58,515 nucleotides of DNA from an uncultured Planctomycetaceae bacterium (GCA_964480425.1 CAYZPY010000001.1:1-58515), one strand, 5' to 3'; counted from the stretch's first letter, positions 1 through 58,515 are shown. The notes: generated from the letters alone by a model not told the origin. Program-made: numbers and translations.

Positions 1-401
1 CCGTAAACTTCCCGCGGCGGCTGGCGCGTGTCGCCCAGGGCGGCCACTAATTTGGCAAGGTCCATCACGCTCCCACCGCCCACGCCCGCGACGGAATCGC
101 GGGCGAATTCTTCGCCCGACTTCAGCGCGTCGTCGAATGTCGCAAGGTCCGGCTCGCCGGTTACCTTGTCGTAAATCATCACCTCCGCGCCGCCTGCGAC
201 GATGCGTTCGACCAGCGGTTCCACGTGCGCGCGGATGGGCGGGGAGGTAATTATCATCAGGCGCTTGAGGGGCGACGAGGCAAAATCTTCCGCAAACTGC
301 TCGGCGCAGCCGGGGCCGAATACGACCGTGGGCGGCGTTTGAATCTTGATTACCCGACTATCCGGCCGGCGGGTTCGATTGCTCCGGTGCTTTTGCTGCA
401 T
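1..401 (-). CDS. Iron-containing (group III) alcohol dehydrogenase, N-terminal ~133 codons; the gene runs off the window edge. It could be a FucO-like lactaldehyde reductase given the fucosidase context, but that is inference.
   Basis: Not in the supplied ORF track. My reverse-complement translation from the ATG at 401-399 gives MQQKHRSNRTRRPDSRVIKIQTPPTVVFGPGCAEQFAEDF...LMIITSPP...DSVAGVGGGSVMDLAKLVAAL. The GGGS-x-x-D motif and N-terminal layout are typical of Fe-ADH enzymes. Confidence 0.75.
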   Translation of the reverse strand, partial: MQQKHRSNRTRRPDSRVIKIQTPPTVVFGPGCAEQFAEDFASSPLKRLMIITSPPIRAHVEPLVERIVAGGAEVMIYDKVTGEPDLATFDDALKSGEEFARDSVAGVGGGSVMDLAKLVAALGDTRQPPREVY

Positions 402-741
402 GTCATTTCCTTTAAAGCGTCGTATTTATCACGACTCGTTTAATATATGAACGCGAAAATATTAATAGTTTCGTTTCCGCCACGCCATCGTGCAGTGAGC
501 CCTCCGGTCAGTGCCTGGCCTGGGCGAGCACTAGCAACGACGCCCCCGAGCCGGACCCGGTCAGGCCCGTATCTATGGAGAAAATCGAGTCGATGATGAG
601 GGTTGGGTCTCTACGGGCCTTTGCAGTTTTTAAGTTCTCTTGCGACGAAGTAACATTCCCAAGCCGCCCAGGCCCAGCGGCGCCGGCGTGTCTTAAGAAC
701 TCCCGTCTGTTGTAATTCGTGAAGAATCTATTTGTTTTCGG

Positions 742-1761
742 TTACAATTCGAGCGTCTCGGCGAAGTGGCATGCGGCCCGGCGACCTGATTCCACTTCTC
801 TCAGTTCCGGTCTGTCGTGGCGGCATCGCTGCTGGGCGTATGGACATCTGGGGTGAAAGCTGCAACCCGGCGGCAGGTTGCCCGGGTCGGCGACCTCGCC
901 GCCCACGACGTATTTCATTTTCTTGTCCGGGTCGGGATTGGGAACGGCCGACATCAGTATGCTTGTGTAGGGGTGCAAGGGACGTTCGAACAGGTCGTCG
1001 GTTTTCGCCATCTCGACAATCCGCCCGGCGTACATGACCGCCACCCGGTCGGATATGTGCCGCACGACGCTGAGATCGTGCGCGATGAATATGTACGTCA
1101 GCTGCATTTCCTCCTGCAGGTCCTGGAGCAGGTTGATGACCTGCGCCTGGACCGACACGTCCAGCGCCGAGACGGGCTCGTCGCAGACCACGAACCGCGG
1201 ATTCATCACCAGTGCCCTTGCGATGCCGATGCGCTGGCGCTGCCCGCCGGAGAACGCATGCGGGTAGCGCGTGCGGTGGATGGGTTTCAGACCGACCCGG
1301 CGAAGCATCTCCACCACGCGGTCTTTTCTTTGTGACTTGTTGCCCATTTTGTGTATGAGCAGCGGCTCGCCCACGATGGCGCCTACGGTCATCCGCGGGT
1401 TCAGCGAGGAGAAGGGGTCCTGGAATATCATCTGCATCTCGGTGCGCAGGCGTTTTAGGCGCTTGTCGTCCAGCGAGGCCAGGTCAACCGCCCCCTTGCC
1501 GTCGCTGTGGTAGAGAACGCTACCGGACGTGGGCGCCAGTCCCCGAAGTATGGTCCGTCCGACCGTGGTTTTGCCCGATCCGCTCTCTCCGACCAGCCCG
1601 AGCGTCTCGCCTCGCGACAGGTCGAAGGTGACGTCGTCGGCGGCCTTGACGTCGGTGAGCTTGCGCCGGAACAGACTCTTGCTGAAGATGGGGAAGTACT
1701 TGCAGAGGTTGCGAACCTCCAGCAGCACTCTGCCGTTTTGTTTGTCGTTCGTGTCGGTCAT
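742..1761 (-). CDS. ABC transporter ATP-binding protein, OppF/DppF type
   Basis: 339-aa ORF with Walker [10 protein letters not shown], signature FSGGQRQR, Walker [12 protein letters not shown] and an Opp/Dpp-type C-terminal extension (HPYT...CPYAQQRC). Its start overlaps the stop of the upstream ATPase gene by 1 nt. Confidence 0.93.
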
Positions 1762-2855
1762 TATTTCTCGAACATTCTCGAGTAAGACTGCGATTCGGAA
1801 ACCACTTCGGATTCGTGCACTCTGAGGCAGGCGGCCCGTGGGCGTCCGTCGACCTCGAACAGCGGCGGCGGTCCGCCCACGTCACACCGCCCCTCCACCG
1901 CGTGGGGGCAGCGCGGGTGGTAGGGGCATCCCGGCGGGGTTTCGGCGGGCGAGGGAACGCTGCCGGGGATGAAGGGCAGTTTCTTGCCCCTGGACAGCGA
2001 TGGAAGCGACTTGAGCAGGCCCATGGTGTATGGATGGCGCGGGGCGTGTATCAGTTCGCGCGTCTCGGCCAGTTCCACAATCCGCCCAAGGTACATCACC
2101 GCCACCACGTCGGCCATCTGACCTATGACGCCCAGGTCGTGGGTTATCAGTATGGTGGTGGTGCCGAAATCTTCCTGGAGGTCCTTTATGAGTTTCATAA
2201 TCTGCGCCTGGATGGTAACGTCCAGCGCGGTGGTCGGCTCGTCGGCGATGAGCACTTCGGGATTGCACACCATGGCCATGGCGATTATCACCCGCTGGCG
2301 CATCCCGCCGCTCAGCTCGAATGGATACTGCTCCAGGCGCTTGGCGGGTCCGGGTATGCCCACGCGGTGGAGCATCTCGACGGCTTTGTCGCGTGCCTGC
2401 TTTTTGGTCATGTCCTGGTGGAGCAGGATCGCCTCGCACACCTGGTTGCCGATGGTGTGCACGGGACTAAGCGCCGTCATCGGCTCCTGGAATATCATGC
2501 TTATCTTTCCGCCGCGGACGTCGAACAACGCAGGCGAGTTGTTCTTCAGGGCGGTCAGGTCGATTGTCCCCATGGAATCGGAGTTGAACAGGACGCGCCC
2601 GGAGACTATTTCGCCGGGCTTTTCGATTATCCGCAGCACGGCGTAACTGGTGACGCTTTTTCCGCATCCGCTTTCGCCCACTATGCCGGTCACCTTTCCG
2701 CGCGGAATGTCCAGCGTTACGCCGTTGACGGCGCGGACCAGCCCCTCGTCAGTGTGGAAGTGGACGCTCAGGTCCGTGATTTCCAGCACGGAATCTTCGG
2801 CCCAGGGGAACGGGTCTCGGTGTGTCTTGTCGTTAATTATTTCTGCGGTGCTCAT
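1761..2855 (-). CDS. ABC transporter ATP-binding protein, OppD/DppD type
   Basis: 364-aa ORF with Walker A GESGCGKS, signature LSGGMRQR, Walker B LIADEPTTALD and a C-terminal HPYT...CPYHPRCP motif. Confidence 0.93.
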   Translation of the reverse strand: MSTAEIINDKTHRDPFPWAEDSVLEITDLSVHFHTDEGLVRAVNGVTLDIPRGKVTGIVGESGCGKSVTSYAVLRIIEKPGEIVSGRVLFNSDSMGTIDLTALKNNSPALFDVRGGKISMIFQEPMTALSPVHTIGNQVCEAILLHQDMTKKQARDKAVEMLHRVGIPGPAKRLEQYPFELSGGMRQRVIIAMAMVCNPEVLIADEPTTALDVTIQAQIMKLIKDLQEDFGTTTILITHDLGVIGQMADVVAVMYLGRIVELAETRELIHAPRHPYTMGLLKSLPSLSRGKKLPFIPGSVPSPAETPPGCPYHPRCPHAVEGRCDVGGPPPLFEVDGRPRAACLRVHESEVVSESQSYSRMFEK

Positions 2856-2866
2856 GGTTTATGGAT

Positions 2867-4003
2867 TTATCCGGTCGAATACGGGTCGGCGGCGTCGCGC
2901 AGACCGTCGCCCACGAAATTAAACGCCAGTATGGTGAACACGATGAAGAACGCCGGTACCAGCAGCCAGGGATAGAGTCTCAGCGACTCCATGTTCATTG
3001 CGTCCTGGAGCATGACGCCCCAGGACACCGCCGGTGGTCGCAGACCTATTCCCAGGAAGCTCAGGGAAGTTTCGCCCAGGATCATCCGCGGAAGGGACAG
3101 CGTGAGCGTCACAATAAGGTGCGAGGTGAATCCCGGAAGCAGGTGCTTGAACATTATCCGCCCGTCCGAGGCGCCCAGCAGTTTGGCGGCCACGGCGTAG
3201 TCCTCCTCCCGCAGGGAGAGGATTTTACCCCTCACGACCCTGGCCATGCCCGTCCATCCGAAGAAACTCAGAATGACGGTGATGGCCAGGTAGGTCTTGA
3301 TGATGGTCCAGTCGTCGGGCACCGCCGCCGCCAGGCCCATCCACAGCGGAAGTTTTGGTATGGCCTGGAAAATCTCAATCACCCGCTGGATGGCAAGGTC
3401 CACCCTCCCGCCGAAAAAGCCCGAGATGCACCCGATGGTTATGCCAAGGGTGAAACTTATTCCGATGGCCATCAGACCGATGAACAGCGATATCTGCGCA
3501 CCGGCGAGCACCCTGGAGAACATGTCGCGTCCGAACTTGTCAGCCCCGAGAAAATAGAAAAACTGCTCGCGTTCGGTTCCCAGGTCGGCGGGGTCGTTTT
3601 TTGCCACCAGCAGGTGCCGGCGGGCGGGGATGATGCCCCACATTTTGTAGGAGTGACCCACACCGAACAACTCCAGGTCCATTATTTCGCCCCGGCGGTG
3701 GACGTAATCCTTCTGGTAGGAGACGGGGTGAACGTGCGGCTGGACTATCTTGGTGTAGAAGCCGTGCTCGAAGTCGAACAGCACGGGCATGGGCGGATTG
3801 TAGATTCGCGACATGTTCTTGAGGTTCTTTGGGTACGGGGCCAGGAACTGCGCGAAAATCGCCATCAGGTACAGGATGATGATGACGAAGAACGCCGCCG
3901 ACGCCAGTTTGTGCCTGCTGAAGCGCATGCGGATTAACTGCCACTGCGACATCGACCCCAGCATGGGGGCGGCGTCGTCCGGTATTTTAGGCGCCTTTGT
4001 CAT
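2867..4003 (-). CDS. ABC transporter permease, OppC/DppC type
   Basis: 378-aa multi-TM ORF of the BPD_transp_1 type (…LSLREEDYAVAAKLLGAS…). It has a 4-nt ATGA overlap with the upstream fusion gene. Confidence 0.9.
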   Translation of the reverse strand: MTKAPKIPDDAAPMLGSMSQWQLIRMRFSRHKLASAAFFVIIILYLMAIFAQFLAPYPKNLKNMSRIYNPPMPVLFDFEHGFYTKIVQPHVHPVSYQKDYVHRRGEIMDLELFGVGHSYKMWGIIPARRHLLVAKNDPADLGTEREQFFYFLGADKFGRDMFSRVLAGAQISLFIGLMAIGISFTLGITIGCISGFFGGRVDLAIQRVIEIFQAIPKLPLWMGLAAAVPDDWTIIKTYLAITVILSFFGWTGMARVVRGKILSLREEDYAVAAKLLGASDGRIMFKHLLPGFTSHLIVTLTLSLPRMILGETSLSFLGIGLRPPAVSWGVMLQDAMNMESLRLYPWLLVPAFFIVFTILAFNFVGDGLRDAADPYSTG

Positions 4004-7000
4004 TTGGCCTTGTTCTCGTAGCGGATTCTGGGGTCGATAGCCATCAGCAGCAGGTCGCTTATCAGTATTCCGATGACGCTCAGCAGCGACAGCATCAGCA
4101 GCAGCGAACCGGCCAGGTACATGTCTTCGATCATAACGGCGTTGAGCAGCATTGGTCCGACCGTGGGCAGCGACAGCACTATCGCCACGATGGCCCCACC
4201 GGATATCAGCATGGGCAGTATGTTGCCTATGCCCGAGACGAACGGGTTAAGCGCCAGTCGGACGGGATACTTGAACAGCAGTTTTACAGGCCTGACGCCC
4301 TTGGCGCGGGCGGTGATGACGTATGGCTTGCGCAGTTCGTCCAGCAGGTTGGCGCGCATTACGCGGATCAATCCCGCCGTGCCCGCGATTCCCATCACGA
4401 TCACCGGCATCCAGATGTGCTTGAACAGGTCCACGACCTTCGCCCAGCTCCAGTGCGGCATGCCCGCCATCTCCTGGGAAAACAGTCCCGTGGGCACAAA
4501 ACCGAAAAGCGTGTCGCACAACAGCATCAGCAGCAGCGCAAGGAGGTACCCCGGTATGCACATGCCGATAAATCCAAGGAAGGTGAACACGTAATCGGAT
4601 ATCGAGTACTGGCGCACGGCCGAGTATATGCCTATGGGTATCGCCAGCGCCCAGGTGAACATGATGGTGAACAGCGACACCAGGAACGTCAGCAGTATCC
4701 TGTCGCCGACCTTTTCGTTAACCGACCGGTCGTCCTGCATGGACCGCCCCATGTCGCCCTGGAGCAGACCCTTGTCCTCCTTGTCGAATGTGAAGAACCA
4801 CTTGAAGCCCATCCACTTGGCGTACTGCACCACCGGTTGGTCGTTGAGGTAGTACATTTCCTTGAGTTTTTCGATTTCCTGGTTGCTGATTTCCTCCCCG
4901 CTCTGCTGGAGTTCGGCTATCCTGCTGGTGACGTAGTTTCCTGTGGGAAGCTGGATCACCACGAACACGATTACCGAAATCGCAAGCAGCGTTGGAACCA
5001 TGATAATGAGGCGCTTGGACACGAAGGGGTGCCGAACGGCCATCAGCAGGAAAAAGCCCGCCACTATTGCCACCAGCATCCACTTGATGATTGTCCCCAG
5101 GACGCCTTGGCCGCCCTGTGCCGGGCTGCCGTGGGTGGATACGCCCTCGGTGATGATCGGATGCAGAATCTGTTGGCGCATGTCTTCCTTGACGGCCGCG
5201 TCCATCCGACGGACCTTCGGCTGGGCGAGGTATTCCGGCGCGAAACAGTACGTCTCGACGCCCCCGTTGCCCGGCGTCTGGTGCGTCCAGCTGAACAGCA
5301 GGTGTTTGGGAACGTTCATAAAGCCGTTCTTGACCACGCACAATTGGGGAAGCGGTGTGGAGATGTTTATGGTCCACTGCTGCTGCGCCATGAGTCGCGA
5401 CATTTTCTGCACGTAGGGCTTGAGGTCCTCCGGGGTCAGTTGCGCCTTTGCGTTATCGTACGCCTTGATGAATTCGAGCATGGGGCTGCCCGGCGGGGGC
5501 GCTTTGGCGAATCCTTCCTTCGATTCGGGCGTGTCTCGAAGCCCGCCCTGCGTGTACCAGTTCTGGTATGCAATGGCGGCGTGCATGGGCGGCTTGGGCG
5601 GGAAGTACTGGTATCCGCCCCATATAAACAACTGGAGGCGCCCGCTGTTCAGTTGCGATATGTAATACCTGTCCTCCCGGACCTTGAGCATGACCCGCAG
5701 GTGGGCGTCCCGCCAGTAATCCACGATGATCTGCCCGGGGTTCTGGTTCTCCTTGGCGACGCAGAGGTACAGCGTAAGTTTGCGCCCCCTTGGCGTGGTG
5801 CGGAAACCCTCGCTGTCGCGCCCGGTAAGCCCGATCTCGTCCAGCAGTTGTGCGGCGCGCTGCGGGTCGTACTGCGTGTATGCCTTGAACGCCTCCTCGT
5901 CGTAGAAAGGAGACTGCGGGCCGGGCACGGCGTTGGCCGGCTCGGTGCGCCCGTCGTACAGGCCTGTGATAATCGCTTCCCGATCCAGCGCCAGCGAAAG
6001 CGCCCGGCGGAACCGCACGTCCCTGAGCAGATCCCTGATCTCGTCGCCGGCCTCTTGGCGTATCTCCTGCTCTGTGGGGCGGTAGTTCTGGTTGACGTGG
6101 ACCATGGCGCTGTTTCGGTTGGCGGACACCCAGTGGTACACGCTGTAATCGGACTTCTCGGCGTTGTTCATCAGCAGCGAGTACAGGGTGTTGTCGATGA
6201 ACTTGTTCTGCATTGACACGGCGCCCTCTGCCGCCGCCAGTGTCAGCATGCGGAGGGAATGCTGGCGGAAGAATATCCTGTCGATGTATGGCAACTGGTT
6301 GCCCTCCGGGTCCACCGCCCAGTAGTAAGGATTGCGAACCGCCTCGGAACTGGTAATGCCCCTGCTCTTTCGCACTAACCAGGGCGTAATGCGGGGCAGT
6401 TCGGGATTCACCGGGTCCAGCACGTGAAGGTAGACCTGCTTGTCGGTATTGTATCCGCGGTCGCCTTTTATGTTGTCGATGAGTTCCCTTTTGCCGAGTT
6501 TGGGATGGAACTGGCGGAGGTAATGCTCCGGCGAGTTGCACATGAACCGCCCGTATGCCCCGGCGAGGCGCTCGAGGAACTGCCCGTAGGGGTCTTCGAA
6601 CTCTATTTTGAATTTCAGATCGTTTATTTTGGTGAACTTCGCCGGTTTGCCGTTGTGGGAGAATATGCTGTCGGGCTTGAGGCGGATGGACTTGTCGTTC
6701 TGTTCGTATTTCCAGTGATACATGATGTCGTCGGCGGTGAACGGCTCGCCGTCCGACCATTTCATGCCCTTGCGCAGCGTGAACGTGAAGGTGGTGTTGT
6801 CGTGGAAGACTTCGAATTCCTTGGCCACGTGCGGAACTATCGGATACCCGTGCGGGGAGAACCGCACCAGGTTGGCGTATCCCAGTCGGTTCATTATGCT
6901 GTATGCGTCGCCGGTGTCCTTGGCCAGTCGCATCCAGGTGCCCCCGTAGTTGTGCACCCCGTCGACGCCCTCGAGGACGACCGGTTCGGGCGTTATCCGC

Positions 7001-7302
7001 TCTTCGAGCGGGGGCAGTTTGCCCTCCTCGACCAGTTCCTCCAGCAAGGGCGCCTGGTTTTTGGGATACCACGGCGCGTCCCTCCGGCGGGAATAATCAA
7101 CCTGGCGGTAAACGACGGGAGGATTTTCTCTGTCCCAGTCCACCGTGCGCAGTTCCCGGACTTTTTTCAACCTTTGTTGGTCGACCGGCGGCGTCTTTTC
7201 GGGCAGGTCGGGACGAAACAGGACGCTGAGGCCCTCGAAAACCAGCCAGATGCACGCAGAGGCGATTATCAGCGCCAATAATGCTTTAAGGTATAACTTC
7301 AT
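4000..7302 (-). CDS. Fusion protein: membrane-anchored family-5 (Opp/Dpp-type) solute-binding domain joined to an OppB/DppB-type permease
   Basis: 1100-aa ORF. It has an N-terminal TM anchor (ALLALIIASACIWLVF), then a ~600-700-aa SBP_bac_5-like region. Two consecutive hydrophobic helices follow (IIKWMLVAIVAGFFLLMAV and LIIMVPTLLAISVIVFVVIQL). The last ~344 aa (nt ~4003-5034) are an OppB-type permease (…PYVITARAKGV…). Confidence 0.88.
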   Translation of the reverse strand: MKLYLKALLALIIASACIWLVFEGLSVLFRPDLPEKTPPVDQQRLKKVRELRTVDWDRENPPVVYRQVDYSRRRDAPWYPKNQAPLLEELVEEGKLPPLEERITPEPVVLEGVDGVHNYGGTWMRLAKDTGDAYSIMNRLGYANLVRFSPHGYPIVPHVAKEFEVFHDNTTFTFTLRKGMKWSDGEPFTADDIMYHWKYEQNDKSIRLKPDSIFSHNGKPAKFTKINDLKFKIEFEDPYGQFLERLAGAYGRFMCNSPEHYLRQFHPKLGKRELIDNIKGDRGYNTDKQVYLHVLDPVNPELPRITPWLVRKSRGITSSEAVRNPYYWAVDPEGNQLPYIDRIFFRQHSLRMLTLAAAEGAVSMQNKFIDNTLYSLLMNNAEKSDYSVYHWVSANRNSAMVHVNQNYRPTEQEIRQEAGDEIRDLLRDVRFRRALSLALDREAIITGLYDGRTEPANAVPGPQSPFYDEEAFKAYTQYDPQRAAQLLDEIGLTGRDSEGFRTTPRGRKLTLYLCVAKENQNPGQIIVDYWRDAHLRVMLKVREDRYYISQLNSGRLQLFIWGGYQYFPPKPPMHAAIAYQNWYTQGGLRDTPESKEGFAKAPPPGSPMLEFIKAYDNAKAQLTPEDLKPYVQKMSRLMAQQQWTINISTPLPQLCVVKNGFMNVPKHLLFSWTHQTPGNGGVETYCFAPEYLAQPKVRRMDAAVKEDMRQQILHPIITEGVSTHGSPAQGGQGVLGTIIKWMLVAIVAGFFLLMAVRHPFVSKRLIIMVPTLLAISVIVFVVIQLPTGNYVTSRIAELQQSGEEISNQEIEKLKEMYYLNDQPVVQYAKWMGFKWFFTFDKEDKGLLQGDMGRSMQDDRSVNEKVGDRILLTFLVSLFTIMFTWALAIPIGIYSAVRQYSISDYVFTFLGFIGMCIPGYLLALLLMLLCDTLFGFVPTGLFSQEMAGMPHWSWAKVVDLFKHIWMPVIVMGIAGTAGLIRVMRANLLDELRKPYVITARAKGVRPVKLLFKYPVRLALNPFVSGIGNILPMLISGGAIVAIVLSLPTVGPMLLNAVMIEDMYLAGSLLLMLSLLSVIGILISDLLLMAIDPRIRYENKAK

Positions 7303-7685
7303 GCTCCATTCAAACCATGCAAAAACGATGGCTTATCATCGCCCGGATGAATTGATTAAACTTTAACCTATGGACGCCCCTTTTAGCAAGCCCGCCTGCG
7401 CCGGCTCGCCGCGATAAGCGTGCGGGTTTAGCGCCCGGCCGATTCGTCGCGGACAGTGACCCGTCGAGGGTGTTTATGACGCCACGAGTTATTAATTCGC
7501 CGGCGACGTAGCGGGAGATGAGATGACTTCCCCATTCAACTGCCTGATGCAAACCATCCGCCCCGGGGCGCCGGCGGGCGTGGCGTTTGCGATTTCGATA
7601 TTATGCATATCCGACGTGCTCCCCGTCGAGGAGCCCGTCAGCGGGGGTGCATTTGAATAGAATCGCGTTTTTGACAGCCGCGACC

Positions 7686-9158
7686 TTACCGCCGCAGGTC
7701 GTTGATGAATCGGCGCAGTTGGGTGTCGGCGTCGATGCGGAGGCAGTCCAGCCCGGCCATGTCTGCGAAGTCCTGGAGGTGTTCGGCGCCGACGGCCTGC
7801 GTGAATGCGGTGTGATGCGGACCGCCGGCGTGAATCCAGGCGGCGGCGGCGGTCTTCAAATCGGGTCTGGGTGTCCACACTACCCGCGCCACCGGCAGTT
7901 TGGGCAAATCCTCGTCCGGCTCGACGGCGTCCACCTCGTTGACGAGCATTTGGAACCTGTCGCCCACGTCGATAACGGCGGCGTTAACGGCCTGGCCGGC
8001 CGGGGCGGTGAACACCAGTCGCGGCGGGTCCGACCTTCCGCCGATGCCCAGGGGGTGGATTTCGCAATGCGGTTTTCCGGCCGCAATCGACGGGCAGACC
8101 TCCAGCATGTGCGCCCCGAGCACGCGCATCCGCCCGGGCTCGAAGTGGTAGGTGTAGTCTTCCATGAACGACGCCCCGCCGTCGAGCCCGTCGCCCATGA
8201 CCTTAACGGCCCGTAGCAGAGCGGCGGTTTTCCAGTCGCCCTCGGCGCCAAATCCGTATCCGTCGGACATTAAGCGTTGTGAGGCCATGCCGGGCAACTG
8301 CTCCAGCCCGTGGAGGTTCTCGAACGTGTCGGTGAAAGCGCCGAAGTCGCCGTCCTCCAGAAACGCCCGCATGCCCAGTTCCACCCGCGCGGTGTAGCGC
8401 AGCGCGTCGCGCCTGTCGCCGCCTTTTCGCAGCGTCTCGGCCATTTCGTACGTCTGATCGTATTGGTCGCACAGACGGTCCACGTCGGCGTCGGCGATCT
8501 CGTCCACGTATTCCAGCAGGTCGCCGATGCCGTATCCGCTGACCGAGTACCCCAGTTGCTGCTGAGCGGCGACCTTGTCGCCCTCGGTGACGGCCACCTC
8601 GCGCATGTTGTCGCCGAAGCGGGCGATTTTGAGTTTCCGCCCGTCGTCCCACGCCGCCGCGGCGCGCATCCACGCATCAAGCCGGGCTGCGACGTCGTCG
8701 TCCTGCCAGTGGCCTACGATTACCTTCCGCCTCTTGCCCAGGCGCGTGCAGATGTGCCCGAACTCCCGCCCCCCGTGGGCGGACTGGTTGAGGTTCATGA
8801 AGTCCATGTCTATCGTGGACCACGGGATGTCGCGATTGAACTGCGTGTGCAGGTGCGCGAAGGGTTTGTCAAGCGCGCTTAGCCCGGCGATCCACATCTT
8901 GGCCGGGGAAAACGTGTGCATCCAGCACACCAGTCCGATGCACGCCTGGGAGGTGTTCGCCTCCAGGCACAGGCGGCGAATCTCATCCGTCGTGGTCACC
9001 ACCGGCTTGAATACCAACTTAACCGCCAGGCGCCCGGTATTGTTCAGACCCTCGACGACTTTTTTGGAATCGTCGGCCACCTGCTCCAGCGCCTCCGGGC
9101 CGTACAAATGCTGACTGCCCGTAACGAACCATACTTCAAGCGAGTCGCGATTTATCAT
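7686..9158 (-). CDS. araA: L-arabinose isomerase
   Basis: 490-aa ORF collinear with E. coli AraA as I recall it: [92 protein letters not shown]. Confidence 0.95.
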
Positions 9159-9537
9159 CTTGGTGCTCCATTTCCGTGCATGTTCGATATTACCGTCGCC
9201 TCGCGCCGCAAAAGCGCGGATTATACATCATACACGCACCGACCCCGTTTTAGCGAGATTTTGTCCTCTTATTCTGATTCGCCCCCGGTCGTTATTTTCA
9301 ATGCCGCGGCGAAGTCCGCCGTTTCGGGCGCGGTCCCGGGCAGGGTCGCCACCAGGCCTGGGCGGTGCGCCGCCACTGTAGTTTGGCGTTGCCGCCCGTC
9401 AGCGCGACGCCGCTTACCTCGACGTCCGCGCCGGCCAATGCTTACCCGCGGCCGCTGGGGCCGCTGAGTAAATAACAACAAGCCACGCCGGTAACGTGCA
9501 CGTTCGCTTCATTTTTTTATGGTTCAGTTCGCGGGCT

Positions 9538-11283
9538 TTATTTTCCGGCCTTGTCCCAGTTTATCTGCCGTCGGAGTAGTTCGACGGCTTCGATGCCCAG
9601 GCGGTCTTCGAGTTGCGCCTCGAAGAGACTCCGCGGCCAGACTCGCCGCCCGAAACTCTCGAACATTCCGTTGCCGATTTTGGGTCCTTCGCCGATGAGC
9701 GGGACGCCTTTGCCGCGGTAGAATTGGCGGTGTTTTTCGTGGTCGCCCTCCAGGGCGTAGCATCCGATTGCCCAGTTGTAGGTAATCGGCGGCTTGGCAG
9801 GGGGCGGCTGCATCACCACTATCGCCACCGCACCGCAGTTCCAGAAGGTGGAGTTGGCCCCTCGCCACTGCGTGCCGCCCCGGGTGGAGTTTTGAAGTTC
9901 GGCCCCGGTGACGCGGACGTTGTCGAACAGGTCGCCCACCACCCATCCGAAGTGCGGTCCGGGCCCGCCCACGTCGCCCTCGCTGAGGCAGTCCAGGTAC
10001 ACCCGCGGTCCGCCGCTGCCGTAGCCCGTGTTGAAAGAGTGCCGCGAATAGTTGGCGTAGCAGCGGTGGATCAGCACCTCCGCGCCGGATACGTTGAAGG
10101 CGTAGCGGGCGACATAGCCCAGGCCCTGGTAATACTTCGGGTCGGCCATGATCACCCGGCAGTCCTTGATGGTGGTCCTGTCGCTGCGGACCATGAACCC
10201 GGTGCCCAGGAAATACTTCGTGCTGACGTCGCGGAACCACATGTTTCGCCCGCCGGCCACCGACACCGCGCAGGGGCTGTGGGTCTGGGGGTCCTTGCCA
10301 TGCTCGTCGGGCTCGAAAACCGACACCAGCGTCATGTTCTCCATGCCCACGTTGCTGATAACGTCGCTTTCGGTGTATTTGGCGATGTATCCCCCGCCGT
10401 AAACCTTTGCGATGGGATTATACACGGGGCGGTCCACCGTGATAGTGTCACCCTCGATTGCGGTGATTTTGCAGTAGACCTTTTCGCGCGTGGCGGGTCG
10501 GGCGATTCGCCCGCCCCAGTCGTGGGGAACTTTGCCCTCGCCGTCCAGCGCGGGCGCGAACTTGGGATGCCCCATTACCCTGGTGCACCAACGCTGGTTC
10601 TGTCGGCGGGCAACGAGTATCTCGTCGCCGACCTCGTAGCCGTCGGTCGATTCGACCTGTAGCGTGGTGGAGTTTATGGGCATGTACCGGCTGGTGATTT
10701 CGCGTCGGGTGTCACTGATTTCGCTGCGATCGATGCGCCGCCCCATGGTAATGAACTTGTGATTCCATCCCTGGCGTGTCCAGCGGGCTTTCTTGTCGCC
10801 CCTGAAGGTGGCGCGGAGGATGGTGCCGCCGTCGGGGAACTGTCCGCGTCCGCGGAGCACCACGCCCGAGGCGTTTATGGTCAGCGATTTTGCGATTTCG
10901 TATTCGCCCGCCTCCAACAGCAGCGCGCCGCGGAAGCCGTCGTCGCTAAGCGGCATTTTGCTCAACTTGTCTATTGCCCTCTGGATGCGCGCGGTGTCGT
11001 CGGCGTCGTCGGCGTCGTCGGCGACGGTGATCTTGACGGGAACCATCGGGATGGGCGCCTCGCCGCGCATGTACCCGGCGTAGGAGTAATCGGGAATGCG
11101 ATTGCCCCAGCGGTCACGGGCGTAAACCAGTTCGCCCCCCGCGCCCGGACGGGCCCATTGGCTGAGGTTTATGTTCTTTTGAATCTGCTCTGCGGCAAGG
11201 GGCGCTTCGCCGACGGCGACGATCGGCGATATGCTCAAAATCAAAACGATAACCAGGCGTCCTGAGGTGAATGTGGATTTCAT
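9538..11283 (-). CDS. Secreted right-handed beta-helix (pectin-lyase-fold) protein of an uncharacterised family; candidate glycanase
   Basis: 581-aa ORF with an N-terminal signal peptide (MKSTFTSGRLVIVLILSISPIVAVGEA). It carries a pectate_lyase_3-like start (TARIQRAIDKLS...GALLLEAGEYEI...SGVVLRGRG). It is paralogous to both halves of the 50202-53759 ORF. Function is not assignable from sequence. Confidence 0.8.
   Translation of the reverse strand: MKSTFTSGRLVIVLILSISPIVAVGEAPLAAEQIQKNINLSQWARPGAGGELVYARDRWGNRIPDYSYAGYMRGEAPIPMVPVKITVADDADDADDTARIQRAIDKLSKMPLSDDGFRGALLLEAGEYEIAKSLTINASGVVLRGRGQFPDGGTILRATFRGDKKARWTRQGWNHKFITMGRRIDRSEISDTRREITSRYMPINSTTLQVESTDGYEVGDEILVARRQNQRWCTRVMGHPKFAPALDGEGKVPHDWGGRIARPATREKVYCKITAIEGDTITVDRPVYNPIAKVYGGGYIAKYTESDVISNVGMENMTLVSVFEPDEHGKDPQTHSPCAVSVAGGRNMWFRDVSTKYFLGTGFMVRSDRTTIKDCRVIMADPKYYQGLGYVARYAFNVSGAEVLIHRCYANYSRHSFNTGYGSGGPRVYLDCLSEGDVGGPGPHFGWVVGDLFDNVRVTGAELQNSTRGGTQWRGANSTFWNCGAVAIVVMQPPPAKPPITYNWAIGCYALEGDHEKHRQFYRGKGVPLIGEGPKIGNGMFESFGRRVWPRSLFEAQLEDRLGIEAVELLRRQINWDKAGK
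10996..11022 (-). repeat. In-frame 9-bp tandem repeat (GTCGTCGGC)x3 encoding ADDADDADD inside the beta-helix gene
   Basis: Read directly: gtcgtcggc gtcgtcggc gtcgtcggc at 10996-11022. Confidence 0.9.
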
Positions 11284-11460
11284 GTGCTCAAACTTCCTTT
11301 CGTTCAGGTAATAATCTTGTTGACTACTGGCAGCCCGCGGACAATCCGTAGGCTTACACGCGCGGCGGATTACTTCTTTTTAGTCACCCTCAAGGCGATA
11401 GCGTAATCGCAGGGAGCCCCTGCCGCACATACCGACCAACGCAACGATGCAGACTAATAT

Positions 11461-11500
11461 AGCGCAATTGCGTTTATAGTGCAATTGCGTTTCATTTTTT
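11461..11500. terminator. Hairpin formed by two copies of the palindrome GCAATTGC (17-bp period), flanked by A/T tracts. It is either an intrinsic terminator after the fucosidase genes or an operator upstream of the beta-helix gene.
   Basis: The sequence is agcGCAATTGCgtttatagtGCAATTGCgtttcatttttta. That gives a 9-bp perfect stem (11463-11471 with 11481-11489), extendable by G.T and A.T pairs, and a 9-nt loop. A T-rich run lies on the plus side and an A-rich run on the other. It sits 20 nt beyond the GH29 stop at 11512. Confidence 0.4.
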
Positions 11501-11511
11501 ATTTATTAATT

Positions 11512-13080
11512 TTACCCGGCCGAGGGTTGCAGCGAGATCTCGAAGCCGGTGAGTTTGAAGACGTACGCGTGTTTGCAGGGGCGGGCGCTTTCCTTCAGGT
11601 CGGGCGGTTCGATGCTTATGCGCCCGTCATCGCCGATTTCGTACTTCAGCGGTTTGTCGTAGCCCAGGAGCATAACCTTGCCCTTTCCCGAGGCCTTGAC
11701 GGATTCGAGCACGATAGTCTTGTCTTCGGGCCAGCCCAGCGTGATGGCGTACAGCGCCTCGTCGTTTTTGGTGCGCGTATATCGCACGTCCTTTCCCGTG
11801 TACTTGACCTCGTCGACGAAGTGCCCGCCTTTTTTCATCTTCGTGGGTCCTTCGCCGTAAACTTTCCACGGGCGGGTGTTGTAAATCGCCTCCCCGTTAC
11901 AGTTCAGCCAGGCGCCCATCTGAAGCAGTATCTCTTTCTGCTTGTCGGGGATGGTTCCGTCGGACCTGGGCGAAATGTTCAAAAGCAAACAGCCGTTCTT
12001 GGATACGATGTCAATGAAATCGTGAATCACCCTTGTGGGGGGCTTTATCACGAGTTCACTGGTGTACGACCACGAACCGGACGTCCGCCACGGTCCGGCG
12101 GAGATGGTGTCGTCGGTCAGCCAGACGTTCTGTTTAAGGTCCTTGGCGCGTCCCTTCTCGAAATCCTCCACCGACAGGTCCAGCGGAAGGTCCTTCTGCT
12201 TGCGGGTGACGACCACGGACTTGTCCCACTGGGCGGCGCGGTTGAAGTAGTACGCCAGGTACTTCCGCTGGTGCTCGGGGGGTATGGTGTCCAGCCAGGA
12301 GTCGAACCACATGAGGTCCGGCTGATACTTGTCGATGACCTCGGCGAGTTTGGTCAGCCAGACCTTGTGGAACTTGTCTTTGGTCATGTTTCCGTAGAGC
12401 ATCCGGAGTTTGGGGTCATCCGAGGCGGTTGGCCAGCCCTTGACGCGGTTGTAGTGTATCCTGTTGCGGGCGTGGTGAAAGGAGGTGACGAACTTCATGC
12501 CGCGTTTTCGGGCGGCCTTTGCCAGCATGCCCGTAACGTCGCGCTTCGGTCCGGTTTCGGCCGCGTTCCAGGGCGTGATTTCGCTGTCCCACATGGAGTA
12601 ACCGTCGTGGTGCTCGGCCACGGGACCGATGTACTTCGCCCCGGCCTTTTCGAACAGCGCCACCCACCGCTCGGCGTCGAACTTCTCGGCCTTGAACATC
12701 GGGACAAAATCGTGATACCCGAACTTGTCCGGCGGGCCGTAGGTCTTGACGTGGTGCTTGTGAACGTGGTCTTTCTTCTTGTGCATGTGGCAGGGGTACC
12801 ACTCGTTGCCGTATTCCGGCACGCAGTACACGCCCCAGTGGAAGTAGATTCCGAATTTTGCGTCGCGGAACCACTGGGGCGCCGCGGTGTGTTTGGAAAG
12901 CGACTCCCAGTCGGGCTTGAACGGGCCCTGCCTGTTGACCTTCTCGATCTTGTCGACCCACCGGTTTATTACGCGCACGTTTTCGGCCGGGTCGAAATCT
13001 TTCCCCGGTGCGTCGGCAGAGGCAAAGACCGCCGCCGCAATCGCGCACGTGGCGAGTATCTTCGTATTTCGTCCTTTCAT
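11512..13080 (-). CDS. Alpha-L-fucosidase, GH29 (copy 1)
   Basis: 522-aa ORF with a signal peptide and GH29 hallmarks: WFRDAKFGIYFHWGVYCVPEYGNEWY, AGAKYIGPVAEHHDGYSMWDS, IDIVSKNGCLLLNISP. A GAGGA RBS lies ~9 nt upstream of the ATG. Confidence 0.93.
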   Translation of the reverse strand: MKGRNTKILATCAIAAAVFASADAPGKDFDPAENVRVINRWVDKIEKVNRQGPFKPDWESLSKHTAAPQWFRDAKFGIYFHWGVYCVPEYGNEWYPCHMHKKKDHVHKHHVKTYGPPDKFGYHDFVPMFKAEKFDAERWVALFEKAGAKYIGPVAEHHDGYSMWDSEITPWNAAETGPKRDVTGMLAKAARKRGMKFVTSFHHARNRIHYNRVKGWPTASDDPKLRMLYGNMTKDKFHKVWLTKLAEVIDKYQPDLMWFDSWLDTIPPEHQRKYLAYYFNRAAQWDKSVVVTRKQKDLPLDLSVEDFEKGRAKDLKQNVWLTDDTISAGPWRTSGSWSYTSELVIKPPTRVIHDFIDIVSKNGCLLLNISPRSDGTIPDKQKEILLQMGAWLNCNGEAIYNTRPWKVYGEGPTKMKKGGHFVDEVKYTGKDVRYTRTKNDEALYAITLGWPEDKTIVLESVKASGKGKVMLLGYDKPLKYEIGDDGRISIEPPDLKESARPCKHAYVFKLTGFEISLQPSAG

Positions 13081-13099
13081 TTTCGCGTTCCTCTTGTTG

Positions 13100-14674
13100 C
13101 TACTTCTTGGCGGCGGGGTGCAGGGCTGTCTTAAAGCCGCTCAACTTAAAGACATACGCGTATTTGCACGGCCGGTCCTTTTCTTTCAAATCCGGCACGT
13201 TAATGACGGGTCGGTCTGCGGAGTCGAGTTTATACTTCACCGTGCCCTTGTAGCCCAGGAGCATAACCTTTCCCTTTCCCACGACCTTGACGGATTCGAG
13301 CACGATAGTCTTATCTTCGGGCCAGCCCATAACGATGGCGTAGAGGTTCTCGTTGTCCTTGCTGCGCGTGTAGCGGATGTCCTTTGCGGTGTAGGTGATG
13401 GTCCTCGCCGCCCGCTTGTCCTTCATGCGCGTGGGTCCTTCGCCGAACGTCAGCCAGGGGCGGGTGTCGTAAATCGCCTCGCCGTTGACGTCAAGCCAGG
13501 CGCCCATCTCCAGGAGAATCTTCTTCTGGTCGTCGGGGATGGTTCCGTCGGCCTTGGGGGCGATGTTGAACAGCAAACAGCCGTTCTTGGAGACGATGTC
13601 AATGAAATCGTGCAGAACCTTCGAGGTGGTCTTCAGCGGCAGGTTCTTTGTGTAGCACCAACTGGTCTGGCTGATGGAATCGTCGGTCAGCCAGCAGTAA
13701 TCGGTCAGTTCCTCGGCGCGTCCTCTTTCTATGTCCAGGACGGAAACCTCCGGGGGATACTGCCGATGTTTGGAGGTCACCACCACGTCCTTGTCCCACT
13801 TTTTGGCGCTGTTGAAGTAGTACGCAAGGTAACGCTTGTGGTAGGAATCCTTGATGTAATCCAGTTTTCCGTCGTGCCAGATGAGGTCCGGGTGGTACTT
13901 GTCGATGACCTCGCCGAGTTTTGCCAGGAATATCTCGTAATAGGTCTCGTCCGAGACGTTGGCGTATAGCATGCGCAGGACGGGGTCGGTGGTATTCACG
14001 GGCCAGTCGGGCTTGTCCTTGGGGCGGGGGTACCACCACTTTGTCCGCTCGTGGTGGAATGTGGTCACGAACTTCATGCCGCGCTTGCGAATGGCCTTTT
14101 CCAGCAGTCCGGTGAAGTCCTTGCGCGGGCCCTTGTCAACGGAGTTCCACGGCGTTATGTCGCTGTCCCACAGGGAGAAACCGTCGTGATGTTCGACGAC
14201 CGGTCCGGCGTACTTGGCTCCGGCCTTTTTGCACAGTTCCGCCCATTCGTCGGCGTCGAATTTTTCGGCCTTGAACATCGGAACAAAGTCGTGATACCCG
14301 AACTCGTCCGGCTGGCCGTAGGTCTTGAGGTGGTAATTGTAATAACTGCGGCGACTGTCCTTCTTGCTCTTTTTGTGCATCCGGCGGGGGTACCACTCGT
14401 TTCCGTGGGCCGGTACGCTGTAAACCCCCCAGTGCCAGTAGATGCCGAACTTGGCGTCGCGGAACCATTCGGGCGCCTCTTCGTGCTTTTCGAGGTCCTT
14501 CCAGTCGGCCTTGTACGGACCTGCGGCGACGCCCTTGTCGATCCTGGCCAGTTGCTTCTTGATGGCCTGGGCGTACTTTTCGGGCAGTTCACCCCCGCGG
14601 GCGGGTGTCGCAACGGACATTCCCACGACAATAGCGGCGGCAATTAAAAGCCCCAGTTTTATACGCATGTTCAT
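13100..14674 (-). CDS. Alpha-L-fucosidase, GH29 (copy 2)
   Basis: 524-aa ORF with a signal peptide. It carries the same GH29 motifs (WFRDAKFGIYWHWGVYSVPAHGNEWY, VVEHHDGFSLWDS, IDIVSKNGCLLFNIAP). A GAGGAG RBS lies upstream. Confidence 0.93.
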   Translation of the reverse strand: MNMRIKLGLLIAAAIVVGMSVATPARGGELPEKYAQAIKKQLARIDKGVAAGPYKADWKDLEKHEEAPEWFRDAKFGIYWHWGVYSVPAHGNEWYPRRMHKKSKKDSRRSYYNYHLKTYGQPDEFGYHDFVPMFKAEKFDADEWAELCKKAGAKYAGPVVEHHDGFSLWDSDITPWNSVDKGPRKDFTGLLEKAIRKRGMKFVTTFHHERTKWWYPRPKDKPDWPVNTTDPVLRMLYANVSDETYYEIFLAKLGEVIDKYHPDLIWHDGKLDYIKDSYHKRYLAYYFNSAKKWDKDVVVTSKHRQYPPEVSVLDIERGRAEELTDYCWLTDDSISQTSWCYTKNLPLKTTSKVLHDFIDIVSKNGCLLFNIAPKADGTIPDDQKKILLEMGAWLDVNGEAIYDTRPWLTFGEGPTRMKDKRAARTITYTAKDIRYTRSKDNENLYAIVMGWPEDKTIVLESVKVVGKGKVMLLGYKGTVKYKLDSADRPVINVPDLKEKDRPCKYAYVFKLSGFKTALHPAAKK

Positions 14675-14704
14675 AATTTTCTCTCCTCAAATGGATTAAA
14701 CGAA

Positions 14705-16669
14705 TCAGTCGACCTTGTTAAGTTCCAGGTTCCACAGGTTGATGGTGTTCCATTTCTTCGGACTGGCGGGTTTGGCCACGACCTCGTACGTGCCGGGGGC
14801 GGCGATTTTGACTTGCCCAATCGAGGCCGTTTGCCTGTTGCCGAAACCGCCGGTTTCGGACAGGTCCGACTCGGCGTTCTGCTCGGCGATTTCGACGACC
14901 AGGCGGGTCGAGTTCGGGGAGGCGTACGAGGCCGAAATCTTGTACGAGTCCTTTTCCTTTACGGCGACCTTCCAGACGACCTTGTCCTTTCCGGAGTTCC
15001 AGTAGCCGATGTTCTGGTCCTGGTATTTGTCTTCCAGTCTCAGCGAGCCGGCCAGCGCCGCCTCGCCTGCGCCGAGGGTAAGGTCTTTGCTGACGGCTTT
15101 GGGTAAGGGTTTGTCCGGGTCGAATCCGGGCCGAACGCCGATGTCGAAGCCGCTTATCTTAAATACGTAGGCATGCTCGCACGGACGTTGGTCCTGGGAC
15201 AGTTCGGGCACGTTGATGAGCAGGTGCTTCTCGTCGGTGATGGTGTACGTCAGCGGCTTTTCGTAGCCAAGCATCGCGACCTTGCCCTCACCGGAGACCA
15301 CCGCCGAGCGGAGGGTGAATTTATCGCCCTGTAACCAGCCCATAACGATTGCGTACAGCGACTCGCCGTCTTTGGATCGCGTATAGCGCACGTCCTTTCC
15401 CGTGTACTTGACCTCGCCGACGAAGTGCCCGCCCTTTTTCATCCGGGCGGTTCCTTCGCCGTAAATCTCCCACGGTCGGGTGTTGTAAATCGCCTCGCCG
15501 TTTACGTCCAGCCAGGCGCCCATCTCCAGCAGGACCTTCTTCTGGTCGTCCGGAATCATGCCGTTGGCCTTGGGAGAGATGTTCAGCAGCAAACAGCCGT
15601 TCTTGGAGACGATGTCTATGAAATCGTGAAGGACCCGGCGTGTATCCTTGATGCGAAGGCCCTTCGTATAGCACCACGACCCGCGGCTGATGGTGTCGTC
15701 GGTCAGCCAGGCGTAATCGGTGAGTTTGTCGGCGCGTCCCTTCTCGAAGTCCAGCACGGAGATTTCCCGGGGATACTGCCAGTTCTTGGTGGTCACCACG
15801 ACGTCCCTGCCCCATTTCTTGGCGCTGTTGAAGTAGTACGCCAGGTAGCGGGCGCTGTAAGACTTGTTGATGTGTCCCAGCGCGCCGTCGTGCCAGATGA
15901 GGTCCGGCTGGTACTTGTCGATGACCTCCCCGAGTTTGGCGATGAAGATCTTGTAGTACGTCTCGTTCGAGACGTTTGCGTATAGCATCCGCAGGACGGG
16001 GTCCTCGGTGGTGGTGGGCCAGCCCTCGACGCGCGGATACCACCACTTTGTCCGCTCGTGGTGGAATGTGGTCACGAACTTCATGCCGCGTTTGCGAATG
16101 GCCTTTTCCAGCAGACCGGTCAGGTCCTTCTTTGGGCCCATGTCGGCGGCGTTCCAGGGGGTGATGTCGCTGTCCCACATGGAGAAACCGTCGTGATGCT
16201 CGACGACCGGTCCGGCGTACCGGGCGCCCGCCTTTTTGCAAAGTTCCGCCCATTCGTCGGCGTCGAATTTTTCGGCCTTGAACATCGGAACGAAATCGTG
16301 ATAGCCGAACTCGTCCGGCTGGCCGTACGTCTTGACGTGATGCTTGTAGTATCTCTTGTTCTTGACGTGCATCCACTTGGGATACCACTCGTTTCCGTAG
16401 GCGGGCACGCTGTAAACCCCCCAGTGCCAGTAGATGCCGAACTTGGCGTCGCGGAACCATTCGGGCGCCGCTTCGTGCTTCTCGAGGTCCTTCCAGTCGG
16501 GCTTGTACGGACCGGCGGCGTTGAGTTTGTCCATCTTTGAGATTTGCTTCTCTATCGCCCGGGCGTACTTCCGGGGTATTTCGTCCGCGCCGGTCCGGGG
16601 CGCAGATGCAATACACATGGCGGCCAGCGATAACGCGCACAGCGCCGCGAATTGTTTACGGATAATCAT
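14705..16669 (-). CDS. Alpha-L-fucosidase, GH29 (copy 3) with an extra C-terminal ~140-aa CBM-like beta-sandwich module
   Basis: The ORF track gives 14705-16711. I prefer the ATG at 16669, which is preceded by AAGGAG 7 nt upstream and begins a signal peptide (MIIRKQFAALCALSLAAMCIASA). GH29 motifs are as in copy 2. The C-terminal tail (…NIGYWNSGKDKVVWKVAVKEKDSYKISASYASP…) is absent from copies 1 and 2. Confidence 0.9.
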   Translation of the reverse strand: MIIRKQFAALCALSLAAMCIASAPRTGADEIPRKYARAIEKQISKMDKLNAAGPYKPDWKDLEKHEAAPEWFRDAKFGIYWHWGVYSVPAYGNEWYPKWMHVKNKRYYKHHVKTYGQPDEFGYHDFVPMFKAEKFDADEWAELCKKAGARYAGPVVEHHDGFSMWDSDITPWNAADMGPKKDLTGLLEKAIRKRGMKFVTTFHHERTKWWYPRVEGWPTTTEDPVLRMLYANVSNETYYKIFIAKLGEVIDKYQPDLIWHDGALGHINKSYSARYLAYYFNSAKKWGRDVVVTTKNWQYPREISVLDFEKGRADKLTDYAWLTDDTISRGSWCYTKGLRIKDTRRVLHDFIDIVSKNGCLLLNISPKANGMIPDDQKKVLLEMGAWLDVNGEAIYNTRPWEIYGEGTARMKKGGHFVGEVKYTGKDVRYTRSKDGESLYAIVMGWLQGDKFTLRSAVVSGEGKVAMLGYEKPLTYTITDEKHLLINVPELSQDQRPCEHAYVFKISGFDIGVRPGFDPDKPLPKAVSKDLTLGAGEAALAGSLRLEDKYQDQNIGYWNSGKDKVVWKVAVKEKDSYKISASYASPNSTRLVVEIAEQNAESDLSETGGFGNRQTASIGQVKIAAPGTYEVVAKPASPKKWNTINLWNLELNKVD

Positions 16670-16914
16670 GATCGAACTCCTTTTCCGTCGTGAATCCTCA
16701 AATTTCAACATAATTCGCCGTTAGTCTTCAATATATAAATCAAATTATCCACTATTGGTTTCGGGTAAATTCAATTCAAAAATCCCTTGGCGCGACGATG
16801 CTCAATTGCCCGGGGAATATAGAAACCCCCGCAGCGACGTCGCCGCTTGCCGATAGAATTCCATAAAACCCGGTGGCGATTCGCGACCCGCGGGTGGATA
16901 ATGCAGCCGTTACC

Positions 16915-16945
16915 CGGACGTGCGACGTGAAAGGAAGATAATGGA
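16915..16945 (+). repeat. 31-bp exact direct repeat, copy 1 (the sulfatase 5' leader, RBS and start codon)
   Basis: CGGACGTGCGACGTGAAAGGAAGATAATGGA is read at 16915-16945 and again at 18390-18420. It contains a tandem GACGTG-c-GACGTG. Confidence 0.9.
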
Positions 16946-18377
16946 GAGGCGGAATTTTCTACGTGTGATGGGAAGCGCAGCCGTTATGGGCGGCGACCTG
17001 GGTCGATTGGCGGGAGCGAAAAATACGACGTCCCCCCGGCCGAATATTCTGTTCATAATGGCCGACGACCTCGGCAAGGAATGGATAAGTTGCTACGGCG
17101 CCGAAGGCGTCGAGACGCCCAACATCGACAAACTCGCCGAGGGGGGCATGCGATTCGAGAACGCCTATTCCATGCCGCAGTGCACGCCGACGCGCGTAAC
17201 GCTGCTGACCGGGCAGTATCCCTTCCGCCACGGCTGGACCAACCACTTCGACGTTCCGCGGTGGGGCAGCGGTTGTCACTTCGACGAGAACCTCAACGCC
17301 TCCTTCGCGCGCGTGCTTCGCGCGACGGGCTACGCCACCGCAATCGCCGGCAAGTGGCAGATAGACGACTTCCGTCTCGAACCCGATGCGCCGGACAAGG
17401 CCGGCTTCGACAAATGGTGCATGTGGACCGGCGGGGAGGGGAACAATCCAAAATCCGACAGGCGCTACTGGGACCCGTACGTCCACCAGGGCAGTAAAAG
17501 CCGCACGCGCAAGGGCGAGTTCGGACCGGACGTCTACTGCGACTTCCTGATGGATTTCATGCGAAAAAACAGGACCTCGCCCATGCTGCTTTACTACCCG
17601 ATGTGCCTGACGCACAGCCCGTTTGTGCCCACTCCCGACGCGCCCGACGCCTCAGGCGGGCAGGCGCGATACAAGGCGATGGTCCGCTACGCCGATAAAC
17701 TCGTCGCCCGACTGGTGGGTGATGAACTTGAGACGCTGGGACTGCGCGATAACACCATCGTCATCTTCACCACCGATAACGGCTCGCCGAGGAAAGTTAC
17801 CGGCGCGCGCAACGGGCACAGGGTAAAAGGCGCAAAGGGGCAGATGAACGAGTCCGGGACCGCCATGCCTTTTATCGTCAACTGCCCCGGTCTGGTGCCC
17901 GAAGGCGTGGTCACCGACGCCCTGACCGACTTTACGGACATCCTCCCGACGTTCGCCGAACTGGCCGGGACCGAGTGCAACGACAAGTTCGTCGTGGACG
18001 GGCGTTCCATTGCGCCGTTGATACTGGGCCGCGCCGACGACTCCCCGCGCAAGTGGATAATGTCGATGGGCGGGCGCGAGGCGAAGTTCCGCGACAACCG
18101 CGTGGTCCCCGCACAGGAATATGACGACCGCGTCATCCGCGACAAGCGATGGAAACTTTGGGTGAGCACGGAGCGCCGGGCGGTTAAACTTTTCGATCTG
18201 AAAAACGACCCGTGGGAAACGAAAAACCTCATAGACGCCGACGACCCGCAGGCGAGGGCGGCGAAGGAAAAACTCTGGTCCGTCATAAAAAAGATGCCCA
18301 AAAAGGACGCCGCGCCGCGTTATAATCCCAATCCCGAACAACTGTGGGACCGTTTCGATTACAAGGCCCCGTCTTGA
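16941..18377 (+). CDS. Cys-type sulfatase (arylsulfatase A / S1 family) with a twin-arginine signal
   Basis: The ATG at 16941 gives MERRNFLRVMGSAAVMGG, a TAT-like RRxFL signal. It has the formylglycine motif C-T-P-T-R in SMPQCTPTRVTLLTGQYP, plus PNILFIMADDLG and FTTDNG. The ORF-track start at 16920 is a GTG 7 codons upstream. Confidence 0.93.
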   Translation: MERRNFLRVMGSAAVMGGDLGRLAGAKNTTSPRPNILFIMADDLGKEWISCYGAEGVETPNIDKLAEGGMRFENAYSMPQCTPTRVTLLTGQYPFRHGWTNHFDVPRWGSGCHFDENLNASFARVLRATGYATAIAGKWQIDDFRLEPDAPDKAGFDKWCMWTGGEGNNPKSDRRYWDPYVHQGSKSRTRKGEFGPDVYCDFLMDFMRKNRTSPMLLYYPMCLTHSPFVPTPDAPDASGGQARYKAMVRYADKLVARLVGDELETLGLRDNTIVIFTTDNGSPRKVTGARNGHRVKGAKGQMNESGTAMPFIVNCPGLVPEGVVTDALTDFTDILPTFAELAGTECNDKFVVDGRSIAPLILGRADDSPRKWIMSMGGREAKFRDNRVVPAQEYDDRVIRDKRWKLWVSTERRAVKLFDLKNDPWETKNLIDADDPQARAAKEKLWSVIKKMPKKDAAPRYNPNPEQLWDRFDYKAPS

Positions 18378-18389
18378 CCGGTCGGGCAG

Positions 18390-18420
18390 CGGACGTGCGA
18401 CGTGAAAGGAAGATAATGGA
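18390..18420 (+). repeat. 31-bp exact direct repeat, copy 2, lying 13 nt after the sulfatase stop; an orphan leader/start remnant
   Basis: Identical to 16915-16945. Its ATG opens only a 51-codon Arg-rich ORF (MDGCVGSARLNPPGRRQRR…) with no sulfatase similarity. Confidence 0.9.
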
Positions 18421-18611
18421 CGGGTGCGTAGGGTCGGCGAGATTGAACCCGCCCGGGCGAAGACAGCGAAGAACCCGCCGCCGCACGCAAAAAGTTGCTC
18501 CGGCGGATGGACCCGCCGCTGTCGAAGAAATCCAGAGCACAACCCGACTAATGTCGTTTTTAATATAATTCAAAGGCGGAGAAAACTTATTACGACAACC
18601 ACGCCGGGCGA

Positions 18612-19259
18612 GTGACCATGTACCGGAATCGATCACAGGCGGGCAAGCATCTTGCCGAGGCACTGGAACCCTACAAGGGCGCCGGCGCCCTTGTCCTCGG
18701 GCTTCCCCGCGGCGGGGTGGAGGTCGCATACGAAATCGCCGAGGCGCTCGACGCCGAACTGGACGTGCTTGTCGTGCGTAAACTCGGCGCCCCGCAGAAC
18801 CCGGAACTGGGACTGGGTGCGATAGCGTCCTACGGGGCGAGGTTCATCGACGACGACATCGTCAGCGCTTTGAACGTGCCGGCCGGGACGCTGGAGCGAA
18901 TCGAGCAGGACGAGCGCCGGGAGATGCACCGTCGCCAGTCGGCGTATCGCGGCGACGCGGAGCCCCCGCGTCTGCAAGGGCGCACCGTAATCATCGTTGA
19001 CGACGGCATAGCCACCGGAGGCACGGCGATGGCCGCCATCCGCGCGGTGCGAACGTTAAAGCCCCAACGCATAATCCTGGCGGTTCCCGTCGCCCCGCCG
19101 GATTCGGTGGAGAAATTGAAACCCCTGGTAGACGAACTGGTTTGCCCCTGCACGCCCGAGCCGTTCATGGCCATCGGGCAGTGGTACGAGCAGTTCGACC
19201 AGACTTCCGATAAGCGCGTCATCGAGTTGCTGCAAAGACGGCGGGCTGAAGCAACATAG
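18612..19259 (+). CDS. Phosphoribosyltransferase-family protein (type I PRTase fold)
   Basis: 215-aa ORF with GLPRGGVEVAYEIA and the PRPP loop VIIVDDGIATGGT. The start is either the GTG at 18612 or the ATG at 18618. Confidence 0.85.
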   Translation: MTMYRNRSQAGKHLAEALEPYKGAGALVLGLPRGGVEVAYEIAEALDAELDVLVVRKLGAPQNPELGLGAIASYGARFIDDDIVSALNVPAGTLERIEQDERREMHRRQSAYRGDAEPPRLQGRTVIIVDDGIATGGTAMAAIRAVRTLKPQRIILAVPVAPPDSVEKLKPLVDELVCPCTPEPFMAIGQWYEQFDQTSDKRVIELLQRRRAEAT

Positions 19260-19450
19260 GGCGGGATAACACACGCCAAACCTCGTGTTCTGTCTCGAAG
19301 TGCATCGAGACCTCGCAAAACACCTGCCCCGCGGGGCGGGGAGGTGGCGTCGCCGACTGCGCGCGTCCCTGCTTGATTACCGCAGGTAGGCAGGTTGGCA
19401 TGGGAATAATAATATGCCATACTGTACGGGAACTGAGAGGAGACATTGGG

Positions 19451-21409
19451 ATGAGAAAAATCCGTCAATCGCTGGCGTTGCTTGTTTTACTGATCGCCTC
19501 GGCCCCGGCGGCCGCCGAGCCCACACTGGTGGTCGACGTCGCCGAAAAGGGCCATCGCATCAATCCCACCCAGTACGGCGTGTTCTTCGAGGAAATCAGC
19601 CACGCCGGCGACGGGGGCCTCTATGCGGAACTTGTAAAAAACCGCTCGTTCGAAGATTCGCTCAAGAACATCCCGAACTGGTCGCTGTACGAGAAAGGAA
19701 ACGCCCGCGGGAAAATGTCGCTTGAGGCGAAAGACCTGCTGAACGACGCCCAGGCGCGGGCGCTGAAGGTGGCGCTGGCCGGGGCGGGCACACTCGGCGT
19801 GGTCAACGCCGGATACTGGGGCGTCAACGTCCAACAGGGCAAACAATACACGCTGAGGTTCTTCGCAAAATCCGCACTCGGCGAAGGCGCGACTATAACG
19901 GCGATGTTGCAGAACAAGGACCGCTCGGCCGTGTTCGCGGCGCACACGTTCAGGAACCTTGCGCCGGAATGGAAGGAATATTCCGTAAAACTCCGCCCCA
20001 ACGGGACCGAGCACGACGGGCGCCTTGTGCTGGAGATATCATCCCGCCGGGGCGGGGCGGTCATGCTCGACGTGGTCTCGCTGTTCCCCCCCACCTGGAA
20101 GTGCCGCCCCAATGGTACGCGCCCCGACCTGGCGCAGATGATTGCTGACCTGAATCCCGGGGTGATCCGCTTCCCCGGGGGAAGTTACACAAGCACCTGG
20201 CCGGAAAAGGCGCCCGAATGGCTCAAGGAAATCGGACCCGTCGAGCGGCGCGAAGGGCACCCCGCGCCCGGAGAAAAATGCAACTGGGGATATCACTGCA
20301 CGGGGGGGTTCGGCTTCCACGAGTACCTCCAGTTCGCCGAGGACCTCGGTGCCGAACCCATTTACGTATTCCAGGGCGGCGCAGACCCGCGCGCCAAACC
20401 CGATAAACCAAAGACCTACATCAAGGGCGAAGAACTCGACGAACTCATCTGCGAGATACTCGACGGCATCGAGTACGCCAACGGCGGGACCGACACCGAA
20501 TGGGGCGCAAAGCGGGCCGCCAACGGCCACCCCGAACCGTTCGGCATGAAGTACGTCCAGATAGGCAACGAAAACTGGCACAAACCCTTCCACGCCAACT
20601 ACAAAAAGATTTACCGGGCCATCAAGGACAAATATCCCGACATCAAGGTCATCTGGGGCGGCGACTGGATCGGCAACAACCAGTTCGGATACAAGTCCGA
20701 CGGCGTCATGCCGCCCGGTTCAAAGGCCGATATCATCGACGAGCACTATTACAAAAAGGACGATTACTTCTTCGAGAATCCCGACCGCTTCAGCGACGAA
20801 AATTATCCCCGCGACGCGGACCGCCAGGCGAAAATCTTCCTCGGCGAGGCGTCCGCCCTGGGAAACGACCTGCACGCGGCGCTGAAGGAGGCGGCATTCC
20901 TGCCGGGCGCCGAGAAATATTCCGACAAGGTGGTCATGTCCGTCTACGCGCCGCTACTGTGCAACGTCAACTTCAAGAAGTGGAAGGCGAACATGATCTT
21001 CTTCGACAACCACCGCGCCTACGGTACGCCGTCGTACTGGGCTCAACTTATGCTGGGCAACCACGTCGGTGACGTGAACGTGTCCTGCAGCGGACCGGAC
21101 GGGCTTTTGAACAAGTCCCTGTTCGTAAACGCCACGATGGTCGAAGACACCGGCGAGGTCATAGTCAAGATAGTCAACCGCGACGGCGAACAGCATCGGA
21201 TTAAAATCCACGTTCGCGGAACCGGCGCCGACGAGTTCGCCGCGCGCGAAATTACAATGTCCGCGCGAACCAAAAAGGCGCAGAACTCCTTCGAGCAGCC
21301 CGAAAACGTGGCGCCCGTCGAGCGGGCGCCGTTCGCCGTGGCCGGTAAATTCGACTACACCGTCAAGGCAAACTCCTTTACCGTATTGCGTCTCAAGCCC
21401 GCCCGGTGA
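19451..21409 (+). CDS. Alpha-L-arabinofuranosidase, GH51 long form with an N-terminal CBM4/9-like domain
   Basis: The ATG at 19451 has a GGAGA RBS ~9 nt upstream and opens the signal peptide MRKIRQSLALLVLLIASAPAAA. Motifs are YGVFFEEISHAGDGGLYAELVKNRSFE, IRFPGG and the acid/base region YVQIGNENW. The ORF-track start at 19373 seems too long. Confidence 0.88.
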   Translation: MRKIRQSLALLVLLIASAPAAAEPTLVVDVAEKGHRINPTQYGVFFEEISHAGDGGLYAELVKNRSFEDSLKNIPNWSLYEKGNARGKMSLEAKDLLNDAQARALKVALAGAGTLGVVNAGYWGVNVQQGKQYTLRFFAKSALGEGATITAMLQNKDRSAVFAAHTFRNLAPEWKEYSVKLRPNGTEHDGRLVLEISSRRGGAVMLDVVSLFPPTWKCRPNGTRPDLAQMIADLNPGVIRFPGGSYTSTWPEKAPEWLKEIGPVERREGHPAPGEKCNWGYHCTGGFGFHEYLQFAEDLGAEPIYVFQGGADPRAKPDKPKTYIKGEELDELICEILDGIEYANGGTDTEWGAKRAANGHPEPFGMKYVQIGNENWHKPFHANYKKIYRAIKDKYPDIKVIWGGDWIGNNQFGYKSDGVMPPGSKADIIDEHYYKKDDYFFENPDRFSDENYPRDADRQAKIFLGEASALGNDLHAALKEAAFLPGAEKYSDKVVMSVYAPLLCNVNFKKWKANMIFFDNHRAYGTPSYWAQLMLGNHVGDVNVSCSGPDGLLNKSLFVNATMVEDTGEVIVKIVNRDGEQHRIKIHVRGTGADEFAAREITMSARTKKAQNSFEQPENVAPVERAPFAVAGKFDYTVKANSFTVLRLKPAR

Positions 21410-21439
21410 TTCCAGGCAAACTGGTGCGAAAGGATTAAT

Positions 21440-22555
21440 ATGAACAGACGAGAATTTCTCCAAACCGCCTCGCTGGGCGCCGCGGCAGTCGCCACCGGCG
21501 CCCTGCACCGGCCGCTGCACGAATCCCAACGCGAGCAGGTCATCAGCGATTTCGAAAAACGTCTTTGGCCCGTCGGGCGCGTGCTGGACGTAAAGGACAC
21601 GCACGTGTGGGGCTGCTCGCCGGTGGACGGGCCCGACGGTAAGGTTCACCTGTTCTTCGCCAACTGGAAAGGCGGGCACGGCGGGTGGATAACCAAGTGC
21701 AGGGTCGGGCACGCAGTGTCCGAAAAGCCCGAGGGACCGTTTGAGGTCCTCGACGACGCGGTGCTCAAAGGTCGCGGCGGCGACCACTGGGACGCCTCCA
21801 CAATCCACAACCCCACCATCCACAAGGTCGGCGACCGATACGCCCTTTTCTACATCGGAAGCAGCACCGCAATCGCCAAAAAGCAAAAACTCCACATCGC
21901 CAGCACGCAGCGGATAGGGCTGGCGATGGCCGATAAAATCGACGGGCCGTTCCGGCGCGTCGGCGAGGGTCCTATCTTCGACGTCAATCCCGAAAAGCCC
22001 GCATGGGACGATTACATCGTGGTAAACCCGGCACTGCTGAAGCACCCCAACGGGCAGTTCTGGCTGTACTACAAGGCGTGGGACCAGCACCAGGAATTCC
22101 CCGAATCCCAGCGTCGAAAGCGGCGCAAGGGTCTGCGGAAGTTAGGCCTGGCCGTCGCGGACAGAATCGAGGGCCCCTACCGTCGCCACCCCCAGAATCC
22201 CATCGTCGATTTTCACCGGCTCGGTCAGGTCTGGCTGGAGGACCCGTACGTGTTCATGGAAGGCGATAAATTCTACATGATCGCCCGCGACATGTATTAC
22301 TACAACACGCAGGTCGGGCTGCTGTTCGAATCCGACGACGGCGTCCACTGGTCCAAACCCAAGGTCGGATACAAGCGGGCGAGTGAATACTTCGGCCACG
22401 ACGTGCTGCGCTACAAGAATGAGCGATTCGAGCGCCCCCAGGTGCTCGTGCGCGACGGACATCCGGCCTATCTGTACTGCGCGTTTGGAAACCGACGCAA
22501 CTATTCCACCGGCGTAGTGTTCAAGGTAAGACCGAAATCGGAAATTAAATCCTGA
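21440..22555 (+). CDS. Glycoside hydrolase with a five-bladed beta-propeller fold (GH43/GH117-like, clan GH-F) and a TAT signal
   Basis: 371-aa ORF starting MNRREFLQTASLGAAAVATG (twin-arginine). It has propeller-type repeats (HVWGCSPVDGPDGKVHLFF, STIHNPTIHKVGDRYALFYIG, YIVVNPALLKHPNGQFWLYYK, LEDPYVFMEGDKFYMIARD). The exact family is uncertain. Confidence 0.7.
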   Translation: MNRREFLQTASLGAAAVATGALHRPLHESQREQVISDFEKRLWPVGRVLDVKDTHVWGCSPVDGPDGKVHLFFANWKGGHGGWITKCRVGHAVSEKPEGPFEVLDDAVLKGRGGDHWDASTIHNPTIHKVGDRYALFYIGSSTAIAKKQKLHIASTQRIGLAMADKIDGPFRRVGEGPIFDVNPEKPAWDDYIVVNPALLKHPNGQFWLYYKAWDQHQEFPESQRRKRRKGLRKLGLAVADRIEGPYRRHPQNPIVDFHRLGQVWLEDPYVFMEGDKFYMIARDMYYYNTQVGLLFESDDGVHWSKPKVGYKRASEYFGHDVLRYKNERFERPQVLVRDGHPAYLYCAFGNRRNYSTGVVFKVRPKSEIKS

Positions 22556-22586
22556 CCCGCCGACAACTTTTAAGGGAGCATCGAAG

Positions 22587-24962
22587 ATGAATGCCACCAT
22601 AGCAGCGATAATGATTTACGTCTCGGCCGGCGGCGGCGCGGACAACAACCCCGGCACCAGGGAAAAGCCCGTCCGCACGCCGGCGGCGGCGCGGAAAATC
22701 GTCTCAAAACACGACGCGCGCGGCGAGAAGCCCATAGAAGTCGTCCTGGACGGAGGGACTTATTACCTGCCCGAGACGCTGGTCTTCACCGCCGAAGACA
22801 GCGGCGCCAGGGGCGCGCCGGTCATTTACAGGTCCGCCGAAGGTCAGGACGTCATTATCAGCGGCGGAAAGAAGGTCGATCTGGAATGGAAGCCGTACAA
22901 AAACGGCATAATGCAGGCCGGGGTCCCCGACGGCTTCACGTCCGACCAGTTGTTCGTCAACGACAAGCGGCAGCACATGGCCCGGTTCCCCAACTACGAC
23001 CCCGACGCGCAGTACTTCCAGGGCTTCTCCGCCAGGTCCACCTCGACGCAGAAGGTAAAGGAATGGTCCGACCCCGCCGGCGGATACGTTCACGCCATGC
23101 ACCGCAGTCTGTGGGGCGACATGCACTGGAGAATCACCGGAAAGAAAAACGGCGAACTCAAGATGGTCGGGGGCTGGCAGAATAACCGCCAGATGGGCTC
23201 GCATAAAAAATTCCGCTTCGTGGAGAACATCTTCGAGGAACTCGACGCGCCCGGCGAATGGTACCTCGATAAGAAAAAGAACATCCTGTATTTTTATCCG
23301 CCCGAGGGCGTCGACATAAACGACGCCACGGTCGAGGTCGTGCGCCTGGAGCACCTGGTCGAGTTCCGCGGCGATTTGAACAGCCCGGTCAAACATGTCA
23401 ATCTTCAAGGACTCACATTCACTCACACCGCGCGGACGTTCATGGAAAACAAGGAACCCATGGTCCGCAGCGACTGGACCACATATCGCGGCGGGGCGAT
23501 ATTCTTCAACGGGGCAGAGGACTGCGCCGTGGACCACTGCTACATCAGCCAGGTCGGCGGCAATGGCGTGTTCGTCAACAAGTACAACCGGCGCATCTCG
23601 GTCGTCGGTTGCCACATCGCCGAGGCCGGGGCAAGCGCCGTGTCGTTCGTGGGCGACCCAAAGGCGCTGCGCTCGCCGCTGTTCGAGTACCACCAGACAC
23701 AGACGCTCGAAGAGATGGACAAGACGCCCGGACCTAAGACGCCGAACTACCCGGCCGAGTGCCTCGTCGAGAACTGCCTTATCTACCGCAACGGTCGGGT
23801 CGAAAAGCAGACCGCCGGTGTGAACATCGCCATGTCCGAGTCCATAACCATACGCCATTGCAGTATTTACGACTGCCCGCGGGCGGGCATCAACATCTGT
23901 GACGGCGCGTTCGGCGGGTACATCATCGAGTTCAACGACGTCTTCGACACCGTCAAGGAGACCGGCGACCACGGTTCGTTCAACTCCTGGGGTCGCGACC
24001 GCTTCTGGCACCCCGAGCGCGGGCAGACCGTCAGGTGGGTCCAAAAGCACCCCGACATGCCTAAGTGGGACGCACACAAAACCACCGTCATGCGCAACAA
24101 CCGATGGCGGTGCGACCACGGGTGGGACATCGACCTCGACGACGGATCGAGCAATTATGAAATATACAACAACCTATGCCTGGCCGGCGGAATCAAACTC
24201 CGCGAGGGATACTTCAGAAAAGTAGAGAACAACATCCTGGTCAACTACTCCTTCTGCCCGCACGTGTGGTACACCGACTGCCACACAACCTTCAAGAACA
24301 ACATCGTCTGGAAGGACCGCTACTTCCCCGCAGGCATGCGCAGAACCGACCAGGGAGAAAACATCGATTACAACCTCGTCCACAAACAAGGCGCCGAAGG
24401 AACCGAACCCGCCAAGGGGCTGGCCAAGTTCAGCGGCGACGACGAGCACTCCATAATCGCCGACGCGATGTTCGTGGACCCCATCCGCGGCGACTACCGC
24501 GTAAAAGACGGCTCGCCCGCGCTGAAGTTGGGCTTTAAAAACTTTCCCATGGACAGGTTCGGCGTACAAGACCCGGAACTTAAAAAGATAGCCGACACCG
24601 CGCCGCTTCCCGGTACGCTGCGCGCGGCGAAGATACGCAGCGGCGGTTGGGGCAGGCGGTACGAAACGCCGAAGTCCGCACACTGGCTCGGCGCGAATGT
24701 CAAGGAAATCCAGACTCAAGGCGAGATGTCGGCTGTGGGACTGGGCAACAAGAACGGCGTGCTCGTCGTCGACGTCCCGACCGGATCCAAGGCCGCCGAG
24801 GCCGGACTGAAGGAAAACGACGTCATCCGCGCCGTAAACGGCATCGAGATCAGGGACCTCCAGACCTTCGCCGATATATACAAAACCCAGGCCGAAAAAG
24901 GTCCCGTCACGCTTGAACTCTGGCGCGACCAGGGCGAGACGCAAATCAAAATTAAGCCCTGA
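22587..24962 (+). CDS. Right-handed parallel beta-helix repeat protein with a C-terminal PDZ domain
   Basis: 791-aa ORF with an AAGGGAG RBS upstream. The beta-helix N-cap is IYVSAGGGADNNPGTREKPVRT...VVLDGGTYYL...VIYRSAEGQDVIISGG. The PDZ-like C-terminus is GVLVVDVPTGSKAAEAGLKENDVIRAVNGIEIRDLQTF. I see no recognisable signal peptide, and an in-frame TAA at 22545 precludes a longer N-terminus. Confidence 0.8.
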   Translation: MNATIAAIMIYVSAGGGADNNPGTREKPVRTPAAARKIVSKHDARGEKPIEVVLDGGTYYLPETLVFTAEDSGARGAPVIYRSAEGQDVIISGGKKVDLEWKPYKNGIMQAGVPDGFTSDQLFVNDKRQHMARFPNYDPDAQYFQGFSARSTSTQKVKEWSDPAGGYVHAMHRSLWGDMHWRITGKKNGELKMVGGWQNNRQMGSHKKFRFVENIFEELDAPGEWYLDKKKNILYFYPPEGVDINDATVEVVRLEHLVEFRGDLNSPVKHVNLQGLTFTHTARTFMENKEPMVRSDWTTYRGGAIFFNGAEDCAVDHCYISQVGGNGVFVNKYNRRISVVGCHIAEAGASAVSFVGDPKALRSPLFEYHQTQTLEEMDKTPGPKTPNYPAECLVENCLIYRNGRVEKQTAGVNIAMSESITIRHCSIYDCPRAGINICDGAFGGYIIEFNDVFDTVKETGDHGSFNSWGRDRFWHPERGQTVRWVQKHPDMPKWDAHKTTVMRNNRWRCDHGWDIDLDDGSSNYEIYNNLCLAGGIKLREGYFRKVENNILVNYSFCPHVWYTDCHTTFKNNIVWKDRYFPAGMRRTDQGENIDYNLVHKQGAEGTEPAKGLAKFSGDDEHSIIADAMFVDPIRGDYRVKDGSPALKLGFKNFPMDRFGVQDPELKKIADTAPLPGTLRAAKIRSGGWGRRYETPKSAHWLGANVKEIQTQGEMSAVGLGNKNGVLVVDVPTGSKAAEAGLKENDVIRAVNGIEIRDLQTFADIYKTQAEKGPVTLELWRDQGETQIKIKP

Positions 24963-25299
24963 CCGCCGCGTAGGACTCGCCATTGAAAAAGTCGGCAGCG
25001 CAGGAACGCCGCCGACCCAAGTTTGGTTTGGCCGCAACTTGCCCGTTACAGGCGGGCAAAGCCGCTGCAATGAAGCACAATATAAACGTCATTCCCCGCC
25101 CGGTTCCGTCATGGGTGGTCCCCGGCTTTGTTCCCTCCGCTGCCTGAAATACCCGTGCCGGCGTCATGCACGGTATTGTCCCGGATTGGTCCTGTCGGTC
25201 GGGCGTCGTGGCGGTGGACCGGAGTAAAAGGGTCTGTTCGACGAGTGGTGAGGGAGTGAAACAATTTCGGATTCTTAAAAGCGGGGTCTGTTCCTGTTT

Positions 25300-25977
25300 T
25301 CAGACGGGGTGTTTTTTTTCGAAGGCGTATGCGTGGCGGACGACGTCGCCGGTTCGCAGGAAGATGATGTCCTCTGCGATGTTCGTGCACAGGTCGCCGA
25401 TTCGCTCCAGCGAACGGGCGATATTGAGCATTGCGTATGCCCGCTCCACGCCTGCGGTGCGGTGGCTTTCGGCGTCGAGGATGGTCGCGACGAATTCCAT
25501 GTGCGCCTGGTCGACCTGTCGGTCGCTGCTTATGACCCGCCTTGCGGTCTCGGCGTCGGAGGCGTTGAGCATTCTCATGGTCACGCCCAGCATGCCGACG
25601 GTCAGCGAGCGGAGGCGCTGGAAGGCGGCGTCGGTCTCGAGGTCGATGTCGTCCTCGATGACGCGATCGATCTGCTTTGTGATTCCGCAGGCCAGGTCGG
25701 CTATCCGCTCCAGGTCGTTATTGGCCTTGATTATAGTGCAGATGGCACGCAGGTCGATGGCGGCCGGCTGATACAGCGCCAGCATGCGGATGCATTCCTG
25801 TTCGATTTCGACCTCTTCGCGGTCGATGGCGGCGTCCTTGTCGCGAACCCACCGTGCGGTGCGGGCGTCTTTCTGCTCGACGGCGCGCAGAGCATCCATG
25901 ACGGTCTCTTCGACCCTCATTCCCATGTGGTCCAGCCGCAACTGGCATATTTCCAGGCGTCTTTGAAGTTCGGACAT
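25300..25977 (-). CDS. phoU: Phosphate signalling complex protein PhoU
   Basis: Two PhoU repeats (…RIADLACGI… and …LERIGDLCTNIAEDIIF…). I prefer the ATG at 25977, which has a GAGGA RBS 7 nt upstream and does not overlap pstB. The ORF-track start at 26085 would overlap pstB by 77 nt. Confidence 0.9.
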   Translation of the reverse strand: MSELQRRLEICQLRLDHMGMRVEETVMDALRAVEQKDARTARWVRDKDAAIDREEVEIEQECIRMLALYQPAAIDLRAICTIIKANNDLERIADLACGITKQIDRVIEDDIDLETDAAFQRLRSLTVGMLGVTMRMLNASDAETARRVISSDRQVDQAHMEFVATILDAESHRTAGVERAYAMLNIARSLERIGDLCTNIAEDIIFLRTGDVVRHAYAFEKKHPV

Positions 25978-26008
25978 TCCGACGTCCTCGTCTCTGTTTG
26001 ATTCTATA

Positions 26009-26893
26009 CTATCCGAAACGTCCTGTAACGTAGTCTTCGGTTTGTTTTTTCCTGGGATTGGTGAAAATTTCATTTGTCCGTCCATATTCTATCAACTTGC
26101 CCATGCAGAAGAAAGCGGTCAGGTCGCTGACCCTTGCGGCCTGCTGCATATTGTGAGTGACGATGACGATGGTGTACTCGTTTTTGAGCTGCGCGATGAG
26201 CGCCTCGATTCGCCCGGTGGCGATGGGGTCCAGTGCCGAGCACGGTTCGTCCATCAGCAGCACCTTGGGGTTCGTCGCCAGGGCCCGGGCGATGCACAGG
26301 CGCTGCTGCTGTCCGCCGGACAGTGCCAGTGCGGACTTGCCCAGATTGTCCTTCACTTCTTTCCACAGAGCGGCGTGGTGGAGCGATTGTTCAACCACCT
26401 CGTCGAGCCGGGAGCGCCTGCGTATGCCCTGGAGTCGGGGACCGAACGCGACGTTGTCGTACACGCTTTTTGGGAAGGGGTTGGGGTTCTGGAAGACCAT
26501 GCCGACCTCCTGTCGGAGGTTGACCAGGTTTACCCTTTTATCGTAGACGTTGACGCCGGCGACCTTCAGGAGCCCCTCGGCGCGGACGCCCGGGATGAGG
26601 TCGTTCATGCGGTTGATGCTCCGCAGGAATGTGCTTTTTCCGCACCCGCTGGGACCGATGATGGCGGTCACCCCGCGCGGAAACACGTCCATGGTGATTT
26701 CTTCCACGCCGGTGTTTTTACCGTAGTACAGGGAGAATCGTTTTGAGGTAATCACGGCGGTCTTCTGTCGTGGCGCCGGTTGCGGCTGCTGGTTCTGCGT
26801 CGCCGCGTCGCCTGCGTGGGAGGCGTACGGCTGGGGCTGGGAAGGCCTTTGTCGTGCTGTGGTCTGTGATTGTTCCGTTCTGGAAGCATCCAT
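26009..26893 (-). CDS. pstB: Phosphate ABC transporter ATP-binding protein PstB, with a ~45-aa Q/P-rich N-terminal extension
   Basis: Walker [10 protein letters not shown], signature [14 protein letters not shown], Walker [12 protein letters not shown] and the PstB-typical tail [10 protein letters not shown]. Confidence 0.95.
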
Positions 26894-26899
26894 TTTGGG

Positions 26900-28552
26900 T
26901 TACCTTCCTCGCAGTTTTCCGGACGCCCGCCAACGCAATATTATAGCGGTAACGTTCAGGATTATGACAATTAAAATAAGCGTCATAACCACGCCGTATT
27001 GCTGGTGGGGGGCGTTTTTTGCATCCGGGTTGTAAAGGATCGCGTAGCTGCTGTAGGATAACACTCGCGTGGGTCCTTTAAAAAGGGATTCTACCATCCC
27101 GCGTTTGGCGAACACAGCGGCCACGCCCAGCAGCGGTGCCGTTTCGCCCGCGGCGCGGGACATGCTCAAAATGGCGCCTGTCAGCACGCCGGGCAGCGAG
27201 GACGGGAGAGTCACCGTCATGAACGTGTGGAACTTGCTGGCGCCCAGCGCCAGTGACGCCTCCTTGTAATGCCTGGGGACGGTTCTGATTGCCTCTTCGG
27301 AGGCGCGGATAATAATGGGCAGTATCAGCAGCGACATCGTCATCGCCCCGGCCAAAACGTTCGACTCGGGGCTGAGGCGAAGCCATTTGAATTTCGGCAG
27401 AAAGCCCAGGAAAAACGCCATTCCGAACAGCCCGAAGACGATGCTGGGCACGCCGGCCAGTGTGTTTATGCAGGTGCGGACGATACGCACGAAGATATTT
27501 TCGCCTGCGCACTCGACGAGGTACGCCGCGGCTATGAGCCCCACGGGGAATGCGAACAGCAGCGATAGGGCGGTTATCAGGAGTGTTCCGAAGATGTCCG
27601 GCCAGATTCCTCCGTAGAGGTGGCTGGGCACGCTGTCGTCGAAAAAGTACCGCCAGTAGAACGTGAAGCGGGGATTGAGCATGTCGTCGAGGTCGTTTTC
27701 GAGGATGGAGAAGACCTTTTCCATCTCTGTGCCCCGGAAATCGGTTACCCGGGCGATGCGCTTCATGACCCGCCTTGAGGATTCGTCGCCGCCTTCGGGC
27801 GTCACCCATGTGGTCTTGTAGAGTATGTCGTCGAGGATTTCCTGCGCCCTGTCCCACCGCGTGGCGCCGTAACGCGATTTGATCAGGATCGACTCGGGCT
27901 TGGTGTCGGGTTTCGGGCCGAGCAGTTTGTAAATAAGTTTCCGGACCTGTTCGAACGATTCGGCGTATTGGTCGCGCTTGTCGAAATTGAAGTTTCTTGC
28001 CACCGATGCGTACCGTCCGGCCAGTTCGAAGAACCGCTGCCCTTCGGTGCCTTTGAAGATGTCCTTGCGGGGATAATCGAGGACTTCGTTGAGGTATTCG
28101 AGCGCTTTTTGGTTTTGAGTGGTCTGGAAAGCGGCGGTGAGTTTTTTCCGCAGCACCCATGCCTCGCCCCTGATTTCGAAACGTTCGTCCCGCGAGATTC
28201 TGCCCTGTTCCTGCCAGTTTTTGAGTTGGTCTTTGAGCTGGCGGTAGACGTTTTTTACCCTTTCCATGTTGGGTTCGACGTCTATGCCGATGGCGAACCG
28301 GTCCATTATTTTGTAGAGTTCGCTTCGGGCTTTGTTTGTGCGCTGCTGTTCGTCCTTGATTTGCTTCGGGTCGCCCCGCCGCCAGTAGTCCTCGTAGAAA
28401 TGCATTTTGCGCCATTCGACGGTGGCGTCGAAGAACACCGCCCGTGCGCCGCGCAGGATCATCGGTCCCAGTATGATGAGCAGAGCGGCCAGCATCAGCA
28501 GTATCGAGCCGCCCGCGGTCAGACTGAAAATCTTGTCCAGGAATCGTCTCAT
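26900..28552 (-). CDS. pstA: Phosphate ABC transporter permease PstA (long form with a ~270-aa hydrophilic insert after TM1)
   Basis: 550-aa ORF whose C-terminal half is PstA-like (…RASEEAIRTVPRHYKEASLALGASKFHT…). It sits between pstC and pstB. Confidence 0.9.
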   Translation of the reverse strand: MRRFLDKIFSLTAGGSILLMLAALLIILGPMILRGARAVFFDATVEWRKMHFYEDYWRRGDPKQIKDEQQRTNKARSELYKIMDRFAIGIDVEPNMERVKNVYRQLKDQLKNWQEQGRISRDERFEIRGEAWVLRKKLTAAFQTTQNQKALEYLNEVLDYPRKDIFKGTEGQRFFELAGRYASVARNFNFDKRDQYAESFEQVRKLIYKLLGPKPDTKPESILIKSRYGATRWDRAQEILDDILYKTTWVTPEGGDESSRRVMKRIARVTDFRGTEMEKVFSILENDLDDMLNPRFTFYWRYFFDDSVPSHLYGGIWPDIFGTLLITALSLLFAFPVGLIAAAYLVECAGENIFVRIVRTCINTLAGVPSIVFGLFGMAFFLGFLPKFKWLRLSPESNVLAGAMTMSLLILPIIIRASEEAIRTVPRHYKEASLALGASKFHTFMTVTLPSSLPGVLTGAILSMSRAAGETAPLLGVAAVFAKRGMVESLFKGPTRVLSYSSYAILYNPDAKNAPHQQYGVVMTLILIVIILNVTAIILRWRASGKLRGR

Positions 28553-28559
28553 TTACCGG

Positions 28560-29549
28560 TTATCCGTGTCTGGCTTTCTTCGACTTTCTTAGGAAGTATT
28601 CGCCGGCCAGGTTAAGGCAGAAGGTAATCAGCACCAGCATCACGCCCAGGGAAAACAGCGCCTGACGATGGATGCCTGCCCGCGGCGCTTCCCTCATTTC
28701 CTGTGCGATGGTGGCGGTCATTGTCTGGACGGACTGCGTTATGTCCCACCAGGGGTGAGCGATTTTAGCGGCCATGCCCGAAGCCATCCACACCGCCATG
28801 GTTTCGCCCACGGCGCGCATTATTCCCAGGATAATGGCGGCGAATATGCCGCTGTGAGCGGCGGGGATTACGACCTTTATCATTACCTCGGCGCGGGTGG
28901 CGCCCAGCGCGTAGGCGCCTTGGCGGATGTCTCGCCCCACCGAGGAAAGAGCATCCTCGGAGATGCTGATGATGGTGGGAAGCGCCATTATTGCCAGTAT
29001 CAACGAGGCGTTAAGGGCGTTTGTGCCGGTGGTCAGTCCCAGGGAGTTCTGCATCCACGGCGCCAGGACGACATACGCGAAAAAGCCGTACGCCACCGAG
29101 GGTATGGCGGCAAGAAGCTCCACCACCGGCTTGGCCATCTGTTTGACGCTGAACGGCGCTATGTCGCTTAGATACACAGCCGCCGATATGCCCAGCGGCA
29201 CGGCTATGAGCATCGAGACCAGCGTTACGATTCCCGAGCCGTAGAACATGGAAAGAAAACCGAAATCGGGGTCTGTGGGATTGGTGGGGTGCCACCGTTT
29301 GGAACTGAGCGCCTCGACAACATGAGCGGAGGCGAGAAATCCCCACGCCTTTTGTGCGATAAAGAAGATTATCAGGAACACCGCCAGTATGGTCACCGAC
29401 GCCACGACGGCGATAAACAACCTCCCCAGGGCATGCAGAATGAAGCCCCACAAGTCCTCCCCCGCAGTTAACATCAGCGACCGGGTGAACCCGGTCGCTG
29501 GTGTCTTGGAATTACTGCTTCTGTTACGGGATTCTTCTTGTTGGGACAC
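28560..29549 (-). CDS. pstC: Phosphate ABC transporter permease PstC
   Basis: 329-aa multi-TM ORF (…ISEDALSSVGRDIRQGAYALGATRAEV…), placed after pstS. Confidence 0.92.
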   Translation of the reverse strand: MSQQEESRNRSSNSKTPATGFTRSLMLTAGEDLWGFILHALGRLFIAVVASVTILAVFLIIFFIAQKAWGFLASAHVVEALSSKRWHPTNPTDPDFGFLSMFYGSGIVTLVSMLIAVPLGISAAVYLSDIAPFSVKQMAKPVVELLAAIPSVAYGFFAYVVLAPWMQNSLGLTTGTNALNASLILAIMALPTIISISEDALSSVGRDIRQGAYALGATRAEVMIKVVIPAAHSGIFAAIILGIMRAVGETMAVWMASGMAAKIAHPWWDITQSVQTMTATIAQEMREAPRAGIHRQALFSLGVMLVLITFCLNLAGEYFLRKSKKARHG

Positions 29550-29568
29550 CGTTATCGGCCTGTAGATA

Positions 29569-30426
29569 TTAGTAGTTGGTCTGCGGCACGAAGCCCTCGG
29601 CCTCGATGATTTCCTGTCCTCTTTCGCTCAGGTAGAAAGTTATGAATTTGTAAATGTTTTCTCCAACCCGCGGGTATCCGTTGGTGAACATGTAAAGGGG
29701 TCTGGATATGAGGTACTCCCCGGAGGCAACGGTTCTCAGTGTGGGCGTGACGTCGTTGACCTTAACGGTCTTGACTTTCTTGTCGAGGTATCCTATTCCG
29801 ACATAACCTATTGCGCCTTTTGTGGTGGCGACGCGGTCGTGCGCCTGTCGGTTTCCGGCCACGGTCTCGGTGCCCGAGGACATCTTCTGGCCGCCCATTA
29901 CCAGGTCGCTGAAGACGCCGAATGTTCCCGAGGACGAATCGCGCGTGATGGGCACGATTTGCGAATCCGGTCCGCCCAGTTCGTTCCAGTTGGTGATGTC
30001 GCCCTTGTATATTTTTTTTATTTGGGTGTCGGTGAGGTTTTTTACCGGGTTTGAGGGGTGGACGATCATGCAGATTCCGTCCAGGGCGACCACGTGTGCC
30101 ACGGGGACGACGCCCTTGTCGATGGCCTTTTTCATTTCCTCGATTTTGATGAAGCGGCTGGAGTTTGCGACGTCGCACTTGCCGTCCATAAGCGACGCTA
30201 TTCCATCGCCCGAACCGGTCATTTGGACCGTTACGCTGACGTTGTCGTGAATGCGTTCGAAGGCCTCTACGAACGCCTGGGCGATGGGACCGACGGTGGT
30301 GGAGCCTTCAATCTGGATTGTTTCTTTTTCTTTTTCTTTCGGGGCGGAGTTGGCGTCCCCGGCGAATCCCGTCAGCAGTAATACTGACGCCGCGATCCAG
30401 ATGACGGCGTTCCATTTTTTGGCCAT
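29569..30426 (-). CDS. pstS: Phosphate-binding protein PstS
   Basis: 285-aa ORF with a signal peptide and PBP_like_2 motifs (IEGSTTVGPIAQ, TGSGDGI, ANSSR, TRDSSSGT). Confidence 0.92.
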   Translation of the reverse strand: MAKKWNAVIWIAASVLLLTGFAGDANSAPKEKEKETIQIEGSTTVGPIAQAFVEAFERIHDNVSVTVQMTGSGDGIASLMDGKCDVANSSRFIKIEEMKKAIDKGVVPVAHVVALDGICMIVHPSNPVKNLTDTQIKKIYKGDITNWNELGGPDSQIVPITRDSSSGTFGVFSDLVMGGQKMSSGTETVAGNRQAHDRVATTKGAIGYVGIGYLDKKVKTVKVNDVTPTLRTVASGEYLISRPLYMFTNGYPRVGENIYKFITFYLSERGQEIIEAEGFVPQTNY

Positions 30427-30513
30427 GATTATCTCCTTGATTTCTGTAAATTACTCTCTGAATTCCGCTCCGTCCCCGACCGGCGCCACCGGTCGAAACG
30501 GTATTAGGCGCTG

Positions 30514-30553
30514 ATAAGAGTTTTATAAACTAATTACTAAGAATAAGTTAAAC
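30514..30553. promoter_or_regulatory. Candidate tandem Pho boxes: four hexamer direct repeats at ~11-bp phasing upstream of pstS
   Basis: ATAAGA (30514), ATAAAC (30525), CTAAGA (30537) and TTAAAC (30548), ~90-125 bp upstream of the pstS start at 30426. This matches the PhoB-box architecture of 11-bp-spaced direct repeats. The region is AT-rich, so a chance occurrence is possible. Confidence 0.4.
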
Positions 30554-30649
30554 CGTTTTTACGGACAGCCGCAAGTCTTTGTGAAGCAGCAACTTAAAGC
30601 CATATGCGCACTATTATATTAATTCTCTTAAAAGAACATGATGTTGGTA

Positions 30650-30666
30650 TTAAGAATATGTTAAGA
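30650..30666. promoter_or_regulatory. Candidate Pho box upstream of the response-regulator gene: TTAAGA-atatg-TTAAGA
   Basis: Perfect 6-bp direct repeat with an 11-bp period, 61-77 bp upstream of the ATG at 30727. TAAGAATATGTTAAG matches TAAGAATAAGTTAAA (30538-30552) at 13 of 15 positions. Confidence 0.4.
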
Positions 30667-30726
30667 TTTTATGAAGACTTTTTTGGTGAGGTTGTAACTG
30701 GACTTTGACGGGTTACAATCTACGCA

Positions 30727-31414
<688 letters not shown>

Positions 31415-31428
<14 letters not shown>

Positions 31429-33208
31429 CTTCTTTCTAAAACTGTTCCTGGGCAACCTTCTGCTGGTTGCCGTGATTATGCTGGTGAGTTTCGGGCTGGC
31501 GTACGTTCGGATAAACAGGCAGTTCAGGAATCGCCAGGAGCTCGAGCAGGAACAGATCACCCGGATGGTGAAGGTATTTTTCGAGGACCTGTGGGCCCGC
31601 CACGGGGACGACCTTACGCGTGAGCGGATAGACCCTTTGTGCAAGAAAGTGATGGAGGGTCTTCCCATGCGCCTGACGGTTATAGCCAGTGACGGTCGGG
31701 TTCTCGGCGACAGCGACAACGACCCCCGCCTGATGGGCAATCAAAGCGAGCGTCCCGAGGTGCGCGCCGTACTGTCCAGCGGACGGGGCGCCGAGGTGCG
31801 CTTCGACGGGACCACCGACCCGGACTCGCGTTATTTCGGTCTGCCGATATATCACGACGATGAGATCGAGGCCGTCGCCCGCGTGGCGATGCCGCTGTAC
31901 GAAATAGCGGCGGCGCGCGAGTTCATACTCCAGGCCCTTTCGATCTCGGCGATGACCGCGGTGGGCGCGGCGCTGATACTGGGATTGCTGATAAGCTGGT
32001 TGTGGTACCGCCCGCTGAGATTTATCACGTTTGCCGCCAGGCGCATCGCGCGCGGCGACCTGAAGCACCGGTTGAGCATAAGGGGTTCGGACGAACTGAA
32101 CCAACTGTCCGAGGCCATCAACCAGATGAGAACGTCGCTGTCGGGACAGATTCAGACGGTCGCCGCCCAGCGGGAGAATCTCGCGGCGGTGGTGTCGAAT
32201 CTACAGGAGGGCATACTGGCGATCGACAGCGACGGGAGGATAGTTCTGGCGAATGATTCTGCCCGTCGGATACTGGACATACCGCAGGAGGACCCGGTCG
32301 GCGAGCACCTTCAGAACGCCGTGCGCCACTCGACGATAATAGACAGCGTCGAGCGGCTTGGCGAAAGCCGCACCGTCAACGAGAAGGTTCACATGAACAC
32401 CGAGGCCGGTCCGGTGATCATAGACCTCCACGCCGCGCGGGTCACCGCTTCCAGGGACACCGGCGTTTACGCCATACTGGTCCTGCGGGACGTCACCGAC
32501 GTGGCGAGGACCGCGGAGATGAAGTCGCAGTTCGTAGCCAACGCCTCGCACGAACTGCGCACGCCGCTGGCGACGATACGCGCGGCGGTGGATTCGCTGA
32601 TTTCGATGAAGGACGAGATTCCCGATGCCGCCGCCAGAGTGGCCACCATACTCGACAGGCACGTCGCCCGCCTGGAGGACATGGCCAAGGATTTGCTGGA
32701 CCTGAACGTGGTGGAGACCCCCCGCCAACAACTCCACGTGGAGAACATCGCCTTTATCGAACTGATGGACTGGGCGCAGGACCGCTTTGGTCAGATCGCG
32801 GCCGACAAGGACGTGGAGCTTAAGGTCCACTCGGACCGTCCGGATTTCGAGTTCAAGTCGGACCCCACGCTGATAAAGCTGATTCTCCAGAACCTTCTGG
32901 ACAACGCGATCAAGTTCACTCCCGCCGGCAGTAAGGTTCAGTGCCGTATGGACACCGACGGGGAGTACGTGATAATGCGGGTCAGCGACACCGGGTGCGG
33001 CATTCCCCCCGAGATGACCGAGCGTGTGTTCGAGCGGTTCTTCCAGATAGAGACGTCCCGCACGGGCGACACGAAGGTCCGCGGCACAGGCCTGGGACTG
33101 GCAATCGTCAAGCACGCCACCGACCGCCTGGGCGGAGAGATAACACTCGACAGCAAGCCGGGGCGGGGCACCACGGTGACGATCGGGATTCCCCCCAATA
33201 TTTCCTGA
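31415..33208 (+). CDS. phoR: Sensor histidine kinase (TM-HAMP-PAS-HisKA-HATPase), PhoR-like by context
   Basis: The ATG at 31415 overlaps the response-regulator stop, which suggests coupling. The H-box is FVANASHELRTPLATI, the N-box LLDNAIKFT, and the G-boxes are DTGCGIP and GTGLGLAIV. The ORF-track start at 31385 is a GTG. Confidence 0.85.
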
Positions 33209-33219
33209 CGAGCGGGTGG

Positions 33220-34812
33220 TTATCTTTTGAACATGATGAGATTATCGCCCCTGTAGATGCGGGTGAAATCCGTGCCGAACGCCACACGAGCGCAAATCAT
33301 CCGGGCGTGTCGTTTCGAGGCGTACAGGCCTGCGTCGATAATTATGTGGGTCAGGTCCTGCGGCTCTTTCAGTAATGCGAGCATTCGCAGGTGTTTTTTC
33401 GAGGTGGGGGTGCTCTGTTCGTATGCGGGCACGCAAGGCCTGGAGGTGAGAAAGTGTACGACCCTGAGGTTGTCGCGGTCGATGCCGATGACGACTTTTT
33501 CGTCGTCCGGCGTCTCGTTGATGATTTCGCTTACGGCGAACCAGTCGGCGTACCGGCCCGATTTGATTATCTGATGGTAGTGCAGGGTGTAACTTGCGTA
33601 TGTGTAATAGAAGGCGTTGCGGAAAAGTCGGGGCGCGTTGCATGCGATGATGACCGCCGCCATGACGGTGGCGCCCCTCAGGTAGTCCCTGGGGCGCAGA
33701 TGCCTGTTTTTTATTTTCGTCGTGTAGCGCAGCGCGGCGAACAATCCGTCAAAACCCAGCAGCAGCAGCATCGGCGCGACCGGCATGAGGTATCTGGGGC
33801 GTACTGCCCTTTTGCCTCCCATTACGCACAGCACCACAACGTAGAGCACCAGTATTAACGGTATTGACCGTATTCCCCGTCGCCACGTCCTGACGCCCCC
33901 CACGACCGCAAGCGCAAGGACGACAATTCCCACAGGCAGCAGGGCCTCCTGGCTGTTGAGGGTCTCGGCGTAGGCGAAGGGCAGTCTGAGGAAACCCGCA
34001 CCGACGCGGAACAGTGTCTTAAAGGGGCTTCGCTGCGTGTTCCTGACGATGTCTCCCACGTAGAGTGGGGTTTTTTCGCTGAACAGATACGCAAGTATGC
34101 ACAGCGCTCCGCATACGATCGCCGACGGCACCAGCACCGCCGACGCCTTTGCGAGGCGCCGTTTGGGCGTTATTTGTCCCCGGCGGCGGTCGAACACCAG
34201 GCCTACCGCCACCGTGCAGACCAGTGCCACGCCCGGCGCGCGTATCGCCACGGCAACGGCCAAGATCACCCCCGCAAGCGCAGGCCAATACAGACTTCGA
34301 CCCCCGCGGGTGTATATGAGGTGCAGCGCCGCCCAGAAAAGCGCGGTGAAGGAAATGTCGGTGAGAATCACGTGCGAGTGGTGGTAATAGGTGTAGGAGA
34401 AACCGGTGGCCAGTGTTATCGCAAACGCGGTGCGCCTGTCGCTGAGGTGCGCGCAGAGGTGATAGATGAACCACAACCCCGTCAGACCCCACAGCGTCAT
34501 CACCAGGTTGGGCGCCCAGAAGTTTTTCCCGAACAGCAGTTCGATTCCCGCCAGCATTGCGGGCAGCCCCGGAGCGACCTCGCTGTTGACGCGCCCGTTG
34601 AATACGTACCCCTTTCCCTCGGCAAGTGAGCGCGCCAGCGTCATGTACAGGGCGCTGTCCGGCGTGGGCCACCATTTGCCGCGGACGCCGACGGCGTATA
34701 TCAGCACCAGTGACGCCGCGGCGGCTAACAGGTGCCATCGGCGGGGGGGGAAATCCGCCAGCCAGTTCGCAGGTGCGTCGGTTTCCGGCAGGTCGCTCGG
34801 CGTACGGGCCAC
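33220..34812 (-). CDS. GT-C fold glycosyltransferase (PMT_2 / ArnT-like, GT39/GT83-type), copy a
   Basis: 530-aa polytopic membrane ORF with a GTG start. The first periplasmic loop motif is WWPTPDSALYMTLARSLAEGKGYVF, about 11 hydrophobic segments follow, and there is a ~150-aa soluble C-terminus. It is paralogous to 37919-39643. Confidence 0.8.
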   Translation of the reverse strand: MARTPSDLPETDAPANWLADFPPRRWHLLAAAASLVLIYAVGVRGKWWPTPDSALYMTLARSLAEGKGYVFNGRVNSEVAPGLPAMLAGIELLFGKNFWAPNLVMTLWGLTGLWFIYHLCAHLSDRRTAFAITLATGFSYTYYHHSHVILTDISFTALFWAALHLIYTRGGRSLYWPALAGVILAVAVAIRAPGVALVCTVAVGLVFDRRRGQITPKRRLAKASAVLVPSAIVCGALCILAYLFSEKTPLYVGDIVRNTQRSPFKTLFRVGAGFLRLPFAYAETLNSQEALLPVGIVVLALAVVGGVRTWRRGIRSIPLILVLYVVVLCVMGGKRAVRPRYLMPVAPMLLLLGFDGLFAALRYTTKIKNRHLRPRDYLRGATVMAAVIIACNAPRLFRNAFYYTYASYTLHYHQIIKSGRYADWFAVSEIINETPDDEKVVIGIDRDNLRVVHFLTSRPCVPAYEQSTPTSKKHLRMLALLKEPQDLTHIIIDAGLYASKRHARMICARVAFGTDFTRIYRGDNLIMFKR

Positions 34813-35098
34813 GGTGTATTCGCTCTTTCTGTCGGACGGGTTCGATGCCCGGTCCGGCTTGTGAAATTTGATTCTCGAACCGCTGGCGGGCGCGCCGCGC
34901 CGTGTTTAACGGCTTCCGGCGAGGCGCCTCGGGTTTTCGCAGACAATATATATCATCGCCGCCGGTCTTTATCAACACCTGTCAGGTCGGCGACGCACGG
35001 TTGGCGTGGAGATTTATTTTCGCCGATGTCACCGGCGGGGTATTTGTGTATATTTGCCTCGGGGCGAACCCGGCACTCGAGGCGATGCGACGATTGTT

Positions 35099-36034
35099 AT
35101 GTCCGACAAGATAAAAATTCTGTTCGTAGGCGGAAGCGGGCGGGGGGGAAGTACGCTCGTGGGCAGATTGCTGGGGCGCCTGGAGGGTTTTGTCTCTGTG
35201 GGGGAGGTCTGGCTGATGTGGGAGAAAAGTTTCTGGAAAAATGAGCCGTGCAACTGCGGCGAGCCGTTCAAGTCGTGTCCCTTCTGGTCGCGGATTGTCC
35301 GTCGGGCCTATGGGGGTGCCGATGCGGTTGACGGGCGGTCGATGGACCGGAAATGGCGCACTTGCATGTCGGTGCGGCACGTTCCGGCGCTGCTGTCGCG
35401 GCGAAAGACGCGCAGATACCGCCGGCGCCTGGAGGATTACACACGCGACCTGCTGCGCTTCTACCGCGCCGTTAAGGATGTTACCCGGTGCGAATATATA
35501 GTGGACGCCTCGAAGGTGGGCTTCCACGGGCTGGTGCTGAGCAATATGCCCCAGATCGAACTGTCCGTGGTGCACCTGGTGAGGGATTCTCGCGCGGTGG
35601 CGTATTCCGAGCGGCGGCGCCGGCGGAGAATACCGCTGGACGGTTATCAGGACGCGGGATTTCTGATTCGACGCTCGCCGGTGAACAGCGCCGCGCGGTG
35701 GATTATATCCCACGGGCTGGTCCGCACGCTGCGGGGCCGCAGCAGGCATTACGATGTAGTGCGTTACGAGGATTTCACCCGCCGGCCTCAACAGACGCTC
35801 AACGAGATTGTAGCGAAGATCTGCGGCCTGGAGCGCCCGCCGGGACCGGTGGAGGGCAATACGGTTACGTTCGAAAACGATCACGTTCCCTCGGGCAATC
35901 CGTCGCGGTTTCAGATGGGTCGTGTGGACATATCCCCGGACGTCGAGTGGCGCCGAAAGATGCCGCACGCGGCAAGGGCGATTGTGACGGGAATGACTTT
36001 TCCGCTGCTGATTCGGTACGGATACGAATTATAG
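35099..36034 (+). CDS. PAPS-dependent sulfotransferase-family protein
   Basis: The ATG at 35099 gives MSDKIKILFVGGSGRGGSTLVGRLLG, a 5'-PSB P-loop-like motif. The 3'-PB-like motif is VVHLVRDSRAVAYS. No signal peptide is present, so it is probably cytoplasmic. Confidence 0.8.
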   Translation: MSDKIKILFVGGSGRGGSTLVGRLLGRLEGFVSVGEVWLMWEKSFWKNEPCNCGEPFKSCPFWSRIVRRAYGGADAVDGRSMDRKWRTCMSVRHVPALLSRRKTRRYRRRLEDYTRDLLRFYRAVKDVTRCEYIVDASKVGFHGLVLSNMPQIELSVVHLVRDSRAVAYSERRRRRRIPLDGYQDAGFLIRRSPVNSAARWIISHGLVRTLRGRSRHYDVVRYEDFTRRPQQTLNEIVAKICGLERPPGPVEGNTVTFENDHVPSGNPSRFQMGRVDISPDVEWRRKMPHAARAIVTGMTFPLLIRYGYEL

Positions 36035-36050
36035 GCGCCGGTGCGCCCGG

Positions 36051-37067
36051 TTATTGTGGTATTTTAGCGCCGGGTCGTGCGGCATGATTTTTTCGTCGTG
36101 CAGGCCTCAGCAGCACGCCCCAGCCCAGCAATCCGGCGGCCGCGTCGGTGGTTATCAGCATCAGGCGCAGCATGATCACCAGCATCGCGCTGTTTGCGGC
36201 GCCGATTACGTCCGTAAGCAGGATGATGTAGATGCTTTCCTGCACGCCTATCCCGGCCGGGGCGAAGAACGCCGCCACGCCCGCCACGGCGGCAAGGACC
36301 GTTGCCCCTGCCACCGGAAGCACGTCGCCCGCCGGCACGTCGGTAAGGGCGCAGGCGACCATCCACGTGGTGAAACACGCCGCGGCGTATCGCAGGGCGA
36401 CGTAACCCGCCCCGGCAAGGTACCAGCGCGGGTCGGGACGGATCGCCAAAGGCCTGCGCCGCAAACGCAGCAGAATCCAGTCGAGCACCCTGATGAACAC
36501 CGCCGGATGCAGAAACGCCACGCCGGCGACGATGACGGCGGCGGATAACAACCACCGAAGGGTCGAAAACTCCATTACCTCATGGAGGACCAGCAAAGGC
36601 AGCGCCAGTATCACGCCCAGGGCCACCGATATCGCGGTGGTCAGCACCGACAGCACCATCGCCACCGCCAGGCGTACGCCGTGGCGCACCAGCAGGACCG
36701 TCATGCCCACGCTGGCGCTGAACTTGACCGGAAGGTACCGCGCCAAAGAAGCGGTCCACGTAATGCCAGCCACCTGCCGCAGCGTCAGCCGCTGGTCGAA
36801 CGCCGTGATCATCGCCCTGTTGGCCTGGACGGTGAACAGGCGGTTGGCAAGCACGCCTGCTGCGGCGGCGGCAAGGTAAATGTAATCGATGCTGACGGTC
36901 GCCCAGCGGATATCGGCGAACCTCTTGTATATTTCCCTGCCCACGAAGTACACGATCACCGCGGTCAGCGCCAGGTTAATCGCGCCGAGGGCGAATCGTC
37001 TTTTTGCAGGCCTTGCGAGGTTGAACCGGCCTGGTGATTCGTTGTTGTCGTTTGTAGCGGGCGGCAT
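36051..37067 (-). CDS. Flippase-like membrane protein (LPG_synthase_TM / UPF0104 family), copy 1
   Basis: 338-aa ORF with ~8 TM segments. The N-terminal pattern (…LALTAVIVYFVGREIYKRFADIRW…) and C-terminal pattern (…APAGIGVQESIYIILL…) are as in MprF-type flippase domains. Confidence 0.75.
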   Translation of the reverse strand: MPPATNDNNESPGRFNLARPAKRRFALGAINLALTAVIVYFVGREIYKRFADIRWATVSIDYIYLAAAAAGVLANRLFTVQANRAMITAFDQRLTLRQVAGITWTASLARYLPVKFSASVGMTVLLVRHGVRLAVAMVLSVLTTAISVALGVILALPLLVLHEVMEFSTLRWLLSAAVIVAGVAFLHPAVFIRVLDWILLRLRRRPLAIRPDPRWYLAGAGYVALRYAAACFTTWMVACALTDVPAGDVLPVAGATVLAAVAGVAAFFAPAGIGVQESIYIILLTDVIGAANSAMLVIMLRLMLITTDAAAGLLGWGVLLRPARRKNHAARPGAKIPQ

Positions 37068-37177
37068 ATTTGTTTCTGCGTGCGAGTACGGGAAATTATA
37101 AGTTCCCTCGCCGGCGCGCCCAAGGCGATAAAAGTCCGGGCGCTATTGCGTTGTCCGCCGGCAAACTGCGCCGGCGG

Positions 37178-37831
37178 TCAGGATATGCGGATTTTCGCGA
37201 CCTGGGGCGGGGGGGCATTGTAGAGTTGGGGGAACCGCCGCCGCACTTTGCGTTTCAGTTCATCGGTCACCTTCAGGTCGAGGACCAGGACGTGTGAGAT
37301 TTGCGGGCATCGCCGGAACAGTTCGGCCCCAAACGGCAAGAACCGCGTTTCGCCGTGGACCGGGCCGTAGAATCGCAGCTCGGCGACGCTGTAGAGTCGC
37401 ACGTGCTCGGGTCGGTCCGACCAGGTTCGCATGCCCAAGAGTTTATTGATGCAGTCCCACGGCGAATGGCGGTTGGGCGTGATGGTTACTATCCGCCCGC
37501 CGCACCTGGTGATGCGGATCCATTCCGCCAGGGCCGGTCGTGTCGTGTGCTCCAGCACCGCGCACGCCCAGACCGCGTCGAAGGTGTCGTCAACGAAGGG
37601 CGTCCGGGCGCAGTGCGCCGCCACACGCGTTCCGGAAAGGTTCGCCAGCGCCTCTTTGCGAATGTCCAGCGAGATTACCCCGTTAGTCCCGCGGTTAAGG
37701 TGGCTATGGAACAGTCCCTTCCCGCAGCCGCAATCCAGTATTCGCCCGCGCAACTGCCCCGCCAGCGATACGCGCAGTTTCGAGTCGAAAGATTGCATGA
37801 TTTCATCTCTGTGGACGATAATTTTCGTCAT
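37178..37831 (-). CDS. Class I SAM-dependent methyltransferase
   Basis: SAM motif I is ILDCGCGKG, followed by FDAVWACAVLEHT. I prefer the ATG at 37831 (MTKIIVHRDE…), because the ORF-track start at 37882 is a TTG. Confidence 0.85.
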   Translation of the reverse strand: MTKIIVHRDEIMQSFDSKLRVSLAGQLRGRILDCGCGKGLFHSHLNRGTNGVISLDIRKEALANLSGTRVAAHCARTPFVDDTFDAVWACAVLEHTTRPALAEWIRITRCGGRIVTITPNRHSPWDCINKLLGMRTWSDRPEHVRLYSVAELRFYGPVHGETRFLPFGAELFRRCPQISHVLVLDLKVTDELKRKVRRRFPQLYNAPPPQVAKIRIS

Positions 37832-37918
37832 CGTCGGCTCACCAGGCGCGACGGCGTTCCACGCCGCGGTGTAATAAAGCAACGGCCAAAAAGTCGGCGG
37901 CCCGCCTTGCCGCTTCCG

Positions 37919-39643
37919 CTAATGCCCGGCGGTGTTTTCGACGCCCGGCACGCTCCTGACCTGCACGGGTGCGGATGTATCCAGTTCGATGCGCACGAGA
38001 TTGTCGTTTTTCAGTTCGTAAAGTTCGAAATAAGGCCCGGGGGGCGGGACCTTTCGGCCGGTCAACATCTCGTGCAGACGCCTCGAGCGAAAGTGCCACA
38101 GGCGCCACGGCACCACCGGGGGACGGTAAACGTAATATTTTACGGAGTTGTCCCTCAGCCACAATCGCAGTTTGGTTCTGTGCGGCTGGTCGGAGATGTT
38201 TTTCGGCACGACGCGCACGGTGCGGTTTGTGAGTAAGTTCAGCGCGCGGAGGGCGAAGGAATTCGCCTTTCTTGTGCCGAGGTTCACGTAGTTGTATCCC
38301 ACGGCGACTTCGTCGTCGCCTACCGCGGCGCTGCGAAGCACTTTGGCCGCCCTGACCAGCGAGTCGCATTGCCCGGCGTGATACGCCCCGTAGAAGTCGC
38401 CCCGTCGGATGACCCACGCGCTTATGCCCCAAAGGGGCAGGTTGCACAACACGATGCTCGCCACAAACGCCCCCGCCAATCCGCGCCAGGTCATCGTCCA
38501 CCATCGGCGTGGTATGACCGCCCCTACCGAGGCGGCGCCCCTTGTCACACCCAGTATCCACAGCGGAGCTATAGGCGCAAGGTACCGGGTGTTCGCCCGC
38601 ATCCAGATGAAAAAAAGGATCACCAGGTAAACCAGCGCGCCCGCCCACATCCAGTTTAATTTTCTGACCCGGCAAAGCGCGTCAACGGCGAACATCGCGG
38701 TGACCAGCCAGCCCAGCGCGCAGGCGACGAACGCCGACACGGGCAGGTGATTTGTCATCTGTGCAGGCGGCCAGAAAAAATGCCCCAGCCAGTCTCCCGA
38801 TCGCGCCAGTCGGCGTTTGAATTTGCACATTTCCTGCTCGCTGTCGGGCACGACCCTTTTTTTAATGTTCTTGGGTCTGCTGTAGGTGGTCTCGATGGAT
38901 GTTAACTTGTCGATTTTAAGACGGGTCTCGGTACGTGCGAGCCCGGCCAGCGCGTTGTTTTTAACCACGGTGCGCAGTGCGAAGAACGACACCAGCATTG
39001 TGGCGGCGGTAAGCAGTGCCGCCAGCCACTGCCTGTCGAGACGGGGGGTAATACGCCCTGCCAGCAGCGCGGCGACAACCAGCGGGCCGAATATTATCCC
39101 CGCCCACCTGATGGCGGGCAGCGCCGCCGCCAGCAGGATAATCGCACCCATGCGCAGGGGGGACCGCTCGCCCTGGGCGAACTGTACGCCCAGCAGGAGG
39201 CACCCGGCCATTATCAGCGAGAAGAACGCGTCGCTGTACGGCTTGTTGGAGAGATAAAAGCAGTTATAAAGCAGGGCGGACAGGAGCACCAGTCCGAACG
39301 CTTTTTGGGGCGATACAAACCGGCACAGGATGCGATGCCACAGGGTCAACGCGCCCGTCATGCATGCCAGCGGCACGGCGTTGAGAAACGCAAAGGACGG
39401 GCTGATTCGCATCAGGCCCGCCAGCATAAAAGGCCAAAGCGGCGCGGCGGGCACGACAGGAAGGTTGTTGAAGGTGTATCCCCGGCCCTGGAAGATGTTT
39501 CTGGCCAGGGACAGGTAGAAGGTGCTGTCGCTGGCGGGTATCCACTGCCCGGTCCACAGCGGGGCGTAAAGGACCGCCGCCGACGCCGCAGTGATGAGTG
39601 TCCAGCGGGCTGTGGGGCGACTGTGGGTTTTTATCGGTTCCAT
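37919..39643 (-). CDS. GT-C fold glycosyltransferase (PMT_2 / ArnT-like), copy b
   Basis: 574-aa polytopic ORF. Its loop motif QWIPASDSTFYLSLARNIFQGRGYTF parallels copy a. It has a large soluble C-terminal domain. Confidence 0.78.
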   Translation of the reverse strand: MEPIKTHSRPTARWTLITAASAAVLYAPLWTGQWIPASDSTFYLSLARNIFQGRGYTFNNLPVVPAAPLWPFMLAGLMRISPSFAFLNAVPLACMTGALTLWHRILCRFVSPQKAFGLVLLSALLYNCFYLSNKPYSDAFFSLIMAGCLLLGVQFAQGERSPLRMGAIILLAAALPAIRWAGIIFGPLVVAALLAGRITPRLDRQWLAALLTAATMLVSFFALRTVVKNNALAGLARTETRLKIDKLTSIETTYSRPKNIKKRVVPDSEQEMCKFKRRLARSGDWLGHFFWPPAQMTNHLPVSAFVACALGWLVTAMFAVDALCRVRKLNWMWAGALVYLVILFFIWMRANTRYLAPIAPLWILGVTRGAASVGAVIPRRWWTMTWRGLAGAFVASIVLCNLPLWGISAWVIRRGDFYGAYHAGQCDSLVRAAKVLRSAAVGDDEVAVGYNYVNLGTRKANSFALRALNLLTNRTVRVVPKNISDQPHRTKLRLWLRDNSVKYYVYRPPVVPWRLWHFRSRRLHEMLTGRKVPPPGPYFELYELKNDNLVRIELDTSAPVQVRSVPGVENTAGH

Positions 39644-39695
39644 TGTCTGATTCTTTTTTGTCCGCGGCGCGATGGTGAAATATTTCGCACGCGCC

Positions 39696-41411
39696 TCACA
39701 GGGGCGATTTGCCCTGGGCGACGCGGATTATGGTGTTATACATGAATTCCATTACGTCCTGACTGTCGTTGAGCAGTTTCCGGCGTCTGCGCGTCCACAG
39801 GTCCGCCGAGCGGGGGTCTTGTAGAATTCGCTCTGCCCGGACTACGCCTTCGCTGAGCGAATCCAGGTTGACCACCAGTGAGTAATCGCGCTGGAGTGCG
39901 TAAATGTACCCGGTCTTGAGCTTGTTGCAGTATACCGAGGGCACGCCGAGGGCGGCGGCCTCGGCGGCCATGCTGCCCCCGTCGCCGATGTAGAGGCGCG
40001 CCCCGGCCAGTATGTCGTGCATGTGGTGGGGCGCTATATTGCATTTGTATTTGTCCAGGGGCGCGCTGAGCGGCAATTCGGACGTTATAAGCACCCTCGC
40101 ATATTTCGAGAGACGATTAACCACCTCGACGATTTGTCCTTTTGTGGGTCCTGACAGTCCGATGTCGTGCCCCGCCTGCCAGGCGACCAGTCGGAAAATT
40201 ATATACGGCTTGTCCTGGCCAAGCCCGTACCTGACCGGTATGCCCGGGTCCGGTTTGAAATATTTCGGCGACAGGTATGACAGGTGCGGCGTGCCGCGGT
40301 ACCTGATATGTCCCGGGTCGTGGTTCCTTAAGTATCCCGAGCCCGTGCATATGTAATCGGCGAACCGCGGTCCGATTTCCATCTCGAACTTGGCGTGTTC
40401 GGTGTCCTGAAACACAATAGAGGACGTACCCAGTATCCTTGCGATGGGCGAAAACCACAACCCCGTGCGATCAACCATGACGTGAGGTCTGAATCGTCTT
40501 GCCACGATCAGCAGTCTTATCGCCCGGAACGACAGCTCCAGACCCAAGGCCATCAGCCCGGGGCGCTGGTGTGAGAGGCACACGTTTGGAATATCGTATT
40601 GTTCCAGCAGTTCGAGAGTGATGTCCTTTTTTCGCGAGGTCACCAGCACGCGATGCCCGGCCTGTTCGAGTCGCTTTATGCAGTTTTTGAAGAAGTGAAC
40701 TTGTGCCGGGTGCGTAACGTCGAACATTATCCTCAGCCCGCCCGCCCCGCTCGCCGTTGCCCGCGTGGCGAAGGGCTTTCCCGACGCGGCGCGCACCGTC
40801 GCCGGTCTGGGTCTGGCCTGAACCACCAGCCAGGGGAAAGGACAGGACACTTCCCGGACGTCGGCGTATCGGCTTACGAATCTGACGAATGAGCGCTTGG
40901 ACCAGTGCTGCACGTGTCCGGGCGTGTTGCCCGCATCGCTGAGGTGCATCCCCCGCAGCATGTTGCAGATTCGCCATATCGGCTCGCGGGGGACGCTCAG
41001 GATAATACGCTCCCTGGCCACGCGGCAGAGTTCGCGCATGCCCGCCTCGGGGTCGTCGAGGTGTTCGAGCACCTGCGAGCAGACTGCGGTGTCGAACGAA
41101 TCGTCGCCGAAGGGCAAATCGTAAATCGAGCCCTCGACCGCCCTGACGTGCGGGGAGCATTTTTTGAGTCTTGGCAGGCACTGGGGGTTGATTTCCAGGG
41201 CGGTTACGCCGCGCCTGAGGGTCCGGGGCGAAAAGAACCGGTAATGGTCGCCCTCGGCGGCGCCCACGTCGAGAATCTCCCCGGTGGCGCGGTCCAGCAT
41301 GCGCTGGAATCTCTTAAAGAACCTCCGCAGCAGCAGACGCTCCAGCGGATGGGTGGTGGCGTACTTGCTTTCTATCATCTCGACGGATTGCTGTTTGGTT
41401 TGGCTTGTCAT
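39696..41411 (-). CDS. Bifunctional fusion: N-terminal SAM methyltransferase (Methyltransf_11-like) plus C-terminal DUF354 (GT-B / epimerase-like) domain
   Basis: 571-aa ORF. The N-terminal part has ILDVGAAEGD…FDTAVCSQVLEHL. The DUF354-type start MFDVTHPAQVHFFKNCIKRLEQAGHRVLVTSRKKDITLELLEQYDIP begins near aa 219. Confidence 0.8.
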   Translation of the reverse strand: MTSQTKQQSVEMIESKYATTHPLERLLLRRFFKRFQRMLDRATGEILDVGAAEGDHYRFFSPRTLRRGVTALEINPQCLPRLKKCSPHVRAVEGSIYDLPFGDDSFDTAVCSQVLEHLDDPEAGMRELCRVARERIILSVPREPIWRICNMLRGMHLSDAGNTPGHVQHWSKRSFVRFVSRYADVREVSCPFPWLVVQARPRPATVRAASGKPFATRATASGAGGLRIMFDVTHPAQVHFFKNCIKRLEQAGHRVLVTSRKKDITLELLEQYDIPNVCLSHQRPGLMALGLELSFRAIRLLIVARRFRPHVMVDRTGLWFSPIARILGTSSIVFQDTEHAKFEMEIGPRFADYICTGSGYLRNHDPGHIRYRGTPHLSYLSPKYFKPDPGIPVRYGLGQDKPYIIFRLVAWQAGHDIGLSGPTKGQIVEVVNRLSKYARVLITSELPLSAPLDKYKCNIAPHHMHDILAGARLYIGDGGSMAAEAAALGVPSVYCNKLKTGYIYALQRDYSLVVNLDSLSEGVVRAERILQDPRSADLWTRRRRKLLNDSQDVMEFMYNTIIRVAQGKSPL

Positions 41412-41414
41412 TTT

Positions 41415-42527
41415 TTATTCGGCCCGCGCCGCGCCGGGCGCGCCGGCGCGACGTGCGGGCTTTTTTATCCTCGCCGCCACCAGCAGTATCGCTCCGACTA
41501 CGGCCAGGAGTATGTCCGCCGTTGTCCTGAACAGTCTCATGCCCACCGCAAGCATGGCGGCGTGCACGCCGACCATCGGGGTGAACAGCGCCAGTATGGC
41601 GAACTCCTGTATACCAATGCCGGCCGGTATGAACAAGACCATGAATCCCAGCGTGTTTCCAAGCGCAAGCGCCGAGACGCAGGTCGCAAGCAGCCGGGGG
41701 GATATTTCGCCCAGCGATCGCGCCATCAGCCATACCCCCGCGCCCATCAGGACGAACTGCACCAGCAGCGCCGCGGCGGGCGCGATGTAATTGCGGAACC
41801 CCGGCAGGGTCTGGATGGGCGCCATTCCCAGTCGCTTAAGGGCGAAGTTCATCATCGCCGAGAATATCCGCGGATGGAGGCACGCCAGTGCGATAATCAT
41901 CAGCGCCGGGCACCACGCCCACGCCAGCGGCAGCCGGCGCGCGTATGGACCCCACAGCATCAGCGGAAAGCCCGTCAGCAGCCCCACCACGATGTAAAGC
42001 CCGTCGGTGATTATTATGCTGCCAAGCGCGCTTTTGGAGTCCACCCCGTGCGTCCTGAGGTAATACACCATTCCCAGCGGGCTGGCGACCTTGCCCGGCA
42101 CGTATTTGCCCAGCTGTGCCACCATTATTCCCCCCGCCAGTGCTCCCCAGGGCAGATCCCTGCATAGTCGCCTGAGCATCAGAATGTACGCCAGGGGAAG
42201 GATGCTCCACGCCGCCACAACGCACCCCAGCGACGCCAGCAGATACGGGATGCTCACCTCGAGGCGTTCCCAAGATATCCGCCCCAACTGGTCCGCCAGC
42301 GCCCTTGCCACGAAATACGCCACCACGGCGAAGACGGCGATCTTCAGCATTATTATTGCGATTCTGGCGGGCCAGGAGCGTTTCTTTTTGACCTCGGCGC
42401 CCGCCGGGTGCGTCTGACCCTGCGGGAGCGTGTGTTTGCGTTCGTCGCGGTCCGGCTGATTGGCGTTTGTCTGCATGATAAGCACTTGCGGCGCGTGTCG
42501 GGGCGGCGGGCTGGATTCATTCGACAT
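41415..42527 (-). CDS. Flippase-like membrane protein (LPG_synthase_TM / UPF0104 family), copy 2
   Basis: 370-aa ORF with ~8 TM segments (…IPAGIGIQEFAILALF…). It overlaps the GT2 stop by 11 nt, and there is a 3-nt gap to the next gene. Confidence 0.75.
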   Translation of the reverse strand: MSNESSPPPRHAPQVLIMQTNANQPDRDERKHTLPQGQTHPAGAEVKKKRSWPARIAIIMLKIAVFAVVAYFVARALADQLGRISWERLEVSIPYLLASLGCVVAAWSILPLAYILMLRRLCRDLPWGALAGGIMVAQLGKYVPGKVASPLGMVYYLRTHGVDSKSALGSIIITDGLYIVVGLLTGFPLMLWGPYARRLPLAWAWCPALMIIALACLHPRIFSAMMNFALKRLGMAPIQTLPGFRNYIAPAAALLVQFVLMGAGVWLMARSLGEISPRLLATCVSALALGNTLGFMVLFIPAGIGIQEFAILALFTPMVGVHAAMLAVGMRLFRTTADILLAVVGAILLVAARIKKPARRAGAPGAARAE

Positions 42528-43566
42528 TATCGCCGGGTGTTTTTTCGGCGCGGGATTTTACCGGGGCGTGTCCGGATTGCGGGCTGCCCAGCGAACTGCT
42601 CCTGAGAGTGCGGTCCAGACTGCGGTTGCTTTCCATGTCGAACCACATCGCGAACAGTGTGAACTGGATGAAACTTATGGTGCAGAACACCCACGCCAGG
42701 GCGTTGAGAGGCGGAATCTCCCCGGCGGATATCCAGATCCAGATCATTCGCACGAACAGCACAAAACCCAGCACGGTCAGCGTCATTCCGCACAGATAAA
42801 AGAACACCAGCGGGTGAAAATCGTGGACGACGTATTTGCGCCACATCCGCCGGCAGAAACTTTTGAATATCAACCACGTCATGCGGGGGACGACCGCGGC
42901 CAGGCGCATCTTGGAGACCTCCCCGACGTTGTAGATGGGCTTGAGCGGCACGTCCGCCACGCGGAAGTTATAAATGTTCAGGCGCACCAGCAGGTCGTTG
43001 GGGTATCCGTATCCGTGATACAGGTCGTCCAGGTCGATGGTCTCAAGCGCCTCGAGACTGATGGCGGTGAAGCCGGTCTGGGAATCGGCAATGTGCCAGT
43101 ATCCGCTGGCTATCTTGGTGAGCATGGACAGGAAGGCGTTGCCCAGGTAGCGTTTTGTGGGGATCAGTTCCCACGCCTTGCGGTAGTAGAGGCGATTTGC
43201 CTTTGCGTAGTCTGCCTGCCCCTTTGCCACCGGCGCGACGATGAACCTCAACTGCCTGGGGTCCATCTGCCCGTCTCCGGCCATCACAGCGGCGACTTCG
43301 ATGCGGCGACTTATCGCCTCCCGGTATCCGGTGCGGACGGCGGCGCCGACACCTTGGTTCTTCTCGTGGCGGATCAGCAACATCCTGTCGGCGGCGCTAT
43401 TGTCCCGGATGTGCCGCTCGACGACGTCGGCGGTCTGGTCCGTGCTGGCGTCGTCAACCACGATAACCGCGTCCACGAAGCGGGGCATGCTCTCCAGAAC
43501 GCCGGGGACCTGGTCCTGTTCGTTGTGGCACGGGACGACGACGGCTATTGTTTTGCCTTCATACAT
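42517..43566 (-). CDS. GT2 polyprenyl-phosphate glycosyltransferase (GtrB / ArnC / DPM1-like) with two C-terminal TM helices
   Basis: 349-aa ORF with VVVPCHNE, VVDDASTD, HEKNQGVGAAVRTGY and MAGDGQMDP. The C-terminal hydrophobic pair is FHPLVFFYLCGMTLTVLGFVLFV and LAWVFCTISFIQFTLFAMW. Confidence 0.9.
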   Translation of the reverse strand: MYEGKTIAVVVPCHNEQDQVPGVLESMPRFVDAVIVVDDASTDQTADVVERHIRDNSAADRMLLIRHEKNQGVGAAVRTGYREAISRRIEVAAVMAGDGQMDPRQLRFIVAPVAKGQADYAKANRLYYRKAWELIPTKRYLGNAFLSMLTKIASGYWHIADSQTGFTAISLEALETIDLDDLYHGYGYPNDLLVRLNIYNFRVADVPLKPIYNVGEVSKMRLAAVVPRMTWLIFKSFCRRMWRKYVVHDFHPLVFFYLCGMTLTVLGFVLFVRMIWIWISAGEIPPLNALAWVFCTISFIQFTLFAMWFDMESNRSLDRTLRSSSLGSPQSGHAPVKSRAEKTPGDNVE

Positions 43567-43776
43567 GGCTGACGCATTAAACGGATGAATTTGCCCTGAA
43601 TCGCTTAATAAAATCTCCGTCTCGGCAAGCGTGCGAATACTATCGCCGGGCGGGTGATTTTACAAGACGTAATCCCGCCTACGGCGCCGGGGGGGGCGAA
43701 TATTTGCATTGCCGGGCGAACGTTATTATCATTCCGGATCCCGGTCCGGCGGGACGGAGCGTAAATTCGGATTGGC

Positions 43777-44910
43777 ATGAAACCTTACCGTATTTGTACA
43801 AGGTGCGTCAGCGACACTTCCCTTCCGGGAATAAGGTTCGACCCGGCGGGCGTTTGTCAGTATTGCCGCGCGCACGACGAACTGGAAAAACGCTACCCGC
43901 TCGGCGCCGAGGGCGAGCGCCGCCTAAAAAGACTGGTGGAAAAAATAAAGCGCGCCGGGCGGAAAAAGCCCTACGACTGCATCGTGGGGGTAAGCGGCGG
44001 CAGGGACAGCACATATTCGCTCTACCGCGCGGTGCAGGTTGGCCTTAGGCCCCTGGCGGTCCACTTCGACAACGGGTGGGACATAGAACTGGCCGTGCGC
44101 AACATAAAGAACGCCTGCACCAGACTCAACGTGGACCTGTACACGCACGTGGCCGACTGGGAAGAGTTCAAGGACCTCCAGATCGCATTCCTGGAGGCGT
44201 CCGTTCCCGAGGCGGAGATACCCACGGACGTTGCGATTCACGGCGCGCTTCACCAGGCGGCGGCGCGCGAGGGCGTCAGGTACGTGGTAATCGGGCACTC
44301 ATTTAGAACCGAGGGCATCGCGCCCATCGAATGGACGTATATGGACGGAAGGTACATCCGCAGCATCCGTCGAAGGTTCGGCCGGAAAAAACAAAAAACC
44401 GTGCCGAATTTCACCATCGGGCAGTATTTGTATTACAACGTCATCAGGCGCATAAAGGCGGTTCCCATTCTGAATTACGGGCGCTACCGCCACGACGAGG
44501 TGATGAGACTGCTGGAGGACGAACTCGACTGGAAATATTACGGCGGGCACCATCACGAATCCTCATACACGCACTTCGTCCAGACCGCGCTGTTCGGGCC
44601 TAAGTTCGACATAGACAAGCGACGCCTGGAACTGTCGGCACTGGTGCGCTCCGGACAGCGCACGCGAGACGAGGCGCTTCAGGAACTGCGGACCCAGACG
44701 TACGAAGCCGACGAGGAACTCGTCCAGTACGTTCTGAACAAGCTGGGCCTGACGCGCGACCGGTGGGAGGAGATACTCTTGGCCCCGCCCAAGTCCTTCC
44801 ACGACTACCCCAGTTACTATCCCTTCATCCGGGCGTTTCGGCGCCCGCTGAAACTGGCATGCAAACTCGGACTGCTTTCGCCTATACTTTACTTCAAGTA
44901 CCTGGACTAA
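43777..44910 (+). CDS. N-acetyl sugar amidotransferase (WbpG/WbuX/PseA-type PP-loop ATPase)
   Basis: 377-aa ORF with an N-terminal zinc ribbon (CTRCVSDTS…GVCQYC) and the PP-loop VGVSGGRDSTY. Confidence 0.88.
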   Translation: MKPYRICTRCVSDTSLPGIRFDPAGVCQYCRAHDELEKRYPLGAEGERRLKRLVEKIKRAGRKKPYDCIVGVSGGRDSTYSLYRAVQVGLRPLAVHFDNGWDIELAVRNIKNACTRLNVDLYTHVADWEEFKDLQIAFLEASVPEAEIPTDVAIHGALHQAAAREGVRYVVIGHSFRTEGIAPIEWTYMDGRYIRSIRRRFGRKKQKTVPNFTIGQYLYYNVIRRIKAVPILNYGRYRHDEVMRLLEDELDWKYYGGHHHESSYTHFVQTALFGPKFDIDKRRLELSALVRSGQRTRDEALQELRTQTYEADEELVQYVLNKLGLTRDRWEEILLAPPKSFHDYPSYYPFIRAFRRPLKLACKLGLLSPILYFKYLD

Positions 44911-44962
44911 GCGCGGCGATTTATTACGGCGCGCAAAGGTGCGACGGCCGCGATATCCGAAA

Positions 44963-45742
44963 ATGGTCAAGGTCAGAGTAATCCCCTGCCTGCTGCTCAA
45001 AGATACGGGAATGGTCAAGACCACCCGTTTCGAGGACCCGGTGTACCTCGGCGACGCCATCAACATCGTCAAACTCTTCAACGACATGGAGGTCGACGAA
45101 CTGGGCGTGCTTGACATATCCGCCGGACCCGACGGGCGCGGGCCTGACTTGAACCTGCTTTCCAGCATCGCATCCAACGCATTCATGCCGCTCAGCTACG
45201 GCGGGGGCGTCGCCCGCCTGGACGACGCCCGCGAGGTCCTGCAACTGGGCTTCGAGAAGGTCATCATCGGCACGGCGGCAGTGGAGAATCCGGACCTCGT
45301 CAACCATGCTGCCGAAGAATTCGGCGCCCAGAGCGTGGTGGTCTCCATAGACGTGCGCAAGCGCCTTTTCGGGCGGTACGAAGTGTGCGTAGCCGGGGGC
45401 AGGCGCAAGACGGGCAGGGAACCCGTCGCACACGCCGTGGAGATGGCGCGCCGCGGGGCCGGGGAAATCCTGCTCACCTCGGTGGACCGCGACGGCACGA
45501 TGTCCGGATACGACTTGGAACTTATACGACAGGTTTCAGACGCGGTGGATATTCCCGTAATCGCATCAGGCGGGGCGGGCAACGTGGAGCACTTCGCACA
45601 GGCGGTGCGACAGGGCGGGGCCTCTGCGGTGGCGGCGGCGAGTTGTTTCGTATTCCATGGCCGCAGGAGGGCTGTGCTGGTGAACTACCCCCAAAGGGAC
45701 GAACTGCGCAAGGTTTTCAGTTCCGACAATAATAGTACTTAA
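44963..45742 (+). CDS. HisF-like cyclase subunit (WbuZ / HisF2-type glycosyl amidation-associated protein)
   Basis: The ATG at 44963 gives MVKVRVIPCLLLKD…; other motifs are VDELGVLDISA, VSIDV, GAGEILLTSVDRDGTMSGYD and IPVIASGGAG. The ORF-track start at 44939 is a GTG. Confidence 0.9.
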   Translation: MVKVRVIPCLLLKDTGMVKTTRFEDPVYLGDAINIVKLFNDMEVDELGVLDISAGPDGRGPDLNLLSSIASNAFMPLSYGGGVARLDDAREVLQLGFEKVIIGTAAVENPDLVNHAAEEFGAQSVVVSIDVRKRLFGRYEVCVAGGRRKTGREPVAHAVEMARRGAGEILLTSVDRDGTMSGYDLELIRQVSDAVDIPVIASGGAGNVEHFAQAVRQGGASAVAAASCFVFHGRRRAVLVNYPQRDELRKVFSSDNNST

Positions 45743-45743
45743 T

Positions 45744-47042
45744 TCATCTGGTCAATCGCAAACACTTACGCACAAACGGTATGTGCAGAATTACGGCCGC
45801 CGCCGCCAGCACACCAACGCCCAGTGCCAATCCCGTAAGCAGCGCCCGGTTCTCGCTGTCGGAGGGCGACGGACAGGCCTTGCCGTTGTTCCGCAGCAGT
45901 TCGCCCTTGCGGTGCTCCGGGCGCGAGTTGTGCATTATGTTGTCTGCAATGACGATGGGCCTGTTTTCGCCGGTGCGGTCGTCGAGGTCGACGACGACGT
46001 TTTCCAGCACGTTGTCGGTCAGTATCACCCCGCCCGACGCTATCCGCAGCCGCGAGGGCCGACCTGCATTGCCGCCGAAGACGTTGTTGCCCGAGACGAC
46101 CGCGCCCCGCCCGCGGATGTCCATCGCTGTTGTGCAGGTTCCGCCCTCCTCGACCACGAGTATGTTGTCGGCTATGACGTGCCGGTCGCTCCCGACCCAG
46201 GAGCGAAAGCCGATGTCCAGGCGCCCGCCGCGCTTCACGCGCACTATGTTGTCCGACATGATGACGTTGTTCGCCTCGTCGCTGCCGACGGCGCAGTGGG
46301 TGCGGCCCGCGATGACGACGTAGTTGTCGCGGATGACCGCCGGGCCTGTCAGCACCTCCACGGCGTCGTCGCCGGCGTCGCCAAGGACGTTTCCATAAAC
46401 CTGCACGTTAATCCCGTCCAGCATGACGCCGAGACTACGCGCATTCATCACGCGGCAGTGGCGCACCGTGATGTCGTGCACAGCCCTGCCCGGCGCCCCG
46501 CCCGGCGAGCGGTAATACGCCTTGATGCCGCAGTACTCGAAGCGATCGTGCGGGATTTGCGGGTCGCCGGCGTGGATTGGGTTCTCGCGACGGTTGGCGT
46601 CGATGGCAAGGTCGCGTATGGTGACGTGTCCCACGCCGTCGCCGATGATTCGTATCACGTTGGTGTTCTGCCCCGCCGCCTGGACCAGGCGTGTGGCGTC
46701 GCCCCGCCCGGCGAGCGTAACGTTGCTGCGTGCGATTATCACGCCGCCCGGCGCACCGGGGGTCTTTCGGATGTCGAATGTGCCTTCTGCCAACTTCACG
46801 ACGCCGCCGGTCGACGGTAGCGAGCGGATCGCCGCGTTAATCTGCTCCTGGTCGCCCTTCCCGTCGCAGGCGAAGTCCGCCGCGGACCTGCTGCGCGCGC
46901 CCGAATCCCCGGCTGCCACTAAGACGGTCGGCGAACCGTCGGCAGCGCGGGACGTCGCACAGCCCGCCACTACCACGAACAACGCAAGACCGGTGGTTGC
47001 GAGTTTTCCGGCCTGTGGGCGAATTGAACCGGTCCGTTTCAT
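45744..47042 (-). CDS. Beta-helix repeat protein with an N-terminal lipobox and a C-terminal hydrophobic helix plus basic tail
   Basis: 432-aa ORF with the signal/lipobox LALFVVVAGC. Parallel beta-helix repeats are present (…VTIRDLAIDANRREN…, …DITVRHCRVMNA…, …VIRDNYVVIAG…). The C-terminus is LLTGLALGVGVLAAAAVILHIPFVRKCLRLTR. Confidence 0.75.
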   Translation of the reverse strand: MKRTGSIRPQAGKLATTGLALFVVVAGCATSRAADGSPTVLVAAGDSGARSRSAADFACDGKGDQEQINAAIRSLPSTGGVVKLAEGTFDIRKTPGAPGGVIIARSNVTLAGRGDATRLVQAAGQNTNVIRIIGDGVGHVTIRDLAIDANRRENPIHAGDPQIPHDRFEYCGIKAYYRSPGGAPGRAVHDITVRHCRVMNARSLGVMLDGINVQVYGNVLGDAGDDAVEVLTGPAVIRDNYVVIAGRTHCAVGSDEANNVIMSDNIVRVKRGGRLDIGFRSWVGSDRHVIADNILVVEEGGTCTTAMDIRGRGAVVSGNNVFGGNAGRPSRLRIASGGVILTDNVLENVVVDLDDRTGENRPIVIADNIMHNSRPEHRKGELLRNNGKACPSPSDSENRALLTGLALGVGVLAAAAVILHIPFVRKCLRLTR

Positions 47043-47177
47043 CTTGATTATCCTTGGAGTGATATTTAAGGCATGCGCACCGGCCTGGAAAGACCAATTT
47101 TCGCCCCCGGCGAATATGCCCCGGCGCTATTGGGGCGCCCGCCGCAGGAAATACGCGTCCGGGTTCTCCCGCCATGC

Positions 47178-47206
47178 TTGACAATAACCTCCGTGCCGGT
47201 TACTTT
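47178..47206 (+). promoter_or_regulatory. Sigma70-like promoter candidate for the tRNA gene
   Basis: TTGACA (47178-47183), a 17-nt spacer, then TACTTT (47201-47206). The tRNA 5' end lies 15 nt downstream. Confidence 0.35.
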
Positions 47207-47221
47207 GCGCTTTACCGTCGC

Positions 47222-47295
47222 GGGCCGTTAGCTCAGTTGGACAGAGCGTCTGCTCGACACGCAGAAGGTCACTGGTTCAAGTCCAGTACGGCCCA
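47222..47295 (+). tRNA. tRNA-Val (anticodon GAC); no encoded CCA
   Basis: Hand-folded cloverleaf: acceptor GGGCCGT/ACGGCCC, D arm GCTC-AGTTGGACA-GAGC, anticodon arm TCTGC-TCGACAC-GCAGA, variable AGGTC, T arm ACTGG-TTCAAGT-CCAGT, discriminator A. Loop positions 34-36 read GAC. Position 33 reads C rather than U (see findings). Confidence 0.85.
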
Positions 47296-47324
47296 TTCGT
47301 TCGACGCAGAGTTGCGCATGTAAA

Positions 47325-47353
47325 AGGGCCGGTCTTTTGGCCGGCCCTGTTTT
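47325..47353. terminator. Rho-independent, probably bidirectional terminator between the tRNA and the convergent GGDEF gene
   Basis: AGGGCCGGTC-TTTT-GGCCGGCCCT forms a 10-bp stem (one G.U pair) with a 4-nt loop, followed by GTTTT. An AAAA run precedes it, so it also reads as hairpin plus U-tract on the minus strand. Confidence 0.6.
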
Positions 47354-47385
47354 GTGTGGCGTGGCGATGGTATCTTCGGGCGGTG

Positions 47386-48849
47386 TCAGTTTTGACCTTC
47401 TTCCAGCATACACTGTCTGAAGTGGTGGCTGAGGTCGTCCCAGCACGTTGCCTGGTCGCCGCCGTTGCGTTTGGCCAGATGCAGTGCGGCGTCGGCACGT
47501 CGCAGCAGCTTTGCGGCGGAGACGTTTTCGCTGCCGTCCAGACCCGCCAGTCCGCAGCTGACCTTCAACCCGGGGACGTTCAGGATATCGATATCGTGTA
47601 TGCGGTTGCGGATGCGCTTCAGGACGGTTTCGGCCTGGTACACGTCGGTTTCGGGCATAATGAGGACGAACTCGTCGCCGCCGTAGCGGCATGCGGTGTC
47701 GGTGCGTCGTGTTTCGCTCTCCAGGGCCTTGGCCATGCTCACCAGCACGCGGTCGCCGGCGACGTGCCCGAAGTGGTCGTTGATGTATTTGAAGTTGTCC
47801 ACGTCTATGATGACCAGCGAGAAGTGTGTAGCGTACCTCGCCGAGCGGTCGCACTCCTCACGGAGTTTAATCTCCATCAGCCGACGCGTTCCCAGCCCGG
47901 TCAGCACGTCCTGGAGTGACTCGCGCCTGGCGATCTGATACTTTTCGAACAGTTTTGCGTTGGCAAGGTGCACCGAGAGCGCTTCTTCCAGCAGCGAGAG
48001 CTTGTATTCGAACAGTTCGTCGTCGTTTCCGTTTGAATCCCTGAATTCGCACATGCACAGGTAATCCTCGACGGGGCTGGATTCCTCGTTGTCGTGCGTT
48101 TTTATGGTCGAGACGCCCAGGGGCACGACGACGTTGTCGCCGCAGGTTTTGTTTTTCAGGCAGGTGTCCGGCGCGTCCTGCCCGAAGGTCAGGCAGCTTC
48201 GGTTGTGCTTCAGCGACCTGGCGTGCTCGACGAGTTCGCCGTAGGGGCATTGGCACGAGGATCGGTGGATCTGGAAGGAGTCTCTCTGGTGTGCGTATGC
48301 CTCCTTGAAGCACAGCACGCTCCTTTCTGCCCCGAGCATGTGCGGCACCTCGTAGGTTATGAGATTTACCAGCTCCTCGAAGTCGACGCTTCTCAGGGAG
48401 GCGAACATTCCCGCGACCTGCTCGGCGGCGCCCCTCATATCGGCCTGGCGGTTCCTGTTGTATCGCAGCACTTCCCTGGCCGAAACCATACCCACGGGTC
48501 GCCCGTCTTCTACAATGGGCACGTGACGGATGTGGTTTTCGTCCATTATCCGCTGAATTTCGCCGATGTGCGTTCCGGGCGGGCAGGAATGTACGTCGGG
48601 CGTCATCACCTCCCGCACCTCCATCCGGGCGGGGACCTTGTCGCTGGCCATCACGTTCACTATCACGTCGCGCTCGGAGAGTATGCCGACGAGTTTTTTC
48701 TCGTCGTCGACCACGACAACGCATCCGACTTCGTGTTTGCGCATTTTTTCACCGGCGGTTGACAGATTATCGTCCTGCCTTACCGTAACTACGCCGGATG
48801 AACGGTTAAGCCCCTTGCTTTTCACTTCTGTTTCCGTCAATGTAATCAC
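47386..48849 (-). CDS. Diguanylate cyclase: CBS pair, a central ~170-aa domain, then GGDEF
   Basis: 487-aa ORF with a GTG start. CBS motifs are VGCVVVVDDEKKLVGILSERDVI and IRHVPIVEDGRPVGMVSAREVL. The active site is RYGGDEFVLIM, with an RxxD I-site (RRTD) 5 residues upstream. Confidence 0.9.
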   Translation of the reverse strand: MITLTETEVKSKGLNRSSGVVTVRQDDNLSTAGEKMRKHEVGCVVVVDDEKKLVGILSERDVIVNVMASDKVPARMEVREVMTPDVHSCPPGTHIGEIQRIMDENHIRHVPIVEDGRPVGMVSAREVLRYNRNRQADMRGAAEQVAGMFASLRSVDFEELVNLITYEVPHMLGAERSVLCFKEAYAHQRDSFQIHRSSCQCPYGELVEHARSLKHNRSCLTFGQDAPDTCLKNKTCGDNVVVPLGVSTIKTHDNEESSPVEDYLCMCEFRDSNGNDDELFEYKLSLLEEALSVHLANAKLFEKYQIARRESLQDVLTGLGTRRLMEIKLREECDRSARYATHFSLVIIDVDNFKYINDHFGHVAGDRVLVSMAKALESETRRTDTACRYGGDEFVLIMPETDVYQAETVLKRIRNRIHDIDILNVPGLKVSCGLAGLDGSENVSAAKLLRRADAALHLAKRNGGDQATCWDDLSHHFRQCMLEEGQN

Positions 48850-48919
48850 TCCTTACTGTCTTTGGCGCAAGGGTCGGATAAACGCCCGTTGTTGTGTCCG
48901 CCGTGCGAAGACCTCACGT

Positions 48920-49960
48920 TCAGGCCGCCGCTTTCTCCACGTCGCTGTATTGATCGAGTATTTCCTTGAACCTGTCGCTTTCCGAAAGGAAGGCGCGCAC
49001 GACCTGCGGGTCGAAGTGCGTGCCCTGGCCTTCGGCGATTATCTTTGCGGCCACGGTATGGCTGAACGGCTCCTTGTATATTCTCCGCGAGACCAGCGCG
49101 TCGTAGACGTCCGAGACGGCGAAGATTCTGGCCGCCAGGGGGATCTCATTTTCGCCCAGACCCTGAGGATATCCGGTGCCGTCCCACCGTTCGTGATGGC
49201 TCAGCGCTATGTCCCTGGCCATTTTGATGAACGTTGCTTCTTGGTGCTGGACGAGGACCTCTTCCAGCGTGGCGGCGCCGCGGGTGGTGTGCGTTTTCAT
49301 GATCTCGAATTCGTCCTGGGTCAGTCGGTCGGGCTTGAGCAGCACGCAATCGGGTATGCTTACTTTTCCGATGTCGTGCAGGGCGCTACCGGCCCGGACG
49401 AGCCGTATGAACCTGTCGTCGATCTGGTCGGCGTAGGAGTGGTTTTCCAAGAGGCGCCGCGCCACGACGGTGGTGTATTCGCGCACGCGCTCCAGGTGCA
49501 TTCCGGTGTCCATGTCGCGTGATTCGGCCAGTTTTGCCAGCGAGAAGACGGTCAACTCGTGGACGCGCTTCTGTTCATCGGCTCGCCATTTCATCAGGTC
49601 TCTGGCCGATAGCATTGCTACGGTTTTTCCCTCGCATACGACGGGAATGTGCCGTATTCCCCGATTGACCATCAGCGACTCGACGTCCGCCAGTGTCATG
49701 TCCGGGCTGCATACCTGCACCGACACGGTCATCACCTGCTCGACTTTCGTGTCGGCGCAGGTTGTTTCGGCCATGTGGCAGCGGCGAAGCACGTCGCGCT
49801 CGGAGAGCAGGCCGACCAGTCGGCCTGCGGAATCGGTCACCACCACGCATCCTATCCTGTGCTCGTACATTTTTTGTGAAGCCAGTGTCACGCTGTCCTG
49901 CCGTCCTACCGACACGACATCCTGCCCGCCCGATTTGTTGAAAAGATCCCGTACCCTCAT
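48920..49960 (-). CDS. c-di-GMP phosphodiesterase: CBS pair plus HD-GYP domain
   Basis: I prefer the ATG at 49960, which has a GGAGA RBS ~9 nt upstream; the ORF-track start at 50008 is a TTG. CBS motifs are IGCVVVTDSAGRLVGLLSERDVL and IRHIPVVCEGKTVAMLSARDLM. The catalytic motifs are HDIGKVSIPD and HHERWDGTGYPQGL. Confidence 0.9.
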   Translation of the reverse strand: MRVRDLFNKSGGQDVVSVGRQDSVTLASQKMYEHRIGCVVVTDSAGRLVGLLSERDVLRRCHMAETTCADTKVEQVMTVSVQVCSPDMTLADVESLMVNRGIRHIPVVCEGKTVAMLSARDLMKWRADEQKRVHELTVFSLAKLAESRDMDTGMHLERVREYTTVVARRLLENHSYADQIDDRFIRLVRAGSALHDIGKVSIPDCVLLKPDRLTQDEFEIMKTHTTRGAATLEEVLVQHQEATFIKMARDIALSHHERWDGTGYPQGLGENEIPLAARIFAVSDVYDALVSRRIYKEPFSHTVAAKIIAEGQGTHFDPQVVRAFLSESDRFKEILDQYSDVEKAAA

Positions 49961-50201
49961 GTGACGTTCTCCAAGATAAAGTTGTACTTTTATCCCCAAC
50001 TGCCCCAACAGTGTTATCTTATTTCGGCAAGACCAGCGGTCGGCTTGAAATAGTAAATATTTTTGCCGGAAAATTTTCCCCGGGCGGATTTTCCCCCCGA
50101 CCGGGGCGCATTTGCCGGCGATACCGACTCGCGGCGCGCGGGTTTAATGCGTACAATGCGGTTAATCCGTCGCAATGCCGCACGACATAAAGGATAAACA
50201 C

Positions 50202-53200
50202 ATGAACTCCAGAATATTTTTATGCTCAGCAATCGCTGCGATTCTCGTTTTGCAGGCAGGATACGCCCCCGCGCGCGAAGGTCTCCCCGCAGGGCAATGC
50301 GTCCGCCTCGGGTCCGACGGCAAACTCGTCTACGAACCGATGGACAAGTGGGGCAATCGGATTCCGGATTACTCCCGCGCCGGTTACATGGAAGGCGGCG
50401 TGGCGATACCGCTTGCGGACGTAAAGGCGACGGTCCGTCCGGACGCCGCCGACGCCGACGACGCGCCTCGGATACAGTCGGCCATAGACAGAGTCTCGCA
50501 AACGGCGCCCGACAAAAACGGCCTGCGCGGCGCGGTGCTGCTGGACGCCGGGCGGTACGAAATACTCACGCACGTTACGATACGCGCCTCGGGCGTGGTG
50601 CTGCGGGGACAGGGCGCGGGCGAAAACGGGACCGTCCTGGTCGCCCCGGAATATCCCGGGGACCAGACGCCCGAGACCGGATATTCCGACAAGCGGGGTT
50701 ACCTTGTGCGGATTGAGAGCCCCGAAAACAAGAAGTCCCAAAGAGGACGCCGCCGCGGCGAAAAGCGCGGCTCGGCGGACATCATCGACCAATACGTGCC
50801 TTCGGGCGCGAATGTCGTGACCGTCAGCTCCGCCGAGGGCTTCGAGGCGGGTGACTTGGTGCAGATTAACTGCGGAAATAACGAGCGTCGGGGCGAGGCG
50901 TGGCACCCCGACCCGATATGGCAGGAGTATCCCGACGGAACCCAGCGGGCGGAGTACTTCGAATGGAACGGGCAAGGCAGGTCGTGGACGACGACCGTCG
51001 CGGAGGTCCGCGGCGACAAACTCGTCCTGGAAGAGCCGCTGTTTCACTCGATAGCGGCTGGATACGGCGGGGGGCGCGTGCGCGAAATGTCGCGCCCGGA
51101 CTCTTCGGGCGTTGTACGCAACTCGGGCATCGAGAACCTGCGGATGGAATCGCAGTGGACGCCGGTGCACCGGCAGTGGACCAAGTGGGAAGGCGGACGG
51201 GTCATCCGCTACCGCAACAGTTGGAAGCGGATAGGCGGCCAAAAGAAGACCTATGAAGGAATGGTGGACCCCCTGCGACACCGCGGCAAGGGCATCGTGA
51301 TAAGCGGGACGGACTGCTGGGTGCGCGACGTTTACGTAAAGGGATTTCACTACGTGGGGATTATGATTCACGGCAACCGCCAGACGGTGCAGGACTGCAC
51401 AATGTTCCTGGACAAGGGCAGTTATTACGAATGGACGCGTTACGTGGCGCGTTACGGAATACACCTTTCGGCCGGGCGGACGCTGGTGCAGCGGTGCGAG
51501 GTTCACGGCTGCCGACACGCGCTGAACATCGGCGGGGGAAACGGGCCCAAGGTGTTCCTGTATTGCCGCACATTTGACGATCACGGCGAGGGCGGCTCGC
51601 ACAAGCCGTACAAAATCGGATGTCTATACGACAACGTGGAGGGCAAGATACAGTCCGGCTCGCGAATCGGCTCGCAGTGGCGCGACAATTACACCACGTT
51701 CTGGAACTGCGGGATGCCGATTTTTATTGTCTCGACACCCCCGCGGAAGTACCTGCCGACAGGGTACAAGTGGGCTATCGGTTGCTACCCGACACAAACC
51801 GACCGCGACATCAGTGAACATCGCGATTGGTGGCGGACCAAGGGGCCCTTGCTGCTGGGGCATGGCCCGTGCGCAGGGCAGGCGGTGTGGCGGTCGTTCG
51901 CAAAGACGGTCGAACCGCGCAGTCTCTACGAGGCGCAACTTGCCGAGCGCCTCGGACCGGAGGCGGTGAAAAACTCCCGCCGGCAGATGGACTGGCAGGC
52001 CCAGGCCGCGGGCAGGAAAAATTACACCAAAACTTACGAGCCGTTCACGCCAAAGCGTTACGAACCGGCCATGGACGACGCCTTCACGGCGCAGGTAAAC
52101 AACCTCAGCCGCTGGGCGACCTGGGGCGACGACGGAAAGCTCGAATATGAATCAATGGGCGGCGACGGGCCCGCCATCGCGGACTTCTCCTGCGCCGGGT
52201 ACAGGGGCGGCGGCGTGAAACTGCCCATGGTCGAGGTCAAGGTCGTAGTGAGGCCCGACCACGACGGCAAGGACGACACGTCGCGGATACAGTCGGCCAT
52301 CGACAAGGTCGCCGCAATGAAGGCGGACCGGGACGGCATGCGGGGCGCGGTGCTGCTGGGGGAGGGCAAGTATTACCTCGACGGCACGCTGAGCATCGGC
52401 GCCGACGGCGTGGTTCTGCGGGGACAGGGGCGCGAGGAACACATCGGCACGCACCTGATTTGTCCGCGGATATCGTCCGGCGGCGAAGGGTTCGCCGTGA
52501 AGATAGCAGGCCGACAAAGCAGGCAGGTGCGCAACAGCGCCGTTGAGAACCTGCGGATGATATCGAAAAGCACACGCAAGCCCGGCGCGCCGGCGGCGCG
52601 GAACCTTGCCGGGGGAGGCGTGCTTATAAAAAACGCGGAAGACTGCTGGGTGCGGAACGTGCGCCTGACGGATTTCGTCAAGGTCGGCGTCAGCGTCGCG
52701 GACAGCATGCAAATCACCGTCGAAGACAGCACGCACGTGGTGGGGCGTGAATTGCGGTTCGGTCCCGCCGATGCGCCGCGGCGGGGCTTCCACGTGGCCG
52801 GCAGGGATGTGCTCGTGCAGCGGTGTTTCGCGCGGAGTTGCCGCAGCGGATTCAGTTCCACAGGCCGGACGGGGCGCAACGTGTTCTTGGACTGCCGCAG
52901 CGGCGACGACAAGGGCGTGGTCGAAACCGCCGGCGGTGCGGGCGCGAAACTGCTGTTCGACAACGTTCGCAGCCGACTGCCCAGACCCGGCGCCGACGAC
53001 CGCGCCGACGACGCCACCGCGGTGTTCTGGAACTGCGCCTCGCGCCGGTGGACTTTGAAACTACCCAAGGACGCGGGCGACGCAGCAAAGTGGTTCATCG
53101 GCTGCTACAAGCACGAAAACGCCAACCCCGAACCCGGCGAGCCGCGGGACCTCGGTCCCGACGGCGTCAAGGTCGCGTGGGAATCGTTCGGCGAGACGGT

Positions 53201-53759
53201 CGCGCCGCGAAGTCTGTATCATCAGCAGTTGCGCGACCGGCTGGGATACGAGGCGGCGAAAAACTCCAAGCACATCGTGGACTGGGTGATGCACGACAAC
53301 AGCATCCGCACGAAGTACGCGGATTTCGTCCAGGTCGTCGGGCACGACGAACTGCAAAAGCGGCTGAAGGGCTACACTCGCGTGGCAGTGGACCGCATGG
53401 GCGCCGGACAGGACCACCCGCACCTGATCGAAGAGAGTTTCATGGGCTACACGCAGGCGGCGGGTCGTCAACTGGGGCGGGGGGACGAAATGAACTTCCG
53501 CTACGAGAACCTCGAGACGCGCGGCGATTACGTGCTGGTGGTGACCGGCGGGGGCGCAAAGGATAACGCCTACCGCCTGACGATGAGCGGGGGCAACCCG
53601 TTCTTCGTAAAGGACGGCGGCGACCGGCCGACCTGCCTGATCGAGGTGCCCTCGCTGTACGTACGGGACGACGGCACGCTTGTGCTGCACTTTGTGCCGA
53701 TAGGCGAAAACAGGCGAAAGCCCGTCGAACTGTCAGCCGTGGAACTTTGGAAAAAATAA
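50202..53759 (+). CDS. Secreted protein with two tandem copies of the uncharacterised beta-helix module (a paralogue of 9538-11283) plus a ~160-aa C-terminal beta-sandwich-like domain
   Basis: The ATG at 50202 gives the signal peptide MNSRIFLCSAIAAILVLQAGYAPA. Module A spans ~50301-52008, module B ~52101-53288 and the tail ~53290-53756. Shared motifs are listed in the findings. Confidence 0.8.
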   Translation: MNSRIFLCSAIAAILVLQAGYAPAREGLPAGQCVRLGSDGKLVYEPMDKWGNRIPDYSRAGYMEGGVAIPLADVKATVRPDAADADDAPRIQSAIDRVSQTAPDKNGLRGAVLLDAGRYEILTHVTIRASGVVLRGQGAGENGTVLVAPEYPGDQTPETGYSDKRGYLVRIESPENKKSQRGRRRGEKRGSADIIDQYVPSGANVVTVSSAEGFEAGDLVQINCGNNERRGEAWHPDPIWQEYPDGTQRAEYFEWNGQGRSWTTTVAEVRGDKLVLEEPLFHSIAAGYGGGRVREMSRPDSSGVVRNSGIENLRMESQWTPVHRQWTKWEGGRVIRYRNSWKRIGGQKKTYEGMVDPLRHRGKGIVISGTDCWVRDVYVKGFHYVGIMIHGNRQTVQDCTMFLDKGSYYEWTRYVARYGIHLSAGRTLVQRCEVHGCRHALNIGGGNGPKVFLYCRTFDDHGEGGSHKPYKIGCLYDNVEGKIQSGSRIGSQWRDNYTTFWNCGMPIFIVSTPPRKYLPTGYKWAIGCYPTQTDRDISEHRDWWRTKGPLLLGHGPCAGQAVWRSFAKTVEPRSLYEAQLAERLGPEAVKNSRRQMDWQAQAAGRKNYTKTYEPFTPKRYEPAMDDAFTAQVNNLSRWATWGDDGKLEYESMGGDGPAIADFSCAGYRGGGVKLPMVEVKVVVRPDHDGKDDTSRIQSAIDKVAAMKADRDGMRGAVLLGEGKYYLDGTLSIGADGVVLRGQGREEHIGTHLICPRISSGGEGFAVKIAGRQSRQVRNSAVENLRMISKSTRKPGAPAARNLAGGGVLIKNAEDCWVRNVRLTDFVKVGVSVADSMQITVEDSTHVVGRELRFGPADAPRRGFHVAGRDVLVQRCFARSCRSGFSSTGRTGRNVFLDCRSGDDKGVVETAGGAGAKLLFDNVRSRLPRPGADDRADDATAVFWNCASRRWTLKLPKDAGDAAKWFIGCYKHENANPEPGEPRDLGPDGVKVAWESFGETVAPRSLYHQQLRDRLGYEAAKNSKHIVDWVMHDNSIRTKYADFVQVVGHDELQKRLKGYTRVAVDRMGAGQDHPHLIEESFMGYTQAAGRQLGRGDEMNFRYENLETRGDYVLVVTGGGAKDNAYRLTMSGGNPFFVKDGGDRPTCLIEVPSLYVRDDGTLVLHFVPIGENRRKPVELSAVELWKK

Positions 53760-53843
53760 TGCAATGACCGGTGTGTGCTTAAAGCAGGCGGGTTCGGGGT
53801 GCCGTTTGCTGCACGCGGGTATTGTTACGACGCGAGGATTGGC

Positions 53844-56800
53844 ATGGAAACGAAACGGATGCAAAAGATTATCATGGTCGTTTTTGCGCTGGGGAGTGTG
53901 TGTGTCTTAGCCCCGTGCGAAAGCACGGGGGCGAATGATTCCGGGGATCTTTCGCCGGGAGATATACGGCGGATATACGAGCGAACCAGGTCCGAACTGG
54001 ACCGGACGCCGCCCCCCAGGCCCGCGCCGAAGCACAAGTCGCCCCGTCCCGACGACCTGCTCGACGTGGACCTCGAGCGGATACTTTCCGTGGTTCCGGA
54101 CCAGCCCCCGGTCGCCCAGCCGTGCCCTGTGTGCGGGAAAGATCACGGCTGGAAGTGGAGCCCGAAGCACCCCTTCACGGCAGCATGCAAAAAATGCGGC
54201 ACGGAGTTCCCCAACGACAATTATCCCCCCGACGACGAGCAGACTTTCACAAACGTCCGCGGCGAGAAGATAAAAATTCCGTATTACAAGGGCGACGACG
54301 GGCGGCGGTATTACATCGCCAACGTGACGGACGGACCGCGGCTGAAGTGGTTCCTGGGCAGCGTGATACCGCGCCTGACCGGGTACGTAAAGGCCGCCAA
54401 AGAAAAAAAGGCAGCGCGACACCTGGCGCTTGTGATGCACGAGTTGGCACTGCGATACCCGCACTGGCTCAACCGCCACGGTTCGCGAGCCGCCCCGGCG
54501 TTCTTCGACTGCAAGCGCTCGTATTACCCCAACGGCTGCAAGGAATACACCTACACGCCTCGCGACAAGCGAAAGCGCGACTGGCGCGGCGGCAAGTTCG
54601 ACACAGTGATGAACCGCGAGATAAAGCCGCAACTCTTCGACGCCTACAACGCAATAAAGAACCACCCCGTTATGGCGGACCTTTCGAAAGAACTGGGCCA
54701 CGACGTGCGAAAGACCATCCGCGACGATCTGCTCATCGAGATGATCAACTTCGTTCGCATCCGCTCGGACGACAACTGGGGCAACCTGATGCCGTTTTTC
54801 GCGGCGATGGCCAAGGGCGCCTGGTCGACCAACGACCCCCCAACCGCCCACGCGGTCTACCGCTGGTGCACCCAGCACATGAAGCGCCCCCGCGTGCGCG
54901 AGGGCGGGCAGCGCGGCGGGTACTTCTTCGACCTCCACGAGCCGGAAGGCCCGCAGGGGCACAAGGGCCTGCTGATGCAGACGTACGGAAATTTTTCGGC
55001 GATTATGGGCTGGTCCGACCCGCCGGGCTACGTGTGCCCGGCAGACGGGCTGCACCTCCAGGACGTGGGGGCGGACGACCTGCCGTATTTCCGCGACATG
55101 ATTTACGTCCCGGAGATTTACACGCTGCCCAACGGGGCGGTCAACGCCCTGGACGACACCTACGCCGGATACGACTACGGCAGGCGACACTGGTACGGGT
55201 TCGCCTTCGCGCTTCGGTATAGTCGCTGCCGAATGGCGCCGGGCTACGGACAGGCCGTGCTGGGCGACGGAACCGGAGACGACCAGGTCCAGGTGCAGAT
55301 GAACTTCAACCGCAACGGCGGGCACAATCACGGCGACAACCTCTCGATGGTGTGGTTCGCCCACGGACAGGAACTGTCCGGCGAGATCGCCTATCACCGC
55401 ATGCAACTGCGGCTGTATTCGGGGCATCCGTTCTCGCACAACCAGGTGGTGGTCAACCGCCGGTTGGTGGACAACGGCGATACGTTCGGCAACGTGGAGT
55501 TTTTCAACCGGCGTCCGGGAGTATCGGCCGTGCAGGTCGAAAACACCAAGGCCTATGCCCATGTTGGCGCTAAACTTTACCGACGCACGCTGATACTCAA
55601 CAGTCGCGACGCCGATGCGCCGTACTTCGTGGACGTGTTCGAGGTCGACGGCGGGCGGACGCACGATTACTCGATTCACGGCTCGGTCTTGGACGAGCAA
55701 AATGCGGCCGCGTCGCTGGAGATGGACAGGATGGACGAAAAGATGCCGCTGCTGGAGGAGGGCGAGACGTTCCACTATCCACCGCCGGGCCAAATGGGCG
55801 TCCGCGCCAAGGGGCCCGTCGATGCGCTGCTGCGCGACGTGTCGCAGGCGACGCCGAATGAAAATTTCCACGTGGACTTCACCTACAAGGAGCGCCCCGA
55901 CCTTGGCACGCGGATTCACATGTTCGCCGACGAGCGGGCGAAGTTCTACCTGGGGCGCACGCCGTCGCTGCGCAAGTGTCCCGGTAAGGGACCCCAGGCC
56001 TACAAGCACGGGCTGGACTACTGGATGCCGCATTTCGTGGTCCGGCGGCGCGTCGGTAAAGGCGAGTCGCTGAAGTCCGTATTCCTGGCCGTGTACGACA
56101 TGTACGACGGCGAGCCGTCAATCACCTCCGTCCGCCGACTGGATGCCGGCGACGACGCGGTCGCGCTGGAAATAAAACACGCCGACTCAAAGACCGACAC
56201 GATTGTCTACTCTCTGGGCGGGGCGAGGGAGATGTCCACCGGCGGCGTCGAAATGCACGGCAAACTGGGTCTGGTTTCGCAAAAGGGCGCCAAGGCCGAC
56301 GGGTACCTGATGGCCGGTCGGTATCTTCGCGCCGGCGGTGTTAACCTCGAGTCGGACGCTCCGGAATACACGGGTGTGATAATATCCGCCACGCGCAAGT
56401 ACGACGGGGCCGAGGACGACACTTTCGCGGTGGACGCGGACCTGCCCGCCGGCGAAGAACTCCGCGGGCGGTGGATGATCGTCACGCATCCCAAAGAGAT
56501 AACCAGGTACGGGCGTGGCGACCCCTGGCCGCGAAAACCCGGACCCTACCGTCACGCCTATAAAATCCGCAGCATTGAAAAAACCGGCGGCGAGACGATC
56601 GTGCATCTCGGGCACGATCACGGGCTGAGAACGGAGGGCGATATCACCCGCGAGGTGTTCGCGCCGGGCAAATGGTTCAAGGGCGACAACACTTTCGTGA
56701 TACACAACGCCTGCTGCACCGTCCCGGCGCCGGTCATTCGGCCAAGTTCCGGGCCTTGGGACATCACCAGGATGGAACAGTACGTTCCGTTCGTCGACAA

Positions 56801-57503
56801 GGTGGAAGTTTCAATCGACGCCCCCGCCAGCTTCGAAATAAAATACACCACCGACGGCACTCGCCCGGGCGCCGATTCGCGCGATTACACCGGCCCGTTC
56901 ACGTTGAGCGACTCGGCCGTGGTCAAGGCGGTGGTGATCAGCGACGGCGTGATGGAAGGTCGCGTGGCGTCACAGCGGTTCGTCGCCGCCGCCGAACCCG
57001 TCGGGCTGGAGTCCTACCGCCAGGGCGTTCGCGTAACCGACAGCACGTCGCGCGATGTGCACACGCTGCTGAAGAACAACAGCACCGGCTCGCGCCTCGA
57101 GCGGAAGATGATCGTGCGCAGCGCCCGCGACGGGCAAATCAATCCCAAAGACCGCGGCGTGATGCGATACTTCGATTTGGGCGACGCCGACGGGCGCGGG
57201 CAGGACTCCCAGCGCGTCTTCGAGGGTTACTTTCTCGCCCCGCGTGACGGCATGTACGAGTTCAGGATTCGCGGGGGGCAGACGGGCGTGTCGCTTCGCG
57301 TGGCGGGCGTGCGGATAATAGACACGTTCGGGATGGGCCCGTTTCGCCACTGGAGCGCCCGGATACCGCTCAAGGCGGGTTTTCACCGGCTGCGCCTCGG
57401 GTACCTTTACGGCTGGGGCGACAAGCTGCTGAAGGTCAGCGTCACGACGCCGGGCGGACAAAGCCGCACGCTTGCCCCGTGGATGCTCTACGTGGAAGAT
57501 TAA
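53844..57503 (+). CDS. Heparinase II/III-like (polysaccharide-lyase-type) protein with an N-terminal CxxC…CxxC motif, a CHB_HEX_C-like domain and a C-terminal PA14 domain
   Basis: The ATG at 53844 has a GAGGA RBS 6 nt upstream and opens the signal peptide METKRMQKIIMVVFALGSVCVLAPC. The heparinase II/III-type core is GGHNHGDNLSMVWFAHGQELSGEIAYHR…SHNQVVVNRR. The CHB_HEX_C-like part is IKYTTDGTRPGADSRDYTGPFTLSDSAVVKAV. The PA14-like part is FEGYFLAPRDGMYEFRIRGG…LKAGFHRLRLGYLYG. Confidence 0.8.
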   Translation: METKRMQKIIMVVFALGSVCVLAPCESTGANDSGDLSPGDIRRIYERTRSELDRTPPPRPAPKHKSPRPDDLLDVDLERILSVVPDQPPVAQPCPVCGKDHGWKWSPKHPFTAACKKCGTEFPNDNYPPDDEQTFTNVRGEKIKIPYYKGDDGRRYYIANVTDGPRLKWFLGSVIPRLTGYVKAAKEKKAARHLALVMHELALRYPHWLNRHGSRAAPAFFDCKRSYYPNGCKEYTYTPRDKRKRDWRGGKFDTVMNREIKPQLFDAYNAIKNHPVMADLSKELGHDVRKTIRDDLLIEMINFVRIRSDDNWGNLMPFFAAMAKGAWSTNDPPTAHAVYRWCTQHMKRPRVREGGQRGGYFFDLHEPEGPQGHKGLLMQTYGNFSAIMGWSDPPGYVCPADGLHLQDVGADDLPYFRDMIYVPEIYTLPNGAVNALDDTYAGYDYGRRHWYGFAFALRYSRCRMAPGYGQAVLGDGTGDDQVQVQMNFNRNGGHNHGDNLSMVWFAHGQELSGEIAYHRMQLRLYSGHPFSHNQVVVNRRLVDNGDTFGNVEFFNRRPGVSAVQVENTKAYAHVGAKLYRRTLILNSRDADAPYFVDVFEVDGGRTHDYSIHGSVLDEQNAAASLEMDRMDEKMPLLEEGETFHYPPPGQMGVRAKGPVDALLRDVSQATPNENFHVDFTYKERPDLGTRIHMFADERAKFYLGRTPSLRKCPGKGPQAYKHGLDYWMPHFVVRRRVGKGESLKSVFLAVYDMYDGEPSITSVRRLDAGDDAVALEIKHADSKTDTIVYSLGGAREMSTGGVEMHGKLGLVSQKGAKADGYLMAGRYLRAGGVNLESDAPEYTGVIISATRKYDGAEDDTFAVDADLPAGEELRGRWMIVTHPKEITRYGRGDPWPRKPGPYRHAYKIRSIEKTGGETIVHLGHDHGLRTEGDITREVFAPGKWFKGDNTFVIHNACCTVPAPVIRPSSGPWDITRMEQYVPFVDKVEVSIDAPASFEIKYTTDGTRPGADSRDYTGPFTLSDSAVVKAVVISDGVMEGRVASQRFVAAAEPVGLESYRQGVRVTDSTSRDVHTLLKNNSTGSRLERKMIVRSARDGQINPKDRGVMRYFDLGDADGRGQDSQRVFEGYFLAPRDGMYEFRIRGGQTGVSLRVAGVRIIDTFGMGPFRHWSARIPLKAGFHRLRLGYLYGWGDKLLKVSVTTPGGQSRTLAPWMLYVED

Positions 57504-57602
57504 CTCTGCGGCGGGCGCACAAATTCTGGAAAACCGACCGCGGTTTGTATAAACTTTCACCCATTGAAATCGAACGCATGACACCGAAGGCGAGAGAAGG
57601 CA

Positions 57603-58515
57603 ATGAGCGTATTACCGCCGCTGCAACTTGATGAGTTACCTGAGATAGACATGCGCCACGTGCTGGTGCTGACCGACGACACGGCCATGCTCCAGCACGC
57701 CACCTACGCCACGCCCAATCTTCACCACGGATACTGCACCGACGACAACGCGCGGGCGCTTATGGCGGGCGTGCTGTTCTGCGACCTCCAGAAGGAGGTC
57801 CGCGCCGGTTCGGGCGGAATGCTCAGCGAACTTCTGGTGGCAATGCAGCGCTACCTGGCGTTCCTGGCGTACGCCTTCACGCCCAGAACGGGCAGGTTCA
57901 GGAACCTGATGGGATACGACCGCGTCTGGGCCGAGGAGGTCGGCTCCGAAGACAGTCACGCACGCTCGCTTTGGGGTCTGGGGGTTGCGGTCAGACGGGG
58001 GCACACCGCCGACGTTGTGGGACTGGCCGACAAGATCTTCGGCGAGGCGCTTCCGGCGGCGGAGACGTTCGAGCACATCCGCCCCTGGGCCTACACCATA
58101 CTGGGTGTGGACGAGTATCTCCACGGCGACGGGCAGTTCGAGCAGGCGCGACAACTGAGGGACTCGCTGTGCCGGCGGTTGTACGAGACCTGGGAGGCAA
58201 ACGCCGAGGACGACTGGCCGTGGTGGGAGGACGTGATTAGCTGGGGCAGCGCCAAACTTCCCCACGCCCTGCTGGTCGGCGGGTCCGCCCTGGGGCGCGA
58301 CGACATGATTGAAGCGGGCTTAAAGACGCTGCGGTGGTGCCTGGAAATGCAGACGGGCGAGGGTGGGCGGCTTTCGATAATCGGCAACAGGGGCTGGTGC
58401 GTCCGCGGGGGGAAGCGGGCGCAGTTCGAGCAGCAGCCCATCGAGGCAAAGGGAATGGTACAGGCGTGCCTTGCGGCGGCGTGGCACACGCGGGACAGTT
58501 TCTGGACGGAAGCGG
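57603..58515 (+). CDS. Hypothetical protein, N-terminal 304 codons; the gene runs off the window. It may be an (alpha/alpha)-toroid glycan-related protein, at low confidence.
   Basis: Not in the ORF track. My translation from the ATG at 57603 is MSVLPPLQLDELPEIDMRHVLVLTDDTAMLQHATYATPNLHHGYCTDDNARALMAG…DSHARSLWGLG…DDWPWWEDVISWGSAKLPHALL…. The frame stays open to the window end. The 209-aa minus-strand ORF opposite it looks like a shadow. Confidence 0.65.
   Translation, partial: MSVLPPLQLDELPEIDMRHVLVLTDDTAMLQHATYATPNLHHGYCTDDNARALMAGVLFCDLQKEVRAGSGGMLSELLVAMQRYLAFLAYAFTPRTGRFRNLMGYDRVWAEEVGSEDSHARSLWGLGVAVRRGHTADVVGLADKIFGEALPAAETFEHIRPWAYTILGVDEYLHGDGQFEQARQLRDSLCRRLYETWEANAEDDWPWWEDVISWGSAKLPHALLVGGSALGRDDMIEAGLKTLRWCLEMQTGEGGRLSIIGNRGWCVRGGKRAQFEQQPIEAKGMVQACLAAAWHTRDSFWTEA

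Follow-up and report, generated by a model that had tools for sequence, protein, structure and literature searches.

A planctomycete gene cluster that may build and decorate a lipid-linked sugar for extracytoplasmic glycosylation

What does a 14-kb cluster of eleven ORFs (33220-47042) in the MAG of an uncultured planctomycete make, and do its genes form one pathway? The original prediction read it as an undescribed periplasmic glycosylation system, in which a sugar is loaded on a polyprenyl phosphate, flipped and transferred to an envelope acceptor. We analysed the whole 58,515-nucleotide stretch that contains it (the window). All eleven predicted ORFs are present, and the features of the locus are as follows.

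33220..34812, minus strand: GT-C#2, ArnT/PMT_2-like GT-C transferase, 530 aa (PMT_2, 37.9 bits, cut-off 26.1)
35099..36034, plus strand: PAPS-type sulfotransferase, cytoplasmic (Sulfotransfer_3, 27.4 bits, cut-off 27)
36051..37067, minus strand: FLP2, MprF-flippase-domain-like protein (LPG_synthase_TM/PplT), 338 aa (PF03706, 33.0 bits, cut-off 33.4)
37178..37882, minus strand: SAM-dependent methyltransferase, 234 aa (Methyltransf_11, 50.5 bits)
37919..39643, minus strand: GT-C#1, GT-C family outside Pfam coverage, 574 aa (homology to GT-C#2)
39696..41411, minus strand: methyltransferase-DUF354 fusion, 571 aa, or 560 aa from the NCBI start (Methyltransf_11, 55.1 bits; DUF354, 56.3 bits)
41415..42527, minus strand: FLP1, LPG_synthase_TM/PplT membrane protein, 370 aa (PF03706, 36.6 bits, cut-off 33.4)
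42517..43566, minus strand: GT2, polyprenyl-phosphate sugar synthase type, 349 aa (Glycos_transf_2, 72.6 bits)
43567..43776, no strand: intergenic region of 210 nt, divergent, with the GT2 operon on one side and the WbuX/HisF2 pair on the other
43777..44910, plus strand: WbuX-family N-acetyl sugar amidotransferase, 377 aa (TIGR03573, 230 bits, cut-off 203)
44939..45742, plus strand: AglZ/HisF2 acetamidino-modification protein, 267 aa (NF038364, 340.8 bits, cut-off 310)
45744..47042, minus strand: exported protein, possibly beta-helix, 432 aa (sub-threshold Beta_helix, E 0.006, 16.6 bits)
47222..47295, plus strand: tRNA-Val(GAC), marker of the right-hand boundary and no functional part of the cluster (ARAGORN and Rfam, 67.6 bits)

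The cluster is self-contained between phoR, which ends at 33208 and belongs to the pst-phoU-phoBR genes of the left flank, and tRNA-Val, which is followed on the right by GGDEF and HD-GYP genes; the genes beyond these boundaries are unrelated. A hairpin lies near the tRNA gene (47325-47348), and the 3' half of the tRNA has no repeat elsewhere in the window. Six genes form a minus-strand run in which neighbors overlap or stand at most 111 nt apart, and the predicted 11-nt overlap (between the FLP1 and GT2 genes) and 3-nt gap in this run are exact for these ORF coordinates. The intergenic region between GT2 and WbuX holds one sigma-70-like sequence (43703-43732, plus strand), a consensus match only. 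No HisH/WbuY glutaminase, nucleotide-sugar or PAPS-synthesis genes were found in the window, which counts against a complete decorating pathway here.

Could this be a fragment of a conventional O-antigen, capsule or EPS locus, with its Wzx/Wzy or ABC-transporter part located elsewhere? The methyl, sulfate and acetamidino tailoring of the cluster is typical of O-antigens and capsules, and the names WbuX and WbuZ come from O-antigen loci. However, no Wzx/Wzy/Wzz, Wzm/Wzt or WbaP/WecA families turned up when the large ORFs of the entire 58.5-kb contig were scanned against Pfam, the flanking genes are those named above, an orthologous locus (L004) stops at the same phoR boundary, and no polymerase, exporter or initiating-transferase genes were noticed beside the cassette in more than 90 related loci scanned only with our own profiles. 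We thus agree with the prediction that this does not look like a standard O-antigen or capsule locus, and consider the fragment explanation very improbable. The absence of an initiating phosphoglycosyltransferase, Wzx/Wzy and an ABC exporter from the contig fits a monophosphate-linked route.

Candidate components of such a route are recognizable. GT2 has the predicted pair of C-terminal hydrophobic helices (residues 254-272 and 287-305), a membrane hairpin; its closest PDB relatives are the P. furiosus Dol-P-Man synthase (5mlz, E 8e-7) and ArnC, and its best NCBIfam matches, each under its own cut-off, are AglJ (67 bits) and PpgS (46.6 bits). FLP1 has about eight hydrophobic segments, aligns with bifunc_MprF over the flippase portion of that model (profile positions 3-303, E 4e-6), and has as its ortholog in L004 the PplT next to GT2 (63% identity). 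FLP2 falls just below the Pfam cut-off, yet it is a paralog of FLP1 (28% over 311 aa, E 9e-25), and the call of two flippase-like proteins stands. Its best external matches include sulfotransferase-adjacent PplTs (L004 8881-9921, L048 and L078) and a PplT-sulfotransferase fusion (L063). PplT is also fused to other cytoplasmic decorating enzymes, namely GT9 (L052), a pyruvyltransferase (L097) and GT4 (L004). PDB sequences gave no match to the PplT profile or to FLP1.

Nearly all of the predicted family assignments held up in HMM scans; GT-C#1, which had been called a GT-C/PMT_2 transferase, has no PMT_2 or other Pfam match and no NCBIfam match. It is nevertheless homologous to GT-C#2 (BLASTP E 4e-14), and profile-profile alignment with the GT-C#2 family by hhalign gives a probability of 100 (E 3.7e-41, 489 columns), and the two are homologous along the full length of GT-C#1, in line with the predicted paralogy; this homology is the sole basis for its GT-C assignment. 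A full HMMER search brought up 638 relatives of GT-C#1 at E<=1e-3, of which 175 reach E<=1e-30; the matches are full length, identity among those listed is about 27-40%, and the first-loop residue D39 of GT-C#1 is nearly invariant. For GT-C#2, an AF2 model (pLDDT 87.7, pTM 0.88) has ArnT as its top Foldseek match (5f15, E 5.7e-9, TM 0.55), followed by STT3/PglB/AglB, DPY19, ALG12 and AftA/B. The invariants of its family are W47, P49, D52 and S53 in the first loop, T151 and D152, R191, and R340 and Y341. Its L004 ortholog (56% identity) occupies the same site adjoining phoR.

The sulfotransferase, both methyltransferases, WbuX and HisF2 lack a hydrophobic helix and therefore should be cytoplasmic. 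The sulfotransferase family call is sound, but the gene is the plus-strand ORF 35006-36034, with a probable start at 35099 judged from homolog alignment; the overlapping minus-strand ORF 34982-35968 had no family match and was rejected. The protein contains GGSGRGGSTL and HLVRDSRAVAYS, which we take to be 5'-PSB-like and 3'-PB-like PAPS motifs, respectively. It is 34% identical over its full length (E 1e-55) to a sulfotransferase beside a paralogous GT-C in locus L005, and its PDB match is weak (CurM sulfotransferase domain 4gox, E 0.07). The predicted divergent amidotransferase/HisF-like pair is secure, both proteins scoring above curated NCBIfam cut-offs. WbuX has a CxxC...CxxC arrangement plus an SGGRDS PP-loop and matches the Legionella N-acetyl sugar amidotransferase (8wex, E 4e-7); HisF2 also matches His_biosynth (221 bits) and was found in none of the related loci.

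Both the methyltransferase-DUF354 fusion, which recurs in L001, L003 and L017, and the separate methyltransferase, which has an ortholog in L004 (E 1e-74), were correctly predicted. The modelled DUF354 domain (pLDDT 94.1) has a GT-B fold, and its top fold matches are divided between GT1-type glycosyltransferases and UDP-GlcNAc 2-epimerases. Because the fold is equally like the epimerases, the model suggests that this enzyme may act in nucleotide-sugar synthesis instead of extending a lipid-linked sugar. It is doubtful that the 432-aa protein, predicted to be a beta-helix lipoprotein, is a member of the system. Its Beta_helix match is sub-threshold, the lipobox-like VVAGC in its N-terminal hydrophobic stretch was recognized by eye only, it has a C-terminal hydrophobic helix (401-419), and it has no match in PDB or NCBIfam and no homolog in any related locus.

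The linkage of the cluster genes is not due to chance, because relatives show synteny of the core. Of 29 loci with GT-C#2 relatives, 26 have a GT2 homolog no more than 10 kb away. By rough estimate, chance alone would place a single-copy gene in a given 20-kb stretch of a 5-Mb genome in about 0.4% of cases. In about 16 loci the neighbor is a close GT2 ortholog (57-68% identity), nearly always with C-terminal hydrophobic segments. A five-gene row of methyltransferase-DUF354, GT2, WbuX, PplT and GT-C is found in L003 and L017, with the WbuX ortholog (TIGR03573, 237 bits in L003) between GT2 and PplT. L004, beside the same phoR-pst genes, retains GT2, FLP1, the methyltransferases, a sulfotransferase, PplT and GT-C#2, and has its PplT-GT4 fusion in place of DUF354. 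Relatives of GT-C#1 show a recurring order in which GT-C is followed by one intervening gene (GT9, sulfotransferase or DUF354) and that gene by PplT: GT9 is the neighbor in 18 loci (13 also with PplT), a sulfotransferase in seven (six with PplT), and DUF354 in L045, L046, L066 and L091, and DUF354 is present in L041. Of 17 long loci, nine have GT-Cs in tandem. The predicted duplication of flippase-like and GT-C components against a single GT2 is thus real but no puzzle, since two recurrent cassettes lie side by side: the GT2 and GT-C#2 pair, and a triplet in which GT-C#1 and PplT accompany a cytoplasmic transferase.

The eleven genes need not be one pathway, since these units also occur apart: GT2 and GT-C#2 are a tight pair in Planctomycetota, with PplT absent from most of those loci, and the triplet is present in many metagenome loci without a detected GT2. 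A tentative alternative, possible but not the reading we favor, is that two or three independent cassettes (GT2 and GT-C#2 with WbuX; methyltransferase-DUF354, GT-C#1 and PplT; sulfotransferase and PplT) share one variable surface-glycan island and decorate the envelope separately, the phoR/tRNA-Val site being a hotspot for glycan-gene swapping. That the locus is bounded by a tRNA gene agrees with this, as does its comparison with L004: flanks and outer genes are shared, and the middle is non-orthologous, as seen in the slots for GT-C#1, the sulfotransferase and the GT-B enzyme. On the other hand, L003, L017 and L041 unite elements of all cassettes in tight single rows, the minus-strand run is compact, and no integrase, att repeat or compositional shift was found in the window. 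An island would be compatible with the mechanism given next and mainly alters the number of products.

On balance we think it probable, though by no means certain, that the cluster encodes an extracytoplasmic glycosylation pathway on a polyprenyl-monophosphate carrier, assembled from "decorate-and-flip" cassettes. Judging from its family, GT2 would load a sugar onto polyprenyl phosphate at the cytoplasmic face, probably an N-acetylhexosamine because the WbuX amidotransferase is linked to GT2. In the cytoplasm the GT-B enzyme (DUF354) would extend this sugar or work alongside, the two methyltransferases would methylate it, WbuX and HisF2 would turn N-acetyl into acetamidino, and the sulfotransferase would sulfate it, in some order and on either a nucleotide sugar or a lipid-linked one. 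The two MprF-like PplT proteins, FLP1 paired with GT2 and FLP2 with the sulfotransferase, would carry the lipid-linked intermediates, once decorated, across to the periplasmic leaflet. There the two GT-Cs, whose fold is better established than their chemistry, would use the first-loop aspartate (D39 in GT-C#1, D52 in GT-C#2) to pass sugar from the flipped donor or donors to an envelope acceptor, candidates for the latter being lipid A/core, a periplasmically built glycan, a glycolipid or a protein. The load-flip-transfer logic of the original prediction remains the most economical reading, but its single-sugar version is probably too simple: since a GT-B enzyme (DUF354 here, GT4/GT9 elsewhere) is integral and PplT is fused to decorating enzymes, the gene content points to a saccharide extended and decorated before flipping. 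The product is most likely a sugar with methyl, sulfate and amidino groups that is built on a membrane lipid and then attached to an envelope target.

The PplT proteins also suggest another course, of the Gpg/Hex type, in which the GT-B enzyme glycosylates a phosphatidylglycerol- or diacylglycerol-like lipid, the head group receives a sulfate, methyl or amidino group, and PplT then flips the completed lipid as MprF does; GT2 and GT-C would add a periplasmic sugar or have another target, and the outcome would be a charged glycolipid rather than a decorated polymer. The characterized or genetic PplT contexts (MprF, gpgSDF and hexSDF) all concern membrane lipids, the nearest genetic cases being GpgF and HexF, and gpgSDF (GT4, deacetylase and COG0392) makes GlcN-PG (PMC12713373). 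PplT-GT-B fusions like that of L004 have been catalogued (bioRxiv 10.1101/2022.03.11.483950). In the GT-C#2 set every PplT-bearing locus has a GT-B enzyme, and acetamidino could supply the cationic charge that deacetylation gives GlcN-PG. Against this, all such loci contain GT-C enzymes, which take polyprenyl-phosphate-linked donors; GT2, with its TM hairpin, belongs to the Dol-P-Man synthase/ArnC/AglJ type, and its gene overlaps that of FLP1 by 11 nt; a further fusion partner of PplT is a pyruvyltransferase domain, from a family that acts on repeat units of polymers; and deacetylase and acyltransferase are absent. We regard the glycolipid course as rather unlikely.

The polyprenyl-linked pathway that we prefer has clear relatives. 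Its GT2, flippase-like and GT-C set resembles the Gtr/Arn three-component systems, whose logic permits interchangeable flippase families (PMC11127046). FLP1 and FLP2 share the flippase-domain family of MprF (LPG_synthase_TM); experimentally supported substrates of PplT/COG0392 proteins are the aminoacyl-phosphatidylglycerols of MprF, and polyprenyl-phosphate sugar flipping is not among them. Family by family the cluster resembles archaeal Agl pathways, in which cytosolic and membrane sulfotransferases act (PMC11980604). A neighborhood of AglD-like GT2, COG0392/MprF-like "flippase" and PMT/STT3-like GT-C was predicted in archaea by Makarova et al. 2015 (PMC5898192), and with PplT-glycosyltransferase fusions also on record the system is not wholly undescribed, as had been claimed. 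As read from its genes, it appears to be a known glycosylation logic in a new planctomycete form, with methyl-, sulfo- and amidino-tailoring genes.

The cluster comprises eleven genes bounded by phoR, which ends at 33208, and a tRNA-Val(GAC) gene at 47222-47295. Its two GT-C transferases are here called GT-C#1 and GT-C#2, and its two membrane proteins of the LPG_synthase_TM family (PplT, MprF-like; COG0392, PF03706) FLP1 and FLP2:

33220-34812, minus strand, GT-C#2, a GT-C transferase matching PMT_2 (Pfam)
35006/35099-36034, plus strand, sulfotransferase
36051-37067, minus strand, FLP2, an LPG_synthase_TM protein and paralog of FLP1
37178-37882, minus strand, methyltransferase, confirmed by Pfam/NCBIfam
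37919-39643, minus strand, GT-C#1, homologous to the GT-C#2 family
39696-41411, minus strand, methyltransferase-DUF354 fusion, both domains confirmed by Pfam/NCBIfam
41415-42527, minus strand, FLP1, an LPG_synthase_TM protein
42517-43566, minus strand, GT2, matching Glycos_transf_2
43777-44910, plus strand, WbuX, an N-acetyl sugar amidotransferase (TIGR03573)
44939-45742, plus strand, AglZ/HisF2, an acetamidino-modification protein (NF038364)
45744-47042, minus strand, exported protein of 432 aa, weakly beta-helix-like

HMM scans upheld the families originally predicted for GT2, the methyltransferases, DUF354, GT-C#2 (PMT_2), FLP1 (LPG_synthase_TM), WbuX and AglZ/HisF2. The supposed beta-helix lipoprotein, a putative exported protein, is only weakly beta-helix-like and is not conserved. 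Close relatives of the cluster proteins all come from Planctomycetota or Phycisphaerae MAGs, and the members of the cluster are all from uncultured organisms.

Both flanks, pstSCAB, phoU and phoBR on the left and CBS-GGDEF and CBS-HD-GYP genes on the right, are unrelated to the cluster, and its right-hand border is formed by the tRNA gene together with a hairpin, up to 47348, that is strong and GC-rich (10 pairs) and has a T-run. A mobile island at this tRNA was considered and rejected, as neither att repeats of the tRNA-Val 3' half, nor an integrase, nor a shift in base composition was found in the window, and no tRNAs were found in the related loci. The right-hand pair (47386-50008, minus strand) consists of two adjoining genes encoding tandem CBS plus GGDEF (487 aa) and CBS plus HD-GYP-type HD_5 (362 aa) proteins, suggesting a c-di-GMP synthase and a phosphodiesterase that are matched through one shared sensor module.

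Elsewhere the window, a complete NCBI contig, encodes a sulfatase, two fucosidases, an arabinofuranosidase, a GH43 enzyme, an arabinose isomerase and giant beta-helix proteins, which point to a polysaccharide-degrading bacterium. The region 50175-57503 encodes two giant secreted proteins (1194 and 1242 aa) whose segments are of the beta-helix, DUF4955/DUF6298, heparinase II/III-like, CHB_HEX_C and PA14 types; both probably cleave polysaccharides as lyases or hydrolases. A single 1100-aa ORF at 4000-7302 joins SBP_bac_5 (residues 155-574) to BPD_transp_1 (residues 887-1094), an unusual binding protein/permease fusion within an Opp-like operon. The ORFs at 9538-11283 and 57603-end have no significant Pfam match (the former just DUF4955, E 0.025). 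The longest ORF at 11479-13134, on the plus strand, also lacks a Pfam match and has a third-position GC of 0.53 compared with about 0.8 in neighbouring genes; the true gene here is more likely to be the overlapping minus-strand ORF at 11512-13080 (522 aa).

GT2 matches Glycos_transf_2 at 72.6 bits and carries two C-terminal hydrophobic (TM) helices. Its nearest solved relatives in the PDB are the Pyrococcus Dol-P-Man synthase 5mlz and ArnC. The best NCBIfam models are AglJ (67 bits against an equivalog cut-off of 325) and PpgS, and the ArnC model gives 19 bits against a cut-off of 529. Since the AglJ and PpgS scores are both far under their cut-offs, GT2 is of that type yet lies outside those families, and we classify it as a predicted polyprenyl-phosphate sugar synthase with a membrane anchor.

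The AF2 model of GT-C#2 (pLDDT 87.7, pTM 0.88) has ArnT as its best Foldseek match (probability 1.00), followed by STT3/PglB/AglB, DPY19, ALG12 and AftA/B, with EmbB also among the fold matches; as modelled, the protein has a GT-C fold, is the size of ArnT and ends in a small alpha/beta domain. Neither Pfam nor NCBIfam gives a match for GT-C#1, and a word-indexed search that returned only the protein itself made it appear an orphan. That reading was overturned by an exhaustive HMMER search, whose yield was 638 relatives with full-length alignments, including 175 below 1e-30. Because its profile matches that of the GT-C#2 family (hhalign, probability 100, E 3.7e-41, 489 columns), GT-C#1 belongs to a sizeable GT-C family outside Pfam coverage, at least 175 sequence clusters of which are thereby made visible. 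A first-loop motif, W-x-P-x-x-D-S, aligns between the two families, and the acidic residue in this loop is invariant in GT-C#2 (D52) and nearly invariant in GT-C#1 (D39). The prediction of two GT-C transferases thus holds for GT-C#2 through its fold match to ArnT and for GT-C#1 through profile homology, though the latter has no Pfam support. PDB sequence searches with GT-C#2, the GT-C#2 family profile and the 432-aa protein found nothing usable. One related locus (L020, 9956-14023) encodes a 1355-aa protein that combines a GT-C#2-like PMT_2 domain with GDSL/SGNH and DUF459 domains; it would be a GT-C joined to presumably periplasmic acyl-esterase/acyl-transferase-like modules.

The association of these genes recurs in other genomes. 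The GT-C#2 family was found at 33 loci, in Planctomycetota MAGs only (GTDB genomes, narrow search pattern), and of the 29 distinct loci that span 8 kb or more, 26 have a GT2 homolog no further than 10 kb away. About 16 of these GT2s are orthologs (57-68% identity); almost every one has hydrophobic segments at its C-terminus, and they are better conserved than the GT-Cs (34-56% identity). In two loci, L003 and L017, the methyltransferase-DUF354 fusion, GT2, WbuX (TIGR03573, 237 bits), a PplT and a GT-C stand in one tight row, with WbuX directly after GT2 and overlapping it by 14 nt. In the L004 MAG (56-68% protein identity) the cluster occupies the same chromosomal site, against phoR-phoB-pstSCAB-phoU, and has kept GT2, FLP1, GT-C#2 and the two methyltransferase domains as orthologs, with a PplT-GT4 fusion in place of DUF354. 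The middle of that locus is not orthologous to the window, as its second GT-C and its sulfotransferase belong to the same superfamilies as GT-C#1 and the sulfotransferase of the cluster but are not their orthologs; this is the pattern of a surface-glycan locus whose genes vary while their function classes are conserved. The neighbourhood conservation asked of relatives is thus present, and chance juxtaposition of the genes is poorly supported.

A recurring order was also seen around GT-C#1 relatives, in a set of 69 metagenome loci (found with a 12-sequence alignment) and one Logan contig: GT-C#1, then a variable gene X, then a PplT. In 18 loci X is a GT9 (heptosyltransferase-family) gene, and 13 of these have a PplT directly before or after it; in 7 loci X is a sulfotransferase, and 6 of these have a PplT. 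It is DUF354 in L045, L046, L066 and L091, and L041 has DUF354, GT2 and two PplTs. Among the 17 long loci, a PplT lies near the GT-C#1 relative in at least 10 and a second GT-C adjoins in 9. It is plausible that the island holds several independent cassettes rather than one pathway, and this would be compatible with the mechanism proposed below.

FLP1 reaches 36.6 bits with LPG_synthase_TM, above the cut-off of 33.4, and aligns to positions 1-302 of that profile; with bifunc_MprF it aligns to positions 3-303. The second predicted flippase-like protein, FLP2, is clearly paralogous to FLP1 (E 9e-25), but at 33.0 bits it falls 0.4 bit under the Pfam cut-off. Family membership thus stands on full-length profile matches and about 8 TM segments, FLP2 being marginal; neither FLP1 nor a 9-sequence PplT profile matches any PDB sequence. 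The PplT next to GT2 in L004 shares 63% identity with FLP1, and the best matches of FLP2 include the L004 PplT that follows the sulfotransferase, sulfotransferase-adjacent PplTs in L048 and L078, and a sulfotransferase fusion in L063. FLP1 therefore pairs with GT2 and FLP2 with the sulfotransferase, so that the predicted duplication is real but the two genes are not redundant copies.

To our knowledge, the proteins that move polyprenyl-phosphate sugars across the membrane are still largely inferred, even for Gtr and Arn. MprF offers the principle that a modified lipid is made and flipped by one protein. In the related loci PplT is fused to a sulfotransferase (L063, 6029-8158), a GT9 (L052, 1715-4243), a polysaccharide pyruvyltransferase (L097, 1582-4236), a GT4 (L004, 2326-4602) and a PD40/Tricorn-like domain (L041, 11108-13228), and all five fusions adjoin GT-C genes of the GT-C#1 or GT-C#2 families. 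PplT fusions to glycosyltransferases have already been catalogued (bioRxiv 10.1101/2022.03.11.483950). Together with the fixed gene orders, the fusions give a concrete flippase candidate, namely a PplT coupled to one particular cytoplasmic transferase and one particular GT-C. We also put forward, as a speculation that is rather more likely wrong than right, that PplTs are widespread as "decorate-and-flip" modules acting on lipid-linked saccharides, a class not yet characterised, in which each decorating enzyme (GT2, GT4, GT9, DUF354, sulfotransferase or pyruvyltransferase) is paired with or fused to its own PplT and the product is handed to the GT-C family outside Pfam. If this were true, Planctomycetota would hold a bacterial counterpart of archaeal dolichol-monophosphate glycosylation, and its product would be a sulfated, methylated, acetamidino-bearing envelope glycoconjugate of a chemically not yet described kind.

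Among the tailoring enzymes, the DUF354 domain is modelled with a GT-B fold (pLDDT 94.1), and its fold neighbours are divided between GT1-type glycosyltransferases and UDP-GlcNAc 2-epimerases. A glycosyltransferase role is favoured, since true glycosyltransferases (GT4, GT9) hold the DUF354 slot in relatives; the fold neighbours leave some room for an epimerase-like role. A literature search on DUF354 returned nothing relevant to the family, and this domain of unknown function is now placed in a defined pathway. In L001 (GCA_034190305.1, 4575-7549) the methyltransferase-DUF354 fusion stands alone, divergent from a UDP-GlcNAc 2-epimerase (Epimerase_2) gene and with no GT2, PplT or GT-C nearby, and thus the fusion is not strictly tied to the cassette.

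The sulfotransferase ORF aligns end to end with a homolog from its residue 32 onward and contains two motifs that we take to be PAPS-binding. WbuX scores 230 bits with TIGR03573 (cut-off 203) and matches PDB 8wex (E 4e-7), and AglZ/HisF2 scores 340.8 bits with NF038364 (cut-off 310). These acetamidino-forming enzymes are as predicted, but their HisH-like glutaminase partner WbuY/AglY was not found, as scanning the large ORFs on the contig with Pfam gave no glutamine amidotransferase family; its gene may lie elsewhere, or the enzymes may draw on ammonia directly. A 691-aa "WbuX-like" match in L040 was set aside as probably not a WbuX ortholog, as it contains class-II glutamine amidotransferase domains. 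Directly upstream of the five-gene row in L003 (4735-9181) lie genes for PAPS_reduct, a PALP enzyme, a TPP enzyme split into N and C halves and an aldehyde dehydrogenase, a set which we take to resemble sulfonate (cysteate/sulfopyruvate-type) metabolism and which is another sulfur link to the cassette.

The families, folds, hydropathy-based topology, synteny and fusions are most economically read as a polyprenyl-monophosphate pathway, for which the substrates, order of steps, flipping by PplT and acceptor are all proposed here. GT2 would load a sugar onto the carrier; a HexNAc is probable, since WbuX requires an N-acetyl group and its gene comes immediately after GT2 in L003 and L017. The sugar would then be extended and decorated in the cytoplasm by the GT-B enzyme, the two methyltransferases, WbuX with HisF2, and the sulfotransferase; by hydropathy these proteins have no hydrophobic helix, and PAPS, SAM and ATP are cytoplasmic. 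The PplT proteins would translocate the decorated intermediates, and the GT-Cs would transfer them to an acceptor outside the cytoplasm. As originally predicted, no WbaP/WecA-type initiator, Wzx/Wzy/Wzz or Wzm/Wzt turned up when the large ORFs on the 58.5-kb contig were scanned with Pfam, and a fragment of a conventional O-antigen or capsule locus is accordingly a poorly supported explanation. This lack of a phosphoglycosyltransferase, Wzx/Wzy and an ABC exporter, and the fusion of PplT to saccharide-decorating enzymes, fit initiation by GT2 on a monophosphate carrier. The main alternative is a Gpg/Hex-type membrane glycolipid pathway, because the sole genetically supported contexts of PplT concern membrane lipids (PMC12713373); as the whole story it is opposed by the GT-Cs, which are always present, and by the Dol-P-Man synthase-like GT2.

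With the polyprenyl-monophosphate reading, hints as to the acceptor diverge in direction. The dcw cluster of one genome (L005, GCA_964472875.1, CAYYMD010000009.1, 10001-14564) contains, between murG-ftsW-mraY-murF-murE and murC-murB-ddl, a GT-C#2 paralog (50% identity), a 220-aa unknown protein, a sulfotransferase and a GT2 that is soluble, of the TuaG/EpsE type and without TM helices; this insert hints at a cell-wall-related target in that lineage. The GT9 partners recall LPS core enzymes, and the SGNH/GDSL fusion is a further hint. Planctomycete envelope chemistry is poorly known, and the cluster predicts a sulfated, methylated, amidinated envelope sugar.

In logic the cluster appears to follow the Gtr/Arn three-component systems (including the GT136 pentofuranose systems), in which one locus encodes a membrane-anchored GT2 synthase, a putative flippase and a GT-C; in fold GT-C#2 resembles ArnT most closely, and the solved proteins nearest to GT2 include ArnC. 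The flippase family varies among such systems (SMR/GtrA, MATE; PMC11127046), but the cluster has an MprF-like PplT in place of GtrA, SMR (ArnE/F) or MATE; Pfam detects none of these among the cluster ORFs, and the gaps are too short for a small gene. It also differs in having two GT-Cs, two PplTs, an integral GT-B enzyme, a sulfotransferase, methyltransferases and an amidotransferase. Pfam/NCBIfam scans found no ArnA, ArnB or ArnD families, and the ArnC- and ArnT-like similarity is distant.

The glycolipid operons GpgSDF (P. aeruginosa GlcN-phosphatidylglycerol) and HexSDF (C. difficile) (PMC12713373) likewise combine a cytoplasmic GT-B enzyme, an N-acetyl-altering enzyme and a COG0392 predicted flippase, with a cationic sugar product. 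Unlike the cluster they have no GT2, GT-C, sulfotransferase or methyltransferase, their N-acetyl group is removed by a deacetylase and not turned into an amidine, and the lipid is a phosphatidylglycerol or diradylglycerol glycolipid. The cluster has COG0392, but its GT-B is DUF354 and not GT4, and no deacetylase was found (Pfam/NCBIfam); the L004 relative does have a PplT-GT4 fusion. The mycobacterial arabinan/mannan GT-Cs (Emb, Aft, Mpt, PimE) are similar in being several paralogs, often in tandem, that act extracytoplasmically with polyprenyl-phosphate monosaccharide donors, but the GT-C families and the envelope differ and the cluster lacks DPPR-type donor synthesis.

Family by family, the closest parallel is archaeal Agl N-glycosylation (AglJ, AglD, AglS/AglB, AglP, AglX/Y/Z, Agl30/31), where nearly every component has its best-studied counterpart. 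Agl glycans are assembled on dolichol monophosphate before GT-C transfer, and methylation of the AglP type occurs there. AglJ is the top NCBIfam match of GT2, AglZ/HisF2 and WbuX (AglX type) score above cut-off, and many archaeal proteins are among the DUF354 relatives. Moreover, AglD ends in a PplT/COG0392 domain (PMC5898192), and Agl30/31 are sulfotransferases acting on the glycan (PMC11980604). The differences are the bacterial host, PMT_2/ArnT-like GT-Cs with no WWDYG-type OST motif seen by eye, the lack of HisH/AglY, and the lack of any indication of a protein acceptor. In 2015 Makarova, Galperin and Koonin predicted from an archaeal neighbourhood, arCOG00899 (MprF-like flippase)-arCOG00563 (PMT/STT3-like)-arCOG00897 (AglD-like GT2), that COG0392 proteins flip lipid-linked saccharides (PMC5898192). 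The same three families are linked there, but in archaea only and without sulfotransferase, WbuX, DUF354 or GT9 partners or decorating-enzyme fusions, and theirs, like ours, is a prediction. Judged from gene families and order, what appears to be new here is a Planctomycetota (bacterial) version, a GT-C family outside Pfam, a cassette of fixed order (GT-C - X - PplT) in which X can be exchanged, the fusion of PplT to a sulfotransferase, a GT9 or a pyruvyltransferase, and the link to WbuX, sulfation and DUF354.
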